In this document: piece by piece, positions 1 to 64,000 of the stretch
How the letters are laid out: each line of letters begins with the position of its first letter
Numbering within the stretch: the stretch's first letter is position 1
Source: an uncultured virus (IMG/VR IMGVR_UViG_3300033233_000003)
Taxonomy: Duplodnaviria; Heunggongvirae; Uroviricota; Caudoviricetes
Length of the DNA: 64,000 nt
Strand: one strand, 5' to 3'
Virus record (IMG/VR): IMGVR_UViG_3300033233_000003
Notes under the pieces: model-generated
Told to the model about the DNA's origin: nothing
The model's database searches: none
Seen by the model: only the letters and a program-made list of their open reading frames with translations
Translations under genes and position numbers: made by a program

Positions 1-420
1 GCCGACAAGGCATACCTCTCTCGCGAGAATCTGGCGCTCGTCGCCGCCCTCGGTGGTACCGCCATGATCCCGTTCAAGGACGGTACTGGCGAGGGGACGG
101 TAGGCAACGGCGTAGTCGCCCCTCACGCGGAGCTGTGGCGCCAAGCGTTCCACTACTACCAGTACAACCGGGAGCAGTTCCTGCCTCGGTACCACCAGCG
201 GAGCAACGTCGAGACCGTTTTCCACATGGTCAAGTCCAAGATCGGGGCGTTCGTCCGCTCGACGAGCCCCACTGGCCAGATCAACGAAGTGCTAACAAAG
301 CTCCTGTGCCACAACATCATCGCCAACGTTCGGGCGAGCTTCGAGCTTGGCCTGAATCCCATACTCGGCTCCGGCGTCAGCCTCACCCCGGCCGACCTGC
401 TCGTCGGAGATGCCACGTGA
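1..420 (+). CDS. DDE transposase, C-terminal part (element A)
   Basis: Frame 1 reads ADKAYLSREN...YHQRSNVETVFHMVK (Y2R3E6K motif). Homologous to the four complete copies. Confidence 0.9.
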   Translation, partial: ADKAYLSRENLALVAALGGTAMIPFKDGTGEGTVGNGVVAPHAELWRQAFHYYQYNREQFLPRYHQRSNVETVFHMVKSKIGAFVRSTSPTGQINEVLTKLLCHNIIANVRASFELGLNPILGSGVSLTPADLLVGDAT

Positions 421-656
421 GCCGCGCTTCGACCGTCACAGAGATCGTGCTGACAGTGCTTCGCACAACACCAGGAGTCGTGCCTGGAGCCATGCCGTGG
501 CTCACGATGCGCGAAATCATCGATCGCGCAGCCGATCGCGGGGAGACGATCTCGCTGAACGCGGTGGCCTCCGCGCTCGCGAACGTCGAATCCGGCGCCC
601 TCTACGTAGACCGTTCGCGACGGCCGTTTCGATACCGCCTGCGGGTCTTGCAATGA
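417..656 (+). CDS. Small winged-HTH-like protein (first cargo gene of A)
   Basis: GTG overlaps the transposase TGA. LTMREIIDRAA...LNAVASALANVESGALYVDRSRRPFRY is near-identical to 28908-29210. Confidence 0.7.
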   Translation: MSRASTVTEIVLTVLRTTPGVVPGAMPWLTMREIIDRAADRGETISLNAVASALANVESGALYVDRSRRPFRYRLRVLQ

Positions 657-725
657 GGAGACGCATGCGAAAGGAATCAAGGCATGTTTCTCGGCCCATC
701 TTCCTTAGCCAAGTAACCTTGGCGA

Positions 726-911
726 ATGGCCTTTGTCCGAGTAACCTTGGCCAAGTGCAAATGCGACGAGTGCGGACACAAGTGGTTCTCGCGGTGGCCA
801 CGCAAGATCCCGATCGTGAACCGGCCTTCGAGGAAGCCACTCCCGAAGAAGTGCCCGCAGTGCAAGTCGGGATGGTGGAACGACCTCCCGCGTCAGGCGA
901 AGCGCTCTTGA
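726..911 (+). CDS. Small zinc-ribbon protein
   Basis: CKCDECGHKW...PKKCPQCKSGWWN. Confidence 0.55.
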   Translation: MAFVRVTLAKCKCDECGHKWFSRWPRKIPIVNRPSRKPLPKKCPQCKSGWWNDLPRQAKRS

Positions 912-952
912 AATCTTGTGGGCAAGTCGTGGACGAGCAGTGGTGGTTCAGT

Positions 953-1014
953 GGGCAACACTTGTGGTCCAAAGGGCAACACTTGTGGTCCAAGTGGCCA
1001 CAACTGTGGCCGAG
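953..1014. repeat. 21-bp tandem repeat upstream of the methyltransferase
   Basis: GGGCAACACTTGTGGTCCAA(A/G) twice plus a degenerate third unit. Confidence 0.75.
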
Positions 1015-1095
1015 AGGATTTCTCGCGAGCGCGAACGAAAGCGCTTTCGTTCGCGCACCGTCTTCGTCTACAGGTCGCTCGTCAATGAGGGCACG

Positions 1096-2094
1096 ATGCG
1101 GCGAGTGATCCCTCCGTCGAGCAAGTCCGTCACAGCGAACGGCATCCTGAAGGACACGCCTGCTAATCGCGCGCTAACTCCCCGCGTCGCATCGGATGCC
1201 CAATTCCGATCTTCAAAGTTGGTGCAAGGCGCGTTCTATGCCGACGGTCTCTCTCTGCTGTTCCACGGCGATGTTCGCTCGACGTTGGCGCGCATCGCGG
1301 CAAGCGGTTTGAAGGTCGACTGCATCATCACTTCGCCACCGTTCTACGGACAGCGGGACTACGGATTCGCGGAGCAGATCGGACTTGAAGATCATCCTCG
1401 TGAATACCTGAGCAACCTCATCGAGGTCTTTCAACTTTGTGGGGCGGTCCTGAGCGAGACGGGCAGCCTTTGGGTGAACATCGGCGACACGTATTGGAGC
1501 GGAAAAGGTGCGCATAAGAGCGGTGAAATGAAACAGGCGGCGCGAAGATTTGGACTCCGCCCACAGGATCGAGCAGGCGACGGTCTTTGGGCCAAGCCGA
1601 AACAACTTCTCTTGCTGCCACATCGTTTTGCGATCGAAATGCAGGACGCCGGATGGCTCGTTCGGAACGACAATGTGTGGGTGAAACCGTATCCTATCCC
1701 CGATCAGGTGCGTGATCGCTGTTCCATCTCACACGAGTACGTGTTTCACTTCACGAAGGCTCGTTGGTATTACTTCGATCATCGAGCCGTCGCGAGGAAG
1801 CTCGCGAATGGAACCATGCTGCCGCCTCTAGATACCTGGGTCGTACCACCGGCACGTGGCAACGGCAGTCACCGCGCTTCCTTTTCAGAGGAACTGGCCC
1901 GTGTTCCCATCCTCGCTACCACTCCTCCGCGAGGGATCGTGCTTGACCCGTTCAACGGAAGCGGAACGTCGATGGTATTCGCGCGACGACACGGCATTCG
2001 ATCCATCGGAATCGACATGAGCAAGGAATACTGCACGCAAGCCGTGGTCGCATTGAAAAATGCAGTACCGGCTACCTTCAAGATGCTGGGCTAG
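1096..2094 (+). CDS. N4-cytosine/N6-adenine DNA methyltransferase (beta-class motif order)
   Basis: Catalytic TSPPFY precedes SAM-binding VLDPFNGSGT; start codon uncertain. Confidence 0.9.
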   Translation: MRRVIPPSSKSVTANGILKDTPANRALTPRVASDAQFRSSKLVQGAFYADGLSLLFHGDVRSTLARIAASGLKVDCIITSPPFYGQRDYGFAEQIGLEDHPREYLSNLIEVFQLCGAVLSETGSLWVNIGDTYWSGKGAHKSGEMKQAARRFGLRPQDRAGDGLWAKPKQLLLLPHRFAIEMQDAGWLVRNDNVWVKPYPIPDQVRDRCSISHEYVFHFTKARWYYFDHRAVARKLANGTMLPPLDTWVVPPARGNGSHRASFSEELARVPILATTPPRGIVLDPFNGSGTSMVFARRHGIRSIGIDMSKEYCTQAVVALKNAVPATFKMLG

Positions 2095-3915
2095 ATGCCG
2101 AGCTACCTCGCGTCTCAAACCTTGCGCAACGCGATCGATCGATTGGGCGATTCGATCGCGCAGCCTCGCGTGGCTGACTACCTCGTCTTCAAGCGAGCCC
2201 TGATGAACACGCGTCGGACGGCGCCGAAAGCCGACGCCGTGGAGACCGGAATGGAGAACAAGCCTTTCCAGGAGGCGATCACCGAGTTTGCGGCATGCGC
2301 ACCCGGAAGTACCACTTGGACGGGATCGCCGTTCTTCTCGCCGTTCGGTTCAAAGCGAGATGGGCAACAAGGCTTCAAGAGTCCTAAGTATCCATCTAAC
2401 GGACCGTCTGACACGATCGGCGGATGGCAGTCGAGACCGAGCGAAGCCCCGCTCTTGATCGTGCCCAATTCGCGACCAAAGGCCTACAAGTTCGTCGCGC
2501 GAAGCGCATCAGAATTGACGGCTTTCCTTTTGAAAAAGGGGAAGGGTGAGCGGCCATCGCTACTGGATGCTGCGCGTTGGTGGTTCCGCTTTCAGGAGAT
2601 GCAATCTCGCTTCGGCCACGATCCAGACGCGCAGGAACTATGCGATGCGGTCGTGAAGGATCTCGACCTTACGAAAGCCGACCTGGTCGCCATCTTCGAG
2701 CCGATGCCGCCGAGCAGTGCTGGTGCATCAGCCGGTCCGTTTCAGAGCACGGTTGCCGATCCAGTTAGTTACCTGCCCGCTGCGAGCGCTCGCGTCGTCG
2801 CCGCCAGCAGCGCAACCAAGCAAGCAGTGACGCCATCGGCGGTACCATTAGCGCTCGAAGATCGCCTTGAGAGCATCGTCGATTTCGTCGAAGCACGTGG
2901 GTTCATCTTTAGTCCGTGGCAAATCGCGGCCTACGTGACGGCGGTGAGAACAAAGCCGTTCGTGATCCTTGCCGGCATCTCGGGTACAGGAAAAACGAAA
3001 CTGCCTCGGCTCGTTGCCGAAGCGACGAAGGCGGAGATAGAGATCATTCCGGTTCATCCAGACTGGACAGACGGTAGTGAGTTGATCGGCTACGAGCGCA
3101 TTACGGGCGACTTCGTGCCCGGAAGACTCCTCCGATTCGCGAAGCGAGCCCAGGAGGCGCCTGCTCAACAATTCTTCGCGCTGCTCGACGAGATGAACGT
3201 AGCGCGAGTCGAACACTATCTGGCCGACGTGCTCAGCCACATCGAAGAACGCGAGAAACATGCTGATGGCTTTCGCAGTCGACCGCTTGCACCACAGGCG
3301 ACCGGAGACTGGAACTCTGTGTGCTTGCCCTCGAATCTATGCATCGTTGGTTCCGTCAACATGGACGAAACGACGCACGGGTTTTCTCGTAAGGTGCTCG
3401 ATCGCAGCTTCGTAATCGAGTTTTCTGACGTAGACCTCGGGCGAGTCGGTGGCGATTCCATGGATACGGCGACGCCTGCGGAATGGAAGGCGAGCGACTG
3501 GACGCAACGCTGGCTGACGTTGGCCGAGCATCCAGAGAGGAAGAGCGACGTGGTGACGGATGTGATCGGAACCCTCGAAACCATCAACGACGCACTCAGC
3601 GTGGCGCAGTTACAGGTTGGCTATCGCGTGAGAGACGAGATCGCGCTCTTCCGATTGAACGCGCGTGACTGCGAGCCAGTATTCCGAGGCTTCGGCGCCA
3701 CGCCGATCGACCCTCTGGATCTCGCCGTCACGATGAAGATCCTACCTCGAATCCAAGGCGGTGGGACCGCCATTCAAGACGTACTCGATCGTCTAAGCGA
3801 ATGGGCAGACCCCAAGACGGATGGGACACCATCACGCGGGTTTCCCCTATCGAAGGATAGAATCGATCTGATGAGAAGCCGACTGCGTAGCGGTTTCACG
3901 TCGTACTGGCTGTAG
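2095..3915 (+). CDS. mcrB: McrB-like AAA+ GTPase
   Basis: Walker A GISGTGKT, Walker B LLDEMN, NMDETT signature, FSRKVLDR. Confidence 0.88.
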   Translation: MPSYLASQTLRNAIDRLGDSIAQPRVADYLVFKRALMNTRRTAPKADAVETGMENKPFQEAITEFAACAPGSTTWTGSPFFSPFGSKRDGQQGFKSPKYPSNGPSDTIGGWQSRPSEAPLLIVPNSRPKAYKFVARSASELTAFLLKKGKGERPSLLDAARWWFRFQEMQSRFGHDPDAQELCDAVVKDLDLTKADLVAIFEPMPPSSAGASAGPFQSTVADPVSYLPAASARVVAASSATKQAVTPSAVPLALEDRLESIVDFVEARGFIFSPWQIAAYVTAVRTKPFVILAGISGTGKTKLPRLVAEATKAEIEIIPVHPDWTDGSELIGYERITGDFVPGRLLRFAKRAQEAPAQQFFALLDEMNVARVEHYLADVLSHIEEREKHADGFRSRPLAPQATGDWNSVCLPSNLCIVGSVNMDETTHGFSRKVLDRSFVIEFSDVDLGRVGGDSMDTATPAEWKASDWTQRWLTLAEHPERKSDVVTDVIGTLETINDALSVAQLQVGYRVRDEIALFRLNARDCEPVFRGFGATPIDPLDLAVTMKILPRIQGGGTAIQDVLDRLSEWADPKTDGTPSRGFPLSKDRIDLMRSRLRSGFTSYWL

Positions 3916-3922
3916 GTGCGAC

Positions 3923-5746
3923 ATGACCGAGTCGCCGCTACTGTCCATTGAGAACAACTTCGTACGAGTCGAAGTCTATGGGCCGTTCGCGAGTCCTCGA
4001 AACGCTGAGGTCCTCGACATCAATCCGTCGGCTGTGGGCGCGCATTTCGAGGTTGAGCCGAACATCCATCCGACCATCGCTCGATACCGCGACGCGGTCG
4101 GACTCATGCGTCAGTGGACAAATGGAGAACATGGACCGCGTTTCCACGAGGGGACGCGGTATCGAATGGTTGCGGTTGCAAGCGTCGGCGCTGCCCCACG
4201 AATCATTCATCGGGATTCGGCCCTGACTCAGGACGCAAACACCATCTCTGGTCAGCCGATCACGATCTTGTCGCTCGACTTTCACGAGCAGATCGGCCTA
4301 AGCGCTTTCGAGATTCGCACCGATGTTGGCGTAGTGCGCTTCACGATCGAAGTTTTTCCGACCAAGCTCGACTACGCCACCGATTATCGTGAACTTCTGT
4401 ACGAGGTTGGCGCTGCGGCCAGAGGGCTCGCGTTCGAGTATCTGCGGAGTACCTATGTTCGCGCCGGAGCCAAGGCGGCCGAAGCGACCGTCGAAATCGA
4501 GTGGCTAACACTCCTGAGAAAACACATCGACGGATTGGAGGCCGCCGTCGCGTTCATTGGTCAACACCCACGGAGATCGCTGGTTCGCACCGTAGAACCA
4601 ATGAGAATAGAGCGCATTCGTCGAAGTAGTTCTAGTCTTCGCACGTCGGTCGCTCGTGGGAGCGGAAACGGTGAATGGATCGTGCTTCCCCGAGTCGGAA
4701 AGGTGCATTCGCGCATCCTGGGCACTCGTGCCAGTGAAACATTGGACACGCCGGAGCACCGCTGGCTGAAACGCAACCTGATGATGACGAGGGATCAACT
4801 CTCACGCATTGCCCAACAGCTCGATCGTGAAGTGGGCGGCTCTTGGTCTGGTCGAGAATCTTCGCGTCTCCGGTCCGAACGCGCGGAGGTCTACTCGTTT
4901 CGAGATCGCATCGAGCGGTTGCTGGAGACACCGCTGTTGCGATCGATACCCGGACTCACGTTGTCAGAATTCACCTCATTGACGCTGATGATGGCGCCAG
5001 GATACAGCGAAGCATACCAACACCTTCTAGCCCTTCGACTCGGATTGAACGTCGATGGCGGCGCTCTGGAACTCTCGACCAAGGAACTCGACGTACTCTA
5101 CGAGACGTGGTGCTTCATTCGGATCGCTCGAATGCTCGTCGAGCTTGCTCCAGGGAAGGTGACGCTCGACGATCTGATTGCGATCAGCGCGACGGGGATA
5201 CGTGTCCGTCTTCGGAGAGACCATCAGAGCAACATCGGACTTCAAGCAAACGGTCGTGAACTCGTCCTGTCGTACAACCGTCATTTCGATGGACTTACGG
5301 GAGCCCAGAGGCCGGACATCGTTCTCGAACTACGGCATATGGGCTGGCCGGAGATCATCGTGGTGTTCGATGCAAAGTATCGCGTCGATACGTCCGCGAC
5401 GTACCTCCGTGCGTTTACCGTACCAGGACCGCCCATCGATGCCGTCAACGCCCTTCATCGCTATCGGGACGCGATCGTCCTAGGCGCGAAAGATTCACCG
5501 CGTGGAAGGCCCGTCGTCAAAGGCGTGGCGCTGTTTCCGCTCGCAGCGAGCCTCGTGGTCCAGTTTGAGCAACACCAACCGCTTTTCCAGGCCCTCGCCG
5601 TTCTCGGAATCGGGGCACTACCGTTCTTGCCCGATTGCACGGCGTCGGTCGAACGATGGCTGCGCGCTTTGTTGGAGAGCGGCCCGGAGACACTGGCAAG
5701 CCCGGGACCAGAGTGGCTAGCCTTCACTCACCTACGATCTTTGTGA
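3923..5746 (+). CDS. McrC-like DUF2357/PD-(D/E)XK nuclease
   Basis: LDTPEHRWLK, LYETWCF, RPDIVL...FDAKYR, LHRYRDAI; directly after McrB. Confidence 0.85.
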   Translation: MTESPLLSIENNFVRVEVYGPFASPRNAEVLDINPSAVGAHFEVEPNIHPTIARYRDAVGLMRQWTNGEHGPRFHEGTRYRMVAVASVGAAPRIIHRDSALTQDANTISGQPITILSLDFHEQIGLSAFEIRTDVGVVRFTIEVFPTKLDYATDYRELLYEVGAAARGLAFEYLRSTYVRAGAKAAEATVEIEWLTLLRKHIDGLEAAVAFIGQHPRRSLVRTVEPMRIERIRRSSSSLRTSVARGSGNGEWIVLPRVGKVHSRILGTRASETLDTPEHRWLKRNLMMTRDQLSRIAQQLDREVGGSWSGRESSRLRSERAEVYSFRDRIERLLETPLLRSIPGLTLSEFTSLTLMMAPGYSEAYQHLLALRLGLNVDGGALELSTKELDVLYETWCFIRIARMLVELAPGKVTLDDLIAISATGIRVRLRRDHQSNIGLQANGRELVLSYNRHFDGLTGAQRPDIVLELRHMGWPEIIVVFDAKYRVDTSATYLRAFTVPGPPIDAVNALHRYRDAIVLGAKDSPRGRPVVKGVALFPLAASLVVQFEQHQPLFQALAVLGIGALPFLPDCTASVERWLRALLESGPETLASPGPEWLAFTHLRSL

Positions 5747-5919
5747 ACTTCCAGGAGCACCAGGAGGTCCCGGTGCCGTCCCTCGTCGAGAGGCATGACC
5801 GAGCCCGGTGAAGCGCTCTAAGACGCCTGCCTCAGAATTCGGGGCGAATGACGCGGTTGCCTCAGAATCTGTCAGGTGCCTCAGAATTGACCGCCTGAGG
5901 CCCATTTAGGATCAAAGCC

Positions 5920-6265
5920 CCTTGGATGGGATCTTGTTGATCGCCACACCCTTCATGATCCCTGGGCCACACCACTCGCCAAAGAAGATCATCGGTTTGC
6001 CGGCGGCAGCCGCCTTCCACTCCTCTTGATTCGACTCGACCCACGCGGCGAAGCCAGCGTTATCGCCGCCGGGACCGATGATTTGCGTACGGCTCTGCGC
6101 CAGCACCTTGTCGCCACGCACCTGGACGGCCGCGTTCGTACCGTGGAGCTTCACCTTCGCGCGGTACTCCACCGTCGTCGAACCACCGAGCAGTTCGGGA
6201 AACTTCTGCACGGACTTCCTGACGTTGTGGAAACCCTCGATCTCCGGCCAAGAGATGTGGCTCAC
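5920..6265 (-). pseudogene. 5' part of an Rnl2-type RNA ligase gene interrupted by element A
   Basis: Nucleotidyltransferase motif I KVKLHGTN, QSRT, DNAGFAAW, motif III FFGEWCGPGI. GTG overlaps the element B transposase stop. Confidence 0.8.
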
Positions 6266-7503
6266 GCGACCCTCCCGATCTCTTCCGCGAACTGCGGCTC
6301 GATTCCAAGCTCTAACACCGCGCTGTTGAGCACCACGACGTTGTGGCACAGCGCTTTCAGGTAGACCTCGTTAACCTGCGCGTCGTAGCTCTTGGAGCGT
6401 ACCGACGCGCCGAACTTCGACTTGATCATGTGGAACGTCGTCTCGACGTTCGAGCGCTTGTGGTAGTGCGCCATGAACTTGTCGTTGTTCCAGCGAAAGA
6501 AGTGGTAGAGCGACTGCCAGAGCTTGCTACCGCCCGCACCCTCGCCAGTGCCGATCTTGAAGGGGATGTACGGCATGCCGCCGAGCGCCACGACCTTCTC
6601 GACGTTCTCGTGGCTCAGGTACGCCTTGTCCGCCGAGACTTCCCCGATGCGGAAGCGCTTGGCCGTCGTGTCGAGCAGTCCAGGCATCTCAGGGCAATCC
6701 GGCGAGGCTTCGGGGCCGACGTAGATGGCGCTGACGATGTTCGTCTTCACGCCGCACGTCAGGTGCGCCTTGAGCCACGCGACCTCGCTGCGCTCCTTGC
6801 CCCACTTGTGGTCGAACCAGCGCTTGTAGGTCTTCGTCGCGAAGCCGGTGGAATCGACCGCGAAGTCCACCTCGACGCTCGCGAGCGGCGCCGCCGAGAC
6901 CTCGACGAGCGACTTGAGGAGCGGCGTGATCGCGCTCGACTCCATGAACCGGAACAGGCTGTTGTACGAAGGCGTCGAGTCAATCAGACCCTTCGCGCGG
7001 CTCGCGCGTACGTCGGTCTGTGCCCGCCGTCCGCTCTGCGTCGAGTAGACCTTCTGCGCCGCCGAAAACACCATGTCGGCGAGCGGGAGGCGCTTGCGTC
7101 CCATCGCCTGCGGGGGCTGCGCGATGCCTTTGCACAAGTCACGCAGCAGAAGCTCGAAGCGCTCCTTTTCTTGGACCTGCGCCGCGTTGTACTTCGGCCA
7201 GTCCTGGCTGTAGGTGACTTTCAACGTCTCCGTGACAACGGAGCCGTCGGGCATCTCGTGATGGCGCACAATCTCGACCGCGATGCAGTGCTTGCACGAC
7301 TGACCGCCGCGCGAGGCGTAGTCAGGGCACGAGCATTCCCAGGTTGGCATACCGTGGACGACGGAAGTCGTGACCACGTAGCTCCCCGAGTGGCTTTGGG
7401 ACGGCACGATCCAGGTCGGACCGCGCTTGATGATCCGCTTCCTTTTCGCGATCTCCATCGCCCGCTGCGTCCTCATGGCCTGCCCCTGCTCTGCGTTCAT
7501 CAT
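6262..7503 (-). CDS. SWIM zinc finger-DDE transposase (IS5/IS903-like), element B
   Basis: CSCPD...CKH; AVDSTGF, SADKAY, YHKRSNVETTFHMIK. Confidence 0.92.
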   Translation of the reverse strand: MMNAEQGQAMRTQRAMEIAKRKRIIKRGPTWIVPSQSHSGSYVVTTSVVHGMPTWECSCPDYASRGGQSCKHCIAVEIVRHHEMPDGSVVTETLKVTYSQDWPKYNAAQVQEKERFELLLRDLCKGIAQPPQAMGRKRLPLADMVFSAAQKVYSTQSGRRAQTDVRASRAKGLIDSTPSYNSLFRFMESSAITPLLKSLVEVSAAPLASVEVDFAVDSTGFATKTYKRWFDHKWGKERSEVAWLKAHLTCGVKTNIVSAIYVGPEASPDCPEMPGLLDTTAKRFRIGEVSADKAYLSHENVEKVVALGGMPYIPFKIGTGEGAGGSKLWQSLYHFFRWNNDKFMAHYHKRSNVETTFHMIKSKFGASVRSKSYDAQVNEVYLKALCHNVVVLNSAVLELGIEPQFAEEIGRVA

Positions 7504-7510
7504 CGATTGA

Positions 7511-7590
7511 CCTCGTAGGCCCATTGTAGCACCCTTCAAAGGGATGTCAACGGTAGGCTTGACGTGGGTCGTTCGTAGGCCCATAGTACC
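7511..7590. promoter_or_regulatory. Back-to-back sigma70-like promoters with repeated operator
   Basis: Minus strand TTGACA-16-TACAAT and plus strand TTGACG-17-CATAGT. TCGTAGGCCCAT occurs twice, overlapping both -10 boxes. Confidence 0.7.
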
Positions 7591-7595
7591 AGGGC

Positions 7596-7793
7596 ATGAC
7601 GGACGCGCAACGCAGAAAAAAGCGGACGAAGATTCAACAGGAACGTAAAGACGACTCGATCCGCGTCCGAGTGACGGCGGACCAGAAGCGGCAGTTCGCG
7701 GACGCAGCGCAGGCAGCCGGCCTAGACGTTTCGGTCTGGCTCCGCATGCTGGGCGTCCGTGAGGCGAAGGGCTCTGTGGGAGGAACCGAGTGA
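7596..7793 (+). CDS. Ribbon-helix-helix regulator (element B)
   Basis: SIRVRVTADQKRQFADAAQAAGLDVSVWLR; conserved in B-E. Confidence 0.85.
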   Translation: MTDAQRRKKRTKIQQERKDDSIRVRVTADQKRQFADAAQAAGLDVSVWLRMLGVREAKGSVGGTE

Positions 7794-7867
7794 ATATCTC
7801 GGCCTGCTCGCGATTCTCTTTTTCTCCGTGGCTCCTCGCCCACGCTGAGCGTGGGTGCGAGGACGCG

Positions 7868-8440
7868 CTAGTGCGATGCCCCTCCCCGCGAACCGTCGTT
7901 CGCTGCGAAGGGGAGCACCACGCCGGAGCCGAGCCCCGTGATCGACGCGGTGAGTCGATACTTGTAGTTCTTGTGGAAGCCCTCGCGGGCAATCTCGCCC
8001 CGCTTGCGCATGTGATGCAGCGCGCCATGCACGCTCCCGGCCTCCACGTCGGGGCGCAGGATCTTGACGCCCTCGATGACGGCTCGTGTCGAGAGTCCAT
8101 CGTGCTCGGTCGCGAGCACGGCGCGGATCGCTCCGGGGATGGTGGCGCTGTCCGCGTGCTCGACGGCCTCGTGGATGCGCGTGCAGGGCGCGGAGCGCTC
8201 GACGGGGGCGCTGGCGAGTCCGGGCGGCACGGGAGGCGCGGAGACGCGCTCTCTGGGCTGGCGGACGCTCGTGGGCTGGGAGTCTCCCGAGAGGGTCGCG
8301 AGAACGCGATCGATCGCGGATTGAATATCCTCGGCGTGCCTTGCGAGGTGCTTCTCTCGCTCGGTCGGGCCGAGCTGCTTGAGGAGTTGGGCGTAGATCG
8401 CGCGAATGCGCTCGACGGACTTGGCGGTGTCTGTGGCCAT
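7868..8440 (-). CDS. Conserved accessory protein with C-terminal winged HTH (element B)
   Basis: TIPGAIRAVLATE...VHGALHHMRKRGEIAREGFHKNYKY; conserved in B-E. Confidence 0.8.
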   Translation of the reverse strand: MATDTAKSVERIRAIYAQLLKQLGPTEREKHLARHAEDIQSAIDRVLATLSGDSQPTSVRQPRERVSAPPVPPGLASAPVERSAPCTRIHEAVEHADSATIPGAIRAVLATEHDGLSTRAVIEGVKILRPDVEAGSVHGALHHMRKRGEIAREGFHKNYKYRLTASITGLGSGVVLPFAANDGSRGGASH

Positions 8441-8767
8441 TGCCGTGAGACGTTTGTGGGAGCGGAGTAGCTCACTTTCGTGAGAGAAAAAGCAATGGTG
8501 ACATTTGAGGCAAGCGCGAGATACGAGGCAGACTTATGAGGCAACATGGTCATTTGGGGCAAAGCCATCGCTGCCTGTGGAGGCTTCCCGATGATTGAAG
8601 TGGAGTCCGAGAACGAGGAAGTCTCGAAGGACGTGCAGCAGGCGGAGGACGGCATGGGCAAGCGCGAGCGCGAGCGCGACGTCTACATGGTCAACGTCGG
8701 TCGGCCTTGTCTGTAAAGTCGACTTTCTGGGAGACATTCTGGTCGGCCTTCCTTCCTGCCCAAGAAG

Positions 8768-9040
8768 TCATCGCGCCACCTGCGCCAGTTGGAGCAGTTG
8801 AGAGGGGCGCATCCTGAATGCAAACGCAATCTTCGAGAGCCGACTGATCGTCATCGACACGTCGCCGCGTTCGGTGGGCGCCAACATGCCAATCTTCACT
8901 CCTGTTTCGCGTTCGAGATCACGAAGTAGCCAGCCACGCCTTTTTCGCAAAGTACGTACGGTGGCTGCCAAGCTCCTCGCAAAAGTCTGATACTCAGCCT
9001 CGATACTGACGAGAGTCTTGGGGTCGCCGCTGCCGGTCAT
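8768..9040 (-). CDS. XRE-family HTH regulator (cargo of C)
   Basis: VRTLRKRRGWLLRDLERETGV...ERGDVSMTISRLSKIAFAF. Confidence 0.75.
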   Translation of the reverse strand: MTGSGDPKTLVSIEAEYQTFARSLAATVRTLRKRRGWLLRDLERETGVKIGMLAPTERGDVSMTISRLSKIAFAFRMRPSQLLQLAQVAR

Positions 9041-9210
9041 TGCGGCGGCTCCATCGGCATGAAGATCGACGGCGTACGGAGCCTTAGACGCTGGTTACGA
9101 CGCTCGATCAGGAACAGGAAGACGAGGAGCACCGCCAGCGCCAGGAGCGCTACGACGGCCACGAGGCGGTCGCGGAGAGCGCTTCGGAGGGCGGAGCGGT
9201 ACATGGTCAT
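9037..9210 (-). CDS. Small membrane protein (cargo of C)
   Basis: LVAVVALLALAVLLVFLFLIERRN; homologue at 39619-39843. Confidence 0.7.
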   Translation of the reverse strand: MTMYRSALRSALRDRLVAVVALLALAVLLVFLFLIERRNQRLRLRTPSIFMPMEPPQ

Positions 9211-10175
9211 GCGGCTTTCGCTTGCCGAGCAAGAGCCCACGGCGGAAGGACAGGTCGGCCCTCGGCCTTGCGGCGAGCGTGGTGACGGCGAAGTCCGGCA
9301 CTACGGTCGCGCGGACCAAGAAAGATCGAGACTGTTTCTTTGTCACAACCAACTGCCGCTGCGATTTCGCGCAACGAACAGCCCCGCTCGCCCATTTCGG
9401 AGATCCGCCGGTTACGCTCTTCACGCCGCGAAGGTGATGTCGGCGATTTTGGTGCTGCCCTACGCGGCGCGTCAGTGAGGGCAACCGAAACGACAGCATC
9501 AGCGATTGGGTTCGCGAGATTCGGACAATTTCTGGCGTAGTGACCGAGCACTCCGCATTGCGCACAGTGCATCGGCCGCAGTTTCACGGATCGAATCTTG
9601 GCGTACTCGACGAGCAATAGTTGCCTGAATTGCAAGGCTTCATCGAAATCCGCCGTGCGCATCGAAAGCCGTCGACCGCCAATGTTCGTGTACCAAAGGT
9701 TACAGTGAGGGCGTTGGAAGAGTCCCACGCTAGCCCCTTGCACACGCGCATTTTCCTTTTCGCGAGCCCGAGCTTCACGAGCGCAGCATTGTGCCTGAGC
9801 CTTCACCGTCGCTCGTGCAGCACGGTACTCGTTAGCGAACTTCGGATCGGGTCGTCGCGCTGGATCCCAGACGAGGTAGCCGTGCGGCGCATCATAGCGG
9901 TCACCGAACCATGGTGGTTTTTCAGCGCCTAATTGCATCTGTTCGGCGAACAGTTCCTCGATCTCGTTGCTTCTTTCGATCTCCAGGTCCGTCGGCTCTC
10001 TGCGCGGTGGAGTTTCCTCTATCGCGTCCAAGGCTCTTTCTTCGAGTGCTCGCTTACGGACCTGTGAGTTGAAACCTGGTGATCCAAGAGGAGCGTCCAC
10101 AACGATCCGTCGAGCAAGACGCCCTTCGTGCTTATCGACCCCGTGTAGGGCTCTGGTTGCGTGCCACATACGCAA
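9207..10175 (-). CDS. Putative nucleic-acid-binding protein with CCHC zinc knuckle and C-terminal HTH (cargo of C)
   Basis: CAQCGVLGHYARNC; GCSLREIAAAVGCDKETVSIFL. Confidence 0.6.
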   Translation of the reverse strand: MRMWHATRALHGVDKHEGRLARRIVVDAPLGSPGFNSQVRKRALEERALDAIEETPPRREPTDLEIERSNEIEELFAEQMQLGAEKPPWFGDRYDAPHGYLVWDPARRPDPKFANEYRAARATVKAQAQCCAREARAREKENARVQGASVGLFQRPHCNLWYTNIGGRRLSMRTADFDEALQFRQLLLVEYAKIRSVKLRPMHCAQCGVLGHYARNCPNLANPIADAVVSVALTDAPRRAAPKSPTSPSRREERNRRISEMGERGCSLREIAAAVGCDKETVSIFLGPRDRSAGLRRHHARRKAEGRPVLPPWALARQAKAA

Positions 10176-10176
10176 T

Positions 10177-10383
10177 TTATACTCTCCTCTTCGGCTTCAC
10201 GTGCCCGTCGAGCACGTAGCGCGCGGCGACGAGCCGGCCCTTCTTGGCGTTGGCGTGGTTGCCATACGGACACGGCCCCTCAACCATTGTCTTTCGCGCG
10301 TCCACGCACGCGATCTGACCGCACGTCGAGCAGATTCCCACCCAGAGCTTGAGGGGAACGCGCATGGTGAAGACGGCCATCAC
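10177..10383 (-). CDS. Small Cys-rich protein (first cargo gene of C)
   Basis: Start overlaps the transposase stop; CSTC motif. Confidence 0.55.
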   Translation of the reverse strand: MMAVFTMRVPLKLWVGICSTCGQIACVDARKTMVEGPCPYGNHANAKKGRLVAARYVLDGHVKPKRRV

Positions 10384-11630
10384 GCCACCCTCCCGACTTC
10401 AGCCGCGAACTTCGCCTCGATCCCAAGCTCCAGCACCGCGAAATTCACGACCACGATGTTGTGGCAGAGCGCCTTGAGATAGACCTCGTTGACCTGCGCC
10501 GGGAACGACTTGCTCCGCACGCTCGCCCCGAACTTCGACTTGATCATGTGGAACGTCGTCTCGACGTTCGATCGCTTGTGGTAGTGGTTCAGGTAGACCT
10601 CGCGGTTCCACTGGAAGAAGTGGTAGAGCTTCTTCCAAAGCTCAGGGCTGTTCGCGCCCGCGCCGGTGCCGTCCTTGAAGGGGATGTAGGGCATTCCGCC
10701 GAGCGCGACGACGTGCGCCATGTTCTCGTGGCTCAGGTAAGCCTTATCGGCGCTGACCTCGGCGATCCGAAACCGCTTGGCCGTCGTGTTCACGAGCCCC
10801 TTGAACTCCGGCGAGTCCGCTGCGTCCTCGCCCGTCACCTGGATCGACGTGACCACGTTCGTTTTCACGCCGCACGTCAGGTGCGCCTTGACCCAGGAGT
10901 GCTCGCTGCGCTCCTTGCCGTACTTGTGGTCAAACCACCGACGGTAGACCGTGGTCGAGAAGCCCGAGGAGTCCACTGCGAAGTCGCTCTCGATCGTCAC
11001 GAGCGGCGACGCACTTTCCTCGACCATCGCCTTGAGCAGCGGCGTGACGCCGGGGTCCGCGATCAGGTTCAGGATGCTCTGGTAGCAGGGGGCCTTGTCG
11101 ATCAGACCCTTCACCTGCTCCGTGCGTACGTCGGTGTGTGCCCGTCGAGCGCTTTGCGTCGAGTAGACCTTGGTGGCCGCCGCGAACACGAGGTCGGCGA
11201 GCAGGTGCCGGGGGCGCCCCATCGGCTGCGCCGGCTGGACGATGCCCTTGCACAAGTCGCGGAGCAGGAGCGCGAACCGCTCCTTCTCGTGGACCTGCGC
11301 CGCGTTGTACTTCGCCCAATCCTGAGAGTACGTCGCGCGGAGCGTCGTGGTGATGACAGTGCCGTCGGGCATCTCGTGGCGTCGAACGATCTCGACCGCG
11401 ATGACGTGCTTGCAGGGCTGCTGGCGCGTCTCGTAGTCCGGGCAGGAGCATTCCCAGGAGGGCATCGCCCCGAAGCCTCCGAGGGTGGAGGACGTGACGA
11501 CGTAGCTCCCGCCGTGGGTGGACGAGGGCACGACCCACGCGGGGCTGCGCTTCACGATCCGCTTTGCTTTCGCGATCTCGACCGCCCGCATCGCCCGTAC
11601 CGCCTGCCCTGCTGCCTGGATGTCCGCCAT
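10380..11630 (-). CDS. SWIM zinc finger-DDE transposase, element C
   Basis: CSCPD...CKH; AVDSSGF, SADKAY, YHKRSNVETTFHMIK. Confidence 0.92.
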   Translation of the reverse strand: MADIQAAGQAVRAMRAVEIAKAKRIVKRSPAWVVPSSTHGGSYVVTSSTLGGFGAMPSWECSCPDYETRQQPCKHVIAVEIVRRHEMPDGTVITTTLRATYSQDWAKYNAAQVHEKERFALLLRDLCKGIVQPAQPMGRPRHLLADLVFAAATKVYSTQSARRAHTDVRTEQVKGLIDKAPCYQSILNLIADPGVTPLLKAMVEESASPLVTIESDFAVDSSGFSTTVYRRWFDHKYGKERSEHSWVKAHLTCGVKTNVVTSIQVTGEDAADSPEFKGLVNTTAKRFRIAEVSADKAYLSHENMAHVVALGGMPYIPFKDGTGAGANSPELWKKLYHFFQWNREVYLNHYHKRSNVETTFHMIKSKFGASVRSKSFPAQVNEVYLKALCHNIVVVNFAVLELGIEAKFAAEVGRVA

Positions 11631-11718
11631 GTTACCTGGATAGACTGGTGTGGCTACACCAGTATTCACCCGATTCGGCCTTGACATGCAGACTATGAGG
11701 TCTACACTAGGCCTAGAC

Positions 11719-11925
11719 ATGACGGACGGCAAGCGGAAGAAGCGTCGGAAGATACAGAGCGAACGGAAAGAGGAGATGTTTCGCGTCCGGGTCACGGACG
11801 AGCAGAAGCGGCTTTTCGCGGCGGCTGCGCAGCGCGCCGGCCTGGACGTATCCGGCTGGCTGCGCTCGCTCGGCATCCGCGAGGCGACGAGTCTGGGCGT
11901 CACGGTCCAGCGAGAGGAAGAGTAG
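11719..11925 (+). CDS. Ribbon-helix-helix regulator (element C)
   Basis: MFRVRVTDEQKRLFAAAAQRAGLDVSGWLR. Confidence 0.85.
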   Translation: MTDGKRKKRRKIQSERKEEMFRVRVTDEQKRLFAAAAQRAGLDVSGWLRSLGIREATSLGVTVQREEE

Positions 11926-12027
11926 CCCGTGCCGGGCGTGGCTCCGCTCGCCGACCCCGACGCGGGGGCGGTCTCTGTGCGTTCGGCTCGCCCGCCCGCG
12001 TTGCCGCAGAAGGGCGCGTGCGCTTCC

Positions 12028-12567
12028 CTAGTGCGTGCCTCCTCCCTGCGCGGAGGCTGGCGTCGGAGCGTCCTGGCCGTCTCTGGAGCGCGGGACGAGG
12101 ATGTAGCGGTAGTTCTTGTGGAAGCCTTCTCGGGCGAGTTCGCCGCGCTTGTGCATCGTGTGCAGGGCGCTCGTGACGGAGGTGTCGATGGTACCCGGTC
12201 GGAGAGTCTGGACGCCCTCGATGATGGCGCGGGGGAGCAGACCGATCGTTTCCGTCGCCAGCACCGCGCGGATCGCTCCTGGCACGGTCGACGAGTCCGA
12301 GTGCTCGACCGCCTCGCGAATCGATCGCATCTCCGTGCCGGATCCGGGTATGGCAGATCCGCGTGGCGGATTGGACACGCGAGGACGACGGCCGACGGAG
12401 ATGGGTCCCATCGATTCAACGGATTCGAGCGCGTCGTCGAGCAGTCGTTGCAGGTGTTCGACGTGCTTTTCGAGCAGTTTCTCTCGCTCGCTCGGAGGCA
12501 GCGAGCGGAGGATGGCGGTGAAGGCGGAAGAGAGGCGAGTAACGTTGCGGGCGGTGTCGGAGGCCAT
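12028..12567 (-). CDS. Winged-HTH accessory protein (element C)
   Basis: TVPGAIRAVLATE...ALHTMHKRGELAREGFHKNYRY. Confidence 0.8.
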   Translation of the reverse strand: MASDTARNVTRLSSAFTAILRSLPPSEREKLLEKHVEHLQRLLDDALESVESMGPISVGRRPRVSNPPRGSAIPGSGTEMRSIREAVEHSDSSTVPGAIRAVLATETIGLLPRAIIEGVQTLRPGTIDTSVTSALHTMHKRGELAREGFHKNYRYILVPRSRDGQDAPTPASAQGGGTH

Positions 12568-12882
12568 GCACGTGAGACGATCCGCGATGTCGAGGGACTC
12601 ACTTCGGAGAGACGAAAAGCGATCGACGACATTATGGGCAAGTCCTACTTCTTGGGCAGGAACGGGGTGACTTCTTGGGCAAGAGCGACATTATTTTCAA
12701 AGCCACGTCGGTCCCACCGGCTCTGTCTTCGTCAAGACGCTGGAATTCTTCCGCGAGCAGGGAGGCTTCCGTCACAAATGGGGCGAAGGCTGGAAGCCCG
12801 TGGTCGCGACCGGCATCGAGGATGCCCGCGAGCACGGCTGCAAGCTGCCCGGCGCGCGACCTTACCCTGAACAGGCGAAGCC

Positions 12883-13260
12883 ATGAGCCTTTTCCTCATC
12901 CTGTTCGGCTTGACGAGCGGCCTCGCCGCAGGCCTCGTCACGTTCTTGCTGCTGCGCAATGTCGCACGGCTTTCGCTCGCGCGAATCGAACGGCTGGAGG
13001 GAGCGCTGGCTGGCATCATCGCCGAGATGGATGGCAGCAAGACGCCAGCCGGCAGCGCACCGCAGGCGACCGCTTCCGAGACTACCAAGAGCAGCGAGCC
13101 AAAGACAGCCGATCCGCCGAAGCTCTCGCGAAGCGATCGCGTGGTGACGCTCATCGGCAAGATGCGTGCGCAGGGTTCCATCATCATGCCTGAGTTCGAG
13201 GCGGCACGAATCATCGACGCGGAGATGGCCGACGAGGAGAAGGAGCGATCGAGACGATGA
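12883..13260 (+). CDS. Hypothetical membrane-anchored protein
   Basis: Hydrophobic N-terminus; ATGA-coupled at both ends. Confidence 0.6.
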   Translation: MSLFLILFGLTSGLAAGLVTFLLLRNVARLSLARIERLEGALAGIIAEMDGSKTPAGSAPQATASETTKSSEPKTADPPKLSRSDRVVTLIGKMRAQGSIIMPEFEAARIIDAEMADEEKERSRR

Positions 13261-13451
13261 AGAAGGTACGAAAAAGTCCCGGTCGCCCGCTCGGCTCGAT
13301 TGAGACAGATGTGCGCAATCACATGTTCCAGGTTCGACTCTCGACTTCCGAGCGTGCGAAGATCCGCGCCGCGGCCCGGCGCGTCGGGCTGACGATCTCC
13401 GCATGGGCGAGGATGACGTTGCTGCGGCAAGCGAAACGGAGGAACGCGTGA
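13257..13451 (+). CDS. Ribbon-helix-helix (MobC/CopG-like) protein of the backbone
   Basis: MFQVRLSTSERAKIRAAARRVGLTISAWAR. Confidence 0.7.
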   Translation: MKKVRKSPGRPLGSIETDVRNHMFQVRLSTSERAKIRAAARRVGLTISAWARMTLLRQAKRRNA

Positions 13452-13762
13452 AGACCATCTGCACCATCGTCGTCTTCGTGGGCTTCGCGCTGTTCACGTT
13501 GGCAGGCTGTCGCGACGCCTCGGAGATGGACAAGGAGAACACGCGACACATCTTCGACAAGCGAAACGAGCGCCTCCGCGAGGCGGTCCCGACGGACACG
13601 TGTCACGAGATCGCGATCCTGATCGAGAACGAGGGCAAGGCGGTGTGCCCGTCGGGCACCTGGCTCTCGACGTGGCACCAGATGGACTCGACGCACCTGG
13701 CCGTGCAATGCAAGTGTCTCGTGGGTCCGGTGCAGGGGACGATCCAACCGAAGCCGATGTGA
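13448..13762 (+). CDS. Putative lipoprotein
   Basis: Hydrophobic leader ending in lipobox LAGC. Confidence 0.55.
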   Translation: MKTICTIVVFVGFALFTLAGCRDASEMDKENTRHIFDKRNERLREAVPTDTCHEIAILIENEGKAVCPSGTWLSTWHQMDSTHLAVQCKCLVGPVQGTIQPKPM

Positions 13763-14090
13763 TTTTCAAAGCGCGGTCGCCTCCGGCGCCGCTTGTCAGA
13801 AAGGAGCTGTTTCTCATGCCCGAGATCGACGAGAAGGCGGTGGCGAAGAAGGTGCTCGAAGAGTGCGTCTCGTGCCGGGTGTTCCTCAAGAAGGCGATCG
13901 GCGAGCGCGTCGCGCTCGTCAAGGACGACCCGGAGGGGCGCATGGTGCGGATCAACGGCGCGTTTCAGGCGCTGCTCATCACCGCGGCGCACATCCTGTG
14001 CGCGGAGGGCGTGCCGAAGGAGGCCTTCGTCAAGGCGGCCGAGGAGTGCTACGGGCTCGCGCAGAAGGAAGTTGCGGCGGGAGGTGCGCC

Positions 14091-14798
14091 GTGAGTAACA
14101 CCGGCACCGGCATCCCTTCCACGCCTCCTGGATTCAGGGGAATCCCGCACTCTACGATCTTCTCGCCGAAGAGCTTTCAAAGTCAGGTCAGCCCTGGCGG
14201 GATGAAGGGGATCTTGGCATCGCTGGAGCAAGAGAAGAAGCTCACGATCGAGAAGTTCGACAAGGCCATCGCGATGGTCGAGGTGCTCGTCCCGCGCGAC
14301 GTGAACGTCAGCGTGAGCTTTGCGGTAGCGGAGAACGATCGGGAAGCCTTCAAGAAGGAGGCCGCCGCGACGGAGAGGGTCGCTGCTGCGAGGGAGGTGG
14401 CCGCTGCGGAGGAGAGGGTTGCGATCTCGAAGGAGAGGGTCAGGATTGCGACGGAGAATGTAGCCTTCGCGACGAAGAGGGCCGTGGCGGCGGAGAAGAG
14501 GGTCGCGGCCTCGATGAAGAAGGCTGCGGTGCGCAAGATCCGAGAGGACAAGAGGGCCAGGAAGTTCAATGGGGTCGCGGTCCGTCGTGTCTCGGCTTCT
14601 CTGAGACGCCCGCTCGTCGGTCACCAGCTCACCGTGCTCAAGCTGATCCCGAAAAGAGACAGCATCAATCTGCCGAATCTCGTGAAGAGGGCAAAGCTCG
14701 AACGCAGCCATGTCGCCGGCATCCTCACCATCCTGACGCGTCGAGGTTTTGCAAAGCGCGTCGGGCGAGGGCAGTACGCACGAGCGGCGAACCGATGA
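14091..14798 (+). CDS. Coiled-coil protein with C-terminal winged-HTH-like segment
   Basis: AAAxERVA repeats; VAGILTILTRRGFAKRVGRGQY. Confidence 0.55.
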   Translation: MSNTGTGIPSTPPGFRGIPHSTIFSPKSFQSQVSPGGMKGILASLEQEKKLTIEKFDKAIAMVEVLVPRDVNVSVSFAVAENDREAFKKEAAATERVAAAREVAAAEERVAISKERVRIATENVAFATKRAVAAEKRVAASMKKAAVRKIREDKRARKFNGVAVRRVSASLRRPLVGHQLTVLKLIPKRDSINLPNLVKRAKLERSHVAGILTILTRRGFAKRVGRGQYARAANR

Positions 14799-15668
14799 CT
14801 GAGTCTACCGTCGATCCCCCGAAGCCGACGGGCAAGCCGGCGACCGAGGTGTCGCTCACGGGGATGCTGATCCCCTGGTCAACGTGGTCGCCTTCGGCGC
14901 CGCTTGGCGAAGACCAACCTGTGCTGCTGAACATGCCGGGCTCGCCGAGCTTCTACCTGCCGTGCTTCACGACGGAAGACAAGCTTCGGCAGACGATGGG
15001 CCGCGCGAAGATCGAATTCCAGAAGATCAAGCGCATCGACGACGGTCGTGAGTTCCTGGCTTCGATCGAAGCTCAGCGAGGCGTTGTCGTCATCGTCGAT
15101 CCGCATTTCCTGGAGAACGGTCGGGTCCGCTTCACGGAGATCCGATCGCCCTCGTACGGCTCTCACGAGGACCCGTCGACGAGCCTCGGCATGCAGGCGG
15201 CGTCGAAGATGACCGCGTCGAACGGGAAGAGCGGTGTTGCGCCATGAGCGCCGTCGGCATGAAGTGTCGCTTCTGCAAGCGATCGCTCCGTGGCATCGGA
15301 AAACTGCCGTCTACCACTGCCAGCGTAGCGACATCGCTTCATGACACGTTCACGGAACGTTTCAACCGAAAATGTCCGAAGTCGTCAGATGGGGCATGTT
15401 GGCGACAGACCCAGACAGTCGTCAAAGCAGGCTCCGGCAAGAAGGCCATGAACATCGTCTTCGACGACGCCGCCGTGCCCTCGCGCGGAGCGCGCCTCGG
15501 CACTCGCGCACGCTGGGCGTCGGAGTACCTGAGGCGCTTCTTCTCCGGTCAGAAGGCCGACAAGAAGAGCATCAGCCTCGCGCTCAAGTGGATCGACGAG
15601 GCGATCGAGAGATGCAGCGCTCCAGCGACGTCGAAGACGACCGCGTTGGGACCGAGGGAGGAGCTGAC

Positions 15669-16109
15669 GTGAGCCGGCCCGGGACCCTCGACTGCTGCCG
15701 AGACGGAGACGATCCGGAGCAGAAGCTTCATCGTCGAGACTGCGACTGGATCGCACGCAAACGCCGCGAGTTCCGCCCCGGGCTCTATCGGCACTACAAG
15801 GGCGGCGTCTACCACGCGATCTGCCTCGTCACGCACCACGATACGCGGCTGCCGATGGTGCTCTACGAGTCCTACACCTACGGAGGCACGAACGTGCGTC
15901 CGCTCGTCGGCTGGCCTGGAGATCCGGACGGCTGGATCGACGAGATCGAGACGTTGCCGGCCGAGGCTCTGCCGAACGGGATGACCCGGGTGTTTCCGTC
16001 GAAAATCTTCCGCTTCGAGTTCGTCGGCGAGCTTCCGAGCGACGAGAAGATCGCCGATCGCGTCGCTGCGTTCGAGGGCTTGCGGAGCACCACCAAGGTG
16101 TCAGGATAG
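15669..16109 (+). CDS. DUF1653-like protein
   Basis: PGLYRHYKGGVY...HHDTRLPMVLYES...VRP. Confidence 0.75.
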   Translation: MSRPGTLDCCRDGDDPEQKLHRRDCDWIARKRREFRPGLYRHYKGGVYHAICLVTHHDTRLPMVLYESYTYGGTNVRPLVGWPGDPDGWIDEIETLPAEALPNGMTRVFPSKIFRFEFVGELPSDEKIADRVAAFEGLRSTTKVSG

Positions 16110-16114
16110 GTTCC

Positions 16115-16616
16115 ATGCTTCGCGCCGGCGACAATTTCAAGAGCTTCGATGCCCATCATTGTGGGGGCTTCGGCTTCGATGGCCTGCCGCCTGGCTATTC
16201 ACCTCAGATGCCGCGCCTCGCGATCGTCGCCGGGATGAGCAAGGCTCCCATGAAGGCTCGCTCGACGACCGTCGAGATGACCCTGGAGAGCGCCGTCGTC
16301 CTCCGAGCGCTCGTCGTGCCCCTGCACTGCGTCGACGTCTTGATCGAGGCCATCCGCGTGGACGGTCACGATCTCATCGTAGACACGAGAGGCGTTCCCT
16401 ACGCCGCGATCGCCGGCGCGCAGGAGCGCGGGTCTATCAGCAGCGCGGTCGCGCACCGAAAGGTGACGATCGTCGGCAAGCGCTGGGTCGAGCGACGCCG
16501 TCGCTTGGAGATTCGTCGGAAGGGATCCACCGTCCGAACCAAGTTCGTGGAACGCGTGGTCTCGCGCACGTCTCGAAGGACGAGGTTCTCCGTCGCGCTG
16601 CAGTGCATGGTCCTTC
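16115..16616 (+). pseudogene. Hypothetical gene interrupted near its 3' end by IS1595
   Basis: Frame resumes after the right TSD: ...CMVLPAPTRSPSAPLVRGA*. Confidence 0.6.
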
Positions 16617-16772
16617 CATGCTCATCCGGTTAGGTGGTACAGTGCAATGGTTTCGCACACTTAGGCCCTTTCGTCAGAAATCGATGCTTGTACGGTTGAC
16701 GGGGAGAATATCGTGCATATTATCTACGTCAGATAGATGACGGGACGCCAATCCCGGAGAAAGCAGGAGCCC

Positions 16773-16970
16773 ATGGCTAGAACGACCTTCGGAGTTTTCA
16801 ACAGCAATTCGGTGCGAGTCAGTCGGGACGGGTACAACGCTGAGCCCGTCGCAGCCGAGGAGTCGCGACACGCATCGTTCGACGACGCCTACGATGCCGC
16901 CCTCGTCGCCGGTGGCGACCGATGGGTAATCAGCACGAGCGGCACGAGCGAATACGTGCCGGTGGGCTGA
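16773..16970 (+). CDS. Hypothetical passenger protein
   Basis: AGGAG before ATG; inside the IS ends. Confidence 0.55.
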   Translation: MARTTFGVFNSNSVRVSRDGYNAEPVAAEESRHASFDDAYDAALVAGGDRWVISTSGTSEYVPVG

Positions 16971-16973
16971 GCC

Positions 16974-17246
16974 ATGGGCACCAAGGTCATTTTCGGTTTC
17001 GTCAACGTCGCAGTATCCAACCGCAACCCGCTCGGTGATGAGCGCTGGTACGAGACGCGCGCCGAACGCAACACGGCCCTCGCCGCATTCCGCGCGAACG
17101 CCGTGCGTCGTGGCCTGAGTGAGTCGGCATCGATCAGTGGGATCTATCCAGTCGACGAGAAACGTCGGCGCGTCGCCGATCGCCTCGGCGCAAACGCACT
17201 CGATGACATGCTCGCTGACGCCACGCTCGACAGCGAGAACGCCTGA
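16974..17246 (+). CDS. Hypothetical passenger protein
   Basis: Follows the previous ORF by 3 nt; inside the IS ends. Confidence 0.55.
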   Translation: MGTKVIFGFVNVAVSNRNPLGDERWYETRAERNTALAAFRANAVRRGLSESASISGIYPVDEKRRRVADRLGANALDDMLADATLDSENA

Positions 17247-17306
17247 GATAAATCGGCCGGGCGTGGCGCCAACCACCCCGGCCAGGACCCGAAGGAGACT
17301 CGGATC

Positions 17307-18344
17307 ATGTCGGAGGATACCAGTTTGCGATTCCCGAAGTCGTTGCCTGAATTCCAGCGCCTCTTTCCCGACGATGCGGCGTGCGCGGCGTACGTCGAAG
17401 CGCTTCGCTGGCGCGACGGTTTCGCCTGTCCGAAGTGCGGCGAGAAGGGCGAGCCGTTCCGCGATCGACAGCGCATCCACTCGCTCATGTGCCGCGTGTG
17501 TCGAGCGAAAACCTCGCTCATCGCGGGCACCGTCATGGAGCGCACGCACTCCCCGCTGCTGACGTGGTTCTGGGGCGCGTACCTCGTGAGCACGCAGATC
17601 CTCGGCATGTCCGCCTCGAATTTCCAGCGCCAGATCGGCGTCAGTCGGTACGAGACAGCGTTCCAGATCCTGCACAAGCTCCGCGCCGGAATGGTGCGTC
17701 CGAATGTCGACCGCATCGGCGGGGCAGGCGTCGAGGTCGAGATGGACGAGTGCCTGATCGGCGGCGCCACGCGCGGCGAGGGCAAGGGCGTCCATCACAA
17801 GGTCTACGTCGTTGGCTGCGTCGAGGTGCGGCGCCGTCCGCCGACGAAGGACGGGGTCGAGCCCACGAAGTCCAAGATGCGGCGTGCGGGCACGTACGCT
17901 GGCCGCCTAAGGCTCCGCATGGTGCCCGACCGCAAGGGAGAGAGCCTGCTGTCGTTCGCGCGTGAGACCATCGCGCAGGGCTCGCACGTCACGACCGACG
18001 ATTGGTCCGGATACGACAGCCTCGCGGCCGAGGGATTCGAGCACCTTGCAGTCCCCGAGCGAGGCGATCCCGAGGTGGCCGAGCGGTTCCTTCCGCTTAT
18101 CCACCTGGAGTTTTCCAACCTCAAGTCCTGGCTGCTCGGCACTCACCACGGGGTCTCCTCCACGCACTTGCAGGCGTACCTCAACGAGTTCTCGTTCCGT
18201 TTCAATCGCCGGTTCTATCCCTTCAACGCGTTTCGATCGCTGCTCGGCATCGGTGTCGAGTCGCCGAGCGCGACGTACGACGAGCTTTACTCACACGAGT
18301 GGAAGCACCCCGTCGCGCGCGGGCCTTTCCAGCTAACCGGATAG
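17307..18344 (+). CDS. IS1595-family (ISXO2-like) transposase
   Basis: LRWRDGFACPKCG zinc ribbon, VEMDE, TTDDWSGY, HLQAYLNEFSFRFNRR. Confidence 0.93.
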   Translation: MSEDTSLRFPKSLPEFQRLFPDDAACAAYVEALRWRDGFACPKCGEKGEPFRDRQRIHSLMCRVCRAKTSLIAGTVMERTHSPLLTWFWGAYLVSTQILGMSASNFQRQIGVSRYETAFQILHKLRAGMVRPNVDRIGGAGVEVEMDECLIGGATRGEGKGVHHKVYVVGCVEVRRRPPTKDGVEPTKSKMRRAGTYAGRLRLRMVPDRKGESLLSFARETIAQGSHVTTDDWSGYDSLAAEGFEHLAVPERGDPEVAERFLPLIHLEFSNLKSWLLGTHHGVSSTHLQAYLNEFSFRFNRRFYPFNAFRSLLGIGVESPSATYDELYSHEWKHPVARGPFQLTG

Positions 18345-18445
18345 GTGCGCGATGCGATCTCACTTTACTACCTCGCAACCGGATAAGCATGGGTCCTTCC
18401 TGCGCCAACGCGGTCGCCTTCGGCGCCGCTGGTGAGAGGTGCTTG

Positions 18446-19590
18446 ATGATCGAGAAGACGCTGTCTTTGGACGAGATGAAGGCGCTCTACCGACAGGTGA
18501 TGGGCGGCAGCTGGGGCGTCGACTTCGACGAGAAGGGCGCGCGCTTCACCGCGCGTCAGTACGACGGCATGGACGGCTGCTGGACCGACCTCCACGAGGC
18601 TACGAACGTCTCGATCGAGGAGGCGCTGAAGGCCTGGGTCGACGGCACCGAGGGCGGCACGCGCTGCACGAAGTATGACCACATCGACTACTACGTGATC
18701 TTTCCGGCGGACACGCGCATGGTCTGGGACGGAAGTCCCGGAAGAGAGATGCATCGATCATGAGCAAGTTCAAAGTGTTCCTGGACGTGACGACGCGGAT
18801 CATGGTCGGCGTCGCCGCCGACGACGCGGACATGGCGGTCTACCGCGTGAGGCAGCGCGTCGAGAAGGACCTCACCGACGATCAGAAGATCGGCGAGTTC
18901 AACGCCGAAGCGACCGAGGAGGCTGAGGGGAAAAGCGGCCGCGTGCTCACCGCCGAGGAGCTGGCCTACTGCAACGGGCGCTTTTATGGAATCGGTCACG
19001 ACACCGACGCCTTCGACGGCCTGCAGTGGAGTCACCTCGTGGACGACTCGATCGCGATCTGTCGCACTCGCGAATTGTGGATGTCAGCGCCAGGGCTACG
19101 CACGGGATGCGAGAAGGACGGAGAAGTGCGGATCTCGTGTGCCTTCTGTCTCGCGACGCTCGAACGTGAAATGATCTACGACGGCCTCTGGCTGAAGCAC
19201 CACAGTCGACGCAATGGGGCTCGCGCGGCGGCCAAAATCGAATACCTGGGCGACGGAGAGCATGCGCTCCTCGTCAACGACATCGTCGTGATCAAGTCCC
19301 GTCTCGATCAGGACCATCTTCATCAGCTTGCGGAGAAGATCAACGGTGGCGGTCCGTGGCCATGGCGAAACTCGAATGGTGAGGGGTTGGCTCCCGTGAT
19401 CGAGAGAGGCCCGATCGAAGTCGGAACGAGCCAGGAAAGCATGCTCGCCGCACATCAGGCCCGAGAGGAGGCACTCTACGACGCGCTCTCGGAAGCCCGA
19501 AGGGCTTGCGGGCAGCTGAAAGACGACGAGGTCGTGAGTCCGTGCATCGATAGAATCAAGGCCCTGATCGAGGCCGTGAAGGAGTCATGA
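18446..19590 (+). other. Two coupled hypothetical ORFs (18446-18763, 18760-19590)
   Basis: ATGA overlaps; no family recognised. Confidence 0.6.
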
Positions 19591-20306
19591 GCCTCCTCCC
19601 GCTCGCGATCGTGGTCGCCGTCGGCCGAGGCGGCGTCATCGGCAAGGCCGGCAAGATCCCCTGGCACTTCTCCGAGGACATGCGCCACTTCAAGGAGCTG
19701 ACCACCGGTCACGCCGTCGTCATGGGGCGCAAGACCTTCGACTCCATCGGCAAGCCGCTGCCGAATCGTCGCAACATCGTCGTCACGCGAACGCCGAAGG
19801 AGATGCTGCGTCGAGGCTTGTTGGACCCGGTCGGCGGCACCATCGAGTTCACGTACAGTCTGCACGAAGCGGTCGCGATGGCGAGCGAGGGCTCTCCGCT
19901 CTTCGCCGCCGATCCGGAGCCGCGCATCATCGGCGGTTCCGAGATCTACGCCCTGGCCATGTGTGATGGGAAATTGCTCCCCTATCAAACGATGCGGATC
20001 TTCCTGACCGAGGTCGACGTGGAGGTCGAGGGCGGCGACAGCCACTTCCCGATGGACACGCTCTTGGACTTCGAGGAGGTCTCGCGAAGGCCTGGCGAGG
20101 ATCCGAAGCTCAGCTTCGTCGAGCTGAGGAGAACGAAGATCGTGAGGACCATAAGGTGCAACATCCCTGCGAAGACGCTGCCGCCGTGCGACCTAGAATG
20201 GGGCCACGGTGGAGACATGCACGCCAGCGCCGGCGATGGCTTCTACGCGAGAGATCATCTCGACGAGCATCATCGACGACAGGCGGCAAAAGAACGGAAG
20301 TGCTGA
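19587..20306 (+). CDS. folA: Dihydrofolate reductase with C-terminal extension
   Basis: VIGKAGKIPWHFSEDMRHFKELTTGHAVVMGRKTFDSIGKPLPNRRNIVVTR, IIGGSEIY, GDSHFP. Confidence 0.93.
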   Translation: MSLLPLAIVVAVGRGGVIGKAGKIPWHFSEDMRHFKELTTGHAVVMGRKTFDSIGKPLPNRRNIVVTRTPKEMLRRGLLDPVGGTIEFTYSLHEAVAMASEGSPLFAADPEPRIIGGSEIYALAMCDGKLLPYQTMRIFLTEVDVEVEGGDSHFPMDTLLDFEEVSRRPGEDPKLSFVELRRTKIVRTIRCNIPAKTLPPCDLEWGHGGDMHASAGDGFYARDHLDEHHRRQAAKERKC

Positions 20307-20678
20307 GATGGGCATGTTCGGACCGAAGCTCGGCACGTGGTGGGTCAGCTCCAAGGTCGACGCACGATGGAACAAGAACGGCCGAGGCTATGGTCTAGTG
20401 ACGGCCGTGGCCCCGGGCGAGATCAACGAATGGATGGAGGTTTGTCGACGTGAATTCGGACCACCACCCGACGATCTGGAAGTCGGCTTCATGAAGGACT
20501 GAGACGAACGTGGCGACGTGCGCTCCTGAGGCTCAAACCGATCGTGAGTCGCCTGCCTCTCGATCGCGTGCCTCTCGATCGGGGTGCGCCTGAGTCGAGC
20601 CTCGGCGCGCCCGTCGCGCCGATCTCGCGCGGGCCGACCTTCCGGGACAAAACCTGGATCTAGCGAGCGTCCTCTCTC

Positions 20679-23600
20679 TTGACGCGCGTGATCACGTCGT
20701 GTATACACATGGACGTGTCCTCGATCGAAGACGACGAAGCCGTGCAACGAGTCAAGGAGCGCTTCTCGCCCGAGCAGCGGGCCCGCATCGATCAGTTCTT
20801 GGACGGCCTGTCGGAAGAGCAGATCCGATCCATCGTGAGGCCCATGACGGAGACCCAGAGGGAGACCCTGCTCCTTCTCATGCTCGAAAGCGGTAGAGAC
20901 ATCCACCCGGTCGACCGCATGTGGCTCGACGATCGGCTCGCCGCGAAGGCTCGATCCGACATGAAGGCTTCCCTCATCGCGCAGCTGAAGGTGCTCCTCG
21001 ACGTGGCCGGAGCCACCACGGCTTGGAGCGAGATCGAGTCGCAGCTCATTGGACTCTCGGAGCACGTGCTCTTCGCGCTCGTCTACCGTGTGGAGCGGGC
21101 GCGTGGCGACGCGTTCGACGAGGGCGTCGACGCGCGAAGACGCGTCGCCGATGATGTCGACGGCCGAAGGCGAGAGGAAGGGCTGCAGCGATGATGCATC
21201 AGATGGAAATGCTCCGTCGATTCCAGATCACGAGGTCAGGTTATGACTGTATCCACAACCCCTGCGGCGAGGGTCGCTGTGGCATCGATCCAGGCGGCAG
21301 CCACGGCATCCACAACGACGAGTGGGTCTTCGCCGCGGCGGACGATGAGTTCGGAACCTCGCTGACGGTTTGGACCGGAGTCTTCCCGTCGAGCGTCGAC
21401 ACCTCGAAGTTGACGGGCACGAGTCTCATGAGCAGGCGTGGCATGTTCTTCCACGAACACGCGACTTTCTTGACCGGACGCAGGGCCGTGCTCGACGCCG
21501 TCGAGCCGGAGGAGTGCCCGTTTCTCGGAAAGTGCTTCTCGGCGGATGCCTCCACGATCGAATACGCCGAGAAGTTCTTCGCCTCCTTCGTCGAGGGTCT
21601 TCCCGAGAATCTGGATCCATCCGGCGCCCCGCCGCCGAACATGCCGGAAAAATTCTGGGAGAGGATGATCGGGGAATGGGTGGAGAGGGCGCGGGCCGCG
21701 AAGGAAGACCGCACCGACGAGTGGCGGCGATGTCCAACGTGTCACGGCGATGGGACGGTTCCAGCCAAGCTCTTGATCTTCGGTTCCAACGAATCGAGCA
21801 GCCGTGAAGCGGACAGGAAGGACGACGCGCGATGAGCAAAGCTCGATCGAAAAAAAGAGACGGCGGCATCGCGCTCTCTGCCGACACAGTTGAGTCCAGC
21901 GGCCGTGGAGCGGACCGCGTGGAGAAGGCGTACATCGAGGCGGAGATGCGAGATCCGAAATCCAAGCTCGTGAACTGGCCGCCCTCGCGCGGCCCCATGC
22001 CGAAGCACATGCTGAAAAAATCGAAGTTCAAAGTGCCGCGCTTCGAGCTGAAGCTCGTCGAGCCGACTCGAAAGAACATCGACGACGGCGATCCACTGGT
22101 CGTGTTCGCGCGTGCCGAGGGGCGCAAACGAAGAGGGGCTGGGAGAGGGAAGAAGCGACTCGATCTTTCGCTCTGGCAGCAGGTGTCGGAGACCGCCACG
22201 CTCACTCCCGAGCAGTGGGGCCTCGTCGGCGGCGCGGCGAAGGACAAGCGGCGCCACGGCGGCGCCAAGCTCGTGACGTACCTCTGGATGGATGACCTCG
22301 TCGGACCGGACAGAGTGGTGCCGGACGGGGTGAAGCACATTCGAGGCAAGAAGAGCAAAGGCATTCCCGTAAACTGGACGCGGCCGGGGCCGCCGAAGGA
22401 GCTGACGTTCGACCTCAGCTACCCCCTGAACAAGATCGGACGGGTGACGATCCGTCCCTACGAGGTCAACGGGCACCTCCAGATGACGGTCGGCTACGTG
22501 CTCTGGCAACTCGCCCAGGCCTACCTGCAGATCTACGAGGAGCACGAGCGCTACGGCGTCTGGGGCCACGCGATCGACGACATCGGCTTCGAGACCATGA
22601 CGATCGTCGGCGACCTCGGCTTCGTCGGGATGGGGTCGTGAGATGGGCCGAGAGATTCGCCGCGTGCCCCTCGACTTCGACTGGCCGCTCCACAAGCTCT
22701 GGCGCGGGTTCGAGAATCCTCACTACAGGGAGTGTCCCGGCTCGGAGGGCGACGCCTGCGTCGCCGGCTACAGCGCGGCCGGCAAGTGGTTCAACTCGAT
22801 CGTCTCTCTGATCCAACTCATCGGCGATGAGGCGGTAGAGCGCACGCCAGAGCATTCGTGCGTGAGAAATTCAGACCCTCATCCGTACCTCACGGAGTGG
22901 CCGCAGGCCCCGCGCCACGATCTCCCGTACGCAGAGAGGGTGAAGATCCGAGCGCTCGACGACAGGGCCGAGAGGCGACGAGCGCTCGACGACGCACTTC
23001 GTCGATTTCCGCCGAGGGTCCTGCCTCTGACCGGGGAGCTTGCCGGACTCGTTCGAGGCCTCGCGGGAAACGAGAAGCGTGGCTTCGGTCCACGCTTGCA
23101 CTTCAGCGACCATGCGATCGACGAGGCTCTTCGACGGGCCGCGGGCCTCGACGAGAACTGGGGCGTCTGCATGATCTGCAACGGCAGCGGCATCGATCCC
23201 GCAGTGTGCGAGGCGTACGACGCGTGGGAGGAAGAGGATCCGCCGGTAGGCGAAGGCTGGCAGCTGTGGGAGACCGTCACGGAGGGGTCTCCGGTCTCGC
23301 CTGTCCTGCCGACGCGCGAGGCCTTCGTCGACTGGCTCGTGAAGAGCGGACAGACCCGCAAGGCTGCCGAGGCATTCACCGCGGAGGGGTGGTGCCCGAG
23401 CGGGATGATCGTCGACGGGAAAGTCTACGAGGGCATCGAGTCTGTCGGGATCAAGGATGATTCGCCATGAGCACTGGCAGCCTCGGCGTGGACGACGAGC
23501 GACGCACGCGCCTGCTGGAGAACGGACACGTGGCGATCTGGCTCGTGAAGGACTTCTGTTGGTGCAGCGGCTTTCGGGCGCTCGGCGTGTCGATGGCGAT

Positions 23601-26088
23601 CCCGACCGTGGGCCTCGCCGCCTACCTCGTCTATCGAACGCGCCGCGAGCTGCGAGACCTCACACACAACCTCGCCGTGCTGCTGTGGCTCTGCGCGAAC
23701 ACAACGTGGATGGTTGGCGAGTTCTGGTTTTCGGACACGACCAGGCCGACGGCGAAGGTGTTTTTCGTCGCCGGGCTCATCGCGCTCTGCCTCTTCTACC
23801 TCTGGGCGCTCGGGAATCGAACGAGCGATCTGAAGGAGGAGACATGAAGTCGAAACCCAGCGGCCGCGAAGCGGACCGCGTCAGCGAGGTCGTCTCCGCG
23901 TCTCTCGTTGCGCTGGAGCGACCTGCACCGCCGCTCGACCGCGCGCTCGCTGCGATCGAGGAGCTGGTGGAGGCCGCGGTCCGCGGCAAGGCCAGGACGC
24001 GCTTCGGCGACGCCGCGCGCATCTGCGCGGTGGGCACGCAGCTCCAGTCGGCGACGGCCGAAGGCGTGCTCGATGACCCAGCGCTCGGCTTCGATTGCGG
24101 CGGAAACGTCGCGAACTACGGCTGGGCTCCTGCCATGGGCGCCAATCCCAATCGAGCGGGTGCCGTCTATCGCGGTGACGGCCAGCAGAATCAGATGGAC
24201 CAGAACCAGATGATCCAGCAGATCATGGCGCAGGCGGGGCCGATGGTGGTGTCGCAGGCCGCGAGCTACCGGGCGATCGAACTGCGGGACCTGCAGCGGG
24301 CGCTCGACGAGAGCAAGAGCCTGAAGACTCGGCGCGTGATCCGTGCGCGCATCGCGGCGATCATCGACCAGATGGCGGAGCAGACGGAACAAGCGAATCG
24401 CGAGAAGCACTCAGCAGCAAATGGCGTGAAAGGACGAGAACATGCAGACAGCGGAAGAACTGGTGATCCCGACCTGGCTCATCCCGAGCCTCTACGGCGA
24501 CGTGCGCCTGGAGGCGGACCGAACGGTCGAAGGAATGGAGGCGACGATCCTCGTCGCTCAGAACCTCTCGCCGACCGAGGAGGCGGCGATGGAGATCTTG
24601 CGCAGGCGCGCGATCGCCGAACCGAGGAAGTTCTGGCCGCTGCGCATCGGGAAGATCCCGTGGGCGACGGCGGAGGATTTCCGCCCCATCGTCGAAAAGA
24701 CGTACAGGGAGACGGAGGTGAAGGTGCGCCTGCGCGCTCCGATCGCAGCGGTCGCGGCCGTGCTCGGAAGGGCGATGAAGCCAGGTCGGCGCATCGTGTC
24801 GGTCGTCAAGTTCGCGGACGGTAGGATCGAGGAGATCCACGGCGCGGCGACGACCGTGACATCCGCCGCGACCGCGATGACGACGGCCCTCGCCCTGCCA
24901 GCGAAAACCGAGAAAGAGATCGTCAAAACCGAAAAGAAGAAGGACTCGATCGTCAAGAAGGTCGTCGTGGAAGTCGCAGCGACCGTCGCTGCGCCGACGA
25001 TCGGCTGCCCCGCGCCTGATTTCGGCAAGAGCGAGGTCCGCGCGCGTCGCGTGCTCCTGACGTTCCTCGACGACAGGCAGAAGGAGGATCTGCAGAAGAC
25101 TGGACGGTTCGTCACCAAGGGTCAGGACACGGGGCGGCGCTACCTCTTGTCGCTCCGCGACGGGCCCGAGGGACTGATGCGCACGGGCGGGCGCGGCGTC
25201 TACGACCTCGACGCCTCGTCGTCTCCACGATGCGGGCTGAATCCTCGCGACGTCTCTTTCCACGGCGGTCCGCTCTGCGTGCACGACTGGACCGTGCCGC
25301 CCTCCGAGGAGGTCCTGGCGATCCACCTGATGCTCAGCTTGCCTGGACGCGAGAGCCTGATGCGGAGGCTGCCGGAGATCTTGGGCCAGCAGCCGCGAAG
25401 CGGACTGCGTTGAAGGCGATGAGCGCCTATCAAGAAGACAAGTCGCTCGCGATCAAAGAGATCCTGGCCGGGCTCTCGCAGCTGCGCAACCAAGAGCAAC
25501 GCTTCTCCGAGGGAGGCCTCGGGAATCGCAATGCCCCCGAGGTGCTGGAACAATTCAGGCTGCGGCGTGAGGCCATGGAGGCGCGCGTCGAACGGCTGCT
25601 GAAGCCGGAAGAGTCGTGATGACCGGCTTCAACGTCGACGAGCGCGATCGGCTCAATCTCACGCGGTCCGCTTCGCGGCCGCTCGAAGAGATTCCATCAT
25701 GACACCGTGTCCGCTCTTCTGCTCGATCTGCGAGCGAGTCCTACGCCCGGATGAGATCTGGTACATCCTCAGGGCGCCTGAAGCGTTCACCACGTGCTGC
25801 GCGAGAGATCGAAGGCTGACGCTCGCGATTCCGCCGAAACCGGGCTGGCGCTGCCTCGAATTCCACAGCCCTTGCGATGAGCAGCAGGCCGATCAGAGAG
25901 ATTGCTGCACGATCTGCGGCGTCGAGAAAATGGTGCACCCATATCGATGCGCGGAGTGCGACGAGATCGTCGATGTAACGTGGTCCCCTTCGCGGCCACC
26001 TCACTCATGTGGCGAAGTCGCAAAGCAGCTCCGTCGAGAACTCGAAGCGCTCCAGAGGAAGATCCAGCACGCGTCGGAGGATCGATGA
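20679..26088 (+). other. Run of coupled hypothetical ORFs (20679-21194, 21191-21835, 21832-22641, 22643-23470, 23467-23847 membrane, 23844 onward, 24442-25413, 25419-25619, 25699-26088)
   Basis: Start/stop overlaps and SD motifs; several CxxC motifs; no family recognised. Confidence 0.6.
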
Positions 26089-26412
26089 GCGTCACCCGCA
26101 CCATGGTCCAGTGTCATCGATGTGGTCGCTACCACCACGGAGAGCTGGAGCAGGCCGAGTATGACCACGAGGCCGCCATGAACGTGGCCTATCAACGGGC
26201 TCGCGCCGATGGCTGGATGGACGACTCGACCTCGTGGCTTTGGCGCAGAATTCCCATCCGTCTCCTAATTTCTTCTCGGTCGCCGCATCCGTCTCAATAT
26301 TCGCTCCTCGCATTTCCTTCTCCGTCACGTTCGTTGAAACCGTCTCTTTATTCAACCTCCGATTTCCTCGGTTCCAAGTGAGTCGCTCGACCTCGGCCGT
26401 CGTCCATCGGGA

Positions 26413-27000
26413 ATGGCTAACGACCTCGCACGTACCATCGACCGATCTCGCTCGATCTTCACGAACCTGCTCAGGCAGCTTCCGCCAGTCGACCGCGACC
26501 GGCACCTCACCAAGCACGCCGACGATATTCAAAGCTCGATCGACGACGTGCTCGCCGACCTCGACGGCGCTCCCCCGGTCTCCCTGCGTTCCCGAGCAAG
26601 AGGCCGCCCGCCCGGCGTGTCGAACACGCCGATGCCCCAGGTGCCGGCCAACGACGCGGGCGTGGCTACCGAGCCGCACGTCCACGACGCGGCGTGCGAG
26701 CACCTGCACGAAGCCGTGGCGAAGGCCGAGGGCGCGACCGTCCCGAGCGCCGTCCGCGCCGTGCTTGCGAGCGAGACGATCGGACTGCCGCCGAAGCAGG
26801 TCATCGCAGGCGTCAAACTCCTCCGACCCGAGACGGACGACGAGTCCGTGCATGGCGCGCTGCATCAGATGTGGCGGCGCGGCGAACTCGCCCGCGAGGG
26901 CGTCCACAAGAACTACCGCTATCGCCTCGTCCCGCTCACGAGCCTCGGGTCCGGCGTCGTCCACATGGAGGGTCGCGGACCGGGAGGTGAGACGCACTAG
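26413..27000 (+). CDS. Winged-HTH accessory protein (element D)
   Basis: TVPSAVRAVLASE...VHGALHQMWRRGELAREGVHKNYRY. Confidence 0.8.
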   Translation: MANDLARTIDRSRSIFTNLLRQLPPVDRDRHLTKHADDIQSSIDDVLADLDGAPPVSLRSRARGRPPGVSNTPMPQVPANDAGVATEPHVHDAACEHLHEAVAKAEGATVPSAVRAVLASETIGLPPKQVIAGVKLLRPETDDESVHGALHQMWRRGELAREGVHKNYRYRLVPLTSLGSGVVHMEGRGPGGETH

Positions 27001-27076
27001 CCTGCGATCCCGCAGCGACGCACGCGCGGGATGTCCAAACGAACCCCACCGACCCTCGCGGTCGGCTGGCCGAGGT

Positions 27077-27271
27077 CTACCCTTCGCCACCGCCGGCCGT
27101 TCCCTTCGCACTCGCGAGAGCGAGCGAGCGCAGCCAGCCCGACACGTCGAGCCCGGCGGCCTTCGCCGCTTCCGTGATCACCCGCTTCTGCTCCGAGGTT
27201 ACCGTGACCTTGATCACGTCCTCTTTCCGTTCCGACTGCGTTTTCCGCCTCTTCTTCCGCTCTGTTCCCAT
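27077..27271 (-). CDS. Ribbon-helix-helix regulator (element D)
   Basis: VIKVTVTSEQKRVITEAAKAAGLDVSGWLR. Confidence 0.85.
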   Translation of the reverse strand: MGTERKKRRKTQSERKEDVIKVTVTSEQKRVITEAAKAAGLDVSGWLRSLALASAKGTAGGGEG

Positions 27272-27352
27272 CGTGACATAACGGTATGGCCCCAGCATGG
27301 CCCTGTCAAGGCCCCCCTTGACACGTGGCCCCAACGTGGCCATGCTGTGGCC

Positions 27353-28639
27353 ATGATGAACGTGGATCAGGGACAGGCGGTTCGGGCGCAGAAGGCCATG
27401 ACGATCGCGAAGCAAGAGCGCATCGCAAAGCGCGGCCACCTCTGGGTCGTGCCCTCACAGAGCCACCAGGGCCACTACGTCGTGTCCAACGACGTGGTGA
27501 ACGGCATGCCCACTTGGGAATGCTCCTGTCCCGACTACGCGACCCGCGGTCAGCCGTGCAAGCACGTGATCGCGGTCGAGATCGTCAGACACCGATCGAT
27601 GCCCGACGGTTCCACCGTCACCGAGACACTTCGCGTCACGTATCGGCAGAACTGGCCGGCGTACGAGGCTGCGCAGGTCCATGAGAAGGAGCATTTCCGG
27701 CTCCTGCTTCGCGACCTTTGCAGCGGCATCGTAACCGTCCCGCACAAGGCCGCAGGTCGCCCTCGAATGCCGCTCGCCGACGTGGTCTTCGGCTGCGCGA
27801 TGAAGGTCTACTCGACCGTCTCGGGTCGTCGGGCGATGACCGACATCGAGGACTGTCACAAGATGGACCTGATCGCGAACGTCCCCGACGAGAAGACGCT
27901 CTTCCGCTACATGGGCAACCCAGCGCTGACACCGCTGCTGTCAGACCTGATCACGCAGACAGCGCTTCCTCTTCGCGGCGTCGAGTCGTGCTTCGCGGTG
28001 GACTCGACTGGCTTCGCCAATTCAACGTACGTCCGCTGGTTCGATGAGAAATACGGTTCGGAGCGGAGCCACAAGACGTGGGTAAAGGCCCACGTGATGT
28101 GCGGCGTGAAGACCCACGTGATCACGAGCGCGATCATCACGCCTATGAACGGCGCAGACTGCCCGCAGTTCAAAAACCTCGTGGAAGACACGGCGCGGCA
28201 CTTCAACATCGTCGAGGTCAGCGCCGACAAGGCATATCTCTCGCGCGAGAACGTCGGCCTCGTCGATTCGCTCGGCGCCTACCCCTACATCGAGTTCAAG
28301 GACGGGACCGGCGAAGGCACGATTGGTAGGGACGGCCGTGCGGCGCCCTTCGCGAAGCTCTGGGCAAAGCTCTTCCACGCCTACCAGTACGACCGCGAGA
28401 ACTTCCTCACGCACTACCATCGGCGGTCGAACGTTGAGAGCGTCTTCGCCATGATCAAGGCGAAGTTCGGAGCGGCAGTACGCTCGACCTCGCCGATCGC
28501 GCAGATGAACGAAGCGCTGGTCAAGATTCTCTGCCACAACATCGTGGTCAACGTAAGCGCCATCTACGAGCTTGGCATGACCCCCATTCTCGGCCCCGCC
28601 GCCGCTGGTAATCTGATCCTCCAAAGCGGGGCCGCGTGA
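27353..28639 (+). CDS. SWIM zinc finger-DDE transposase, element D
   Basis: CSCPD...CKH; AVDSTGF, SADKAY, YHRRSNVESVFAMIK. TTGACA-17-CATGCT lies 6 nt before the ATG. Confidence 0.92.
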   Translation: MMNVDQGQAVRAQKAMTIAKQERIAKRGHLWVVPSQSHQGHYVVSNDVVNGMPTWECSCPDYATRGQPCKHVIAVEIVRHRSMPDGSTVTETLRVTYRQNWPAYEAAQVHEKEHFRLLLRDLCSGIVTVPHKAAGRPRMPLADVVFGCAMKVYSTVSGRRAMTDIEDCHKMDLIANVPDEKTLFRYMGNPALTPLLSDLITQTALPLRGVESCFAVDSTGFANSTYVRWFDEKYGSERSHKTWVKAHVMCGVKTHVITSAIITPMNGADCPQFKNLVEDTARHFNIVEVSADKAYLSRENVGLVDSLGAYPYIEFKDGTGEGTIGRDGRAAPFAKLWAKLFHAYQYDRENFLTHYHRRSNVESVFAMIKAKFGAAVRSTSPIAQMNEALVKILCHNIVVNVSAIYELGMTPILGPAAAGNLILQSGAA

Positions 28640-28911
28640 TCACCATGACGTGTGAGGCCACGAGGCTCGACGCGGCCGACGCGGAGGTGCCGTGCTGCCA
28701 GCAGGTAACGATTCAACGTGGGGACTTCGCGCTCTGCGATCAGTGTTCGACGGAGCAATTCACCTGTGAGTGTCCCGCTCCCGAGCGGCGCCTCTACATC
28801 GTTACTGGACATGGCGGATCAAGCGCAGTCTGCGCGTACTGTGATGACTGCGCTGCGCTCGCGGAGATGGACTGGAGCGGCGAGACGGCCGCCATTCGGG
28901 TGGCGTCGTGA
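28636..28911 (+). CDS. Small Cys-rich protein (first cargo gene of D)
   Basis: GTGA overlap with the transposase; multiple CxxC. Confidence 0.55.
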   Translation: MITMTCEATRLDAADAEVPCCQQVTIQRGDFALCDQCSTEQFTCECPAPERRLYIVTGHGGSSAVCAYCDDCAALAEMDWSGETAAIRVAS

Positions 28912-29210
28912 CCGTCACAGAGATCGTGCTGACAGTGCTTCGCACCACACCCGGCGTTGTGCCAGGAGCACTGCCATGGCTTACCATGCGCGAAATCATC
29001 GATCGCGCAGCCGAACGCGGGGAGACGATCTCGCTGAACACGGTGGCCTCCGCGCTCGCGAATGTCGAGTCTGGCGCTCTCTACGTGGATCGCTCACGGC
29101 GACCCTTTAGGTATCGGACGAAGCGAGGCGCTGAAGAAATCAAGCAACCGGAATCGGGTTCGTGTCGATCCGTGAGTGGACAAGCAAAGTCCACTGGAGG
29201 TGGCTCGTGA
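28908..29210 (+). CDS. Small winged-HTH-like protein (cargo of D)
   Basis: Near-identical to 417-656. Confidence 0.7.
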   Translation: MTVTEIVLTVLRTTPGVVPGALPWLTMREIIDRAAERGETISLNTVASALANVESGALYVDRSRRPFRYRTKRGAEEIKQPESGSCRSVSGQAKSTGGGS

Positions 29211-31636
29211 GCCGCACTGCGATGAGAGGCGTGATGCGCACTTCCAAGCGATCCTTCAAGTCCCGTCGCAAGGGAGAGCAGAACAACGTTCGCACAGATG
29301 AGTCCGCCTGTGATAACCGAAGGTTGGTGAGCGCGGCTTCGCGAATGGCGTGCAGCAACGACGCAGCCGCATTCGTTCGTGAATTCGTCGCCTTCACCGG
29401 TCTCTGCCCATCATTCGACGGGGAATACCTCAAGGCGTTGGAGAGGCTAGTAGCCTACCTGCGCAAGCGTCTCATCCGAGGGTTGCCGGAGCGACGCCGG
29501 TATTTCCTAGCGCACGCCAACTGGAAGTTCAGACTCAACAGCGAGCCGCTGGCGGCTTTCTATACGCGAGCCGCCGAGCATGGGATTACCTTCAACTACC
29601 AGCAGAAATGCACAGCCCAGCGAGCATTCGATCTCTCAGATCGCGCACTACTCGATGAATTGATCCGCGCGAGAGGTGTCTCCGTGTCTCTGGCTGCCAA
29701 GCTCCGGCAGTGCTTTCAGCCAGTGTCGACGGAGAGCACCCTCGCCCATCTGCGCGCCGAGTGCGCAAATCCATCCAAGCTGCGAAAAGAGAAGGGGGAA
29801 CGCGACATCGAGGGCGAGATCGTGAAGGCGCAGTTCAGTGCCTTCATGTGGTGCTCGCTCAGCGAACCAGAGATGCACGCCTACTTCGATCCGTATTTCG
29901 CGGAGGCGGAGTACCGCGAGTCTTTCTGGGAGCAGCTACAGGTTCGCTCTCCACATCTGTTCAACCGAAATCACGCGCTGCACATCGCTCGTTTGGATCA
30001 GTCTGTCTCCGTTCATCCTTCGTACGAAGCCTTGCGTGGATCGGTGTGCTCGATGGTGGAGCGAGCTTTCGCCTCTATCAACAACCACGGCTTTCTCGCT
30101 ATCATCCTAGATCCTTTCTGCGTCGATGGGCGCGATGTTCGGTGGGAGCTGACTGCGGATGTGATGCTGTTCGCCGAGAAGCACCGCGAAGTCTCGCTCG
30201 ACAAGGGTTACTTTCGGCCGGACAAGATCCGGGATGCGACGGCCGCTTACATTCCCACGCTAGATGCGGAGGCGGCCCGCTTCGATCTGGCTAACGAGGG
30301 ATTTACATATCGCGACTGCTTTGTCCTCGCAAGTACCGATAACGCCGTCGAACGCCTACTGCTCATCTTTCAGAAAAACGAGCGCGACGAGACGCCGATA
30401 GCCTGCCCCACGTGTCGCAGTTCCGACGTCCAAGGCAATTCGTATCCGAGTCTCGGCGTTCGCAGTTGGGAGTGCAACAACCTGCTCTGTCCCGATCGCA
30501 GCAAGTACAACCGCGGCAAGCGCTACTCGTTCCGATCGCTCGTGATGCAACAGGCAACCGATGACGACGAGAATCGGATTCCGGTCGAGAGCGTCCGTCG
30601 ATGGTCGCGCGATGTCGTCCTAGGCGTCAGTGTAGACGAGATCCTAGACATGCTGTTGCGTCACTACTCGATGCATGGAGATACCGTACACCTCGACAAC
30701 TGGTGTCGCTCCGTTGAGGGCGCGCGCCTCGGTCGCGCCATTCGATCCATTCCAGCCGTCAAGATCACTTCGACTCCGAAGGCAAGATTTTGGGATGGCC
30801 CCTTCTTCCATCGCTACGTGTGTCCAACGCCGATTGCCGCCACCAAGCGTCCTACGCATAACATGGGCTCTGACAATTTCGCGGTGCTGAATGGTGATGC
30901 CGAGGAAGTTCTCAGGAGCGTTCCGAGTGGCGGCTTCGACGGCGCCGTGACATCGCCGCCGTACTACAACGCTCGCGAATACGCCCAGTGGCCCAACATC
31001 TATTGCTACCTGTTCGACATGTTGCGCGTCGGTCGCGAGGTCTTCCGCACTCTCAAGCCTGGTGCGCTGTATCTCTACAACCTGTTCGACTACTTCGATA
31101 ACGAAAACTCCGTCGTTTTCTCGGCGATGGGCCAGAAGCGGATGCTTCTTTCGGCCTACACCGTCGATCTCTTCCGACGCATCGGCTTTGAGTGCGTTGG
31201 AAACGTCGTCTGGGACAAGGGAGAGATAGAGGGCAAGCGAGGATTCAACGCCGGCAATTTTTCTCCCTACTACCAGTCGCCGTTCAACTGCTGGGAACAT
31301 GTGCTCGTATTTCGTAAACCTGGGAGTGGACGATGCATCGCGACCGACTACGTGTTGCCGGCCAAGCCGGTGTTGAAGATGGTGCGCGGCGAAAACACTC
31401 ATGGCCACACGGCTCCATTTCCGGCGGCCATCCCAGAGCTAATCGTGACGGCGATGCAGAGTGGAGAAGTCGTGCTCGATCCATTTGGCGGGAGTTTGAC
31501 GACGGGGCGCGTCGCAGTTCGTCACGGCGTCGACGCTGTCTGCATCGAGCGCTCAGCGGAATATTGCCGTCTCGGGCTCAAGATGAAGCGCGAGGAGGAT
31601 GGCCAACTCGGGCTGTTCGCGCAACTCGTCGGCTAA
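29207..31636 (+). CDS. Large DNA methyltransferase with long N-terminal region and zinc finger
   Basis: TSPPYY, GHTAPFP, VLDPFGGS; CPTC...WECNNLLC; start uncertain. Confidence 0.85.
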   Translation: MSRTAMRGVMRTSKRSFKSRRKGEQNNVRTDESACDNRRLVSAASRMACSNDAAAFVREFVAFTGLCPSFDGEYLKALERLVAYLRKRLIRGLPERRRYFLAHANWKFRLNSEPLAAFYTRAAEHGITFNYQQKCTAQRAFDLSDRALLDELIRARGVSVSLAAKLRQCFQPVSTESTLAHLRAECANPSKLRKEKGERDIEGEIVKAQFSAFMWCSLSEPEMHAYFDPYFAEAEYRESFWEQLQVRSPHLFNRNHALHIARLDQSVSVHPSYEALRGSVCSMVERAFASINNHGFLAIILDPFCVDGRDVRWELTADVMLFAEKHREVSLDKGYFRPDKIRDATAAYIPTLDAEAARFDLANEGFTYRDCFVLASTDNAVERLLLIFQKNERDETPIACPTCRSSDVQGNSYPSLGVRSWECNNLLCPDRSKYNRGKRYSFRSLVMQQATDDDENRIPVESVRRWSRDVVLGVSVDEILDMLLRHYSMHGDTVHLDNWCRSVEGARLGRAIRSIPAVKITSTPKARFWDGPFFHRYVCPTPIAATKRPTHNMGSDNFAVLNGDAEEVLRSVPSGGFDGAVTSPPYYNAREYAQWPNIYCYLFDMLRVGREVFRTLKPGALYLYNLFDYFDNENSVVFSAMGQKRMLLSAYTVDLFRRIGFECVGNVVWDKGEIEGKRGFNAGNFSPYYQSPFNCWEHVLVFRKPGSGRCIATDYVLPAKPVLKMVRGENTHGHTAPFPAAIPELIVTAMQSGEVVLDPFGGSLTTGRVAVRHGVDAVCIERSAEYCRLGLKMKREEDGQLGLFAQLVG

Positions 31637-32241
31637 AGAATCGAAGCAGGATCGATCGTGTACAGACCGTCGCGTTTCAGCCAATGAGCCATCGCCCACG
31701 CTTCTTGGAAACGAATGTCAGCCATCGTCAAGCCGTAGTCGCGGCACAGTTTCTTGAATTCTTGATAGACGGTCGGTCTCTTGACGAAGAGGATCCACAT
31801 GAGAGCTGCCTCAGTGGTGAGAAATGTTTTGCCGCCATGTTTATGCGAAGGCCGACGGATCACGTTGCAGCGTCGACATCGAAGGGTCATGTTTTCAAGG
31901 CGATCGGCTTCGTCGCCGTGATCTTCTCTCGTCTCGATATGGTCGGCCTGCAATTCGAGCCGACTCCCACAGTCGGCGCAGCGTCCAGTCTGATTGAAGT
32001 GCCACTGAATGACAGCTCGCATGATTTGTCTGGGTGGAAAATGCTTCTGGAACGTTGCCTTCGACGCGATCGACGTGCCAACCTGAGAAGGATTTAGATG
32101 GCCGAGCATCAATGCGGCCACCTGTTGGTACGTCACCAACCCGGTGTCCGTGAACCATTGAATTAGGCGTCTCCAGTTGTCTTCGGTCCACTGCGAGTCC
32201 TTCTCGGGGAAATCAGCGAACGGCGAGCCATGCTTGGCCAT
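31633..32241 (-). CDS. HNH endonuclease (putative cognate restriction enzyme)
   Basis: CADCG...LQADH...LENMTLRCRRCN; convergent with the MTase. Confidence 0.8.
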   Translation of the reverse strand: MAKHGSPFADFPEKDSQWTEDNWRRLIQWFTDTGLVTYQQVAALMLGHLNPSQVGTSIASKATFQKHFPPRQIMRAVIQWHFNQTGRCADCGSRLELQADHIETREDHGDEADRLENMTLRCRRCNVIRRPSHKHGGKTFLTTEAALMWILFVKRPTVYQEFKKLCRDYGLTMADIRFQEAWAMAHWLKRDGLYTIDPASIL

Positions 32242-32966
32242 GTCGAGCGATCGTCAGTTGCTCTGTCGAGGCGGGCCAACTTTGGGGTCCGGGTGCCCCT
32301 CCTCGTCGAGAGCCGACCGGAGGCGTGATGGGCAGCGCGCTGGTCGTGATGACGGTACCCGAGGAGTGTCTTCCCGTGTCCGCGCTCCGCATCGCGGACA
32401 AGGACGGCGAGCCAGTTCCTGTCCCCGGGTTGAGCGGGTGGCCCTGGAAGCCGCGGGAAGAGCTTGAGGCGACGCTCTCCGCCCACCCGGACGCCTTCTG
32501 GGTCCTGCGCGTGCCGCGGAGCGCCGTCTGGGACCCTCCGGGCGAGTCCGGCGTTCTCGCCACGAACAAGGTGGCGAGGGGTCCATGGCGGGCGGGTCCG
32601 CCATTCGCTCCTGCACTTCCTGAACGACAAGCTCGGCGAACTCGACGGAATGGTACGGACGGGATGGTGGATCTTGCAGCGGGCACGTGTGCGGCTCGCG
32701 ACGTTCGAGGAGCAGTCGTGACCGATGCGCATTTCTCAGAATTTTCCACCCGCCGAAGTGCCGTCTCTAATTCCAACGGGTCGGCTCAGAATTTCGTCTC
32801 AGAATGCAATTCTGCGCCAAAGCCCGACCTCGTCAAAGACAGCCACGACGCAGCGAAGAAGATGCAGGCGGCAGAATCCGATGCTTTGCCCTCGCTGCGT
32901 CGTGCGGAGCGAATTCAGTGACTACGTCCACGACGCGTCTTCGCGCGTCGATGAGGAGCCCTCGCG

Positions 32967-33461
32967 ATGACCGGCTTCAACGTCTCGACGAATCTCCTGG
33001 AGGCCTTCACCGCGACCGTCGAGTCCATCGGCGACTTCATGATCCGGAGCGTGCTGGAGCTGATGACCATGACGAACGTCCGCTACCTGCAGGCCCATCC
33101 CGACACGCCGCCCTGCACCGAGTCCACGGCCTGGAGTGCTCCGAGGAAGATCTTTGCGGACGACGAGGCCGCCTGGTGTGACGTGGGCAAGATCCTGGAG
33201 GATGGCGCGGCGAGCGGCCCGAGCCTGACCGCCTGGCGCGCCGCGGAGCTGATCGTCAAGGGCGCACTCGTGTGTGTCCGCATTCGTCAGGCCCGACCGT
33301 CCTTTGCCATTCAGACTGGCGTCGAGATCGTCGTCATGCCGAAGGACGGTTTTCCGAACAAGATCCGCCGCCGCGTTCAACGGCTGCTCGCGCGGCAGCG
33401 GCGCGGCGAGCCTTTCGCCGAGATCGTGCCGGGCATCCCTACCTCGACGGAGTGGCAATGA
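32967..33461 (+). CDS. Paralogue of the transglutaminase-like protein lacking the catalytic Cys
   Basis: YLQAHPDTPP...WCDVGKILEDGAASGPSLTAWRAAELIVKG aligns with the exteins of 57990-59405. Confidence 0.65.
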   Translation: MTGFNVSTNLLEAFTATVESIGDFMIRSVLELMTMTNVRYLQAHPDTPPCTESTAWSAPRKIFADDEAAWCDVGKILEDGAASGPSLTAWRAAELIVKGALVCVRIRQARPSFAIQTGVEIVVMPKDGFPNKIRRRVQRLLARQRRGEPFAEIVPGIPTSTEWQ

Positions 33462-33582
33462 CGAACAGCGTCGAGACGAGACAACTGCAGTTCCCGAGCG
33501 TGCCGCATTCGAGCTTCACCGCAGAGGACGTGCTGAGCGTGCTGAGCATACTTACGAGTGCGGTGAATCGGGGTGAGAAATC

Positions 33583-34170
33583 ATGATCATCGTCGTCGGC
33601 TCCGAGAACCCCGTGAAGATCGCCGCGGTGGAAGCGGTTTTTCAGCCTTACGGTGAAAGCTCCGTGGTGAAACACGTCTTCCGCAGCGTGCCGGCGAAGT
33701 CCGGCGTGCGCGAGCAGCCGCTCTCGCTCGACGAGACGATCATGGGCGCGTGCCAGCGCGCGAGGGACGCGCTCGTCCTCGATCGAGAGGCAGATCTGGT
33801 GGTCGGTCTGGAGTCGGGCGTCTTCACGCAAGGCACGGACAACTATCCGTCGCAGATGTTCGACGTGTGTGCTTGCGCCATCATGCGGCGACGAATCCCA
33901 GATTGTCACAGCGAACCTTACGTGGGGCTCTCCTCGGCCTGGGTCGTCCCGCGAGCCGTGGCGAACCTGCTGATCGACGACAAGATCGACATGGATGAGG
34001 CCTTCTTTCGCGCGGGCCTCACGAAGGAGAAGAAGCTCGGGAGATCCGAAGGTGCCGTCGGACTCCTCTCCAAGGGTCGTCTCACGCGTCAGGCTTACAC
34101 GCAGCAGGCGATCGAAGCGGCGCTGATCGCGATGAACCATGAAGAAGCGAACGCGGAGAAGAGGAGATGA
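33583..34170 (+). CDS. yjjX: Inosine/xanthosine triphosphatase (YjjX-like)
   Basis: GSENPVKIAAV, SGVREQP, GACQRA, VGLESG, GAVGLLSKGRLTR. Confidence 0.88.
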   Translation: MIIVVGSENPVKIAAVEAVFQPYGESSVVKHVFRSVPAKSGVREQPLSLDETIMGACQRARDALVLDREADLVVGLESGVFTQGTDNYPSQMFDVCACAIMRRRIPDCHSEPYVGLSSAWVVPRAVANLLIDDKIDMDEAFFRAGLTKEKKLGRSEGAVGLLSKGRLTRQAYTQQAIEAALIAMNHEEANAEKRR

Positions 34171-35615
34171 CTGCCATGAACGAGTTGGCGCTCAACGATC
34201 TGATAGGGCCAGCCTTGGACAAGGCCGCCGAGGCGGCCGTCTCGGAAGTCTCGTCGAAGTTGAGAGATCTGCGCGATGCCGTCTCTCGCTACGAGGACGC
34301 TGTGCGCAGCCACGCGCGACACCGAGCATTGACGACGATGTTGGCCGCCATCGGTCAGGCCCCACCGGAACATTTGGACGACAGGGAGACCGCGGCGGCG
34401 AACTTACGATCCGCGCTGGACTGGCTGGCACCGGAAGTCGCTATCCTGCCGACGCCGCTTCTACCGACGCCCACATTGCGCTCGGCGTCGCTCGAAGAAT
34501 CGAAGCAAGTTGAAGCACCTCGAAGCGAAACACCTCGAAGCAAGGCGAATCAAGGTGAATTGAATCAAAGCGAATCGATGCGCGTGAATGCGGCGCATGC
34601 GGCGCCGCCTCCGACGAAGACTTCGCTCGTCGAGGACCCGCCGTCGAAGGAGACGCTGAAGTTCTGCTACGGCGCGCTCCGCGAAGTCGGCGAGTTCCGC
34701 GAGAAGGCCCCGGCGATGCACGAGCTTCGCTCGCTGCCGTGGCTGCAGGCGGTGGTCGCGGATCTGCGCGACGCGCTCCGCAGGCTGCCCGGCAAGCACG
34801 TGATGTTCCAGAAACTAGAAGGAGCGATCGGCTTCCTCGGCGTCATGAAGCGCGAGGCCAATCAACAGGGACGCGGCCCGAAGGGCTTCGTCAAGGGCCT
34901 CGCCTACGAGGATCAGTTCGACGAGGAGGCGAGCTGGGCGGCGATCGGCAGGACCTGCCGAGCGAAGATGGCGCAGTTCGATCGAGACGCTGAGATCGCC
35001 GACAAGATCGCCATGCAGAAGCAGGCCGCAGCGGCTCAGAAGGAGGTCTCGGCGGCTCAGAAGGAGGCCGCTGCCCAGAAGCGAGCCGAGAAGGCGAAGA
35101 AGACCGAGGAGACGAACGGGAAGTCGATCGAAGCCGCCGACGCCATCGTCGTGGAGCCGCCGCCTGCCTGGCCGAATCTCCGCAAGACGCTCCTCGACCT
35201 TCCCGTGCTAGTCGTCGGCAACGTCAAGAAGGCGACCGAGCGCAGGGACCAGATCAAGCGCCGCGTGGATGTAGAAGCCGAGTGGTGCGTCATCGACAAC
35301 GACAAGGGGAGCAACCGCCAGCTCGACAACGTGACGGCGAGGATCCTGTCTGGCAAGGTCGGAGGTGTGGTGATCCTCGAAGGCTTCGTCCACCACAAGG
35401 TCACGAAGAGGATTCAGGGCGCCTGCTTCGACGCGCTCGTGCCTCATTCCTACGGCAACAAAGGCGGCGTCGGCGAGATGAAGGATGCGCTCTCCGAGCT
35501 AGACCGCAAGCTCGGCTGCATCGACAGGTTCAGCGCGCCGTCCGCCGACGCGATGTTCTCCGTGATGAGCGCGCAGATGAACGGCCAAGCGAGCGGAAGC
35601 GGGAGAGGAGGCTGA
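34167..35615 (+). CDS. Hypothetical protein, helical with a C-terminal alpha/beta domain
   Basis: Long coupled ORF with a short AAQKE repeat. Confidence 0.65.
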   Translation: MTAMNELALNDLIGPALDKAAEAAVSEVSSKLRDLRDAVSRYEDAVRSHARHRALTTMLAAIGQAPPEHLDDRETAAANLRSALDWLAPEVAILPTPLLPTPTLRSASLEESKQVEAPRSETPRSKANQGELNQSESMRVNAAHAAPPPTKTSLVEDPPSKETLKFCYGALREVGEFREKAPAMHELRSLPWLQAVVADLRDALRRLPGKHVMFQKLEGAIGFLGVMKREANQQGRGPKGFVKGLAYEDQFDEEASWAAIGRTCRAKMAQFDRDAEIADKIAMQKQAAAAQKEVSAAQKEAAAQKRAEKAKKTEETNGKSIEAADAIVVEPPPAWPNLRKTLLDLPVLVVGNVKKATERRDQIKRRVDVEAEWCVIDNDKGSNRQLDNVTARILSGKVGGVVILEGFVHHKVTKRIQGACFDALVPHSYGNKGGVGEMKDALSELDRKLGCIDRFSAPSADAMFSVMSAQMNGQASGSGRGG

Positions 35616-35619
35616 CGCC

Positions 35620-36024
35620 GTGGGCCGCGTCAAGATCACCATCCTCTACGACGACGCACAGGAGGACGAGACCGCGCAGTGGAGCGCCTTCGGGATCTTC
35701 TCGGAGGATCGCGGGCCCATGCTCAGCATCGAGCGATGGGAAGAAGGCACCTCGGGGTGGCACGCGCCTGACGCACGGCGGAAGATCGACTTCACGCTCA
35801 ACGGCATGGTCAACACGCCGAACGAACTCGTCGCGCTCGTGCTCGGGAAGGCCGCCGCGATCTTGGCCGACGAGCACGATCGAGCGGACTGCCCGCACGA
35901 GGAAATCGTTCCGATCAGTTGGCTGAACGCGGAAGGCGTCCTCGGGCTGATGTTCTGCTGCGCGAAGTGCGGCGCAGAGGTGAAGTTCGTGGCGCTCTCC
36001 GAAGGTCATGGGGTGACGCCGTGA
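35620..36024 (+). CDS. Hypothetical zinc-ribbon protein
   Basis: VKITILYDD...CPH...CCAKCGAEV; tandem paralogue follows. Confidence 0.7.
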   Translation: MGRVKITILYDDAQEDETAQWSAFGIFSEDRGPMLSIERWEEGTSGWHAPDARRKIDFTLNGMVNTPNELVALVLGKAAAILADEHDRADCPHEEIVPISWLNAEGVLGLMFCCAKCGAEVKFVALSEGHGVTP

Positions 36025-36496
36025 CCATCGAGTCTTGCGAAGAGTGCCGAGGCGTCTTCCACCTGCTGAAGGGCGCCACGGCCACGACGAGGAAGAGTGT
36101 CTGATGGCACACGTCAAGATCACCATCATCTACGACGACGAACAGGTCGGCGGTGAAGGCGCGCCGTGGAGTGCTCGCGCGAGCATGAACGAGGCAGGCA
36201 CGAATGTCTTCCTGAACATCGAGCGTTGGGGCGACGATCTTGTGTCTGAAGCTGAGGGCGGACCCTTGTATGGGTGGACGCCGCCAAGCTCACGGCGGGA
36301 GATCGACTTCGCACTGGCCTCCACGAAAGGCGCTCATCATCAGGGAATCACACGGGGCCAACTGGACCTGGCTTTGCACCTAAACCCCCTCCTGCACCTA
36401 AAGTCGACATCCTGAAACCTCGCTGCACCTAAAGTCGCTCGTTCGATTTCCTCTCATCGAAGTGAGTCCCTCGACCTCGCGCGCCGTCAGAGATAC

Positions 36497-37033
36497 ATGA
36501 CGAAGCAGATCGATCGCTCCCGCTCCATCCTTGTGAATCTTCTGCGACAGGTAGCGCCCGACGCGCGCGAAGTGCACTACACACGCCTCGCCGACGCCTA
36601 CCAGGAGGTCATCGATGCCGTGCTGGCGGCCATCGACGCCGCCCCGCCCGTCTCCATGCGCCTGCCCAAGGCTCGCGTCTCCAAGCCGGCTGAGACCGAG
36701 GCGCACGTGCATTCGGCCACCTGCGAGCACATGCACGACGCCGTGGCGGGCGCGGAGGCGGCCACCGTGCCGGGCGCCATCCGGTGCGTACTCGCGAACG
36801 AGCGCGATGGTCTCAGTCCCCGTGCCGTCATCGCGGGCGTCATCCTTCTTCGCCCCGGCACCTCGGACGCGCTGGTCCACGGCTCGCTCCACCAGATGAA
36901 GAAGCGTGGCGAGGTCGTGCGCATCGGCGCGAACGGCAAGATCGGCTACGCGCTGAATCCCACCTTCGACAAGCTCACGCTCGTGGACGCGCAAAGCGCG
37001 CCCAACGGCGCTGCGGGAGGTGAGGCGCACTGA
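36497..37033 (+). CDS. Winged-HTH accessory protein (element E)
   Basis: TVPGAIRCVLANE...VHGSLHQMKKRGEVVR. Confidence 0.8.
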   Translation: MTKQIDRSRSILVNLLRQVAPDAREVHYTRLADAYQEVIDAVLAAIDAAPPVSMRLPKARVSKPAETEAHVHSATCEHMHDAVAGAEAATVPGAIRCVLANERDGLSPRAVIAGVILLRPGTSDALVHGSLHQMKKRGEVVRIGANGKIGYALNPTFDKLTLVDAQSAPNGAAGGEAH

Positions 37034-37134
37034 ACGTGGCATCGCAGCCACGCGTGCGTGTCGCGCCTCCCACGTAGGAGGCGAAAAGATGAATCGAGAC
37101 CCGGCGCCGCGACCGGGAGGGTGGAGCCACGCCT

Positions 37135-37332
37135 TCACTTGGCCCCTCCCTCCCGGCCATCCTTCGCCTCACGGATCGCGATCGAGCGCATCCACGTGGA
37201 GACGTTCATCCCACGTGCCTCGGCTGCGTCCGTGAACTGCTGCTTCATCTCCTCGGTCACGAGCACCTTGATTAGCGACTCCTTGCGGTCGTTCGCCGCC
37301 TTGAGACGCCTCTTGCGCTTGCCCACTTCCAT
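37135..37332 (-). CDS. Ribbon-helix-helix regulator (element E)
   Basis: LIKVLVTEEMKQQFTDAAEARGMNVSTWMR. Confidence 0.85.
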   Translation of the reverse strand: MEVGKRKRRLKAANDRKESLIKVLVTEEMKQQFTDAAEARGMNVSTWMRSIAIREAKDGREGGAK

Positions 37333-37419
37333 CTGACGTGCGACGATATGGCCCTATTCAGGCCCCTGTCAATCGACTTGACGCCTGAATAAAACAGGGC
37401 CATACTCAGTCCATATACC

Positions 37420-38712
37420 ATGATGCAGGTCGAGCAGGTCCAGCAGGCGGCGCGGGCGCAGCGCGCGGTCGCCATCGCGAAGCACGAGACGAAGCGGATC
37501 ACTCGGCGCGGCCACCTCTGGGTCGTGCCCTCCGCAACCCACAGCGGGACCTACGTCGTCGAGAACGACGGTGTGAAGTCCTCCTGCACCTGCCCCGACC
37601 ACGAGCTACGGCGCCAGCCGTGCAAGCACGTGATCGCGGTCGAGATCGTCCGCACGCATTCGATGCCCGACGGCACCATCATCATCGATACCCAGCGCAT
37701 CACGTACTCCCAGGACTGGTCCGCCTACAATGCGGCGCAGGGCGAGGAGAAGCGGCGCGTGCCGATCCTGCTCAAGGATCTCTGCAAGGGGATCGTCGAG
37801 CCCGTGCAGGCCCTCGGGCGACCGCGCCTGCCGCTCAAGGAAGCGATCCTCGCGGCGGCGATGAAGGTCTACGTGGGGCTCTCCGGGCGGCGCTCCGAGA
37901 CGGACATGGACGACTTGGTCACGAAGGGCATCCTCGGCTCGCGCAAGCGCCGCGACCCGCAGCACACCGCGCCGCACTTCAACACCATCCTGCGCACGAT
38001 CGAGCGGCCGGACATCACGCCGCTGCTCCGCGAACTGGTCGAAGCCAGCGCAGCGCCGCTGAACGCGATCGAGACGGACTTCGCGACCGATTCGAGCGGC
38101 TTCGCTAGTGGCATGTACTCGGAGTGGTTCGACCACAAGTATGGCAAGGTCGAGGCGAAGCGCCGCCGTGAGTGGGTGAAGGTCCACCTGACCTGCGGGG
38201 TGCGCACGCACATCATCACGGCCGTGACGGTCAAAGAAGAATGGAGCGCGGACTCACCCGAGATGCCGGGGTTGCTCGACGCGACGGCCAAGCGCTTCAC
38301 GGCACGTGAGCACAGCGGAGACAAGGCTTACAACGGCCACGAAAACGTGGCGAAGATCATCTCGCTCGGCGCGACTCCGCTACTGCCCTTCAAGGACGGC
38401 ACGGGCGAGGGCGTGGACGCGCCGCTGATCTACAAGCAGGCGTTCCACTACTTCCACTGGCACAAGCCCGACTTCCTGCGCCGGTACCACAAGCGATCGA
38501 ACGTCGAGACGGTCTTCTCGATGATCAAGCGGAAGTACGGGCCGGACCTCTTCGCCAAGTCGTTCTCCGGGATGGTCAATGAGGTCTACCTCAAGGCCCT
38601 GCTCCACAACGCCGGCTGCCTCGTGATGGCGATCCGCGAGCTTGGGATCGACGCGCAGTTCTCGGAGATGTTCGACGCGGCCGAGATGATCGGCATGGGG
38701 AGGGTGGCGTGA
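37420..38712 (+). CDS. SWIM zinc finger-DDE transposase, element E
   Basis: CTCPD...CKH; ATDSSGF, SGDKAY, YHKRSNVETVFSMIK. Confidence 0.92.
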   Translation: MMQVEQVQQAARAQRAVAIAKHETKRITRRGHLWVVPSATHSGTYVVENDGVKSSCTCPDHELRRQPCKHVIAVEIVRTHSMPDGTIIIDTQRITYSQDWSAYNAAQGEEKRRVPILLKDLCKGIVEPVQALGRPRLPLKEAILAAAMKVYVGLSGRRSETDMDDLVTKGILGSRKRRDPQHTAPHFNTILRTIERPDITPLLRELVEASAAPLNAIETDFATDSSGFASGMYSEWFDHKYGKVEAKRRREWVKVHLTCGVRTHIITAVTVKEEWSADSPEMPGLLDATAKRFTAREHSGDKAYNGHENVAKIISLGATPLLPFKDGTGEGVDAPLIYKQAFHYFHWHKPDFLRRYHKRSNVETVFSMIKRKYGPDLFAKSFSGMVNEVYLKALLHNAGCLVMAIRELGIDAQFSEMFDAAEMIGMGRVA

Positions 38713-39597
38713 AACTCACGAAAGCCCAGCGCTCGATGCTCACGAAAGCCCAGCGCTCGATGCTCACGGATGTTGCGCGGGATGGCTATGTCCATGGGGC
38801 ACGACATGCCCAAGGAACGGGTCGGTTGCTCGCGATGGGCTTGATCGAACCACGATCGGTGGGCGGCCTCTATCGAGTGACGGACGCCGGATACCAAGCG
38901 TTAGAGTCGACCGATGTCTGATGCCGATATTCATTTTCGCAGAGAACGCGTGACTGTCGTTGCCGGCTTCAACTGGCTCACGACCGCGCCGGATCCACGA
39001 TCGCGAGCAATCGGATACGACGCAGGCCAGCGTGGTTGGCGGAGGCACGCCGTCCGTTCGGCCCCTAGCGAAAAGTTTGGTGACATCAGAACACGCGCCG
39101 CAGCATGTGGACTTGTTCCTGCCCACGGATGGAGCGTCGACCTTTTCATCGAGACTGAGTGCCAACGCTGCCTCGTGGCGTTGAAACGGGCCGAGATGAT
39201 CGGCATGGGGAGGGTGGCGTGATGGAATACGCTCGCAACGGGCGCAACACGGCTCCCGATCTCGTGATGGATCTCTCGAAGTCGGATCAAGAGATTCACC
39301 GTGAACTGCGCGCCAAATGGCCGCTAGTCATCGACCTCTGGTGGGAACTGGAGATGGATGAGCGGTCCGGGTGGGTCTACAATCGTAACCGTTGCCTTGT
39401 TCGACTCGTTCATGTGGTTGCGTGAGGAGCGATTCATGGAAGTCTCCGAACGAACCCTAATTGCTGGCTACCTGCATCGTCGTGTCGATGCTGTCCAGCA
39501 GGTCATCGACACAGCGCCAGTGTTCAGCAAACGATACGATTTGGCGGTCTCCGAATTGGAGGAACTCGAAGAGTTGCTTGGGTTGGACGATGGGTGA
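38709..39597 (+). other. Small cargo ORFs of element E (38709-38921, 38914-39222, 39219-39425 and a further short ORF)
   Basis: Overlapping starts and stops; 24-bp tandem duplication in the first ORF. Confidence 0.5.
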
Positions 39598-39618
39598 GAA
39601 GAAGGAGCCGAAGCCGAA

Positions 39619-39843
39619 GTGATGTACGCCTGCGCCAAGCACAACCAATCTGGATACGACGGCAAGTGCCCCGCGTGCGCCACCGAGCAGGCGGCCCTCG
39701 CGAAGCGTTCACAGGCCCTCGTGGCCGTCGTGGCGCTTCTCGCGCTTGCGGTGTTGCTTGTCTTCCTCGTCCTGATCGAGCGCAGGAACGCCCGCCTAGG
39801 CGTCCGCACGCCGTCGATCTTCATGCCGATGGACTCACCATGA
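39619..39843 (+). CDS. Small membrane protein (cargo of E)
   Basis: Homologue of 9037-9210. Confidence 0.7.
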   Translation: MMYACAKHNQSGYDGKCPACATEQAALAKRSQALVAVVALLALAVLLVFLVLIERRNARLGVRTPSIFMPMDSP

Positions 39844-40628
39844 TGAGCGTAGGCCGCAACGATCCGTGCCCGTGCGGGAGCGGTAAGAAGTACAAGCGGT
39901 GCTGCCTCGCAAACCAAGGCTCGACCGCCGTCACTCACATCACCTCACCGACGCTTGACGCGGAGGCGTTCGTCGCCGAAGTGCGACAGAAGCGCGGCGA
40001 GCGGATCTTCCGGCGAGCGCGCGGCTGGGAGATCCAGATGTCGTTCGGGGCGCCTGAGTTTCAGAAGATGTTCGGCTGCGACGTGTTCTACCTCACGGCG
40101 ATGCTCTACCCGGCTAGGCGTCCCTCGCGAAGTGACGACTGGCGAGCCCTCGGTGAGATGCTCGGCCCTTTGGGAGCCCCGCGCGAGCCTGTGCTGCCTT
40201 GGGAGGACTTCGCGCCGATGGCGCCTCACCACTTCGCCTGGAGCACCGAGACGGGCGAGCGGGTGGAGATTCCTGAGTTCGCGAAGGACGCGATTCGGTT
40301 GCTCCAGCGGCAACGGTTCGGCGATCCAGCGGCGTGGCAGCACGGGAACGGCCCCTGCGCGCACTGCGGGGAACCCGCCGTCGCCCTGGTTGGCTGCCGG
40401 TTCTGCGACAAGACGTACGCGCACTGCGCGAGCCACGCTTCGCAGGTCAAGACGACGATGAGCGGCCACGGCCTACGTGTGCATCCTGACAAGTTGCCGC
40501 GAAAGGTGATCGATGCACTACTCCGCGACGAGGGCGGATCGCTGTCTGAGATCCGGGCTGAGGCTGCGAAAGACCCGGAGATGTGGAAGAAGCTCACCGA
40601 TTTTATTGCCGCTCGGAGTTCGCGATGA
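39840..40628 (+). CDS. SEC-C motif protein (cargo of E)
   Basis: VGRNDPCPCGSGKKYKRCC. Confidence 0.8.
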   Translation: MMSVGRNDPCPCGSGKKYKRCCLANQGSTAVTHITSPTLDAEAFVAEVRQKRGERIFRRARGWEIQMSFGAPEFQKMFGCDVFYLTAMLYPARRPSRSDDWRALGEMLGPLGAPREPVLPWEDFAPMAPHHFAWSTETGERVEIPEFAKDAIRLLQRQRFGDPAAWQHGNGPCAHCGEPAVALVGCRFCDKTYAHCASHASQVKTTMSGHGLRVHPDKLPRKVIDALLRDEGGSLSEIRAEAAKDPEMWKKLTDFIAARSSR

Positions 40629-41157
40629 AGCCGAATGCCTGGGGATTGTTGATCGTCCACATCATCCGCGTTCGCGAGATGCTGCGAGACCTCGTCTTGC
40701 TGACATTCCGACGCCGACTCTACGTCCGGTGCGGGAACTTCCTGCGCACGTTCCGCCCGTGTCGTAGGGACGCGACCATGTCGTTCGATGGCGAGCCTCC
40801 GCTGTACTGCGCCGCCTGCGATCCGAGCGGCGTCGATGTGGGGCGTTGGGAGCGGGCTCCGTCGTGGGCTTCAAATGGCCGGAAAATGGGTGCGCTGAAG
40901 CCAGCGACTTCTGGTGCAGGAACGAGGGCTGCACCTAATGTCGACGGGAAATGAGGCTTTAGGTGCAAAGCCACTGGACCTCCTCGCCATGGAGGGGGCC
41001 ATCATGGCATTGCGTCCGTCGGCCTGCCCACACGTGGAGACGACCCCGATCCCTTGGTTGAACCCCGAGGGCATCATCGGGGTGATGCTCTGCTGCGCGA
41101 AGTGCGGCGCAGAGGTGAAGTTCGTGGCGCTCTCCGAAGATGGTGGGCCGTGACGCC

Positions 41158-42033
41158 ATGACGATCGAGTCTTGCGAGGAGTGCCGAGGCATCTTCCATC
41201 TGTTGAAGGGCGCCGGGGACACGACCACGCGCACTCCAGCGAAGTTGCCGGCGATCCTATCGACACGTGAAGTGTCCACTTTGGAGATGGACGCGCGGAC
41301 TCAAAAGCTCGTGAACCTGCGGAAGGCCTACGAGCGCAAGCTTCCCGAGACCGACGAGAACACCGTGGAGCACGAGCACCAGCGGGGAATCATCACGGGC
41401 ATCACGCTCGCGATCGACGTGCTCCAAGGCGCCGGGATCAAGATCAAGGATCGAGCTTCGGTGCAACAAGGCCAAGGCGCGTTGCGGATCTCACCGCTCA
41501 AAGACGTGCCGCGAGCAGTGCCACCCCGAACGCGCACGAAGGTCGCGAGAGTGGACTCTAATTCACTGAGCGTGATGGAGGGAATCCTTCTCGACGTGTT
41601 GCTGGCGAGGGGAGAGCCCACGAGCAAGGAGCTGCTGGGTATCCTGAGCCTGTATGCCCCGAGCGGGCCCATGAACACCGCGCTGAAGACCCTGCGCGAG
41701 AGTGGACACATCGAAGGAGTAGGTCAGAAGATCTCTGCCACGACGCAGGCGCGCGGCGAGGGCAGACCTTCGAGGAAGCTGCTTTGCGGCGACGCGCTCC
41801 TCGCGGCATGGGTCAAGAAGCTCTCCGTCATGGAGGGCGAGCTGCTCACTGCGATCGTGCACATCGCGAGGAGTCGTCGGGAAGAGTGTCGATCAGTCTC
41901 GATCGACAACGAGGAGATCCAGAATGAGGCTGACTATCGACCGAGCGGTCCCTACAACACCGCGATGAAGCGCCTGCGGAACACCAGCCTCATCGAGCGA
42001 GGCACGAACCATCCCAACGCGGAGCTGCTATGA
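41158..42033 (+). CDS. Hypothetical protein with an internal duplicated HTH-like domain
   Basis: LSVMEGxLL...YxPSGPxNTAxKxLR occurs twice. Confidence 0.65.
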   Translation: MTIESCEECRGIFHLLKGAGDTTTRTPAKLPAILSTREVSTLEMDARTQKLVNLRKAYERKLPETDENTVEHEHQRGIITGITLAIDVLQGAGIKIKDRASVQQGQGALRISPLKDVPRAVPPRTRTKVARVDSNSLSVMEGILLDVLLARGEPTSKELLGILSLYAPSGPMNTALKTLRESGHIEGVGQKISATTQARGEGRPSRKLLCGDALLAAWVKKLSVMEGELLTAIVHIARSRREECRSVSIDNEEIQNEADYRPSGPYNTAMKRLRNTSLIERGTNHPNAELL

Positions 42034-42524
42034 CGATCACATGGAAGAGGATCGAGGGCGAGCGCGACCGGAGGTACGCACGCTTCACGCTGATCGAGCG
42101 CGCCGACCTCTATCGCGATGCCATCGAACGCTCCATCCATCGCGGTGACAGCGCCTCTGAATTGGCTCTTCGCGAGCGAATGAAGATCCGCATCGAGGTC
42201 CTGGCGCTCGTCTACAGGAAGATCATCTGGCGCAGCGGAAAGTTGCCGTCGTCGCTTTGCGTCGAAGACAAGTACAAGAACGCGTGGTAGTGAGTAGTGA
42301 GCATGGATCCAAAGGGGAAGACGAGGATCATGGCGAAACGGAGAACGATCTACGGCGAGCGCAAGTTCATCGGCGAGGAGACCGAGAAGGTCGTCCTGCA
42401 GATCTCGACCGCGTTCGAGTGCAGGCTTCGCGGGCTGCGCATCGACGGCGACAAACGGAGCCGCGAGGCGATCGGCGTTCACGAGGTGCGCTCCATTCGG
42501 ACGGGTCCGCTGCTGCTCTTCAGC

Positions 42525-42679
42525 CTGGTCACAACGCGGTCGCCTTCGGCGCCGCTGGTCACAACGCGGTCGCCTTCGGCGCCGCTAGTCCCGACGCGGT
42601 CGCCTTCGGCGCCGCTAGTCCCGACGCGGTCGCCTTCGGCGCCGCTAGTCCCGACGCGGTCGCCTTCGGCGCCGCTAGT
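42525..42679. repeat. Five tandem 30-bp hairpin units inside ORF 42297-42899
   Basis: CT(G/A)GTC(ACA/CCG)ACGCGGTCGCCTTCGGCGCCG x5, no spacers. Confidence 0.95.
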
Positions 42680-43831
42680 GGCGCCGAAGACCATCGGCCC
42701 AGAAGTTCTCAACCTGACTCTGACACCTCTCAGAGAAGCAGAAGTTCTTCTGGGCGAGCGTCACGTGAACGTGGAGACCCTGGAAGCCACGGCCTTCGAC
42801 GAGGAGTGGCGCGTCGCCGAGATCTTCGAGGTCGAGATCGAGACGTGGAAAGACAGCGTAGACGTGTGCCTCGTGGCGGACGTGGAGATCTGCCTATGAG
42901 CATCAAGAGGCATCCCGAGGTCGTCGCGATCGAGCGGAAGAAGATCCACATGATGCGTCGCGGCCCCAGCGGCGCCGGAGGCGACCGCGTTGGAACAATC
43001 GATCGTTGGTACGTGACGCTCGCCTTCGGCGAAATCCGAAAGAAGCTCGCCGTCTCCGAGGAAGCCGTCCGCTGGTTGCGAGGAGAACTTCCGTGAATCG
43101 ACACATTTTGCTCGAAGATCGAGAAGTCGTCGACGCGCCCACGATCGCGAAGGCGGCGCTCTACTGTTACGACTGCGAGCACTCGTTGCTCTTGCCGAAA
43201 GTCCACCGCGAGAGCGTCGAGGAAGCCGCGAAGCTCGGACGTGAGCGCGGAAGCGATGCCTTCAGCAAGGCCATGATGTCGGCCTACAGGGAAGACCCTG
43301 CCCAGAAGTTCGCGATCACAGCTTTCCTCCTCTGCCACCAGGGCCACTGCATCTCGCCGGCCATGATCGTGGAGACGGTCGCCGGAGGATCCGCGTGATC
43401 CTCCTGAATTTCTGCGCCGACTGTCTTTCGCGCTTTCACGCGCACTCGACCGCGCTCGCGCTCGTCACGCTGTGCTCCGACTGCGGGGCGAAGCTCGCGC
43501 AGGTCGGCCGCCTGATGACGGGGGCTCTGCACATGGGCCTGATGGAGCACGACGGCAAGGGCGGTGTGCCGGAACTCGACCGTGATCCGGTCGGCGTCGT
43601 GATCTCGGTCGAGGACGACAAGGACGACGATCGTAGCGCCGGTGACAAGGTCCCGAAGAAGATGGTCGCGATGGAGATCGGCTTCTCGGACCACGGTCCG
43701 GTCGAGAAGAGCACCATGCCGCCGAGGACCGCGCGACACATCTCCAGGCAGCTCGCGGAGGCGGCCATCTCGGCGGAGAAGGGGTTGAAGTTCAGGGTGG
43801 CGCTGAAGATCGGTCAAAAGGGAAGCATCCG

Positions 43832-44386
43832 ATGAGCAACGTCTACCGACTACCGACTCCAGGGAAAGGTGAAAGGGTGAAAGTCCTCTTCCTCGACATC
43901 GACGGCGTCTTGAACTCGACGCGCTTCATGGTGGAGCGCGCGAAGGCCGGAACGTGGGAGAGCGCGGATCCGAAGGACTGGACCAACATGCTCGATCCGA
44001 TCGCGGTCGCGATCCTGAATCGAGTGGTCGGGGCGACCGGCTGCAAGATCGTCATCAGCTCGTCGTGGCGCGTCGCGCACCCGTTCGATCATATCGGGCT
44101 CTTCATGAGGAAGGCTGGCTTCGTTGGCGAGGTAATCGGGCAGACGGCGCAGTACGTCCGCATCTCTTCCGACGTCTACGGCGGGCGATCCGTCGAGATC
44201 GTGTCGTGGCTCACAGACCATCCAGAGGTCGAGAGCTTCGCCATCGTCGACGACGGCAGCGACGCCGGCATCGGCATGGAGAGCCGCTTCGTCGACACGT
44301 GGCTGTCGGTGGGGTTGACGAATGAGGACGCCGATCGACTCATCGAGATCCTGAACGCACGAGCGCGCCATGAAGAAGCTCTCTGA
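43832..44386 (+). CDS. HAD-superfamily protein (RNA-repair-associated type)
   Basis: LFLDIDGVLNS, KIVISSSWR, FAIVDD. Confidence 0.85.
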   Translation: MSNVYRLPTPGKGERVKVLFLDIDGVLNSTRFMVERAKAGTWESADPKDWTNMLDPIAVAILNRVVGATGCKIVISSSWRVAHPFDHIGLFMRKAGFVGEVIGQTAQYVRISSDVYGGRSVEIVSWLTDHPEVESFAIVDDGSDAGIGMESRFVDTWLSVGLTNEDADRLIEILNARARHEEAL

Positions 44387-44542
44387 CGCACAGTGGATGA
44401 ATCGACATTTTCCGGATCCGAGAGCCAGGGAGGCGGCCGACATCGCGATCGACGCGCTCAGCGTGGACGAGCCCATGCATGTCTTTTTGGACACCTGGAT
44501 CGCGGCCTATCAGACGTCTGGTGGGAAGGTCGATTTCGAGCC

Positions 44543-47500
44543 ATGAGCACCAGCGGTCGCGAAGCGAGCCGCGTTGGAAGAGAGCCACCCTGCGGTCCCG
44601 CACCTTGCCCGAGATGCAAAGCCATCTCGCTCTGCGTCGATTGGAGCGAGGTCGACATCGGTGTGGGAATCCAGACGTGGGGACATATTTGGGAATGCCC
44701 GACGCATGGTCACTTCTGTGAGGAGAGCGACGCCGACCTTGACGCGTGATCACGATGTGTGTACACTTCTCATCACCATGGTCGACGAGGGCGCGCAGAT
44801 CTCGGGATTCAAATTGATCATCACATCGCTGATGCTCGCTTTCTTGGCCATGACGACGGTCATGATCTTTCAATGGGCCCGCTACCGCGAGCCCTACGTG
44901 CCGCCGTGCGGCTACGGCAGTTCAGAGATCCTCGTCCGCGAGGCTGACGGCAAGGCGCGCGTCGTCTGCGGTTGTCCCCTTCCGGGAGGAAGGAACTGAT
45001 GGCCGCTTTCTGCTACCAGTGTGCGATCGACTGTGATTGGGACAACGATCTCGCCGGCATCACCACCGAGGCGGATTGGGAGAAAGGCCTCGCCGCGGAA
45101 GTGTTGTGCGAGGGCTGCGGGATGATCCAGGTCGATCCGAAAGGCCGCTGCGTGACGAGTCACGCTCCCGAGGAGCCCTTCTCGGCTGGCTGTACGCAGG
45201 CAGGCAAGCCTGGTCACGGCTTGCCATGGAAAAACGCGAAGAGTGCATCATGATCTCCCGCCCTACTGACCCGCGCATCCTCGAAGCGCTCTGCGTCCAC
45301 GAGCTGTACCGCAAGCTCGGCTTCTCCTCGGAACAGATCCACCTGACTGTGGCGAGGGAGGCCGACGAGATGTGCGAGGATCACGGGCATCTCTGTCTCT
45401 ACGTCTCGATCTTGCTCAAGCAAAATGCCGAGATCTCCGAGACGTCGTTCACCAAGGACGAGTTCCATGTGCGGGTCGATCGCTATGCCGGTAAGGAAGC
45501 CGAGCTGGCCGCGCTCTGGACCGCAGCCGCGGCGTGGTTCAACACCGCGGGCGACGAAGAATTGACGAGCCTCTTCGAGGTGTCGAGAGCACGACGCTGG
45601 ATGGCGCTGATCGTCGAGCGATTGGGAGCACGCGGCATCCCCGTGAAATTCTCGGGAGACAAACCCTCATGATCTCTGCCGAGAGGGTGAACGAAATCCG
45701 GGCGTGGGTAGAGACCCGCAAATCCATCGAGGCCGAGTGGAAGAACCAGAGGCGGACCTGTCCTGGCCTCGACGAAAATGACATGAAGGCTACCCAGGTT
45801 GCGATCGATCTCCTGGCCTTCCTCGACGACACGACGGTGGAGTCACGCACGCCGGCATTGATCGCCGGCGCGTATGAGGCGGCCGTGGCCTATTGTCGCA
45901 GGCGTCGCGAAGGAACCTGTGGCCCCACAGTCACAGGTCCACACGGGGAGATCAAGACTCAGTATCACATGATGGGCCAGGAGCAGGCGACGCTCGACTG
46001 CGTCCGCGAGATCGGCAGGCTCACCCCGGCTGACGCGCGCGCCGCACTCGACGCGTTGATCAAGGACGCCTACAAGCGGGGACGTGCGGAGGCCACCGCC
46101 AAGAAGACGGTGTTGCCATGACGATGAGAAGAGCAGTGACCTCAGACGAGTGGAACAAGTTGGTCAAGAAGCTCGGCCAGCTCCGAGCGCTCGCGCGCTC
46201 GGCGAGCGGCGACGCCGCGACCGGCTCGCTCGACGAGGCGCGCAACGCCGCGCTCGCGCTCTGCGGGCTGCTCGATCGCCACGAGCTTCAGATCATGCCC
46301 GGGGACGCGATCGTCTACCCGACGATCGAAGCCGTGAGCGAAACGGCTGCCGCGAACGCGGCGGACGCCGCCGATGCCGCGGAAATCCGCGAGCGGATGG
46401 CACGAGCCAAGGCGAAGCCAAGCGGCGCCGGAGGCGACCGCGTCGGAAATAGCGATCCCAGGTACGGTGAACGGAAATCCGCGAGAAGATCCCCGGAGTC
46501 GGCGAAGTCGACCGCGGATGACTTCCCGGATCGAGCGACGATCGCAGCCGAGCGCATCCGGCGCGGCATCGTGGTCCTGGAGAGCAAGTACCGTGGCGAC
46601 TGCCTCCACTGCGAGAAGCCCTACATCCGCGGCGAGAAGATCTACTGGAAGCGCGACAAGGGTGCGTGGCACCCGCGGTGCTGGATCGAAGGTACCTTCG
46701 GCAAGACACCGCCGACTCCACCTCCGGTTGAGCCGAGCATCGAGGACGACGACTTCGACGGGCTGCACTCGATCTGGGGAGGCTCGCCGATGAAGGGAGG
46801 ACGAAGACGATGACGGGCATCGAGCTTGTTCAAGAAGAGGCCGAGAGGCTGGGTCTGCAGATCTCCACCGAGGACGCTGACTACATCCTCTGGGAAGAGA
46901 CAGGATTTCCGTGTTACTTCGTGCTCGACGAGGAGCATCCCACGCTGGAGTCGAGGCTCAGGCAGCAGGTCCAGATGTTCCTCCTGAAAGTGAAGGAGAG
47001 GCGGGAGAAGCGATGACGAACCTTCGTCTCCTGCGCACGCTCGCGCTCTACGCTCGATGTCGAGTCCTCGCTCGTGAAGACTTCTCCATCGAGATCGTGG
47101 AGTTCACCGGCGCCTGCGCCGGCGAGACCGGCATCCTTCGGTGGCGTGTCGGCCATGCCCCTGATTCTCAGGTGCGCTGCCGCGGCGTCTCGATGACGGC
47201 GACGGACGGCGCGCTGCTCAGAGCGCTGAAGGACGCGCACCTCTTCCTTCGACGGACGGCACGCTCGGCGCGCCCGTCGATGAATCAAGCGCCGGAGGCA
47301 CGACCGTGATGCATGACGAGGCCGAGGAGCGCGTCATGGAGGTCTTTCGAGAGACCTATCGACGCGTGTGGACGCCGAGCCGCGCCGCCGAGGCGATCGC
47401 CGCGATCATGAAGATGGACGACGACGCCATGTACGAAGGCATCCGGAAGCAATCATCTTGGCTGCGCCACCTCCAGGAGGCGCTTGCGACGCCCGTCTGG

Positions 47501-48513
47501 TTGCAGGTCTGCGGCAAGACGACGCTGCGGTGGCAGGAGGACGACGCGTATCCGCCGGATGCCGAGACGAGGGACGGCGCGCTGCTTCGCCTCTTCGGCA
47601 AAAAGAACGTGCAGCTTGCTCAGCTCGACAAACTCGACGGCGGCGATGCGTTCTATGGACTCTATATAGACAAGCAACAGGTGCCCCCATTGACCTTCTT
47701 CGTCTTGATCTCTTCGCCGCTCGGCGACGAGATCCACGTCTTGCCGGCGGAGGTCGTCGATCTCTACCTCGCGATCGAGGCTCTGGAGAAATTGACGTGA
47801 AGAGGCTCTACGTCGTGACGCTCTCCATGGAGGTCGTGGTCGTCGCCGAAGGTCCGTCGGAAGCGAGCCGCATCGCCGAGGTGGCCGACATCGACTTCCA
47901 CTCCTGGGACGGAGACGCGGTCGAGATGCGTCACCTTCCGGGCGACTGGGATCTCGACTGCATCCCCTTTGGAGATGCAGATCCTGAGCGTACTGTCGGT
48001 CAGTGGATCGAGGCCGGCGCTGCGCCGGCCTACGTCGATCCGACGAAGAAGCTCGTCTCTCCACTCGAAGACCCGGATGACCAGGAGAGCTTATGACCGA
48101 CGGAGAACTCGACATGGTTCAGAGCGAAGTTCGTCGCGCGATGCGGCGCGTGGCGGAGATCACCCGCGATCAGTGTGCGCAGTATGTCAGACAGTTCGGG
48201 GGCCGGGTTGGAAACGAATATCTCGCCAAGATGATCGGCCGGATGCCGCTTCCTGGAGATTTCAGCACGCCTGCGAGCGAGAGTGGAACCGATGATGTCT
48301 GAGGATCTTCAAGCCCGCATCGTGGAGCTGGCGGCGCTCGCTCGACAGATCGATGTCGAGCAGCTGGTCCGCCAGGGCGAGGCCGGCACGCTCGTCTCGA
48401 CCGTGCCTGGCCACACCGCGGAAGACCTCCGGATGCTGGCCGTGGGCGTGGCGCGCCTGCGCGGCATGGCAGAGACCGTGGCGCAGAACCAGGAAGCGAG
48501 AAGAAGAAAGTGA
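44543..48513 (+). other. Run of small coupled hypothetical ORFs
   Basis: ATGA/GTGA chains, many CxxC motifs; no family recognised. Confidence 0.55.
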
Positions 48514-49364
48514 ACCCGGCGGTGGTTCGCTTCGAGGACGGCGTCGCCATTCGCGGAAGCTTTCCGGGAGACAACCTCCTGGCCCTCGAATTGGCGAACA
48601 GGACCGGCAAGCTGCCGCTCGTGATCGCGGATCCGCCGTACGGGAACATTCTGGATGCCAAGTGGGATCGCGTCGAAGAGGACGATCAGGCCTTCTGCCG
48701 CTGGATGATCTCCTGGACGAGGTTCCTGGAAGGCGTGATGCTCCCCGGTGCCGCCTTGTATGTCTGGGGAGGTGTGGGGAGGCCTCGCGACGCCGACAAG
48801 GGGACGCCGCCCTTTCGGCCCTTCCTGCGCTACCTCGTCGACGTCGAACTGAAGACCGGCTTCGAGCTGTCGACGCCGATCACCTGGAAGAAGAAGCGCG
48901 CTTACGGCATCCAGTGGGGATACCTGTTCACGCGCGAGGAGCTGGCCTACCTCGTGCTCGGGCCGTTCAAGAAGCCGCACAAATTCACAGTACCGCTGCT
49001 CGACACGAAGCGCGGTTATGCTGGCTATAATTCCGCTTATCCAGCGAAAAGCGAGTTCCTTCGGAGGAGCAACGTCTGGGACGACGTGACGGAGATCCTG
49101 CGCGGCAAGGTGCACGACGCGCAGAAGCCGCAGCGCCTTTTGGAGATCCCGATTGAGGTGCACACCGAGCCCGGCGAATGGGTCATGGATCCCTTCGCGG
49201 GATCGGGCAGCACCGCGCTCGCGGCGCGCAAGCTCGGGCGAAGGTTCATCGTCGTCGAGCGAGATGAGGTCGAGTTCGAGAAGATGGTCGCGCGCCTACG
49301 CGGAGAGATCGTCGAGATCGAATCGAGCGATGATAAGTCCTTGCCACAGGAGCTGCCCCGATGA
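48510..49364 (+). CDS. Solitary N6-adenine/N4-cytosine DNA methyltransferase
   Basis: IADPPY, HDAQKP, VMDPFAGSGST; no adjacent nuclease. Confidence 0.9.
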   Translation: MNPAVVRFEDGVAIRGSFPGDNLLALELANRTGKLPLVIADPPYGNILDAKWDRVEEDDQAFCRWMISWTRFLEGVMLPGAALYVWGGVGRPRDADKGTPPFRPFLRYLVDVELKTGFELSTPITWKKKRAYGIQWGYLFTREELAYLVLGPFKKPHKFTVPLLDTKRGYAGYNSAYPAKSEFLRRSNVWDDVTEILRGKVHDAQKPQRLLEIPIEVHTEPGEWVMDPFAGSGSTALAARKLGRRFIVVERDEVEFEKMVARLRGEIVEIESSDDKSLPQELPR

Positions 49365-50290
49365 CCTGGAAATCACTCCCCGACGACATGACCGAGACTT
49401 GTGACGCTTTTCCGAGTTGGCACGATCCGACTCGGATCGGCGGATGGTCGCGCGACAAATCGTCAGAGGGTCGTTGCGGCAAGCCGGCCCGCTTCATCCA
49501 CGAGATGACCTGCGGGTGCGGGGCCTGCGACATGACGCATCGGATGTGCGAGGCCTGCTATCTCAAGGCCCAAGAGCAGGAGCGGGACCCACTGCCTGAC
49601 CGCAATGACAAGACGCTCACCATCGTCAGGGAACTCGGCTTCGACACGTCCATGGGACCAGGCGGCACTATCGAGAAGGTCTTCTTCCTCGGCCCGCTGA
49701 TGGCGGACGGACGTAAGACTGGAGCGCATGCGACAGAGGAGGCCATCATCGACTTCATCGCCTACTTCGAGAGCCAGATCGCCGTGGCGAAGGACTACGT
49801 CGCCAACGGGCGCAACAACAAGACCCACGAGTGGACCAAGTCTGGCGCCTGATGGACAACACGAGCTGCCAGCACTGCGGCCACGATCTGAACGATCACG
49901 CTGCCCATGCCGCCGCCGTCTGTGGCTGCGCCGAGGGCGGTTGCCGCGACCGCACGGAGATGCGGCGGAGACACGGCACGCCCGAGGCGTTCGCCGAGTC
50001 GGTGAAGAGGGCCATCGGTGAGATCAGCGTGAGCGAGGCCATGGACGCGATCGCGCGCTACGAGGCCGAGTATCAGGCGGCCGAGGAGCAATCCTGATGG
50101 ATACGGTCTACCACACGAGCTGCCAGCGCTGCGGCAACGAGCTGGAGGGCAAGCGCCGCTGTCCGCTCTGCGGGACCTTCTGCTGCGCCCGATGCGGTAC
50201 CACCAAAGTGGCGCTCTTTCTGATCCGAAGGCTCAAGAGGGACGGGAGGATGTGTTGCGCATGCATCGCGGAGACGAGGGGAGAATCCAC

Positions 50291-51139
50291 ATGAACGGGG
50301 ATCGAAAGGGCGGCTACATCCTCACCGCGAGCGGCGTCCACTACTACCCGCTCGATCCTCGTCCCGAAGACGTGCAGCTCGACGACGTGGCGCACTCGCT
50401 CAGCCAGCAGTGCCGCTTCGGCGGCCATACCCACGAGAGGGACGGCTCCCCGCGGCACTACTCGGTCGCCGAGCACGCGATCTACGTGAGCTTCGTTGTC
50501 CAGGCGTTCGGCTTCGACGAGCACGTCACGTTGCGTGCGCTCCACCACGACAGCCCGGAGGGCTACCTCGTCGATCTGCCGCGCCCGATCAAGAAGGATC
50601 CGCGGATGTCCTTCTACGAGGAGGCCGAGGCTCTCAACATGACGGCGATGGAGAGTCCACTCGGCCTTCGCGCGGATCACCTTCGCGCGGATCACCCGAT
50701 CATCGACGCGGCCGCCCAGCTGATGCTCGCGATCGAGATGCGCGACCTCATGAACCATAATTCCAATCCCTCCATGATCGAGGAGGCCCGTGCCGACTTG
50801 ATGAAGCTCTCTGGCTCACTCGAAAGTCAGCGATCCAAGCTGCTCGTCTTCGACATGATCGACCTCGGCATCGAGCGGCCCTTCCTGCACTCGATGTACC
50901 ACTGGAAGGACGCGTTCCTCGCGCGTGACCGCGCGATTCGCAACATGGGCAAGCCGGAGGGGCTGCTCGTCGACCGCATGATCAAGCTCCAACCTGAACC
51001 CGTGCCGAACACATTGGAGGGGGCCGATCGAGAGATCGCCAGGCGGATGGCGCTCGGCGACGCGGGACCAAAGCGCTGCCACTGCGAAGGCCGGATCGTG
51101 AGCTGCATCGACTGCGACGGAAAGGGGTGGGTTCGATGA
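50291..51139 (+). CDS. HD-domain phosphohydrolase (YfbR/YfdR-like 5'-deoxynucleotidase)
   Basis: AHSLSQQCRFGGH, YSVAEHA, ALHHDSPEGYLVDLPRPIK. Confidence 0.85.
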   Translation: MNGDRKGGYILTASGVHYYPLDPRPEDVQLDDVAHSLSQQCRFGGHTHERDGSPRHYSVAEHAIYVSFVVQAFGFDEHVTLRALHHDSPEGYLVDLPRPIKKDPRMSFYEEAEALNMTAMESPLGLRADHLRADHPIIDAAAQLMLAIEMRDLMNHNSNPSMIEEARADLMKLSGSLESQRSKLLVFDMIDLGIERPFLHSMYHWKDAFLARDRAIRNMGKPEGLLVDRMIKLQPEPVPNTLEGADREIARRMALGDAGPKRCHCEGRIVSCIDCDGKGWVR

Positions 51140-54100
51140 GGCTGACCGAACGGAGCGAGATCGAGCCGAAGGCCGAAGTCGCGCAGCGATCCTCGGCGAA
51201 AACTTGGATGAAGGAAAAGCCAGTCGGTGTGATCCCTGGAAAGTCCAGGAAGCACAAGACCGAGACGCGTGTCTTCGCTCGCAACATCCACGACGAGCGA
51301 CAGTTCCCGATCCATGGTGAAGACTTGACGGCCGTGATCGCATTGTGTATACATACGGCGTGACCCGGCCGCTCGCCCGTCGAAGGATCCCGAAGAAGCC
51401 GCGCCGCGGCTCGCCGTTCCATTGCCGCCACGACAACCGTCCCCTCCTCGAAGGCGAGACGTGCCCTTGCGTCGAAGACTGTCGCTGCAAGCAGGAGCGC
51501 TGCGTGCGGACACATCCGTGCTCCTTCTGCAGCCGTCCCGTTCGACCCGACCATTTCCGCGTCCGAGGCTTGAGAGAAGCCACGATGTGCGAGCGGTGCG
51601 TGGTCCTCTCCGCGAAGCTGCTCTGCGAGCGAAAGAAGCTGGATGTCGCGGTCAGGAGCCGCGACGATAACCTGGAAGCGAACCTCATCGAGAGCCTGCG
51701 CTTGCTGGGCAGGAACCGACGGGCCAAGCCGATGGTTCAGGTGTCTCCGTGAACGTGCCCGATGAAAAGAAAAACTGCACCGTCGCGGCGTTCTGCCGCG
51801 GCATGCGCCTCGCGCTGCGCGGTGTGCCTGAGAACTTCACGGGCAAGGGGCTCTCCGTCTCCTTCGGATGGATCGGAGAATCATCGAAAGGACCGAGCGG
51901 ACCGCCGAGGCTCACGGGCGTGACCTACTCACCGAGGGCAGGCGACGCCATCGTGCTCAACTTCTGCCCGTGGTGCGGTGCGCGCATTCGGTTCGACGAG
52001 GGAGATGAATCATGTGGACCCTGATCAAGATGTTCATGGGTATGTTCCTGCGGGCCTGGGCGCTCGCGACGCTGTGGGCGTGGTTCATCCTGCCGCTCGG
52101 GGCTCCGAGGATCGGCTACGCGCACGCGCTCGGGATCTCCACGCTCGTCTCTATGTTCACTCACCAGTTTCCGAGCGCGAGGCAGATCGGCGAGGACGCC
52201 GACTGGAAGAGGCAGCCGTCGAACAAGTCCACCGTCTACATTCGAGACGCCGTGGCGCTCATCCTCTGGCCGCTCCTCGCGGTGGGCGCCGGCTTCCTCT
52301 ACAAGAGGTTCATGTAGGCGATCCGATGACGATGAACAAGGGCCAGAAGCGCCTCGCGCGCGACATCCAGTCGAGGACCGGCTGGAAGTACGAGTTCTGC
52401 ACGAGGCTCCTCGCGAAGATCGACTACGAGATACGAGACGGTGAGCGCTGCGATCGACGCGGAGGGCTGCGACCTCGCCGAGACGAGTCGCGTGCTCAAC
52501 GCTCTCCTGAAAGGGCCGCCCGATGCCGACTGATGACCCAGACGTTTTCGTCGTTCTCAAGGACGGCGACAGCCACGGAGAGAAGGACAGTACGCCGCTG
52601 TGCGTCGAGCTGACGGTACGTGGCTGCGGGCGGTCGCAGAATCGGCACGCAACCTGCGCGAGGATTACGCGTCGGCGATCTCGTGCGCCGCGTCATGGAA
52701 CCCGAAGAGTTGGCGGAGTCGAGGGCCTTGCTTGCCGCGCTCGATGCCGCGCTGAAGGGACTGATCGATGCCGACCGATGACACAAACGAAGTGATCGCC
52801 GAACTGACCGTTCTGCTTCAAGGCGAGTCGGTGCAGCTTCTGTCGGCACACCAACGCCAGACACTCAAGGCAGCATTGACCGCCCTCGCCAAGTCCGAGG
52901 AGCGCGCGGCGGTGCGCGACAGGGCGAACACGAATTTCCTTCAAGGCATGAAGGAGATGCTAGAGACAGAACGAGCACGCGCGGCCGCGTGGCGCGAGAT
53001 GGCCCACGCGAACCAAGCTGCGTGGAGAGCAGATCAGGGCTACGGAGCGCGCGTGAAGGCAGCCCGCGCGAGGCTCGTGGAGTTGGGCGAGATTCAGGAG
53101 GTGAAGCCGTGACTTTGGCTCGCCAACAGGAGATCGCGCTGGTGTTCATTTTCATCTTGCTCGTGCTGGGCATTCGAGAGATGTGGGAGAGGCCGTGAGT
53201 CACACCGTCATGGTCCGCGTCGACGACCTGGACAAGCTGCCGGAGCCCGTCCGCCGCTACTTCGACGACTGGGGCCGGAAGACGAAGGTCCTCGGCGTCG
53301 CGGTCGTCAGCGTCGACATGATGCTGCACTGGGACCACCGGGACTGGGCCCAGAAGAAGCACGGCAGGGGACCGGGGCACACCGTCGACAACCACGAGTA
53401 CCGCGTCGGCGGGAAGTCGATCAACGACTGGATCGACGAGCACCAGAAGATCGTTCATCAAATCTTCGGATCAGAGGAGCGTCACGATGGCTACGGCGAC
53501 GACTGAGAAAACCTCCGAGGTACAGGCCACCGTCTTCCATGCGCGCTGTGCCGACATCGTGACCGGACTGATCGAGGGAGCGACCCTGGAGGAGACCAAG
53601 GAGGCGCTGTACGAGTATGTCCTGGGCTGTCTTCGCAAGCCTACGACCGCGAGTCTGCTCGGCGAGGTGACGGCGCGAGAAAGCGCCCTGGTCGCTGCAG
53701 CGTACGAGGCTGTGGCGTTCGAGCTTGAAACGGGCGAGCGAGGCGACATCTACGCCCTCGTGGCCCGCGCTTGTACTCCAGTCGACGCTCGCGCTGCGTT
53801 CGATCGACTGCTGCAGGCGGCGCGCGAAGACGGGGCAGAGGAGGCCGGTCGAGGTTGCGTCGCGTGCGAGATCGGCTCGAACGGTTCGGGCGCACTCGAC
53901 CCGGGGCACAGCGGTGGATGGGACTGCGAGGTCCATCGAGCCACGATGCTGGCGGAAGCGCGAGAGAAGGGAAGATCGGAGGCGCTGAAGAGGGAGGAGG
54001 ATCGAGCGACAGGCGGCGCCGAAGGTGCCGAAGTGATGGACCGCGAGGCGCTGGGAAGACGGCTCTTCGCCCTTCAGCGTGAAGCGTACGGCGATGCGAC

Positions 54101-55201
54101 GCATGGCTGGACCGACATCTGTGACCTCGACCGCGAGATCTATCGTCGCATGGGCGAGACGATCGCGCGCGAGATGGGCGAAGTGATCGCGCGCGAGGTC
54201 GCCGAAGAATGTGCGAAGCTCTGCGTGAGCAGGATCCCGCAGGAGGTGCTCGCCAGGATGCGCCGCGACCCGAGCGCGCAGATCGACCAGCGCACGGCGT
54301 TCGAGATGGGTGAGCGCATCCGTGCTCACTTCGTCAAGAAGGAGTCGAAGTGACGACGGACGAAGGCGCCGCTAGCGACGTGCCGACCGAGGTCGCCACG
54401 AAGCTGACCAACGCGCTCACGCGAATGATGATCGCGATCCGCGGCCGTCCGGCGCCGCTGGGTCTGGATCTGGTTCTGGATCGCGAGGAAGCCGACGCCG
54501 CGCACGCGGCGCTCCACGGCGCGATCCAGGAGGCGGTCGTGATGATCCTCGACGAGATGCGGAAGCCGGCAGCCGAAGTGAAGTGAAGGAGAGGCTTCTT
54601 CGATGAATAGCAACAGCAACAGCGACCACGACAAGTTCAGGAGCACCGTCGAGGCTGCCTACATCACGTGGGACGCTGAGCGTCAGGTCTACGACCGCAT
54701 GGACGTGCTTCAGAAAGAGCTTTGCCGCAAGATCGGCGAAATGATCGCACGCAAGACGATCGAGGAGTTCGAGGAGTGCGTGAGGATCCTCGACGACGCG
54801 GCGGCGAACCACGATCATCTCTACGCCGAGTTCCGAGACGAGCACCACTGCCTTCAGGCTCTGGAGATGCGTGAGATCGCCGCTCGCATCCGCGCACGCT
54901 TCAGCCGAGACGAACGATGAGCGACCTGCCGCCTCAAGTGGTCGACGCGATCCGCGCATGGGGCGAGGCCATGGTCATGGGTCCGGAGAAGTGCACCTGC
55001 GAGGGTCACCCCGGTTGGAACGGTGGAACAGAGCACTCCGACGGATGCCCCTGTGTCCGCGCCGGCCTCGTCGAGCACTACGCGAGCAAGGCCGCCGCGC
55101 GCGCCGTCCGCACGTGGGCCGAGTCGCAGGCCGCGGTGTGGGCTGCGTCGCGAGCCGCGTCGCGCATTCCGATGGTCGTTCTCGGTCGCCTTCGGACGTG
55201 A
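51136..55201 (+). other. Run of small coupled hypothetical ORFs
   Basis: Start/stop overlaps; one membrane protein (52012-52317). Confidence 0.55.
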
Positions 55202-55204
55202 TCC

Positions 55205-55477
55205 ATGATCATGGTCGACGAGGTCCGCGTCTGGCCCCACGCCCGTCCGCCCTTCCACAAGGGTTCGGCGCACCTGACGACGAGCGGTGCCGACCTGCAT
55301 GAGTTGCATATTTTCGCCGAGCGAATCGGGCTGAGTCGCGAATGGTTCCAGGAGCAGTCGAGCCCTCACTACGACGTGACCCCGGCGAAGAGGGAAACCG
55401 CGCTCCGGGCGGGCGCGATCTTCGTCCCTGCCAAAGAGCAGGCGAAGCGGCGCATCGCACACCGAGCTGCGAAGTAG
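55205..55477 (+). CDS. DUF4031-like protein
   Basis: MVDE...AHL...ELHIFAERIGLSREWFQ...PHYDVT...ALRAGA. Confidence 0.8.
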   Translation: MIMVDEVRVWPHARPPFHKGSAHLTTSGADLHELHIFAERIGLSREWFQEQSSPHYDVTPAKRETALRAGAIFVPAKEQAKRRIAHRAAK

Positions 55478-55505
55478 AAACCGTCGAACGAAAAACCAGC
55501 CGGAG

Positions 55506-56105
55506 CTAGCCGCACGCGCGAAGCGGTGCCCTTGGCGATCGCGCCGAAGATCTCGTCGAGCGCGTCGAGGATCGTGACTCGATCTCGTCACCATCGTCTT
55601 CATCTTCGCGCGTGACGTCGATCACGTCCGCCTGCACAGAAAGCTCTTTGGCTTTCCCAAACGCGGTCGGCTGCGCCGCCGCTTGCTTGGCTCGCCACTC
55701 GCGCTTGTAGGCGTTGTAGATCTCGCGGCACGCCTCACACCGACAGCCGTACTTGTAGCTCGTGATGGTGCCGTGCCCGCGCTCCTCCGCGCGCTCGGTC
55801 GATCGCTTGCGCGTGCGACACGTTCGGCAGAGCAGCACGCAGCGGAGCAGCTCGCGCTCGATGCGCTCCTTGCTCTTGCTCCAGATCTTCGCCAGCTGAC
55901 TCGGCCCTTCCGGCTCGCAGCCATTGGCGTACTCGAAGCCGAGTTCGCTCCCGTCATCACCATGAGCACCACCATGCGTAGCGCCGCCATCGCCTTTGGC
56001 GCCGCAGTGCACGCACTTTCCACCCGCACGCGCGATCGCCTCACGACGCAACCGATGGTAGCGCGCGAGCTGATACTCCCTGTTCTGCTCCCTACCGAAC
56101 GGCAT
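55506..56105 (-). CDS. HNH-like zinc-binding protein, possibly degenerate
   Basis: GGKCVHCG...CVLLCRTC...HGTITSYKYGCRCEAC; the expected DH is not visible. Confidence 0.6.
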   Translation of the reverse strand: MPFGREQNREYQLARYHRLRREAIARAGGKCVHCGAKGDGGATHGGAHGDDGSELGFEYANGCEPEGPSQLAKIWSKSKERIERELLRCVLLCRTCRTRKRSTERAEERGHGTITSYKYGCRCEACREIYNAYKREWRAKQAAAQPTAFGKAKELSVQADVIDVTREDEDDGDEIESRSSTRSTRSSARSPRAPLRACG

Positions 56106-56482
56106 CTTTTGCCCTACCCGGACACGCGCCGAAGAGACGAGGTTCGCGTGAGCTGAAACCGTTCGTCACCAGGATCGATCATCGGAGAAAAACCCCCGTG
56201 TGCGCGACAACCTGCGCGATCACGAGAGTTACACCGGGTTGGGTTCAAAGTGCATCTTCTTGGCATCGAAAGGCATCGATGCGTCGAAGATCACCGCGGA
56301 ACGTCGATGAAACGTCCCGTCACTTCAAGGTGAAGTCTCCTTCCATCCACTCGTTCTCGTGGACTTGGAAGCGAAGATGGCGCCATGCTGCTTCCTCATC
56401 GCGGACGGCAGATCGCCTCCGCCAGGATTCAAACGCGGTCGCCTTCGGCGCCGCTTGTTCCCTCGAAGGAGGCAGGTAGAAA

Positions 56483-57025
56483 ATGCCGTTCCACATCACG
56501 CGCGAGCACGTTCGTCGCTACGGCCAGACCGCCGGAGCCGCGAGCCACCCGGGCGCACACCTCTCGCCCGCCGAGAAGACCCTCGAACGCCAGAAGGAGC
56601 AGAAGAAGGAGTGGTTCGCGCAAGGGATCGCTCTCGTCGAGGTCGGCGGCGCCGCCTTCGGCTTCGGCCTCCTCCAGGGCCGCCGCGGCGGGATGCCGGA
56701 GATCCCCTACATCGGGCTCTCGGCCGACCTCTTCACGGGCCTCGTCCTGCACCTCGTCGGCTTCATGGGCTGGGCGGGCAAGTACGGCGACCACGCTCAC
56801 AACCTCGGCAACGGCGCGATCGCGTCGTGGGCCGTCAACCAGGGCGCGCTCTTCGGCGAGAAGATGCGCAAGGAGCACGAGACGGGAGCGCCGCCGGCCG
56901 GCGCCGCAGCGACCGGCCTCACGAGCGGCGGCTACGAGGACGCGTACATGCGCGCTCTCCACGCCCAGCGCCACGTGGGCCTCTCGCCCGAGCAGGTCTA
57001 CGCCCAGCAGTTCTGGGGTCGCTGA
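56483..57025 (+). CDS. Gly-rich membrane protein, putative virion membrane component
   Basis: AAGGAGG SD; two to three hydrophobic Gly/Ala segments. Confidence 0.7.
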   Translation: MPFHITREHVRRYGQTAGAASHPGAHLSPAEKTLERQKEQKKEWFAQGIALVEVGGAAFGFGLLQGRRGGMPEIPYIGLSADLFTGLVLHLVGFMGWAGKYGDHAHNLGNGAIASWAVNQGALFGEKMRKEHETGAPPAGAAATGLTSGGYEDAYMRALHAQRHVGLSPEQVYAQQFWGR

Positions 57026-57167
57026 TCCGAGAAGACGACACCGCTCAGCGATGAGCAAAGATGCTCAGTAATGAGCGAAGATTCTCAGTGACGGTGTGAG
57101 TGCACGGGGGTGCGCTTCAAAAGACAGATCGAGACCGAACGTTCGTTCGGCAAAAGGAGACACCCCC

Positions 57168-57767
57168 ATGTACGGTCAAGGTCCTCGCACTGCCGGCGGC
57201 AACCTCGGAGATCCGGCCCTCCAGTACCCCGGCTCTTACCCGCCGGGCATCGGCGCTGCGATGATGCAGGCGATGCGGTGCGTCAACCCGGGGGTTCCCC
57301 CGTACGCACTCAACCCCGAGGCGCAGCCTCCGCTCGCCGGGCCCCAGGGCTTCGGCGGCATGGTCGGTCCCGGAGGCGGCTGCTGTCCCACGCCCGCGAG
57401 CTACACCCCCTGGGGTCGACGCACCGGCGCGCGCCGCAGCATCCAGGGCTTCCCGGCGACCAACATTCCGGCGCTCACCCGCCAGAACATCCAGGTCCAG
57501 GTGCTGGAGCCCTTCATCGGCCAGCGCTTCGGCCTGCCGAGCGACATCACGCCCGCGCTGCTGATCAACCAGATCACCGTCGGCACCATGCCGCAGCTCA
57601 ACGGCTCGCCCATCCCGGGGCGCGCGTTCGACCAGACCTCGCAGGACTCGGGTCTCATCGACTTCGACTACTGCCCGGTCAGCCAGTTCATCATCATCGA
57701 CGTGACGAACACGAGCAACGCGCCCGTGATCTTCACGGGCTGGATCGAAGGCGTCACGGTCGGCTGA
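57168..57767 (+). CDS. Candidate single-jelly-roll capsid-like protein
   Basis: Strong SD. Flexible Gly/Pro N-terminus, then about 115 aa of beta-strand-patterned sequence ending FIIIDVTN...FTGWIEG. Fold is inferred. Confidence 0.45.
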   Translation: MYGQGPRTAGGNLGDPALQYPGSYPPGIGAAMMQAMRCVNPGVPPYALNPEAQPPLAGPQGFGGMVGPGGGCCPTPASYTPWGRRTGARRSIQGFPATNIPALTRQNIQVQVLEPFIGQRFGLPSDITPALLINQITVGTMPQLNGSPIPGRAFDQTSQDSGLIDFDYCPVSQFIIIDVTNTSNAPVIFTGWIEGVTVG

Positions 57768-57989
57768 GCCATCTCGGAGGCGGAGACGAGCGTTCGATCT
57801 CAGGACGATCGTCTCCGTGCCGAGAGCATCGTCGTTCGCGACGGCGTGATGGGTCGCAGAGCCGAGGATCCTTTCCTCCACCCCCGGGGAATCACCGTCG
57901 ATCGTGCAGTTCACCCTGCATGGTTTTCTAGGCCTCCGTAGGTTCTGCGATCCTTCACGCCGTCGCGATCGACGGCGAGATGCGAAACC

Positions 57990-59405
57990 ATGGAGAGGGG
58001 TTACCAGGCGAACGTCACGCTCGGCCTCTTCCGGGGCGGTCGCGACGCGACCGAGAAGCTGCGAGACGAGCAGCTCTCGGGACAGGCCATGCGCCTGCTC
58101 CTCGACTGCCTCTTGCAGATCGACATCCTGGAGCTGCGCGCGTTCCCGGACATCCCGCCGGTCTACAAGTCCGGCGTGAAGTACCGCGTGCGCAGGAGCC
58201 CCTGCGGCGAGGACGCGTGGCGAGACATCCTCTCGTGCGTCGAGGAGCGCATCGCAGACTGCTTCCCCCAGGGGACGCTCCTTCTCCGCGACGACTTCGT
58301 TCTTGTGCCTATCGAGAAGATCCAGGTCGGCGATCGCATCTGGGGCCGAGACGCTTGGACGACGGTGCAGGCCAGTGTCTACAAGGGGCTCCTCTCCGTC
58401 GACGCGATGAAGATGAACAACGGATCGATCGTGCAGCTCACGGGTGATCACCACGTCTTCGTCGGTCGCTGTGACAAGCATCGTCAGGAACTCGACTCCG
58501 GCTATGGTTGTTCCTGTCGACTCGAAGATCGACGAGTCGAACGCATCGGGCTTCGAGACGTGAAGGAGAAGGACGTCCTCATCACACCCGAACGACTCCC
58601 CTTCGGGCAACAGTCGTTCGATCCGAAGAAGGCTTACGTCGAAGGCCTCTTCGTTGCCGACGGTTGGTCAAGTACGAATCATCAGTTTTGCATCTCCGGT
58701 TTGGATGGGGCGAAGAAGGAGGCGCAGAAGCACGAAGTCAAGCAGATCTGCGACGAGCTAAAGCTCAACACGTACTGGCATCGCAAATACATCGGCGTGA
58801 ACAACAAAGAATGGGCGCTGCGAATGCATGAGATGGGTCGCCATGCGCCGCAGAAACACGTACTTTCGATCAATCTCGACGAAGCGGCGATCGCCGAGAC
58901 GCTCCGCGGCGTCATGGCCGACAGCAAGGTCAACGCGAACGGCGGATGGACGTTCACTAGCACGTCGAAGCTCTTGACCATCCAGACCCGGATCATGCAC
59001 AAGATGTTCGGTCGCTCATCAAGCGTGATGTACTTCGCGACGCATGCGGGTCTCGGAGACAACCCGATCTGGATCCTCGGCGTTCGAGATCCGAAGGTGA
59101 AGTCCGGCAAGCTCCTCCGCGTCAAGGAACTCGTTCGAGACATAGCGGAGGCTCCCTGCTACGACATCCAGACCTCCGACGGCTACGTCTACCTGCCGGA
59201 GCACGACGTTACTGTCTCGAACTGCAAGGATCTCGCCTGCTGGCGTGCTGGAGAGCTGATCGTGCGGCTCGGCATCATGGCGAAGCCGGTGTTCATCCGG
59301 CAGGAGCGACCGGGAGACGGCCCGCTCTACCACATCCTGGTGGAGATGCCGGACGGCAGCTACGAGGACCCGTCGATCATCCTCGGCATGACGGCGGCGG
59401 CGTGA
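57990..59405 (+). CDS. Transglutaminase-like cysteine enzyme containing an intein
   Basis: Spliced product ...ERIAD|CKDLACWRAGEL...YHILV...EDPS gives a Cys-His-Asp triad. Confidence 0.75.
   Translation: MERGYQANVTLGLFRGGRDATEKLRDEQLSGQAMRLLLDCLLQIDILELRAFPDIPPVYKSGVKYRVRRSPCGEDAWRDILSCVEERIADCFPQGTLLLRDDFVLVPIEKIQVGDRIWGRDAWTTVQASVYKGLLSVDAMKMNNGSIVQLTGDHHVFVGRCDKHRQELDSGYGCSCRLEDRRVERIGLRDVKEKDVLITPERLPFGQQSFDPKKAYVEGLFVADGWSSTNHQFCISGLDGAKKEAQKHEVKQICDELKLNTYWHRKYIGVNNKEWALRMHEMGRHAPQKHVLSINLDEAAIAETLRGVMADSKVNANGGWTFTSTSKLLTIQTRIMHKMFGRSSSVMYFATHAGLGDNPIWILGVRDPKVKSGKLLRVKELVRDIAEAPCYDIQTSDGYVYLPEHDVTVSNCKDLACWRAGELIVRLGIMAKPVFIRQERPGDGPLYHILVEMPDGSYEDPSIILGMTAAA
58260..59222 (+). mobile_element. 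Intein (321 aa) with LAGLIDADG-like core
   Basis: Block A CFPQGTLL, block B LTGDH, YVEGLFVADG, LRGVMADS, CYDIQT, C-terminal TVSN followed by Cys. Confidence 0.9.
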
Positions 59406-59561
59406 GCGTCATGTTTCTCGTCTTTGAACCCTCACGGAGATCGATCACGACGACACGAGCGAGTAGACTTCACGGTGATCTCTTCCGAGCGAAGACTGCT
59501 TGCCGACTTCAGTGATGCAAAGGTAAATTTCATCGCGTAGTGCGAAGAGAAGGTAAAGAGC

Positions 59562-61793
59562 ATGCCCGCGCCCATCATCCCCATCCTGATCGGCGCCGCC
59601 GTGATCGGCGGCGCGATGCTGCTCGGCAAGAAGGGCGCGGCGCATCCGCCGACGCCGCCAGCTCCGAAGAAGCCGACTCCGCTGCCTGGAGTGCCTGGAG
59701 TGCCTGGAGTGCCTGGCCTCCCCGGAACGGTGCCGTTCCCCGTCCCCGGCGTTCCCGGCATGCCGGGTCCAGGTGGCTACACCGCGCCGCCGTTCGTTCC
59801 GCCGAGCGGAGTGCCTCCGATCAGCGGCGTGCCCGGCTGGCCGCCGACGTGGTGGCCCGGCAAGGAGATCGGCACGCCTCCTCCGCTGCCGCCTCTGCCA
59901 GGAACGTTTCCAGGAAGCGGCGGCACCACCGGCCCGATCCCGGGCACGACGACGGGGCCGACCACCGCGGCGCCCGACGACGGCGTCGCCGGCCTGCCCG
60001 AGCCGCTGAAGACGACGACGGTGATGGCGATGAGCACGGCGACCGGCAACGAGGGCGCGAACGGACTCGACGGGCTCGCGCTCGAACTCGATCGCATGGG
60101 CCAGCACAAGGCGGCCTACGAGGTGCGCGCACGCAGCAACGAGGTCCGCAAGGCTGCGGGCGGAGGGACGGCTTCGGCCGCGCCGACGCTCGGCGCGGAG
60201 GATTACGGCGTTTACACCGACAAGAACAAGGGCAAGTGGAAGTTGACCTCCGGCACGTCCGGCTGGTCGGCCGAGTCCTCGGACTACTTGCCGGCGATCG
60301 GATCGCTCTTCGCGATGACGTACGAGGCGCTGATCGCCGAGATCGACGCGTTCGCCGGCATGTACATGAAGACCTCCGTCAGCGGCAACCTCGGAGATCC
60401 TGCGCTGCAGTACCCCGGCACGGTCGGCTTCCCCGGTGGCTACGCTCACGCCTGGCACGACGAATCCGTGCCGCACGATGAGGCCGCCGAGGGCTGGCCT
60501 CACACCAGCGGCGCCGGAGGCGACCGCGTCGGGACGGGCGCGATGACCATTCCGCTCGCCGCGACGATGCGCATGCACGCAGATCCTCGCGGTACGATGA
60601 TGGGACCGCGACGCGCACCGCTTCCACCGGAAGGAAGCGCTGATACCAAGCTCTATCAGTTTGGCTACCAGCGAGGTCGCGACGACTTCTGCAACGGTCA
60701 GCCTTACAACCCGAACAGCGCGGTGGTCAGCAGCGACATCTTCAGGGTGGCCGCATGGTCGAAGAGCGAGAAGATTGCTCGCGCAAATTACGTTCGCGCG
60801 GGATATGAGCACGGCTATCGCGCCGCTCGCGACGAGGGCTGTGGCACCCATCCCATCGCGCTCGTGCCGCAGCAGGTCCCGCCGAAGTTCGGAACTCAGA
60901 TGCAGGCGATGCAGAGCCATCCTCAGTACGCGTCGCACACCAGCGGCGCCGGAGGCGACCGCGTCGGGACGGGCGCGATGGCGGTACCGCTCGCCACGAC
61001 GATGCGATCGCACGCGAGGTCGATGAGATACGAGCCTGGACGTCCCGTCCCCATCACCATGGGAGGGGAGTGGGAGAAGGCTTACAGCTTCGGCTATCGA
61101 GCAGGTTACGACGACTTCTGCAACAGCCGACCCTATTACCCGAACGGCGCGGTCGTCAAGAGCGATGTCTTTCGAGATCTCACGAAGTCCGGATGGTCAA
61201 AAGAGTTCATCCTCGACATCGCAGGCAACATTCGACATGGATACGAGGACGGCTATCGCGCCGCTCGCGACGAGGGCTGTGGCAGTCATCCCATCGCGCT
61301 CGTGCCGCAGCAGGTCCCGCCGAAGTTCGGTACTCAGATGCAGTATGCGTGGGACGACGGCCGATTTCATCCGTCAGGGCGGCGCGAGATCGTGAAGGAG
61401 GAGCCTCCGCCTCCGCCACCGCCGCCTGAGCGATATGGTCGCCAGCCGCCTGCGCCGCCGACGGCTCAGATGCAGGCGATGCAGAGCCATCCTCAGTACG
61501 CGTCGCACGCGGGCGCCATCGCGATCCCGATGCAGGCGTCGCACTTCAACGTGCAGCAGCACTTCGCGGTTGGCAAACCAGCACCGCCCCCTCCGCACCT
61601 CCAGCACAACATCTTCGACGAGCTGCCGATCGATCTGCGTCGGATCATCGACGTGATCTACCTCGGCTGCAAGAATCGTTCAGTCGATTGGCGCGCAGTG
61701 AGGGAGTGGGCCGCGCTCTGCAACGCCCGAGGATTCACCGCCTCCGCGCAAGTCCTCTGGGACTGCGCCGACAGAATGGCGAAGGGATACTGA
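59562..61793 (+). CDS. Pro/Gly-rich membrane-anchored protein with internal duplications
   Basis: N-terminal TM; PGV repeats; YxxGYxxGxDDFCN...AARDEGCG domain twice. Confidence 0.75.
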   Translation: MPAPIIPILIGAAVIGGAMLLGKKGAAHPPTPPAPKKPTPLPGVPGVPGVPGLPGTVPFPVPGVPGMPGPGGYTAPPFVPPSGVPPISGVPGWPPTWWPGKEIGTPPPLPPLPGTFPGSGGTTGPIPGTTTGPTTAAPDDGVAGLPEPLKTTTVMAMSTATGNEGANGLDGLALELDRMGQHKAAYEVRARSNEVRKAAGGGTASAAPTLGAEDYGVYTDKNKGKWKLTSGTSGWSAESSDYLPAIGSLFAMTYEALIAEIDAFAGMYMKTSVSGNLGDPALQYPGTVGFPGGYAHAWHDESVPHDEAAEGWPHTSGAGGDRVGTGAMTIPLAATMRMHADPRGTMMGPRRAPLPPEGSADTKLYQFGYQRGRDDFCNGQPYNPNSAVVSSDIFRVAAWSKSEKIARANYVRAGYEHGYRAARDEGCGTHPIALVPQQVPPKFGTQMQAMQSHPQYASHTSGAGGDRVGTGAMAVPLATTMRSHARSMRYEPGRPVPITMGGEWEKAYSFGYRAGYDDFCNSRPYYPNGAVVKSDVFRDLTKSGWSKEFILDIAGNIRHGYEDGYRAARDEGCGSHPIALVPQQVPPKFGTQMQYAWDDGRFHPSGRREIVKEEPPPPPPPPERYGRQPPAPPTAQMQAMQSHPQYASHAGAIAIPMQASHFNVQQHFAVGKPAPPPPHLQHNIFDELPIDLRRIIDVIYLGCKNRSVDWRAVREWAALCNARGFTASAQVLWDCADRMAKGY

Positions 61794-61854
61794 TGGCCTT
61801 CCCCTTCTTCACGCGGACGCCTGCGGCGCCGCTTGGTCACGGAGGAAATCGCTG

Positions 61855-63393
61855 ATGGCGTTTCCCATCCTCGCGCTCGTCGGCCTCGGCGCCGTCGTCC
61901 TGCTCATCGCCAAGGGCGGCGGCGGCGGCAAGGCCGCGCCGACGGCTGCACAGCGACCGAAGATCTTGCCTGGCAAGAGCGGCTGCTACGACGTGCCGGC
62001 CTACGGTGGCTCGGGTCGCGACATCTCCGACATCCCGCCCGCGCAGCGACTCGCCTTCGAGGACGCGCTCGCGAGGAGCACCGACTCGGTCGGTCTCGAC
62101 GGGCTCGCGACCACGCTCGACTGCATCGGATACTCCGTCGCCGCGAAGCGCTTCCGCCTGCGCGCCGCACAGCTGCGTGCCGACGCCGCGCGCGGCGGAG
62201 GTGGCTTCCCAGGCGGAGGTCGCACTACCCCGCCCGTCGTCGGACCGACCGCCTACGTGCCCGGGTGCGTGCCGCCCGCCGGCTGGGCCGCGCCCGCAGG
62301 CTGGAACCTCGGGATGGCGCTCGCTGCCGATCCCACGCACTGGCCCGGCATGCCCGAGGGCTACACGCTCGGCTCGCCGCTGTCGAACGCCGCGTCGTGT
62401 CCCGTCGGCTGGGTCGACTCGCGAGGCGGCGCAGCCGACGCCGGCGTCGACGGGCTGCCGGAGCCGCTGAAGAGCGCGGTCAAGAAGGCGCTCGCGGAGA
62501 GCAAGGACAGCGGCGAGATGTTCAAGCTCTCGAAGCACCTCGACGAGATGGGTCAGAAGATTGCGGGCGACGCAGTCCGCGCGAAGGCCATCTCGATCTT
62601 GACAGGCGTCTCGTTGGAAGCGGCGCCGGCGAGACCGGCGTTCTGTCCGACCGGCAGCACTGTCGAGATCGAGAAGCAGATCGACGGCATCGCTGCGAGG
62701 ATCATGCTCGGCGAACTCTCCGTCGCCGACGCGATCAAGATGGATGCCGACTACACTGCGGCATGCATTCTTCCGTTCTCCTGGGCCAAGGTGAGACACG
62801 CGATCGCTGTGAAGACGCCCGGTTTCAAGTCGGTGTCGGAGCTTCCGTCCAGCGAGCCTGGAGAAGTCCCGCTCGGATCGCTCGGCCCCAAGGGCGAGCC
62901 GATCTCCACAGATCCTTTCGCCGTGCTGCCTGGCGACATCAAGTCAGCGGTCCAGCTCGCCTACGACTCCGGAGATCCGCAGCAGCTCGACGACGTCGCG
63001 AACGATCTCCTGGTCGAAAATCCCACGTACCACCCGGCATGGCTGAAGGTGAAGGCCGACGCGAGGGCGATCAGGCTTCGCTGGACGACGCCGCTCACCT
63101 CCTTTCCGGACGGCGTGCCTGGTTCGCTCAACTCGCTCATGGCCGTGGAGATTTCGGAAGCGGCGAGCGCGCCGTGGTTCCTCAGTCCGGTGTGGAGGGC
63201 CGCGGCCGGCAAGAAGACCGAGTTCCTCTGGAACCTCGGAGCCGCTTCGGATCCGGCCGTTCCCGGCAGCGGCAAGGCCGTCGCCGACGAGTTCTGGAAG
63301 CGCGGCTACAAGACGGCCGCAAACGAGGTCGGAAAGAGCTTCTACCCGGAAGTCCATCCAGGCAACATCGACGCCTGGTACCCGCTGCCGTAA
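61855..63393 (+). CDS. Membrane-anchored protein sharing repeats with the upstream gene
   Basis: N-terminal TM; GLPEPLK and GLDGLA motifs shared. Confidence 0.75.
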   Translation: MAFPILALVGLGAVVLLIAKGGGGGKAAPTAAQRPKILPGKSGCYDVPAYGGSGRDISDIPPAQRLAFEDALARSTDSVGLDGLATTLDCIGYSVAAKRFRLRAAQLRADAARGGGGFPGGGRTTPPVVGPTAYVPGCVPPAGWAAPAGWNLGMALAADPTHWPGMPEGYTLGSPLSNAASCPVGWVDSRGGAADAGVDGLPEPLKSAVKKALAESKDSGEMFKLSKHLDEMGQKIAGDAVRAKAISILTGVSLEAAPARPAFCPTGSTVEIEKQIDGIAARIMLGELSVADAIKMDADYTAACILPFSWAKVRHAIAVKTPGFKSVSELPSSEPGEVPLGSLGPKGEPISTDPFAVLPGDIKSAVQLAYDSGDPQQLDDVANDLLVENPTYHPAWLKVKADARAIRLRWTTPLTSFPDGVPGSLNSLMAVEISEAASAPWFLSPVWRAAAGKKTEFLWNLGAASDPAVPGSGKAVADEFWKRGYKTAANEVGKSFYPEVHPGNIDAWYPLP

Positions 63394-63484
63394 GTCCCGC
63401 AGCTCAGTGAGTTCGTCCCGCAGTCAGCAGATCCACATTCCGCAAGCAGATCTCGAAACGTCACGCACACCAGGAGAATGAACG

Positions 63485-63817
63485 ATGCCCGCAGTTTCAG
63501 GAACGCTCGAATACGTCAGGACACGGGTCGCCAACGTCGCGGAGCTGCGCGGCATCCCGACCGCGGCGCTCAACACCGGCGACCTCGCCTACGTCGGAGG
63601 GATCCCGAACGTCGGGCTCTACTACGTCCTCGTCAAGGACGCGGTCAATGCCGACAACGGCACGACCGTCATCGCGACCCACGAGTCGCTCGCTGCGACG
63701 CTGCAGATCCAGGGATCTGGTCTCCCGCTGACGCCGCCGGGGCTGCCCGTCACGCCGATCACGACGCAAGGCCGGTGGTTTGCGTCGAACATCGCGACGC
63801 TCGTCGTCCCGCTCTGA
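63485..63817 (+). CDS. Small protein resembling a tailspike N-terminal attachment domain
   Basis: VANVAELR...ADNGTTVI...GRW pattern; AGGAG SD. Confidence 0.5.
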   Translation: MPAVSGTLEYVRTRVANVAELRGIPTAALNTGDLAYVGGIPNVGLYYVLVKDAVNADNGTTVIATHESLAATLQIQGSGLPLTPPGLPVTPITTQGRWFASNIATLVVPL

Positions 63818-64000
63818 TCGACGCACATCTGACCGTCATCGTCACGAGTAAAAACTCGTCTCGCGTCGGCGCGTGTCAGGGAACGGCAAAAGGCGGCAAA
63901 AGAATGCGGACCGGATACGATCAGATCGCGCTGCAGCAGCTCGCTCTCGACATGCAGAGGCGAGCTGCGGCGCTTCCCTTCCAGAGCAAGCCTGGGATCG

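Follow-up and report, generated by a model that had tools for sequence, protein, structure and literature searches.

What kind of mobile element has filled a 41-kb stretch of an uncultured 188-kb element with five diverged transposons (A to E) of one family? The window, that is, the whole stretch of DNA analysed, has a length of 64,000 nucleotides. The answer favoured here, with a probability of about 80%, is a set of autonomous unit transposons with a DDE transposase, which descend from insertion sequences of the IS903 type. The family is real and apparently an undescribed variation on known IS903-type elements, and it involves no new principle of transposition. The elements are placed as follows.

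1..5919, plus strand: element A (transposase 3′ end, cargo and right end; left part outside the window)
5920..8566, minus strand: element B (right part outside the window, interrupted by A; left end GGCTTTG at 8566)
8703..12704, minus strand: element C, complete, 4002 bp, duplication ACGTCGGTC (ends read)
26236..32824, plus strand: element D, complete, 6589 bp, duplication CGACCTCGT (ends read; insertion polymorphic in the source sample)
36370..40972, plus strand: element E, complete, 4603 bp, duplication ACTGGACCT (ends read)

The original prediction ascribed GGC(T/C)TTG...CAAAGCC ends and exact 9-bp target site duplications to C, D and E, and a single end each to A and B; all of these are read directly from the sequence. 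In detail, C begins with GGCCTTG at 8703 and its CAAAGCC ends at 12704, with ACGTCGGTC on both sides (8694-8702 and 12705-12713). Elements D and E begin with GGCTTTG at 26236 and 36370 and finish with CAAAGCC at 32824 and 40972, flanked on both sides by CGACCTCGT and ACTGGACCT, respectively. The right end of A (CAAAGCC) is located at 5913-5919 and the left end of B at 8566 on the minus strand. The three exact 9-bp matches, found among fewer than 200 possible plus/minus end pairs with a probability of about 4^-9 per pair, are far beyond chance. The window contains 31 copies of the motif GGCYTTG, more than any of 100 shuffles, the expected number being 12.7.

Each tip consists of GGCYTTG followed by an 11-14-bp site resembling the single inverted repeat of IS903-type elements, and this putative transposase-binding site is present in about three copies at each end. 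The left ends of B and E carry three direct copies at +5, +23 and +54, the right ends of C and E a direct-inverted-direct arrangement, and the right tip of A (5913-5919) three inverted TGCCTCAGAAT sites. The repeated sites differ by element, being TGCCTCAGAAT in A, TGCCTCAAATG in B, TGCCCAAGAAGT in C, CGTCTC[CA][TA]AAT in D and TGCACCTAAAGT in E. Multi-site ends like those of the window are also present in other phyla, and tips starting with GGC together with a 9-bp duplication are found in 29 of 29 complete elements.

No clear target consensus emerges from these 29 sites, the strongest signal being an A at the first and a C at the second position of the duplication (13/29 each). No palindrome with a stem of at least 7 is found closer than about 80 bp to the insertion sites of C, D and E; the nearest are at 89 and 106 bp. 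The elements had also been said to split backbone ORFs that rejoin in frame. When each element is removed together with one duplication, ORFs of 111, 163 and 174 aa do run across the junctions; they are a weak check, as four to five ORFs cross each junction in this 63% GC DNA. For the ORF split by E, a protein homology search returned no homologue except itself.

The transposase genes are as follows.

6262..7503, minus strand: transposase of B, 413 aa, SWIM and DDE (Pfam, NCBIfam)
10380..11630, minus strand: transposase of C, 416 aa (Pfam, NCBIfam)
27353..28639, plus strand: transposase of D, 428 aa (Pfam, NCBIfam, alignment)
37420..38712, plus strand: transposase of E, 430 aa (Pfam, NCBIfam)

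The genes thus encode 413-430 aa, which corrects their earlier reading as ORFs of 750-825 aa; those longer ORFs were rejected as high-GC read-through artefacts. In A, the ORF at 1-420 matches DDE_Tnp_1 and shows 100% identity with residues 289-427 of P0006, a 427-aa SWIM and DDE protein encoded on the same 188-kb contig. The N-terminal module of the transposase, of about 100 residues, contains a SWIM finger with the invariant pattern CxC...CxH; behind it lies an entire catalytic body of the IS903 type. Both SWIM and DDE_Tnp_1 are found by Pfam on all four full copies, with PF01609 matches of E 1e-13 to 1e-22. An alignment of 30 sequences shows C57, C59, C69, H71, D217, D292, E362, R358, N360 and K369 without exception and Y355 almost throughout; the DDE triad and the Y-(2)-R-(3)-E-(6)-K motif of the IS5/IS903 catalytic type are therefore present.

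The best NCBIfam model is NF033579, on which the window copies score 93-116 bits and two relatives elsewhere (L015 and L001) 121-126 bits; other matches are to IS5, IS1182, IS4 and ISNCY models. In relatives, the match spans the whole model (positions 2-288) with residues of about 104-413. The curated cut-off of 140 bits is not reached by family members (93-126), whereas ISSpu20 and ISVa2 score 377-387. Since the best model is fully covered yet scored below its cut-off, the transposases are distant relatives of the IS903 type and not equivalogs. BLASTP aligns the D protein with ISSpu20 at 27% identity over 194 aa (E 1e-15). A sequence search of the PDB with the transposase gave no match at E <= 1.

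The IS903 type was examined through plasmid copies, from Klebsiella and Vibrio, of the IS903-group elements ISSpu20 and ISVa2. The ISSpu20 copy has a length of 1059 bp, the inverted repeat GGCTTTGTTTCCTAAATCG and a 9-bp duplication, and the ISVa2 copy has the inverted repeat GGCTTTGTTGCGTAATTC. The characterization of IS903 as a single-gene element with GGCTTTG ends and 9-bp duplications agrees with the ISSpu20 copy in tip and duplication. The IS903 type and the family have in common the catalytic body (NF033579 end to end, DDE and YREK), the GGCTTTG tip followed by an ...AAnTCG-type site, and the 9-bp duplication. On the contrary, the IS903 type measures about 1.05 kb, with one gene of 306-307 aa and one 18-19-bp inverted repeat, whereas family elements measure 3.1-6.7 kb and have the SWIM module of about 100 aa, about three sites per end, a small divergent regulator-like gene and cargo. 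The IS903-group description of about 1 kb, a single ORF and no passengers therefore does not fit them.

Unit transposons with passenger genes are treated as transporter IS (tIS) in ISfinder and TnCentral. Like tIS, the family has a single transposase, terminal inverted repeats with the passengers inside them, and no flanking IS pair; passengers lie within one terminal inverted-repeat pair, and the duplication surrounds the whole unit. To our knowledge, no tIS has an IS903-type transposase bearing a SWIM finger. Several subterminal transposase-binding sites are a property of Tn7, Mu and others, which resemble the family in their asymmetric ends with three or more site copies. In the family, there are no TnsA/B/C/D or MuB-like genes, the transposase is one small DDE_Tnp_1 protein, and the duplication is of 9 bp instead of 5 bp; TnsA, TnsB and TnsC domains were absent from the Pfam and NCBIfam scans of the element ORFs. 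Cargo often composed of defence genes is a further point of resemblance (PMC8649781). Eukaryotic Mutator/MULE transposases are also SWIM-bearing DDE enzymes with 9-bp duplications (see PMC6446971). They and IS256 differ from the family, where the catalytic domain is DDE_Tnp_1 (IS4/IS5 type) and the SWIM finger is N-terminal; Pfam found DDE_Tnp_1 only and no MULE domain.

The literature search, with ISfinder and TnCentral outside its scope, returned no description of a family of SWIM-bearing IS903-type cargo transposons and no tIS with such a transposase, which agrees with the initial impression of a family not recognised as described. Passages of PMC2853133 contain no IS5, IS903 or 9-bp case.

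The family is large. Among 8000 proteins scored, 4919 had E <= 0.001, and the cluster representatives number 4811, 2607 and 832 at E <= 1e-3, 1e-10 and 1e-30, respectively. Members occur in Chloroflexota, Acidobacteriota, Planctomycetota, Actinomycetota, Methylomirabilota, Hyphomicrobium and many IMG/VR contigs, and the source names of ten relatives, looked up exactly, read only "transposase". In INPHARED phages, there was a single weak IS4-type match, and in PLSDB plasmids only ordinary IS5/IS903-type transposases at 23-28% identity. Two PLSDB matches that seemed to reach the SWIM region were rejected, one being an ordinary 310-aa IS5 transposase (H2) and the other an unannotated stretch (H3).

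In the tree, all five copies fall in one clade of 15 rows (SH-aLRT 99); the tree was made with IQ-TREE in quick mode, with accessory labels per locus, and the second copies in L006 and L024 are loosely labelled. The nearest neighbors from other contigs are P0013 for B (86%), L037 for E (84%) and P0005 for D (75%). As the pairwise identity of the copies is 48-70% and each is nearest to a protein from another contig, the five copies appear to have arrived separately and not by copying inside the contig.

The complete elements (n=29) range from 3132 to 6688 bp, with a median of 4066, and since all are of 3.1-6.7 kb, all carry extra genes, with three to eight or more genes per element. The predicted non-composite family with a variable cargo bay, with IS903-type tips, 9-bp duplications and a SWIM-bearing DDE transposase, is thus borne out. 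The cargo of the window is the following.

916..5746, plus strand: cargo of A (Pfam and PADLOC)
916-2094, plus strand: N6/N4 DNA methyltransferase of A (Pfam)
2095-3915, plus strand: AAA_5 ATPase of A (Pfam)
3923-5746, plus strand: DUF2357 and PD-(D/E)XK nuclease of A (Pfam)
8768..10175, minus strand: cargo of C (Pfam)
8768-9040, minus strand: XRE-type HTH of C (Pfam)
9040-9300, minus strand: small ORF of C, common to E and L037 (sequence comparison)
9207-10175, minus strand: 322-aa protein of C, weak zf-CCHC and HTH_38 matches (Pfam)
28640..32735, unstranded: cargo of D (Pfam, PADLOC)
28848-29207: small ORF of D, 93% identical to one in A (sequence comparison)
29162-31636: 824-aa methyltransferase-domain protein of D (Pfam)
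31633-32241, minus strand: HNH endonuclease of D
32163-32732, minus strand: cargo ORF of D
38713..40900, plus strand: cargo of E, several small ORFs (Pfam)
39594-40628, plus strand: SEC-C-motif ORF of E (Pfam)

In PADLOC, the cargo of A matches MTase_II (258 bits), PDC-M26A (145 bits) and, weakly, PDC-M26B (E 6.6e-4). Element A is itself nested within a cargo gene of B: the match of an RNA-ligase-like ORF of B (5912-6349, minus strand) extends only over positions 2-79 of the 171 in the model, and the ORF breaks off at the tip of A. Cargo elsewhere includes a HindVP REase, C5 MTase and Vsr in L001, and DUF3800 and NYN at other loci.

The small genes of the elements are located as follows.

717..911, plus strand: small Zn-ribbon ORF of A, of a family-wide type, here downstream of the transposase
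7596..7793, plus strand: RHH gene of B, divergent from the transposase (alignment/HMM)
7868..8440, minus strand: winged-helix gene of B (alignment and HMM)
11719..11925, plus strand: RHH gene of C (NCBIfam, HMM)
12028..12567, minus strand: winged-helix gene of C, P0286 (alignment and HMM)
26413..27000, plus strand: winged-helix gene of D, 195 aa (AlphaFold model, HMM)
27077..27271, minus strand: RHH gene of D (Pfam NikA-like E 4.3e-7; NCBIfam, HMM)
36497..37033, plus strand: winged-helix gene of E (alignment and HMM)
37135..37332, minus strand: RHH gene of E (HMM)

HMMs from the four copies match each gene once per element in B, C, D and E, so the proposed common order of left end, winged-helix gene, divergent RHH gene, transposase and cargo holds. 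As a definition of the family the winged-helix/RHH pair fails, being limited to one small clade. An HMM search found no winged-helix homologue at any of 33 genome loci or 46 viral loci (0/79 together), and only 17 proteins out of 5.8 billion had E <= 0.001; in all three metagenome loci with such a homologue, the divergent RHH gene and the transposase are present too. In 76 transposase copies outside the window, the divergent slot contains a conserved Zn-ribbon gene of about 50 aa in 26, an RHH gene in 9 and nothing HMM-detectable in 41, so no such gene is shown to be required. An HMM from eight Zn-ribbon ORFs at other loci matches the window at 717-908 (E 2.3e-8). The possibility that relatives generally lack both the pair and the cargo is thus half true: they are mostly without the pair, but they do carry cargo.

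The AlphaFold model of the D winged-helix protein (pLDDT 74.8) shows an N-terminal helical hairpin, a disordered linker and what is probably a C-terminal winged helix (H110-119, H127-137, H143-155, E159-162 and E169-172, with pLDDT >90). Its best Foldseek matches are the winged helices of Fur, PerR, MarR and TubR, with E only about 0.01 and query TM 0.26-0.32; Protein Atlas structure rows agree with this fold, and Pfam, NCBIfam and PHROG gave no match. The D RHH protein matches NikA-like PF21983 with 30.4 bits against a cut-off of 27 and the other copies align with it, which assigns them to the RHH (CopG/Arc/NikA-like) proteins, with DNA binding as their predicted activity. The prediction of a complex of transposase and winged-helix protein gave no answer, with a score of 0.00 where the mark is 0.32, and carries no weight on either side as to their binding.

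A gap of 81-92 bp separates the RHH gene from the transposase gene and is the putative promoter region of both. The 92-bp gap of B contains back-to-back sigma-70-like promoters, TTGACA-16-TACAAT (minus) and TTGACG-17-CATAGT (plus), two being found against 0.1 expected; the 87-bp gap of E also has back-to-back promoters and that of C one, TTGACA-16-TACACT. The promoter scan found none in the gap of D and none ahead of any winged-helix gene. A palindrome, CTCTC-N-GTGAG, lies about 30 bp upstream of the winged-helix start in E (36451..36466, plus strand), B (8471-8486) and C (about 12597-12611); the 42 kb contain no other copy, and mononucleotide shuffles give 0.9 matches over this length.

We only infer that both small proteins are regulators. 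They could instead be left-end passengers, for instance transcription factors of phage or plasmid type that act on the host replicon, or an antitoxin-like pair, a reading that seems possible and on the whole improbable. It is favored by the rarity of both genes across the family (winged-helix at 0/79 other loci, RHH in 9/76 copies), by the resemblance of the RHH protein to NikA, MobA, TraJ and TacA-type proteins, and by a similar RHH gene in the backbone itself (13194-13448). Against this, position, order and orientation are identical in all seven examinable clade elements (B, C, D, E, L036, L037 and L038) while the cargo past the transposase varies, some small DNA-binding gene fills the divergent slot in 35 of 76 other copies, and the RHH gene has its promoter region in common with the transposase.

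The elements are mobile, and D is currently polymorphic, being present on about half of the molecules: its depth is 10.5-12.9 inside against about 24 outside, and a contig of depth 10.3 joins 26226 to 32825, skipping 6598 bases (6589 + 9) with nine letters that fit both sides. This is a precise empty site, of the kind that the original prediction had proposed to look for. It is read from a single Logan contig whose shorter side has 21 + 9 letters, short enough to be misleading. Among sequencing runs, the stretch is contained (as contigs) in the probable source run alone, and the joint is not independent because this run is the probable source of the contig. That the copies are dead relics of old duplications is very unlikely, even if they have diverged (48-70%), if E stands at full backbone depth, with polymorphism data for D and E only, and if the two tips of C diverge after their first 7 bases; every invariant catalytic and zinc-binding residue is kept in all four full transposases, all three duplications are perfect, and D coexists with its empty site. 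The clustering and nesting might also have been produced by the collapse of repeats of several related replicons into a chimeric contig, since the stretch is a metagenome assembly, with local depth bumps inside E (30-36 vs 24-25) and low-depth joints linking D and E sequences (26569 to 37733, depth 2). Such an artefact is hardly credible: the copies, 48-70% identical in protein and mostly <70% in DNA, differ too much to have been collapsed, both flanks of every complete element show matching duplications, and the backbone depth is even (about 24) on either side of D and E.

Under the unit-transposon reading, the SWIM module would recognise the repeated end sites, and several protomers may assemble on each end. 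The IS903 mechanism is cut-and-paste, and the family would by analogy move in the same way, cutting its target with a 9-bp stagger. Back-to-back promoters in the 81-92-bp gap would drive the RHH gene and the transposase gene, the RHH protein probably repressing both genes and thus holding transposase levels low. The winged-helix protein may be a second, clade-specific DNA-binding factor, probably acting at the left end, where the conserved palindrome lies. The stretch from the transposase gene to the right end would be a free cargo bay, with restriction-modification or defence-like genes in A and D. The elements probably do not cross-mobilise, because their binding sites differ. A bolder proposal, which is unlikely, is that the five form mutually orthogonal transposase/end systems, in which the winged-helix protein is an end-discrimination or immunity factor and not a simple repressor, letting diverged relatives pile up and nest on one replicon. 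If it is true, these systems and their swappable SWIM recognition module would together make up a natural collection of cut-and-paste systems that need a single protein, can be reprogrammed and carry several kb of cargo.

This very abundant transposase family has no family name in the NCBI annotation, and it indicates a route from a minimal 1-kb insertion sequence to a cargo carrier. On this route, the transposase would have gained an N-terminal zinc-finger module for DNA binding, and each end about three binding sites in place of one. Different protein types (Zn-ribbon, RHH, HTH) would have come to occupy a small divergent regulator slot, and a free bay would have been added that often holds restriction-modification or other defence genes. 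The window gives an unusually rich view of it, with five diverged lineages in 41 kb, one of them nested and one an insertion polymorphism with an empty site.

In the backbone, the PHROG search showed no structural genes within the window, and no relative of the protein at 57942-59402 was found among viral contigs; the PHROG matches are limited to DHFR, a dNMP phosphatase-like protein, a methyltransferase, HNH and phrog_1818. A close relative of E, L037, lies at a different site, flanked by the duplication ACCTTCTGT. It is 80.7% identical to E in the core and 87% in the right end, and its cargo is different, unrelated to that of E save for one small common ORF (39598-39840); E itself has the depth of the backbone.

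The window (GC ~63%), whose proteins are assigned to one 188,059-bp contig in the protein database, contains 31 GGCYTTG sequences against 12.7 expected, a count reached in none of 100 shuffles. Three plus/minus pairs of this motif enclose stretches with exact 9-bp direct repeats on either side (elements C, D and E), whereas two further elements (A and B) are partial. The L end denotes the side of the winged-helix gene, the R end that of the cargo. The elements are located as follows:

R end CAAAGCC at 5913-5919: element A, remainder off the window
start at 8566, minus strand: element B, interrupted by A and running off the window
8703-12704: element C, 9-bp duplication ACGTCGGTC
26236-32824: element D, 9-bp duplication CGACCTCGT
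36370-40972: element E, 9-bp duplication ACTGGACCT

The GGC(T/C)TTG...CAAAGCC tips and exact target site duplications that the original prediction claimed for C, D and E, as well as the single visible end of each of A and B, were read directly in the sequence. An RNA-ligase-like ORF (5912-6349, minus strand), directly downstream of the B transposase, matches no more than the first 79 of the 171 positions of its model; it ends at the tip of A. Since it is truncated exactly there, A sits inside the cargo of B, and the far end of B must therefore fall outside the window.

The transposases of B-E are encoded as follows:

6262-7503, minus strand: B transposase, 413 aa
10380-11630, minus strand: C transposase, 416 aa
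27353-28639, plus strand: D transposase, 428 aa
37420-38712, plus strand: E transposase, 430 aa

A retains a 139-aa C-terminal piece, which has the same sequence (100% identity) as the C-terminus of P0006, a SWIM+DDE protein of 427 aa encoded on the same contig. Longer ORFs of 750-825 aa spanning the transposases were rejected as GC-content artefacts, since their N-terminal halves are read-through of low complexity that lies antisense to, or in another frame than, the genuine small genes.

Pairwise identity among the window copies is 48-70%, and in each transposase a SWIM zinc finger (PF04434) precedes a DDE_Tnp_1 domain (PF01609) in Pfam. The top NCBIfam model for all of them is the IS903-type NF033579, with 93-116 bits, below its cut-off of 140. 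Because the whole of this model (positions 2-288) aligns to residues ~104-413, the SWIM transposase is, as judged from the alignment, a complete IS903-type body with an N-terminal extension of ~100 residues. In an alignment of 30 sequences the zinc ligands C57, C59, C69 and H71, the DDE triad D217, D292 and E362, and R358, N360 and K369 are invariant.

For comparison, two annotated plasmid copies, ISSpu20 (1059 bp) and ISVa2 (1054 bp), which we take to be members of the IS903 group, score 377-387 bits on NF033579, encode one protein of 306-307 aa each and terminate in GGCTTTGTTTCCTAAATCG and GGCTTTGTTGCGTAATTC; a 9-bp duplication is seen at the ISSpu20 copy. On sequence comparison, the tips of the window elements are clearly homologous to the IS903-type repeat. 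The elements share with IS903 the tips, the 9-bp duplication and the catalytic core and, by analogy with this element, they would work in the same manner. However, they are neither single-gene nor ~1 kb long, and they remain below the curated NF033579 cut-off, and they conform to what is generally meant by a transporter IS or unit transposon. Multi-site asymmetric ends are also found in Tn7 and Mu, but the elements lack any proteins of either system. The eukaryotic Mutator elements have the SWIM finger and 9-bp duplication in common with them, although the catalytic domain of the window elements is of another type.

At the ends, a putative binding site of 11-14 bp is repeated, with a sequence which is not the same in the five elements. 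At the L end of E and B, direct copies are placed at +5, +23 and +54; the R ends of E and C have copies in direct-inverted-direct order, and those of A and D contain inverted copies, several in each. The L ends of three elements lie as follows:

8437-8566: L end of B, sites 2 and 3 separated by 31 bp
12575-12704: L end of C
36370-36500: L end of E, sites 2 and 3 separated by 31 bp

In four relatives from other phyla (loci L001, L008, L021 and L025), the sites are found at ~+6, +24 and +43, with sites 2 and 3 ~19 bp apart. The extra stretch between these sites is identical in E and in L037, a related element on a metagenome contig, and might contain a site for the clade-specific proteins.

Upstream of the transposase, two small genes are present in each of B, C, D and E, and the predicted gene order is borne out in all four. 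The first gene (178-195 aa) reads inward from the L end, and its product has no match in Pfam, NCBIfam or PHROG. In its structural model (18-sequence alignment, pLDDT 74.8), a hairpin of two helices at the N-terminus is joined by a disordered linker to a C-terminal domain of three helices and a beta-hairpin. The nearest structures to this domain are the winged helices of Fur, PerR, MarR and TubR, but they are weakly scored (E ~0.01), and thus the label "wHTH" is reasonable for the modelled protein but not proven. The second gene encodes a ribbon-helix-helix (RHH) protein of 64-68 aa and is divergent from the transposase; that of D matches the NikA-like family in Pfam (30.4 bits, cut-off 27).

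The start codons of the RHH and transposase genes are 81-92 bp apart. Within this gap, B and E have back-to-back sigma-70-like promoters (two found against 0.1 expected per 1.2-kb scan) and C has one predicted promoter, while the scan showed none in D and none ahead of any winged-helix gene. The gap of E is nearly palindromic. A short palindrome, CTC[AT]C-N3-7-GTGAG (~0.9 expected per 42 kb), is confined to the L ends of three elements (B, C and E), each time ~30 bp before the start of the winged-helix gene. The RHH protein would repress the divergent promoter pair, and the winged-helix protein may act at the L end.

A NikA-like RHH gene is also located in the backbone (13194-13448, plus strand), ~490 bp past the end of C, and is matched by the element-RHH HMM at E 5e-7. 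It could be left over from an old element, or it could be a regulator of this type that belongs to the backbone.

The mobility of the elements was examined with depth data for 25000-42000, from contigs of the only public run containing the stretch, from which the contig probably derives, so that the run is not independent of the assembly. Depth is ~24 in the backbone on both sides of D and 10.5-12.9 within it. One contig with a depth of 10.3 bridges 26226 to 32825 and omits 6598 bases, that is, D (6589) and one duplication (9); nine letters fit both sides, and the shorter side has 21 + 9 letters. The depths of D and of the bridging contig sum to that of the backbone. The reduced depth and this joint, carried by one short contig, show that D is an insertion polymorphism with a precise empty site in the same sample. 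In the same run, E has backbone depth and no empty-site joint. The L037 element is flanked by a different duplication, ACCTTCTGT, and is 80.7% identical to E from the L end through the transposase and 87% at the R end, with otherwise unrelated cargo.

In this run (X1), a contig of depth 2 links 26569 (winged-helix gene of D) to 37733 (transposase gene of E). Several more low-depth joints with foreign letters between the sides occur within 25000-42000; these joints may reflect recombinants, or related elements present at other places in the sample.

Relatives of the transposase are numerous, with 4919 at E <= 0.001 among 8000 candidates scored, and both Pfam domains are present in nearly all of the 120 listed. 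The cluster representatives number 4811 (E <= 1e-3), 2607 (1e-10) and 832 (1e-30). The loci used comprise 33 from species genomes (Dehalococcoidia, Blastocatellia and other Acidobacteriota, Methylomirabilota, Planctomycetota, Actinomycetota, Vulcanimicrobiota and Hyphomicrobium), 46 from IMG/VR, including several multi-copy contigs, and three from metagenomes. Complete elements with matching tips and an exact 9-bp duplication (29 cases) are 3132-6688 bp long (median 4066), and none is near ~1.4 kb, the size needed for the transposase alone. No target-site consensus emerged among their 29 duplications, and the insertion sites of C, D and E gave no sign of targeting to promoter palindromes. At most of the remaining loci, one or more multi-site ends can be recognised.

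A quick maximum-likelihood tree of 77 rows was rooted on ISSpu20 and ISVa2 as outgroup, omitting exact duplicates, copies below 380 bits and copies covering fewer than 330 model positions. The five window copies and L037 fall in one clade of 15 rows (99 SH-aLRT), adjoining Dehalococcoidia elements (95). The nearest neighbours are all on other contigs: B with P0013 (86%), E with L037 (84%), D with P0005 (75%), while A, represented by P0006, groups with P0009. Since each is closest to a protein of another contig, the tree indicates that the five copies are separate arrivals and not local copies.

The winged-helix and RHH pair, which had been proposed as the mark of the family, characterizes a small clade only. 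The winged-helix HMM had no match in any of the 33 genome loci or the 46 viral loci, and a search of 5.8 billion proteins gave 17 homologues, two of them from the window's contig. In all three metagenome loci with this gene, the divergent RHH gene and the transposase are present too, in unchanged order. In other loci, the divergent slot directly upstream of the transposase is very often occupied by a conserved zinc-ribbon gene of ~50 aa (consensus W.Y.C.RC.HEW.PR...P..CP.CKSPYWN.PR). By HMM, the zinc-ribbon gene accompanies 26 of the 76 transposase copies outside the window and the RHH gene nine, two of which have the winged-helix gene as well; in 41 copies no small gene was found by these models. 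An HTH gene takes the divergent slot in L001, and A has a zinc-ribbon ORF (717-908) downstream of its transposase. The original interpretation is in this way partly supported: the elements are real, they are mobile, and they appear not to have been described in print. Full-text literature searches, which lay outside ISfinder and TnCentral, yielded no account of IS5-family transposons with a SWIM finger, and NCBI source names of the relatives read just "transposase".

The bay between the transposase and the R end holds variable cargo:

A: type II-like methyltransferase and a PDC-M26-like AAA_5 / DUF2357-PD-(D/E)XK pair
D: 824-aa methyltransferase-domain protein and HNH nuclease
C and E: genes without identification

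The cargo of L001 comprises a HindVP endonuclease, a C5 methyltransferase and Vsr, and elsewhere in the family DUF3800, NYN and TPR proteins and XRE-type regulators are found. A (423-653) and D (28848-29207) have in common a small ORF that closely follows the transposase, with 93% identity over 71 aa, whereas their transposases are only ~71% identical; this likeness points either to exchange in recent times among co-resident elements or to strong constraint. Another ORF of ~75-85 aa, with no family match, is common to the cargo of C (9040-9300, minus strand), E (39598-39840, plus strand) and L037 (9569-9787), with 59-77% identity over partial overlaps, and could be one more semi-core gene of the clade. 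In E it overlaps, in a different frame, the start of a SEC-C-motif ORF (39594-40628).

The backbone between C and D carries an IS1595-family transposase (Zn_ribbon_IS1595 and DDE_Tnp_IS1595; 17307-18344, plus strand) unrelated to the elements. Phage-type matches at 43646-44386, 50033-51139, 19587-20306 and 55506-56165 correspond to HAD_SAK_2 / phrog_1818, dNMP phosphatase-like phrog_318, DHFR and HNH; no capsid, portal or terminase genes were seen in the 64-kb window.

Family members abut each other in two Blastocatellia genomes. In L006 (3053-10813), the first element is followed by a second one of 1.4 kb with the same tips; the two are preceded, separated and followed by the identical 9 bp GAAGCTCTG, and three transposase copies lie within 16 kb. 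In L003 (~1670-1690), the CAAAGCC tip of another element touches the duplication. Three viral loci (L049, L051 and L079) belong to one IMG/VR contig of 122,834 bp, and two other IMG/VR contigs have two copies each. Several viral-labelled contigs hold two or three diverged copies, like the window, and the family may tend to accumulate on large replicons of an extrachromosomal or phage-like kind.

Follow-up and report, generated by a model that had tools for sequence, protein, structure and literature searches.

A family of GNA-loop hairpin repeats, probably of the REP/RPE kind, dispersed in a phage-like mobile element

The hairpin repeat of about 30 bases that is scattered through this DNA is a selfish palindromic repeat of a kind known from bacteria, and neither a new promoter nor a packaging signal. 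It is a new REP/RPE-like family without a known mobilising enzyme. The copies probably form a family of very small non-autonomous elements, built on a unit of about 30 nt and akin to bacterial REPs and the in-frame palindromic elements of Rickettsia (RPEs).

Copies of the repeat in the window

We analysed a 64-kb stretch of DNA (the window). The repeat unit reads ACC or ACT, then AGCGG-N4-GNA-N4'-bulge-CCGCGT, then YGGG. We counted 22 hairpin copies at 18 loci, the array of five at 42534-42676 being treated as a single locus. An earlier sequence-only reading had listed 21 dispersed hairpins; all of its positions were found again, together with a copy at 25388 (+) that it had missed. Three copies (15196, 15624 and 14882) are decayed. 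The copies, and one decayed inverted unit, are as follows.

13771-13793, minus: copy, loop GGA, in the spacer that separates the stop at 13760-13762 from ATG 13816, antisense to plus-strand genes; 43.5 bits
14882-14904, minus: copy, loop GAA, outer stem with a single unpaired cell (CCAC), occupying roughly codons 30-37, in frame, in the ORF that begins at 14795
15196-15218, plus: decayed copy (GGCGG..GATG, one G-T pair) within the last 17 codons of ORF 14795-15247, next ATG 26 nt on; 38.1 bits
15624-15646, plus: copy, inner stem CGTC/GACG, within the last 16 codons of ORF 15244-15672
18408-18430, minus: copy in the spacer past an IS1595-type transposase ORF, about 15 nt ahead of the next ATG
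21898-21920, plus: copy, inner stem CCGT/GCGG, loop GGA, occupying codons 23-30, in frame, in ORF 21832-22641
23859-23881, plus: copy, inner stem CCGC/GCGG, in frame at codons 6-13; the ATG has GAAGGAGGAG ahead of it
25388-25410, plus: copy, compensated outer stem GCAG/CTGC, in the last 8 codons of ORF 24442-25413; 43.6 bits
25661-25683, minus: copy, inner stem CCGC/GCGG, in an 80-nt spacer; ATG 25699 is 16 nt on
42534-42676, minus: five units in tandem (period 30 nt), read in frame within ORF 42297-42899 as (T-[TP]-RSPSAPLV) x5
42677-42698, plus: decayed unit, inverted, head to head with the array, from direct sequence reading and with no model match
42968-42990, plus: copy, loop GGA, occupying codons 25-32, in frame, in the ORF that begins at 42896
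44552-44574, plus: copy, inner stem TCGC/GCGA, bulge G, beginning 10-12 nt past an ATG that overlaps the upstream stop
46421-46443, plus: copy in frame, mid-ORF 46118-46813, with a perfect 14-nt direct repeat at -41 and +29
55661-55683, minus: copy, inner stem CGGC/GCCG, loop GCA, sense within the HNH endonuclease gene 55506-56105 (minus)
56433-56455, minus: copy in a spacer; ATG 56483 is 27 nt on, with GAAGGAGG ahead of that ATG
60507-60529, plus: copy in internal repeat 1 of the 743-aa ORF 59562-61793, part of an in-frame 30-nt insert
60942-60964, plus: copy in internal repeat 2 of the same 743-aa ORF
61811-61833, minus: copy, loop GCA, bulge T, in the spacer that separates the 743-aa ORF from the gene after it, flanked by a duplicated stop/start region (16/20 nt alike)

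The sequence-only reading had proposed an enrichment check and a covariance-model scan, and both bore out the family. The degenerate pattern matched the window exactly 17 times, compared with 0.01 times on average over 100 dinucleotide-shuffled versions, and 31 times with up to 2 mismatches, compared with 5.78 ± 2.32 in the shuffles. Five unrelated GC-rich genomes (3.6-8.4 Mb) showed 1-2 pattern matches each, about equal to the reversed-pattern control. The covariance model recovered 19 whole copies in the window at 38-53 bits, with the best other match at 14.9 bits; the remaining 3 copies are array units that, owing to overlap with adjacent units, were seen as truncated matches (19-23 bits). 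The copies span 48 kb, and about 40 kb of the window showed no copy by this model. The model found no match inside the transposase ORFs of the window, in agreement with the earlier observation that the transposons hold none.

Stem, loop and bulge

The covariation of the stem that had been claimed from the sequence was confirmed in an alignment of 20 copies. In the 8-bp stem 98.8% of cells were paired, compared with 86.8% in shuffles, and 15 double-change cells were spread over 4 stem pairs; these values were reached by 0 of 500 shuffles, and slid controls showed 23-52% pairing. Two cells did not pair (14882 and 15624). Like stem variants tend to be neighbours (four adjacent same-variant pairs, P = 6e-4), and the changes therefore represent about four independent stem lineages and not 15 events. 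Part of the compensatory change could stem from hairpin-templated repair instead of selection.

The loops were GAA in 14 copies, GGA in 6 and GCA in 2, and the single bulged base was A in 20 copies, G in one (44552) and T in one (61811). Of the 20 aligned copies, 19 close the loop with a C-G pair and one with T-G. Loops of the d(GNA) type closed by C-G are described as unusually stable in DNA (PMC3201870; PMC13037366). The stem variants alter the encoded residues, for instance from A-G-G to R-E-A, and yet preserve pairing; the constraint is therefore on nucleic-acid structure and not on peptide, and the earlier reading was right on this point.

Filled and empty sites

Four comparisons, three of them protein alignments, set filled sites against empty ones. 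Two homologs (139 and 117 aa) of the product of ORF 42297-42899 align on both sides of the array and lack all five units. In the HNH protein, the 8-9 residues at the 55661 hairpin are absent from 3 of 6 homologs, with shorter gaps there in 2 others; homolog P0003 carries hairpin-encoded peptides at residues 84, 94 and 296 and homolog P0005 at residue 29, and the remaining 4 homologs carry none. Within the 743-aa ORF, the 30-nt insert is present in internal repeats 1 and 2 and absent from repeat 3, near 61500. Outside the window, the spacer upstream of a seryl-tRNA synthetase gene measured 51 nt with the repeat in metagenome stretch L031 and 24 nt without it in a MAG sharing 87% protein identity. 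Insertion polymorphism was not seen in the single sequencing run holding the element, a run made up of short assembled pieces that break at repeats. No consistent target-site duplication was found, significant flanking direct repeats occurring at only 2 of 17 sites and differing in length.

Placement relative to genes

Ten loci lie on the plus strand and 8 on the minus strand, in a window where nearly all genes are on the plus strand, and 13 of the 18 loci overlap ORFs as read in this analysis. The several frames noted earlier amounted to three, with a bias: the AGC GGC... frame was used in 7 of 11 sense coding copies. Between 10 and 11 of the 18 loci were within 100 nt of an ORF end, compared with 4.4-4.6 for random places (P = 0.002-0.004). 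Eight loci sit 9-28 nt ahead of a start codon and five 9-87 nt past one. The five spacer copies (13771, 18408, 25661, 56433 and 61811), all on the minus strand, lie 14-27 nt before a plus-strand start codon. Five other loci sit deep within ORFs. Both orientations were found at like positions, and with 62 ORF ends for 18 loci the majority of gene junctions lack a copy.

Copies in other genomes and search for an enzyme

An exact 23-mer of the repeat was found on 33 metagenome contig stretches of 65-77% GC, mostly between genes (for example those for aconitase, ribosomal protein S2 and seryl-tRNA synthetase), in both orientations and sometimes in arrays. The host of the element probably lies near a lineage of Polyangiaceae-like soil bacteria, since relatives of the repeat sit between housekeeping genes there, a placement drawn from one marker gene on the one Polyangiaceae-like stretch among the 33. 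The 31 Polyangiaceae genomes searched gave 0-3 covariance-model matches each.

An HUH/RAYT nuclease or a single-subunit RNA polymerase, which the earlier reading had proposed to look for, was not found in the window. The 393 ORF translations of the window (longest ORF 824 aa) showed no HUH (Y1_Tnp), GIY-YIG or other candidate mobilising enzyme and no match to a phage-type, single-subunit RNA polymerase family. Nor did a candidate mobilising enzyme turn up among 93 ORFs from the metagenome stretches or in G001, a related MAG.

Origin of the repeat and alternative explanations

The sequence-only reading had offered either a REP-like mini-element or a genome-wide structural signal for packaging, priming or N4-type promotion. 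The mini-element is supported by the filled and empty sites in real genes, the tandem arrays and the 23-mer between housekeeping genes of unrelated high-GC chromosomal contigs. The structural signal is not supported: about 40 of the 64 kb are free of copies, both orientations occur despite the plus-strand genes, most loci overlap ORFs, and neither polymerase nor HUH nuclease was found in the window translations.

New copies have entered numerous sites of a large phage-like mobile element (a 188-kb contig) and of its relatives, and they survive where harm is small, in short junction spacers, in first or last codons, or in frame in flexible protein parts. Since the unit has open frames and a length divisible by three, each in-frame copy adds some 10 residues, small or polar. 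Copying may act on a single strand folded into the hairpin, since compensatory changes keep pairing and strand-specific features (the C-G-closed GNA loop and the one-base bulge) are fixed. A single-strand nuclease or transposase that recognises structure would be the enzyme, its gene lying beyond the window, either on the chromosome of the host or in the other 124 kb of the contig. Any benefit to the carrier, such as RNA-end protection, would be secondary.

If the hairpins were instead working RNA or DNA punctuation at gene junctions (stabilising RNA 3' ends, marking processing sites or coupling translation) and were kept by selection on the carrier, the enrichment near ORF ends, the loci shortly before or after start codons and the conserved pairing would all be expected. 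However, this is unlikely, as like positions are occupied in both orientations, five loci are deep within ORFs, most junctions and some 40 kb lack a copy, and homologs lack the hairpin or have it elsewhere in the same gene; moreover, no copy is followed by a T-run and no Rfam family matches the repeat. Spread without an enzyme, in which a very stable mini-hairpin provokes polymerase slippage and template switching and so is duplicated locally or copied to nearby sites in replication or repair, would account for the 30-nt tandem arrays, the local clustering of variants, the irregular flanking duplications at 46421 and 61811 and the lack of a transposase in the window ORFs and G001. We nevertheless give it a low probability: copies over 48 kb, with the same 23-mer at unrelated chromosomal loci of other organisms, call for long-range copying, and the fixed bulge and conserved unpaired flanks resemble protein recognition features.

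An N4-type single-strand promoter, a template-strand hairpin that is extruded and read by a phage-encoded single-subunit RNA polymerase, would share with the repeat a short GC-rich stem bearing a three-base G-R-A loop closed by C-G, a loop and closing pair that N4 promoters need for extrusion and stability (PMC4496689), and would predict the five spacer copies as they stand, on the template strand ahead of start codons. This reading is very improbable, because 10 of 18 loci lie on the coding strand in ORFs and would drive antisense transcription, and the five-unit array sits within a conserved gene. N4 has three such promoters, which all precede early genes on the template strand and are served by a giant virion polymerase (PMC4496689), whereas here there are 22 copies in both orientations, some within genes, no such polymerase among the window translations, and the same 23-mer between chromosomal housekeeping genes. 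Solitary mimics of host CRISPR repeats, used by the element against CRISPR defence, can scarcely be credited. The unit of 28-32 nt, with its stem-loop and 8-nt tail ending GGAAC or GGGAC, presumably resembles a CRISPR repeat, but the array has a 30-nt period without spacers, both orientations are occupied within genes, none of the CRISPR repeat families in Rfam matches, chromosomal copies stand singly between genes and not in spaced arrays, and the Polyangiaceae genomes gave few model matches.

Comparison with known systems

REP/REPIN sequences, moved by RAYT (an HUH, IS200/IS605-like enzyme), are likewise short imperfect palindromes with many copies in both orientations, mostly at gene borders, with compensatory changes that keep pairing, tandem clusters and lineage-specific families. 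In contrast, the GTAG tag was present in 0 of our 22 copies, no RAYT gene was found in the sequence covered, most copies are single units where REPINs are inverted doublets, ORFs are overlapped at 13 of 18 loci, and the three-base GNA loop, fixed one-base bulge and phage-like mobile carrier also differ. Documented cases include REPs within ORFs, at either terminus of the protein (N or C), and arrays that encode 43-82 residues (PMC3733652).

Small GIY-YIG single-strand nucleases recognise the CGTC-tagged REPs, or Ssn-related motifs, of Neisseria (dRS3/NTS) and Rickettsia (RPE-4/-6) (PMC3733652, PMC11893778). As these motifs are described there, they too are hairpins of about 28-30 nt, oriented by unpaired flanks and in some cases in frame within genes, and they act as single-stranded DNA. 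The repeat has CGT(C/T) after the hairpin on the GNA-loop strand, whereas the CGTC tag precedes the hairpin in NTS (PMC3733652, PMC11893778). The published degenerate pattern for these motifs (SRM) matched 0 of 22 copies, and no GIY-YIG gene was found in the window.

The Rickettsia RPEs also insert in frame in real genes, with homologs that lack the insert and added residues in termini or loops. RPE-1 is about 100-150 nt long, compared with our unit of about 30 nt, and its carrier is an obligate intracellular bacterium and not a mobile element; the likeness is one of placement. Borg elements, which are giant archaeal extrachromosomal elements, likewise carry in-frame perfect tandem repeats with units that are multiples of three and add disordered Pro/Ser/Thr-rich protein stretches. 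Their arrays are local, however, and differ in unit from one to the next with no relation between them, whereas the repeat here is one dispersed hairpin family.

Copy number and boundaries of the hairpin family

The hairpin family is a real, structured and insertion-prone repeat of the REP/RPE kind, uncatalogued, with 22 copies at 18 loci in 64 kb when the tandem array of five units at 42534-42676 (-) is taken as one locus. All 21 positions proposed by the sequence-only reading were confirmed, and one further copy was found at 25388 (+). The window contains 17 exact matches to the pattern AGCGG-N4-GNA-N5-CCGCGT, whereas 100 shuffles that preserve dinucleotides averaged 0.01; with up to two mismatches allowed, the counts were 31 and 5.78 ± 2.32. 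In five unrelated GC-rich genomes (3.6-8.4 Mb) the loose pattern gave one or two matches each, about the level of a reversed-pattern control, so the enrichment expected over both shuffled and unrelated GC-rich DNA was borne out. Rfam and tRNA scans gave no matches.

A covariance model was trained on 20 copies and used to scan the whole window with filters off. Nineteen copies scored 38-53 bits and the next best match in the window scored 14.9 bits, which shows the family to be sharply bounded. The remaining three copies, all array units, overlap their neighbours and were for that reason reported solely in truncated form, at 19-23 bits. The scan showed no copies in 1-13.7 kb, 26-42.5 kb, 46.5-55.6 kb and 62-64 kb, and none lay in the window's transposase ORFs, in agreement with the absence from transposons reported before.

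Structure and covariation of the hairpin

In the alignment of 20 copies the 8-bp stem was paired in 98.8% of cells, compared with 86.8% in shuffles, and slid controls were 23-52% paired. Fifteen double-change cells were found in four stem pairs, and none of 500 shuffles reached the observed pairing and double-change values. The stem variants were locally clustered (P = 6e-4 by label shuffling), with four CCGY/GCGG copies at 21.9-25.7 kb and two CGTC copies at 15.2-15.6 kb, so the 15 cells are not independent: the covariation represents about four lineages and about eight pair changes that were compensated. The inner-stem covariation claimed from the sequence alone thus holds as maintained pairing, with fewer separate origins than changed cells. 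At copy 25388 the outer pair was also compensated (GCAG/CTGC). Inner pairs were complementary at three or four of four positions in all 22 copies, G-T pairs included. Three more outer pairs (CCA/TGG) were retained in just 55-70% of copies and were therefore left out of the stem definition.

The loop was GAA in 14 copies, GGA in six and GCA in two, and the one-base bulge was A in 20 copies, G in one and T in one; the three loops and the ever-present bulge described earlier cover all 22 copies. G20, A22 and G23 were invariant in the alignment, and in all but one of the 20 aligned copies the loop is closed by C, as a C-G pair. Two papers (PMC3201870, PMC13037366) describe d(GNA) loops with C-G closure as unusually stable in DNA, which agrees with the stability cited in the sequence-only reading.

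Placement relative to genes

We placed the loci by starts and stops as we read them.

Positions of the 18 hairpin loci
5 loci: short spacers, antisense to + genes in every case, with a start codon 14-27 nt downstream
5 loci: first 37 codons of an ORF
3 loci: last 17 codons of an ORF
5 loci: internal to an ORF

Thirteen of 18 loci overlapped an ORF and five lay in spacers, so the extragenic location of REPs does not hold in the window. Between 10 and 11 loci were within 100 nt of an ORF end, compared with 4.4-4.6 at random places (P = 0.002-0.004). Among sense coding copies, 7 of 11 were in the frame AGC GGC..., and all antisense coding copies used one frame. The earlier statement that copies fall in several reading frames is correct in that more than one is used, but their use is biased. 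The avoided frames would encode arginine runs, and the bias is consistent with a filter by tolerance. Only one inverted doublet was seen, formed by a decayed head-to-head partner at 42677-42698; the other copies were single or head-to-tail.

Filled and empty insertion sites

Judged from alignments with homologs, the hairpin copies are insertions into genes. The array places five 30-nt units in frame in ORF 42297-42899, giving a ten-residue unit repeated five times, and two homologs of this gene from other assemblies (139 and 117 aa) aligned well on both sides, with the whole segment missing in both. For the HNH endonuclease gene 55506-56105 (-) there are six homologs, at 55-72% identity; where the window has the hairpin, 8-9 residues of its protein were missing from three of them and two others had shorter gaps. 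One of these homologs (P0003) has exact hairpin translations at residues 84 and 94, both in the antisense frame and separated by ten residues, and at 296 in the sense frame, and another (P0005) has a hairpin-translation peptide at residue 29, so the positions of the family within this gene differ between related elements. No hairpin-encoded peptides were found in the other four. The 743-aa ORF 59562-61793 (+) has three internal repeats, and a 30-nt in-frame insert around the hairpin was present in repeats 1 and 2 and not in 3, with a two-base (AC) ambiguity at the junction. In-frame insertion into a real gene, missing from homologs, is the mark of RPE-type repeats, and it was found in the array, the HNH gene and the 743-aa ORF.

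These genes provide a clean case of selfish hairpin DNA that colonises a large phage-like element and adds segments of about ten residues to real proteins, including a 50-residue Pro/Ser/Thr-rich stretch, with the states before and after insertion visible in the same genes of related elements. Annotators should expect repeat-derived segments in ORFs of such genomes, and assemblies that break at the repeats.

Upstream of seryl-tRNA synthetase, the spacer was 51 nt with the hairpin (metagenome stretch L031) and 24 nt without it (a Polyangiaceae MAG, protein 87% identical), with the two spacers too diverged for an exact insertion junction. Significant flanking direct repeats occurred at just 2 of 17 hairpin sites and were unlike each other. 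With the array-encoded peptide as phmmer query, 1.84 billion representatives yielded 66 proteins (E <= 0.001), one of them the window's own, and none of the other 65 contained hairpin-encoded peptides. Among viral contigs, the HNH gene had relatives at one distant, hairpin-free locus and the array gene had none. The single sequencing run that contains the element, probably its source, gave no usable insertion polymorphism, and its assembled pieces break at repeats; the joints in these pieces are repeat-induced.

Two sites showed local duplication. A perfect 14-nt direct repeat (CGGAAATCCGCGAG) in 46380-46485 flanks hairpin 46421, 41 nt away upstream and 29 nt away downstream, with its two copies in different reading frames of one open ORF. 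In 61791-61875 the region where the stop of the 743-aa ORF overlaps the start of the following gene (TGATGGC...) occurs twice, once on each side of hairpin 61811, with 16 of 20 nt alike and its own GGAGG in the downstream copy.

Occurrence beyond the window

The exact 23-mer was found in 33 metagenome stretches of 65-77% GC that are otherwise unrelated to the window. Their genes include aconitase, ribosomal protein S2, EF-Ts and seryl-tRNA synthetase, together with many Ser/Thr kinases and sigma-54 activators. On these stretches the hairpin was mainly intergenic, in both orientations, with some arrays (29-33 nt period) and its own flank, GTCCAGGA. Two stretches (L009, L011) carried additional copies beside the ascertained ones, with further compensated stems. 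On L007 (1164-1206) and L013 (895-937) the hairpin lies within an ORF matching a Mu-type portal protein, which places the family also in a prophage-like context of the high-GC lineage.

Among 185,579 species genomes the exact 23-mer had only five hits, all single, and in those five genomes the loose pattern was at control level. In 31 Polyangiaceae genomes the covariance model gave at least 0-3 matches each (lower bounds, with 150 candidates scored per genome). Viral contigs contained no exact match; a looser outer-stem pattern matched 12 times, with just 0-2 of 4 inner pairs complementary, and these were therefore rejected as chance matches. The repeat is common to the element and to chromosomal contigs of Polyangiaceae-like soil bacteria, which would point to such bacteria as hosts. 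This sharing offers a testable host assignment for an element without relatives in phage, plasmid or viral collections.

Candidate roles and known repeat classes

We weighed whether the hairpins could be N4-type promoters read by a single-subunit RNA polymerase, an option raised from the sequence alone. According to PMC4496689, N4 promoters require G and A in the loop and C-G closure, lie on the template strand and are three in number. The loop type here matches, G-R-A with C-G closure on a short stem, and five - strand copies are positioned as such promoters would be. However, placement upstream on the template strand applies to only 5 of 18 loci, whereas 10 are on the coding strand within ORFs; the array lies within a conserved gene, the same 23-mer occurs in bacterial chromosomes, and no such polymerase was found in 393 window ORF translations. 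We regard the promoter role as very improbable. The other option raised, a REP-like mini-element, gained support from filled and empty sites in genes and from the 23-mer on chromosomal stretches, and the short imperfect palindrome (20-40 nt) in many dispersed copies (22 per 64 kb) is as in REPs. An intrinsic terminator does not fit, as no run of T in the flanks of any copy exceeds three on either strand. A CRISPR repeat or solitary repeat unit does not fit the 30-nt period without spacers or the lack of an Rfam match, and found no support in the few covariance-model matches (at least 0-3 per genome) in the 31 Polyangiaceae genomes.

REP/REPIN-RAYT repeats have a GTAG tag at one end, are extragenic and commonly form REPIN doublets, whereas GTAG/CTAC was found within 8 nt of the core in none of the 22 window hairpins, which are mostly in ORFs and mostly not inverted doublets. 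For CGTC-tagged REP/Ssn repeats, the degenerate SRM pattern published in PMC11893778 had one window match, which overlapped none of the 22 hairpins. The likeness to RPEs lies in the in-frame insertion into real genes. PMC3733652 already documents REPs that lie within ORFs, at either terminus and as arrays that encode 43-82 residues. By these sequence features the family appears to fit neither enzyme-linked class (GTAG/RAYT, CGTC/Ssn), which gives a lead to movement of such repeats without such an enzyme.

The nuclease or polymerase that the sequence-only reading suggested looking for was not found in this 64-kb part of the 188-kb contig. Y1_Tnp (HUH, PF01797) was absent from 393 window ORF translations, 93 metagenome-stretch ORFs and a related MAG (G001), and phage-type RNA polymerase families were absent from the same two ORF sets; so was GIY-YIG, in a scan that covered 149 of 196 small window ORFs. 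A transposase search of 41 genomes of the order of Polyangiaceae gave no match and was uninformative. The hairpin is inferred to be copied as single-stranded DNA by an enzyme from outside the window. A broader and rather unlikely reading would make it the substrate of a single-strand DNA enzyme yet to be described, neither RAYT nor Ssn, common to Polyangiaceae-like bacteria and a resident giant phage-like element, or would have it spread without a dedicated enzyme through the unusual stability of the DNA mini-hairpin at replication forks. If an enzyme were shared, the repeat would move between the chromosome of the host and the mobile element, and might serve to pair uncultured elements with hosts.

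The carrier element and its genes

The window has a GC content of about 63%, and from 13 kb on its genes are nearly all on the + strand and mostly without a family match. Recognisable genes encode dihydrofolate reductase, three DNA methylases, a McrBC-like set, an NTPase, a HAD-family protein, a deoxynucleotide phosphatase, two HNH endonucleases, four diverged SWIM-plus-DDE transposase-like ORFs and an IS1595-type transposase. Near-identity searches (20 kb) against phage and plasmid collections gave no match; tblastn gave only distant IS5 matches (about 24% identity) for the transposase in plasmids and only 30-38% matches, in many hosts, for the phosphatase in phages. We tentatively take the window, which is without structural genes, for a portion of a large mobile element, phage-like or of another kind.

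Features of the carrier element
6262-8661 (-), 10380-12641 (-), 26234-28639 (+), 37420-38712 (+): SWIM-zinc-finger and DDE_Tnp_1 ORFs, plus a fragment at 1-376
7596-7793, 11650-11925, 27077-27439: NikA-like ribbon-helix-helix small ORFs, opposite strand within three SWIM-DDE ORFs
37135-37332: NikA-like ribbon-helix-helix small ORF just upstream of the fourth SWIM-DDE ORF
916-5746 (+): restriction-type set, 58-60% GC (below the window), with N6/N4 DNA methylase, AAA_5 (McrB-like) ATPase and DUF2357 plus PD-(D/E)XK (McrC-like)
57990-59405 (+): 471-aa protein, no Pfam match; Atlas model similar to Hint/LAGLIDADG intein-type homing endonucleases
59562-61793 (+): 743-aa orphan with N-terminal hydrophobic segment, PGVPG repeats and three internal repeats of about 145 aa

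The four SWIM-DDE ORFs do not represent a single IS that was copied recently, and these long ORFs may be partly overlapped or over-called. Their DNA likeness was just 65-73%. The two large hairpin-free zones, 1-13700 and 26000-42500, contain these four ORFs together with the restriction set, an HNH gene and a methylase of 824 aa. Both zones may have been added later to a backbone that the repeat had already colonised.

The structural matches of the 471-aa protein (TM 0.61-0.72) were mainly viral clusters, and its modelled likeness to Hint/LAGLIDADG homing endonucleases is no more than a lead. Among 5.8 billion protein clusters, the one with the 743-aa ORF has no other member, and the contig that carries this ORF is 188,059 bases long. 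The short ORF 5912-6349 (-), with an RNA ligase family match, adjoins a transposase-like ORF and may be a gene fragment. A 206-nt duplication with 84% identity (35885-36088 and 41020-41225) has its copies 5 kb apart, an inverted pair at 83% joins 9050-9166 and 39717-39833, and a perfect 24-nt tandem repeat (2.2 copies, 38715-38768) stands right after the transposase-like ORF ending at 38712.
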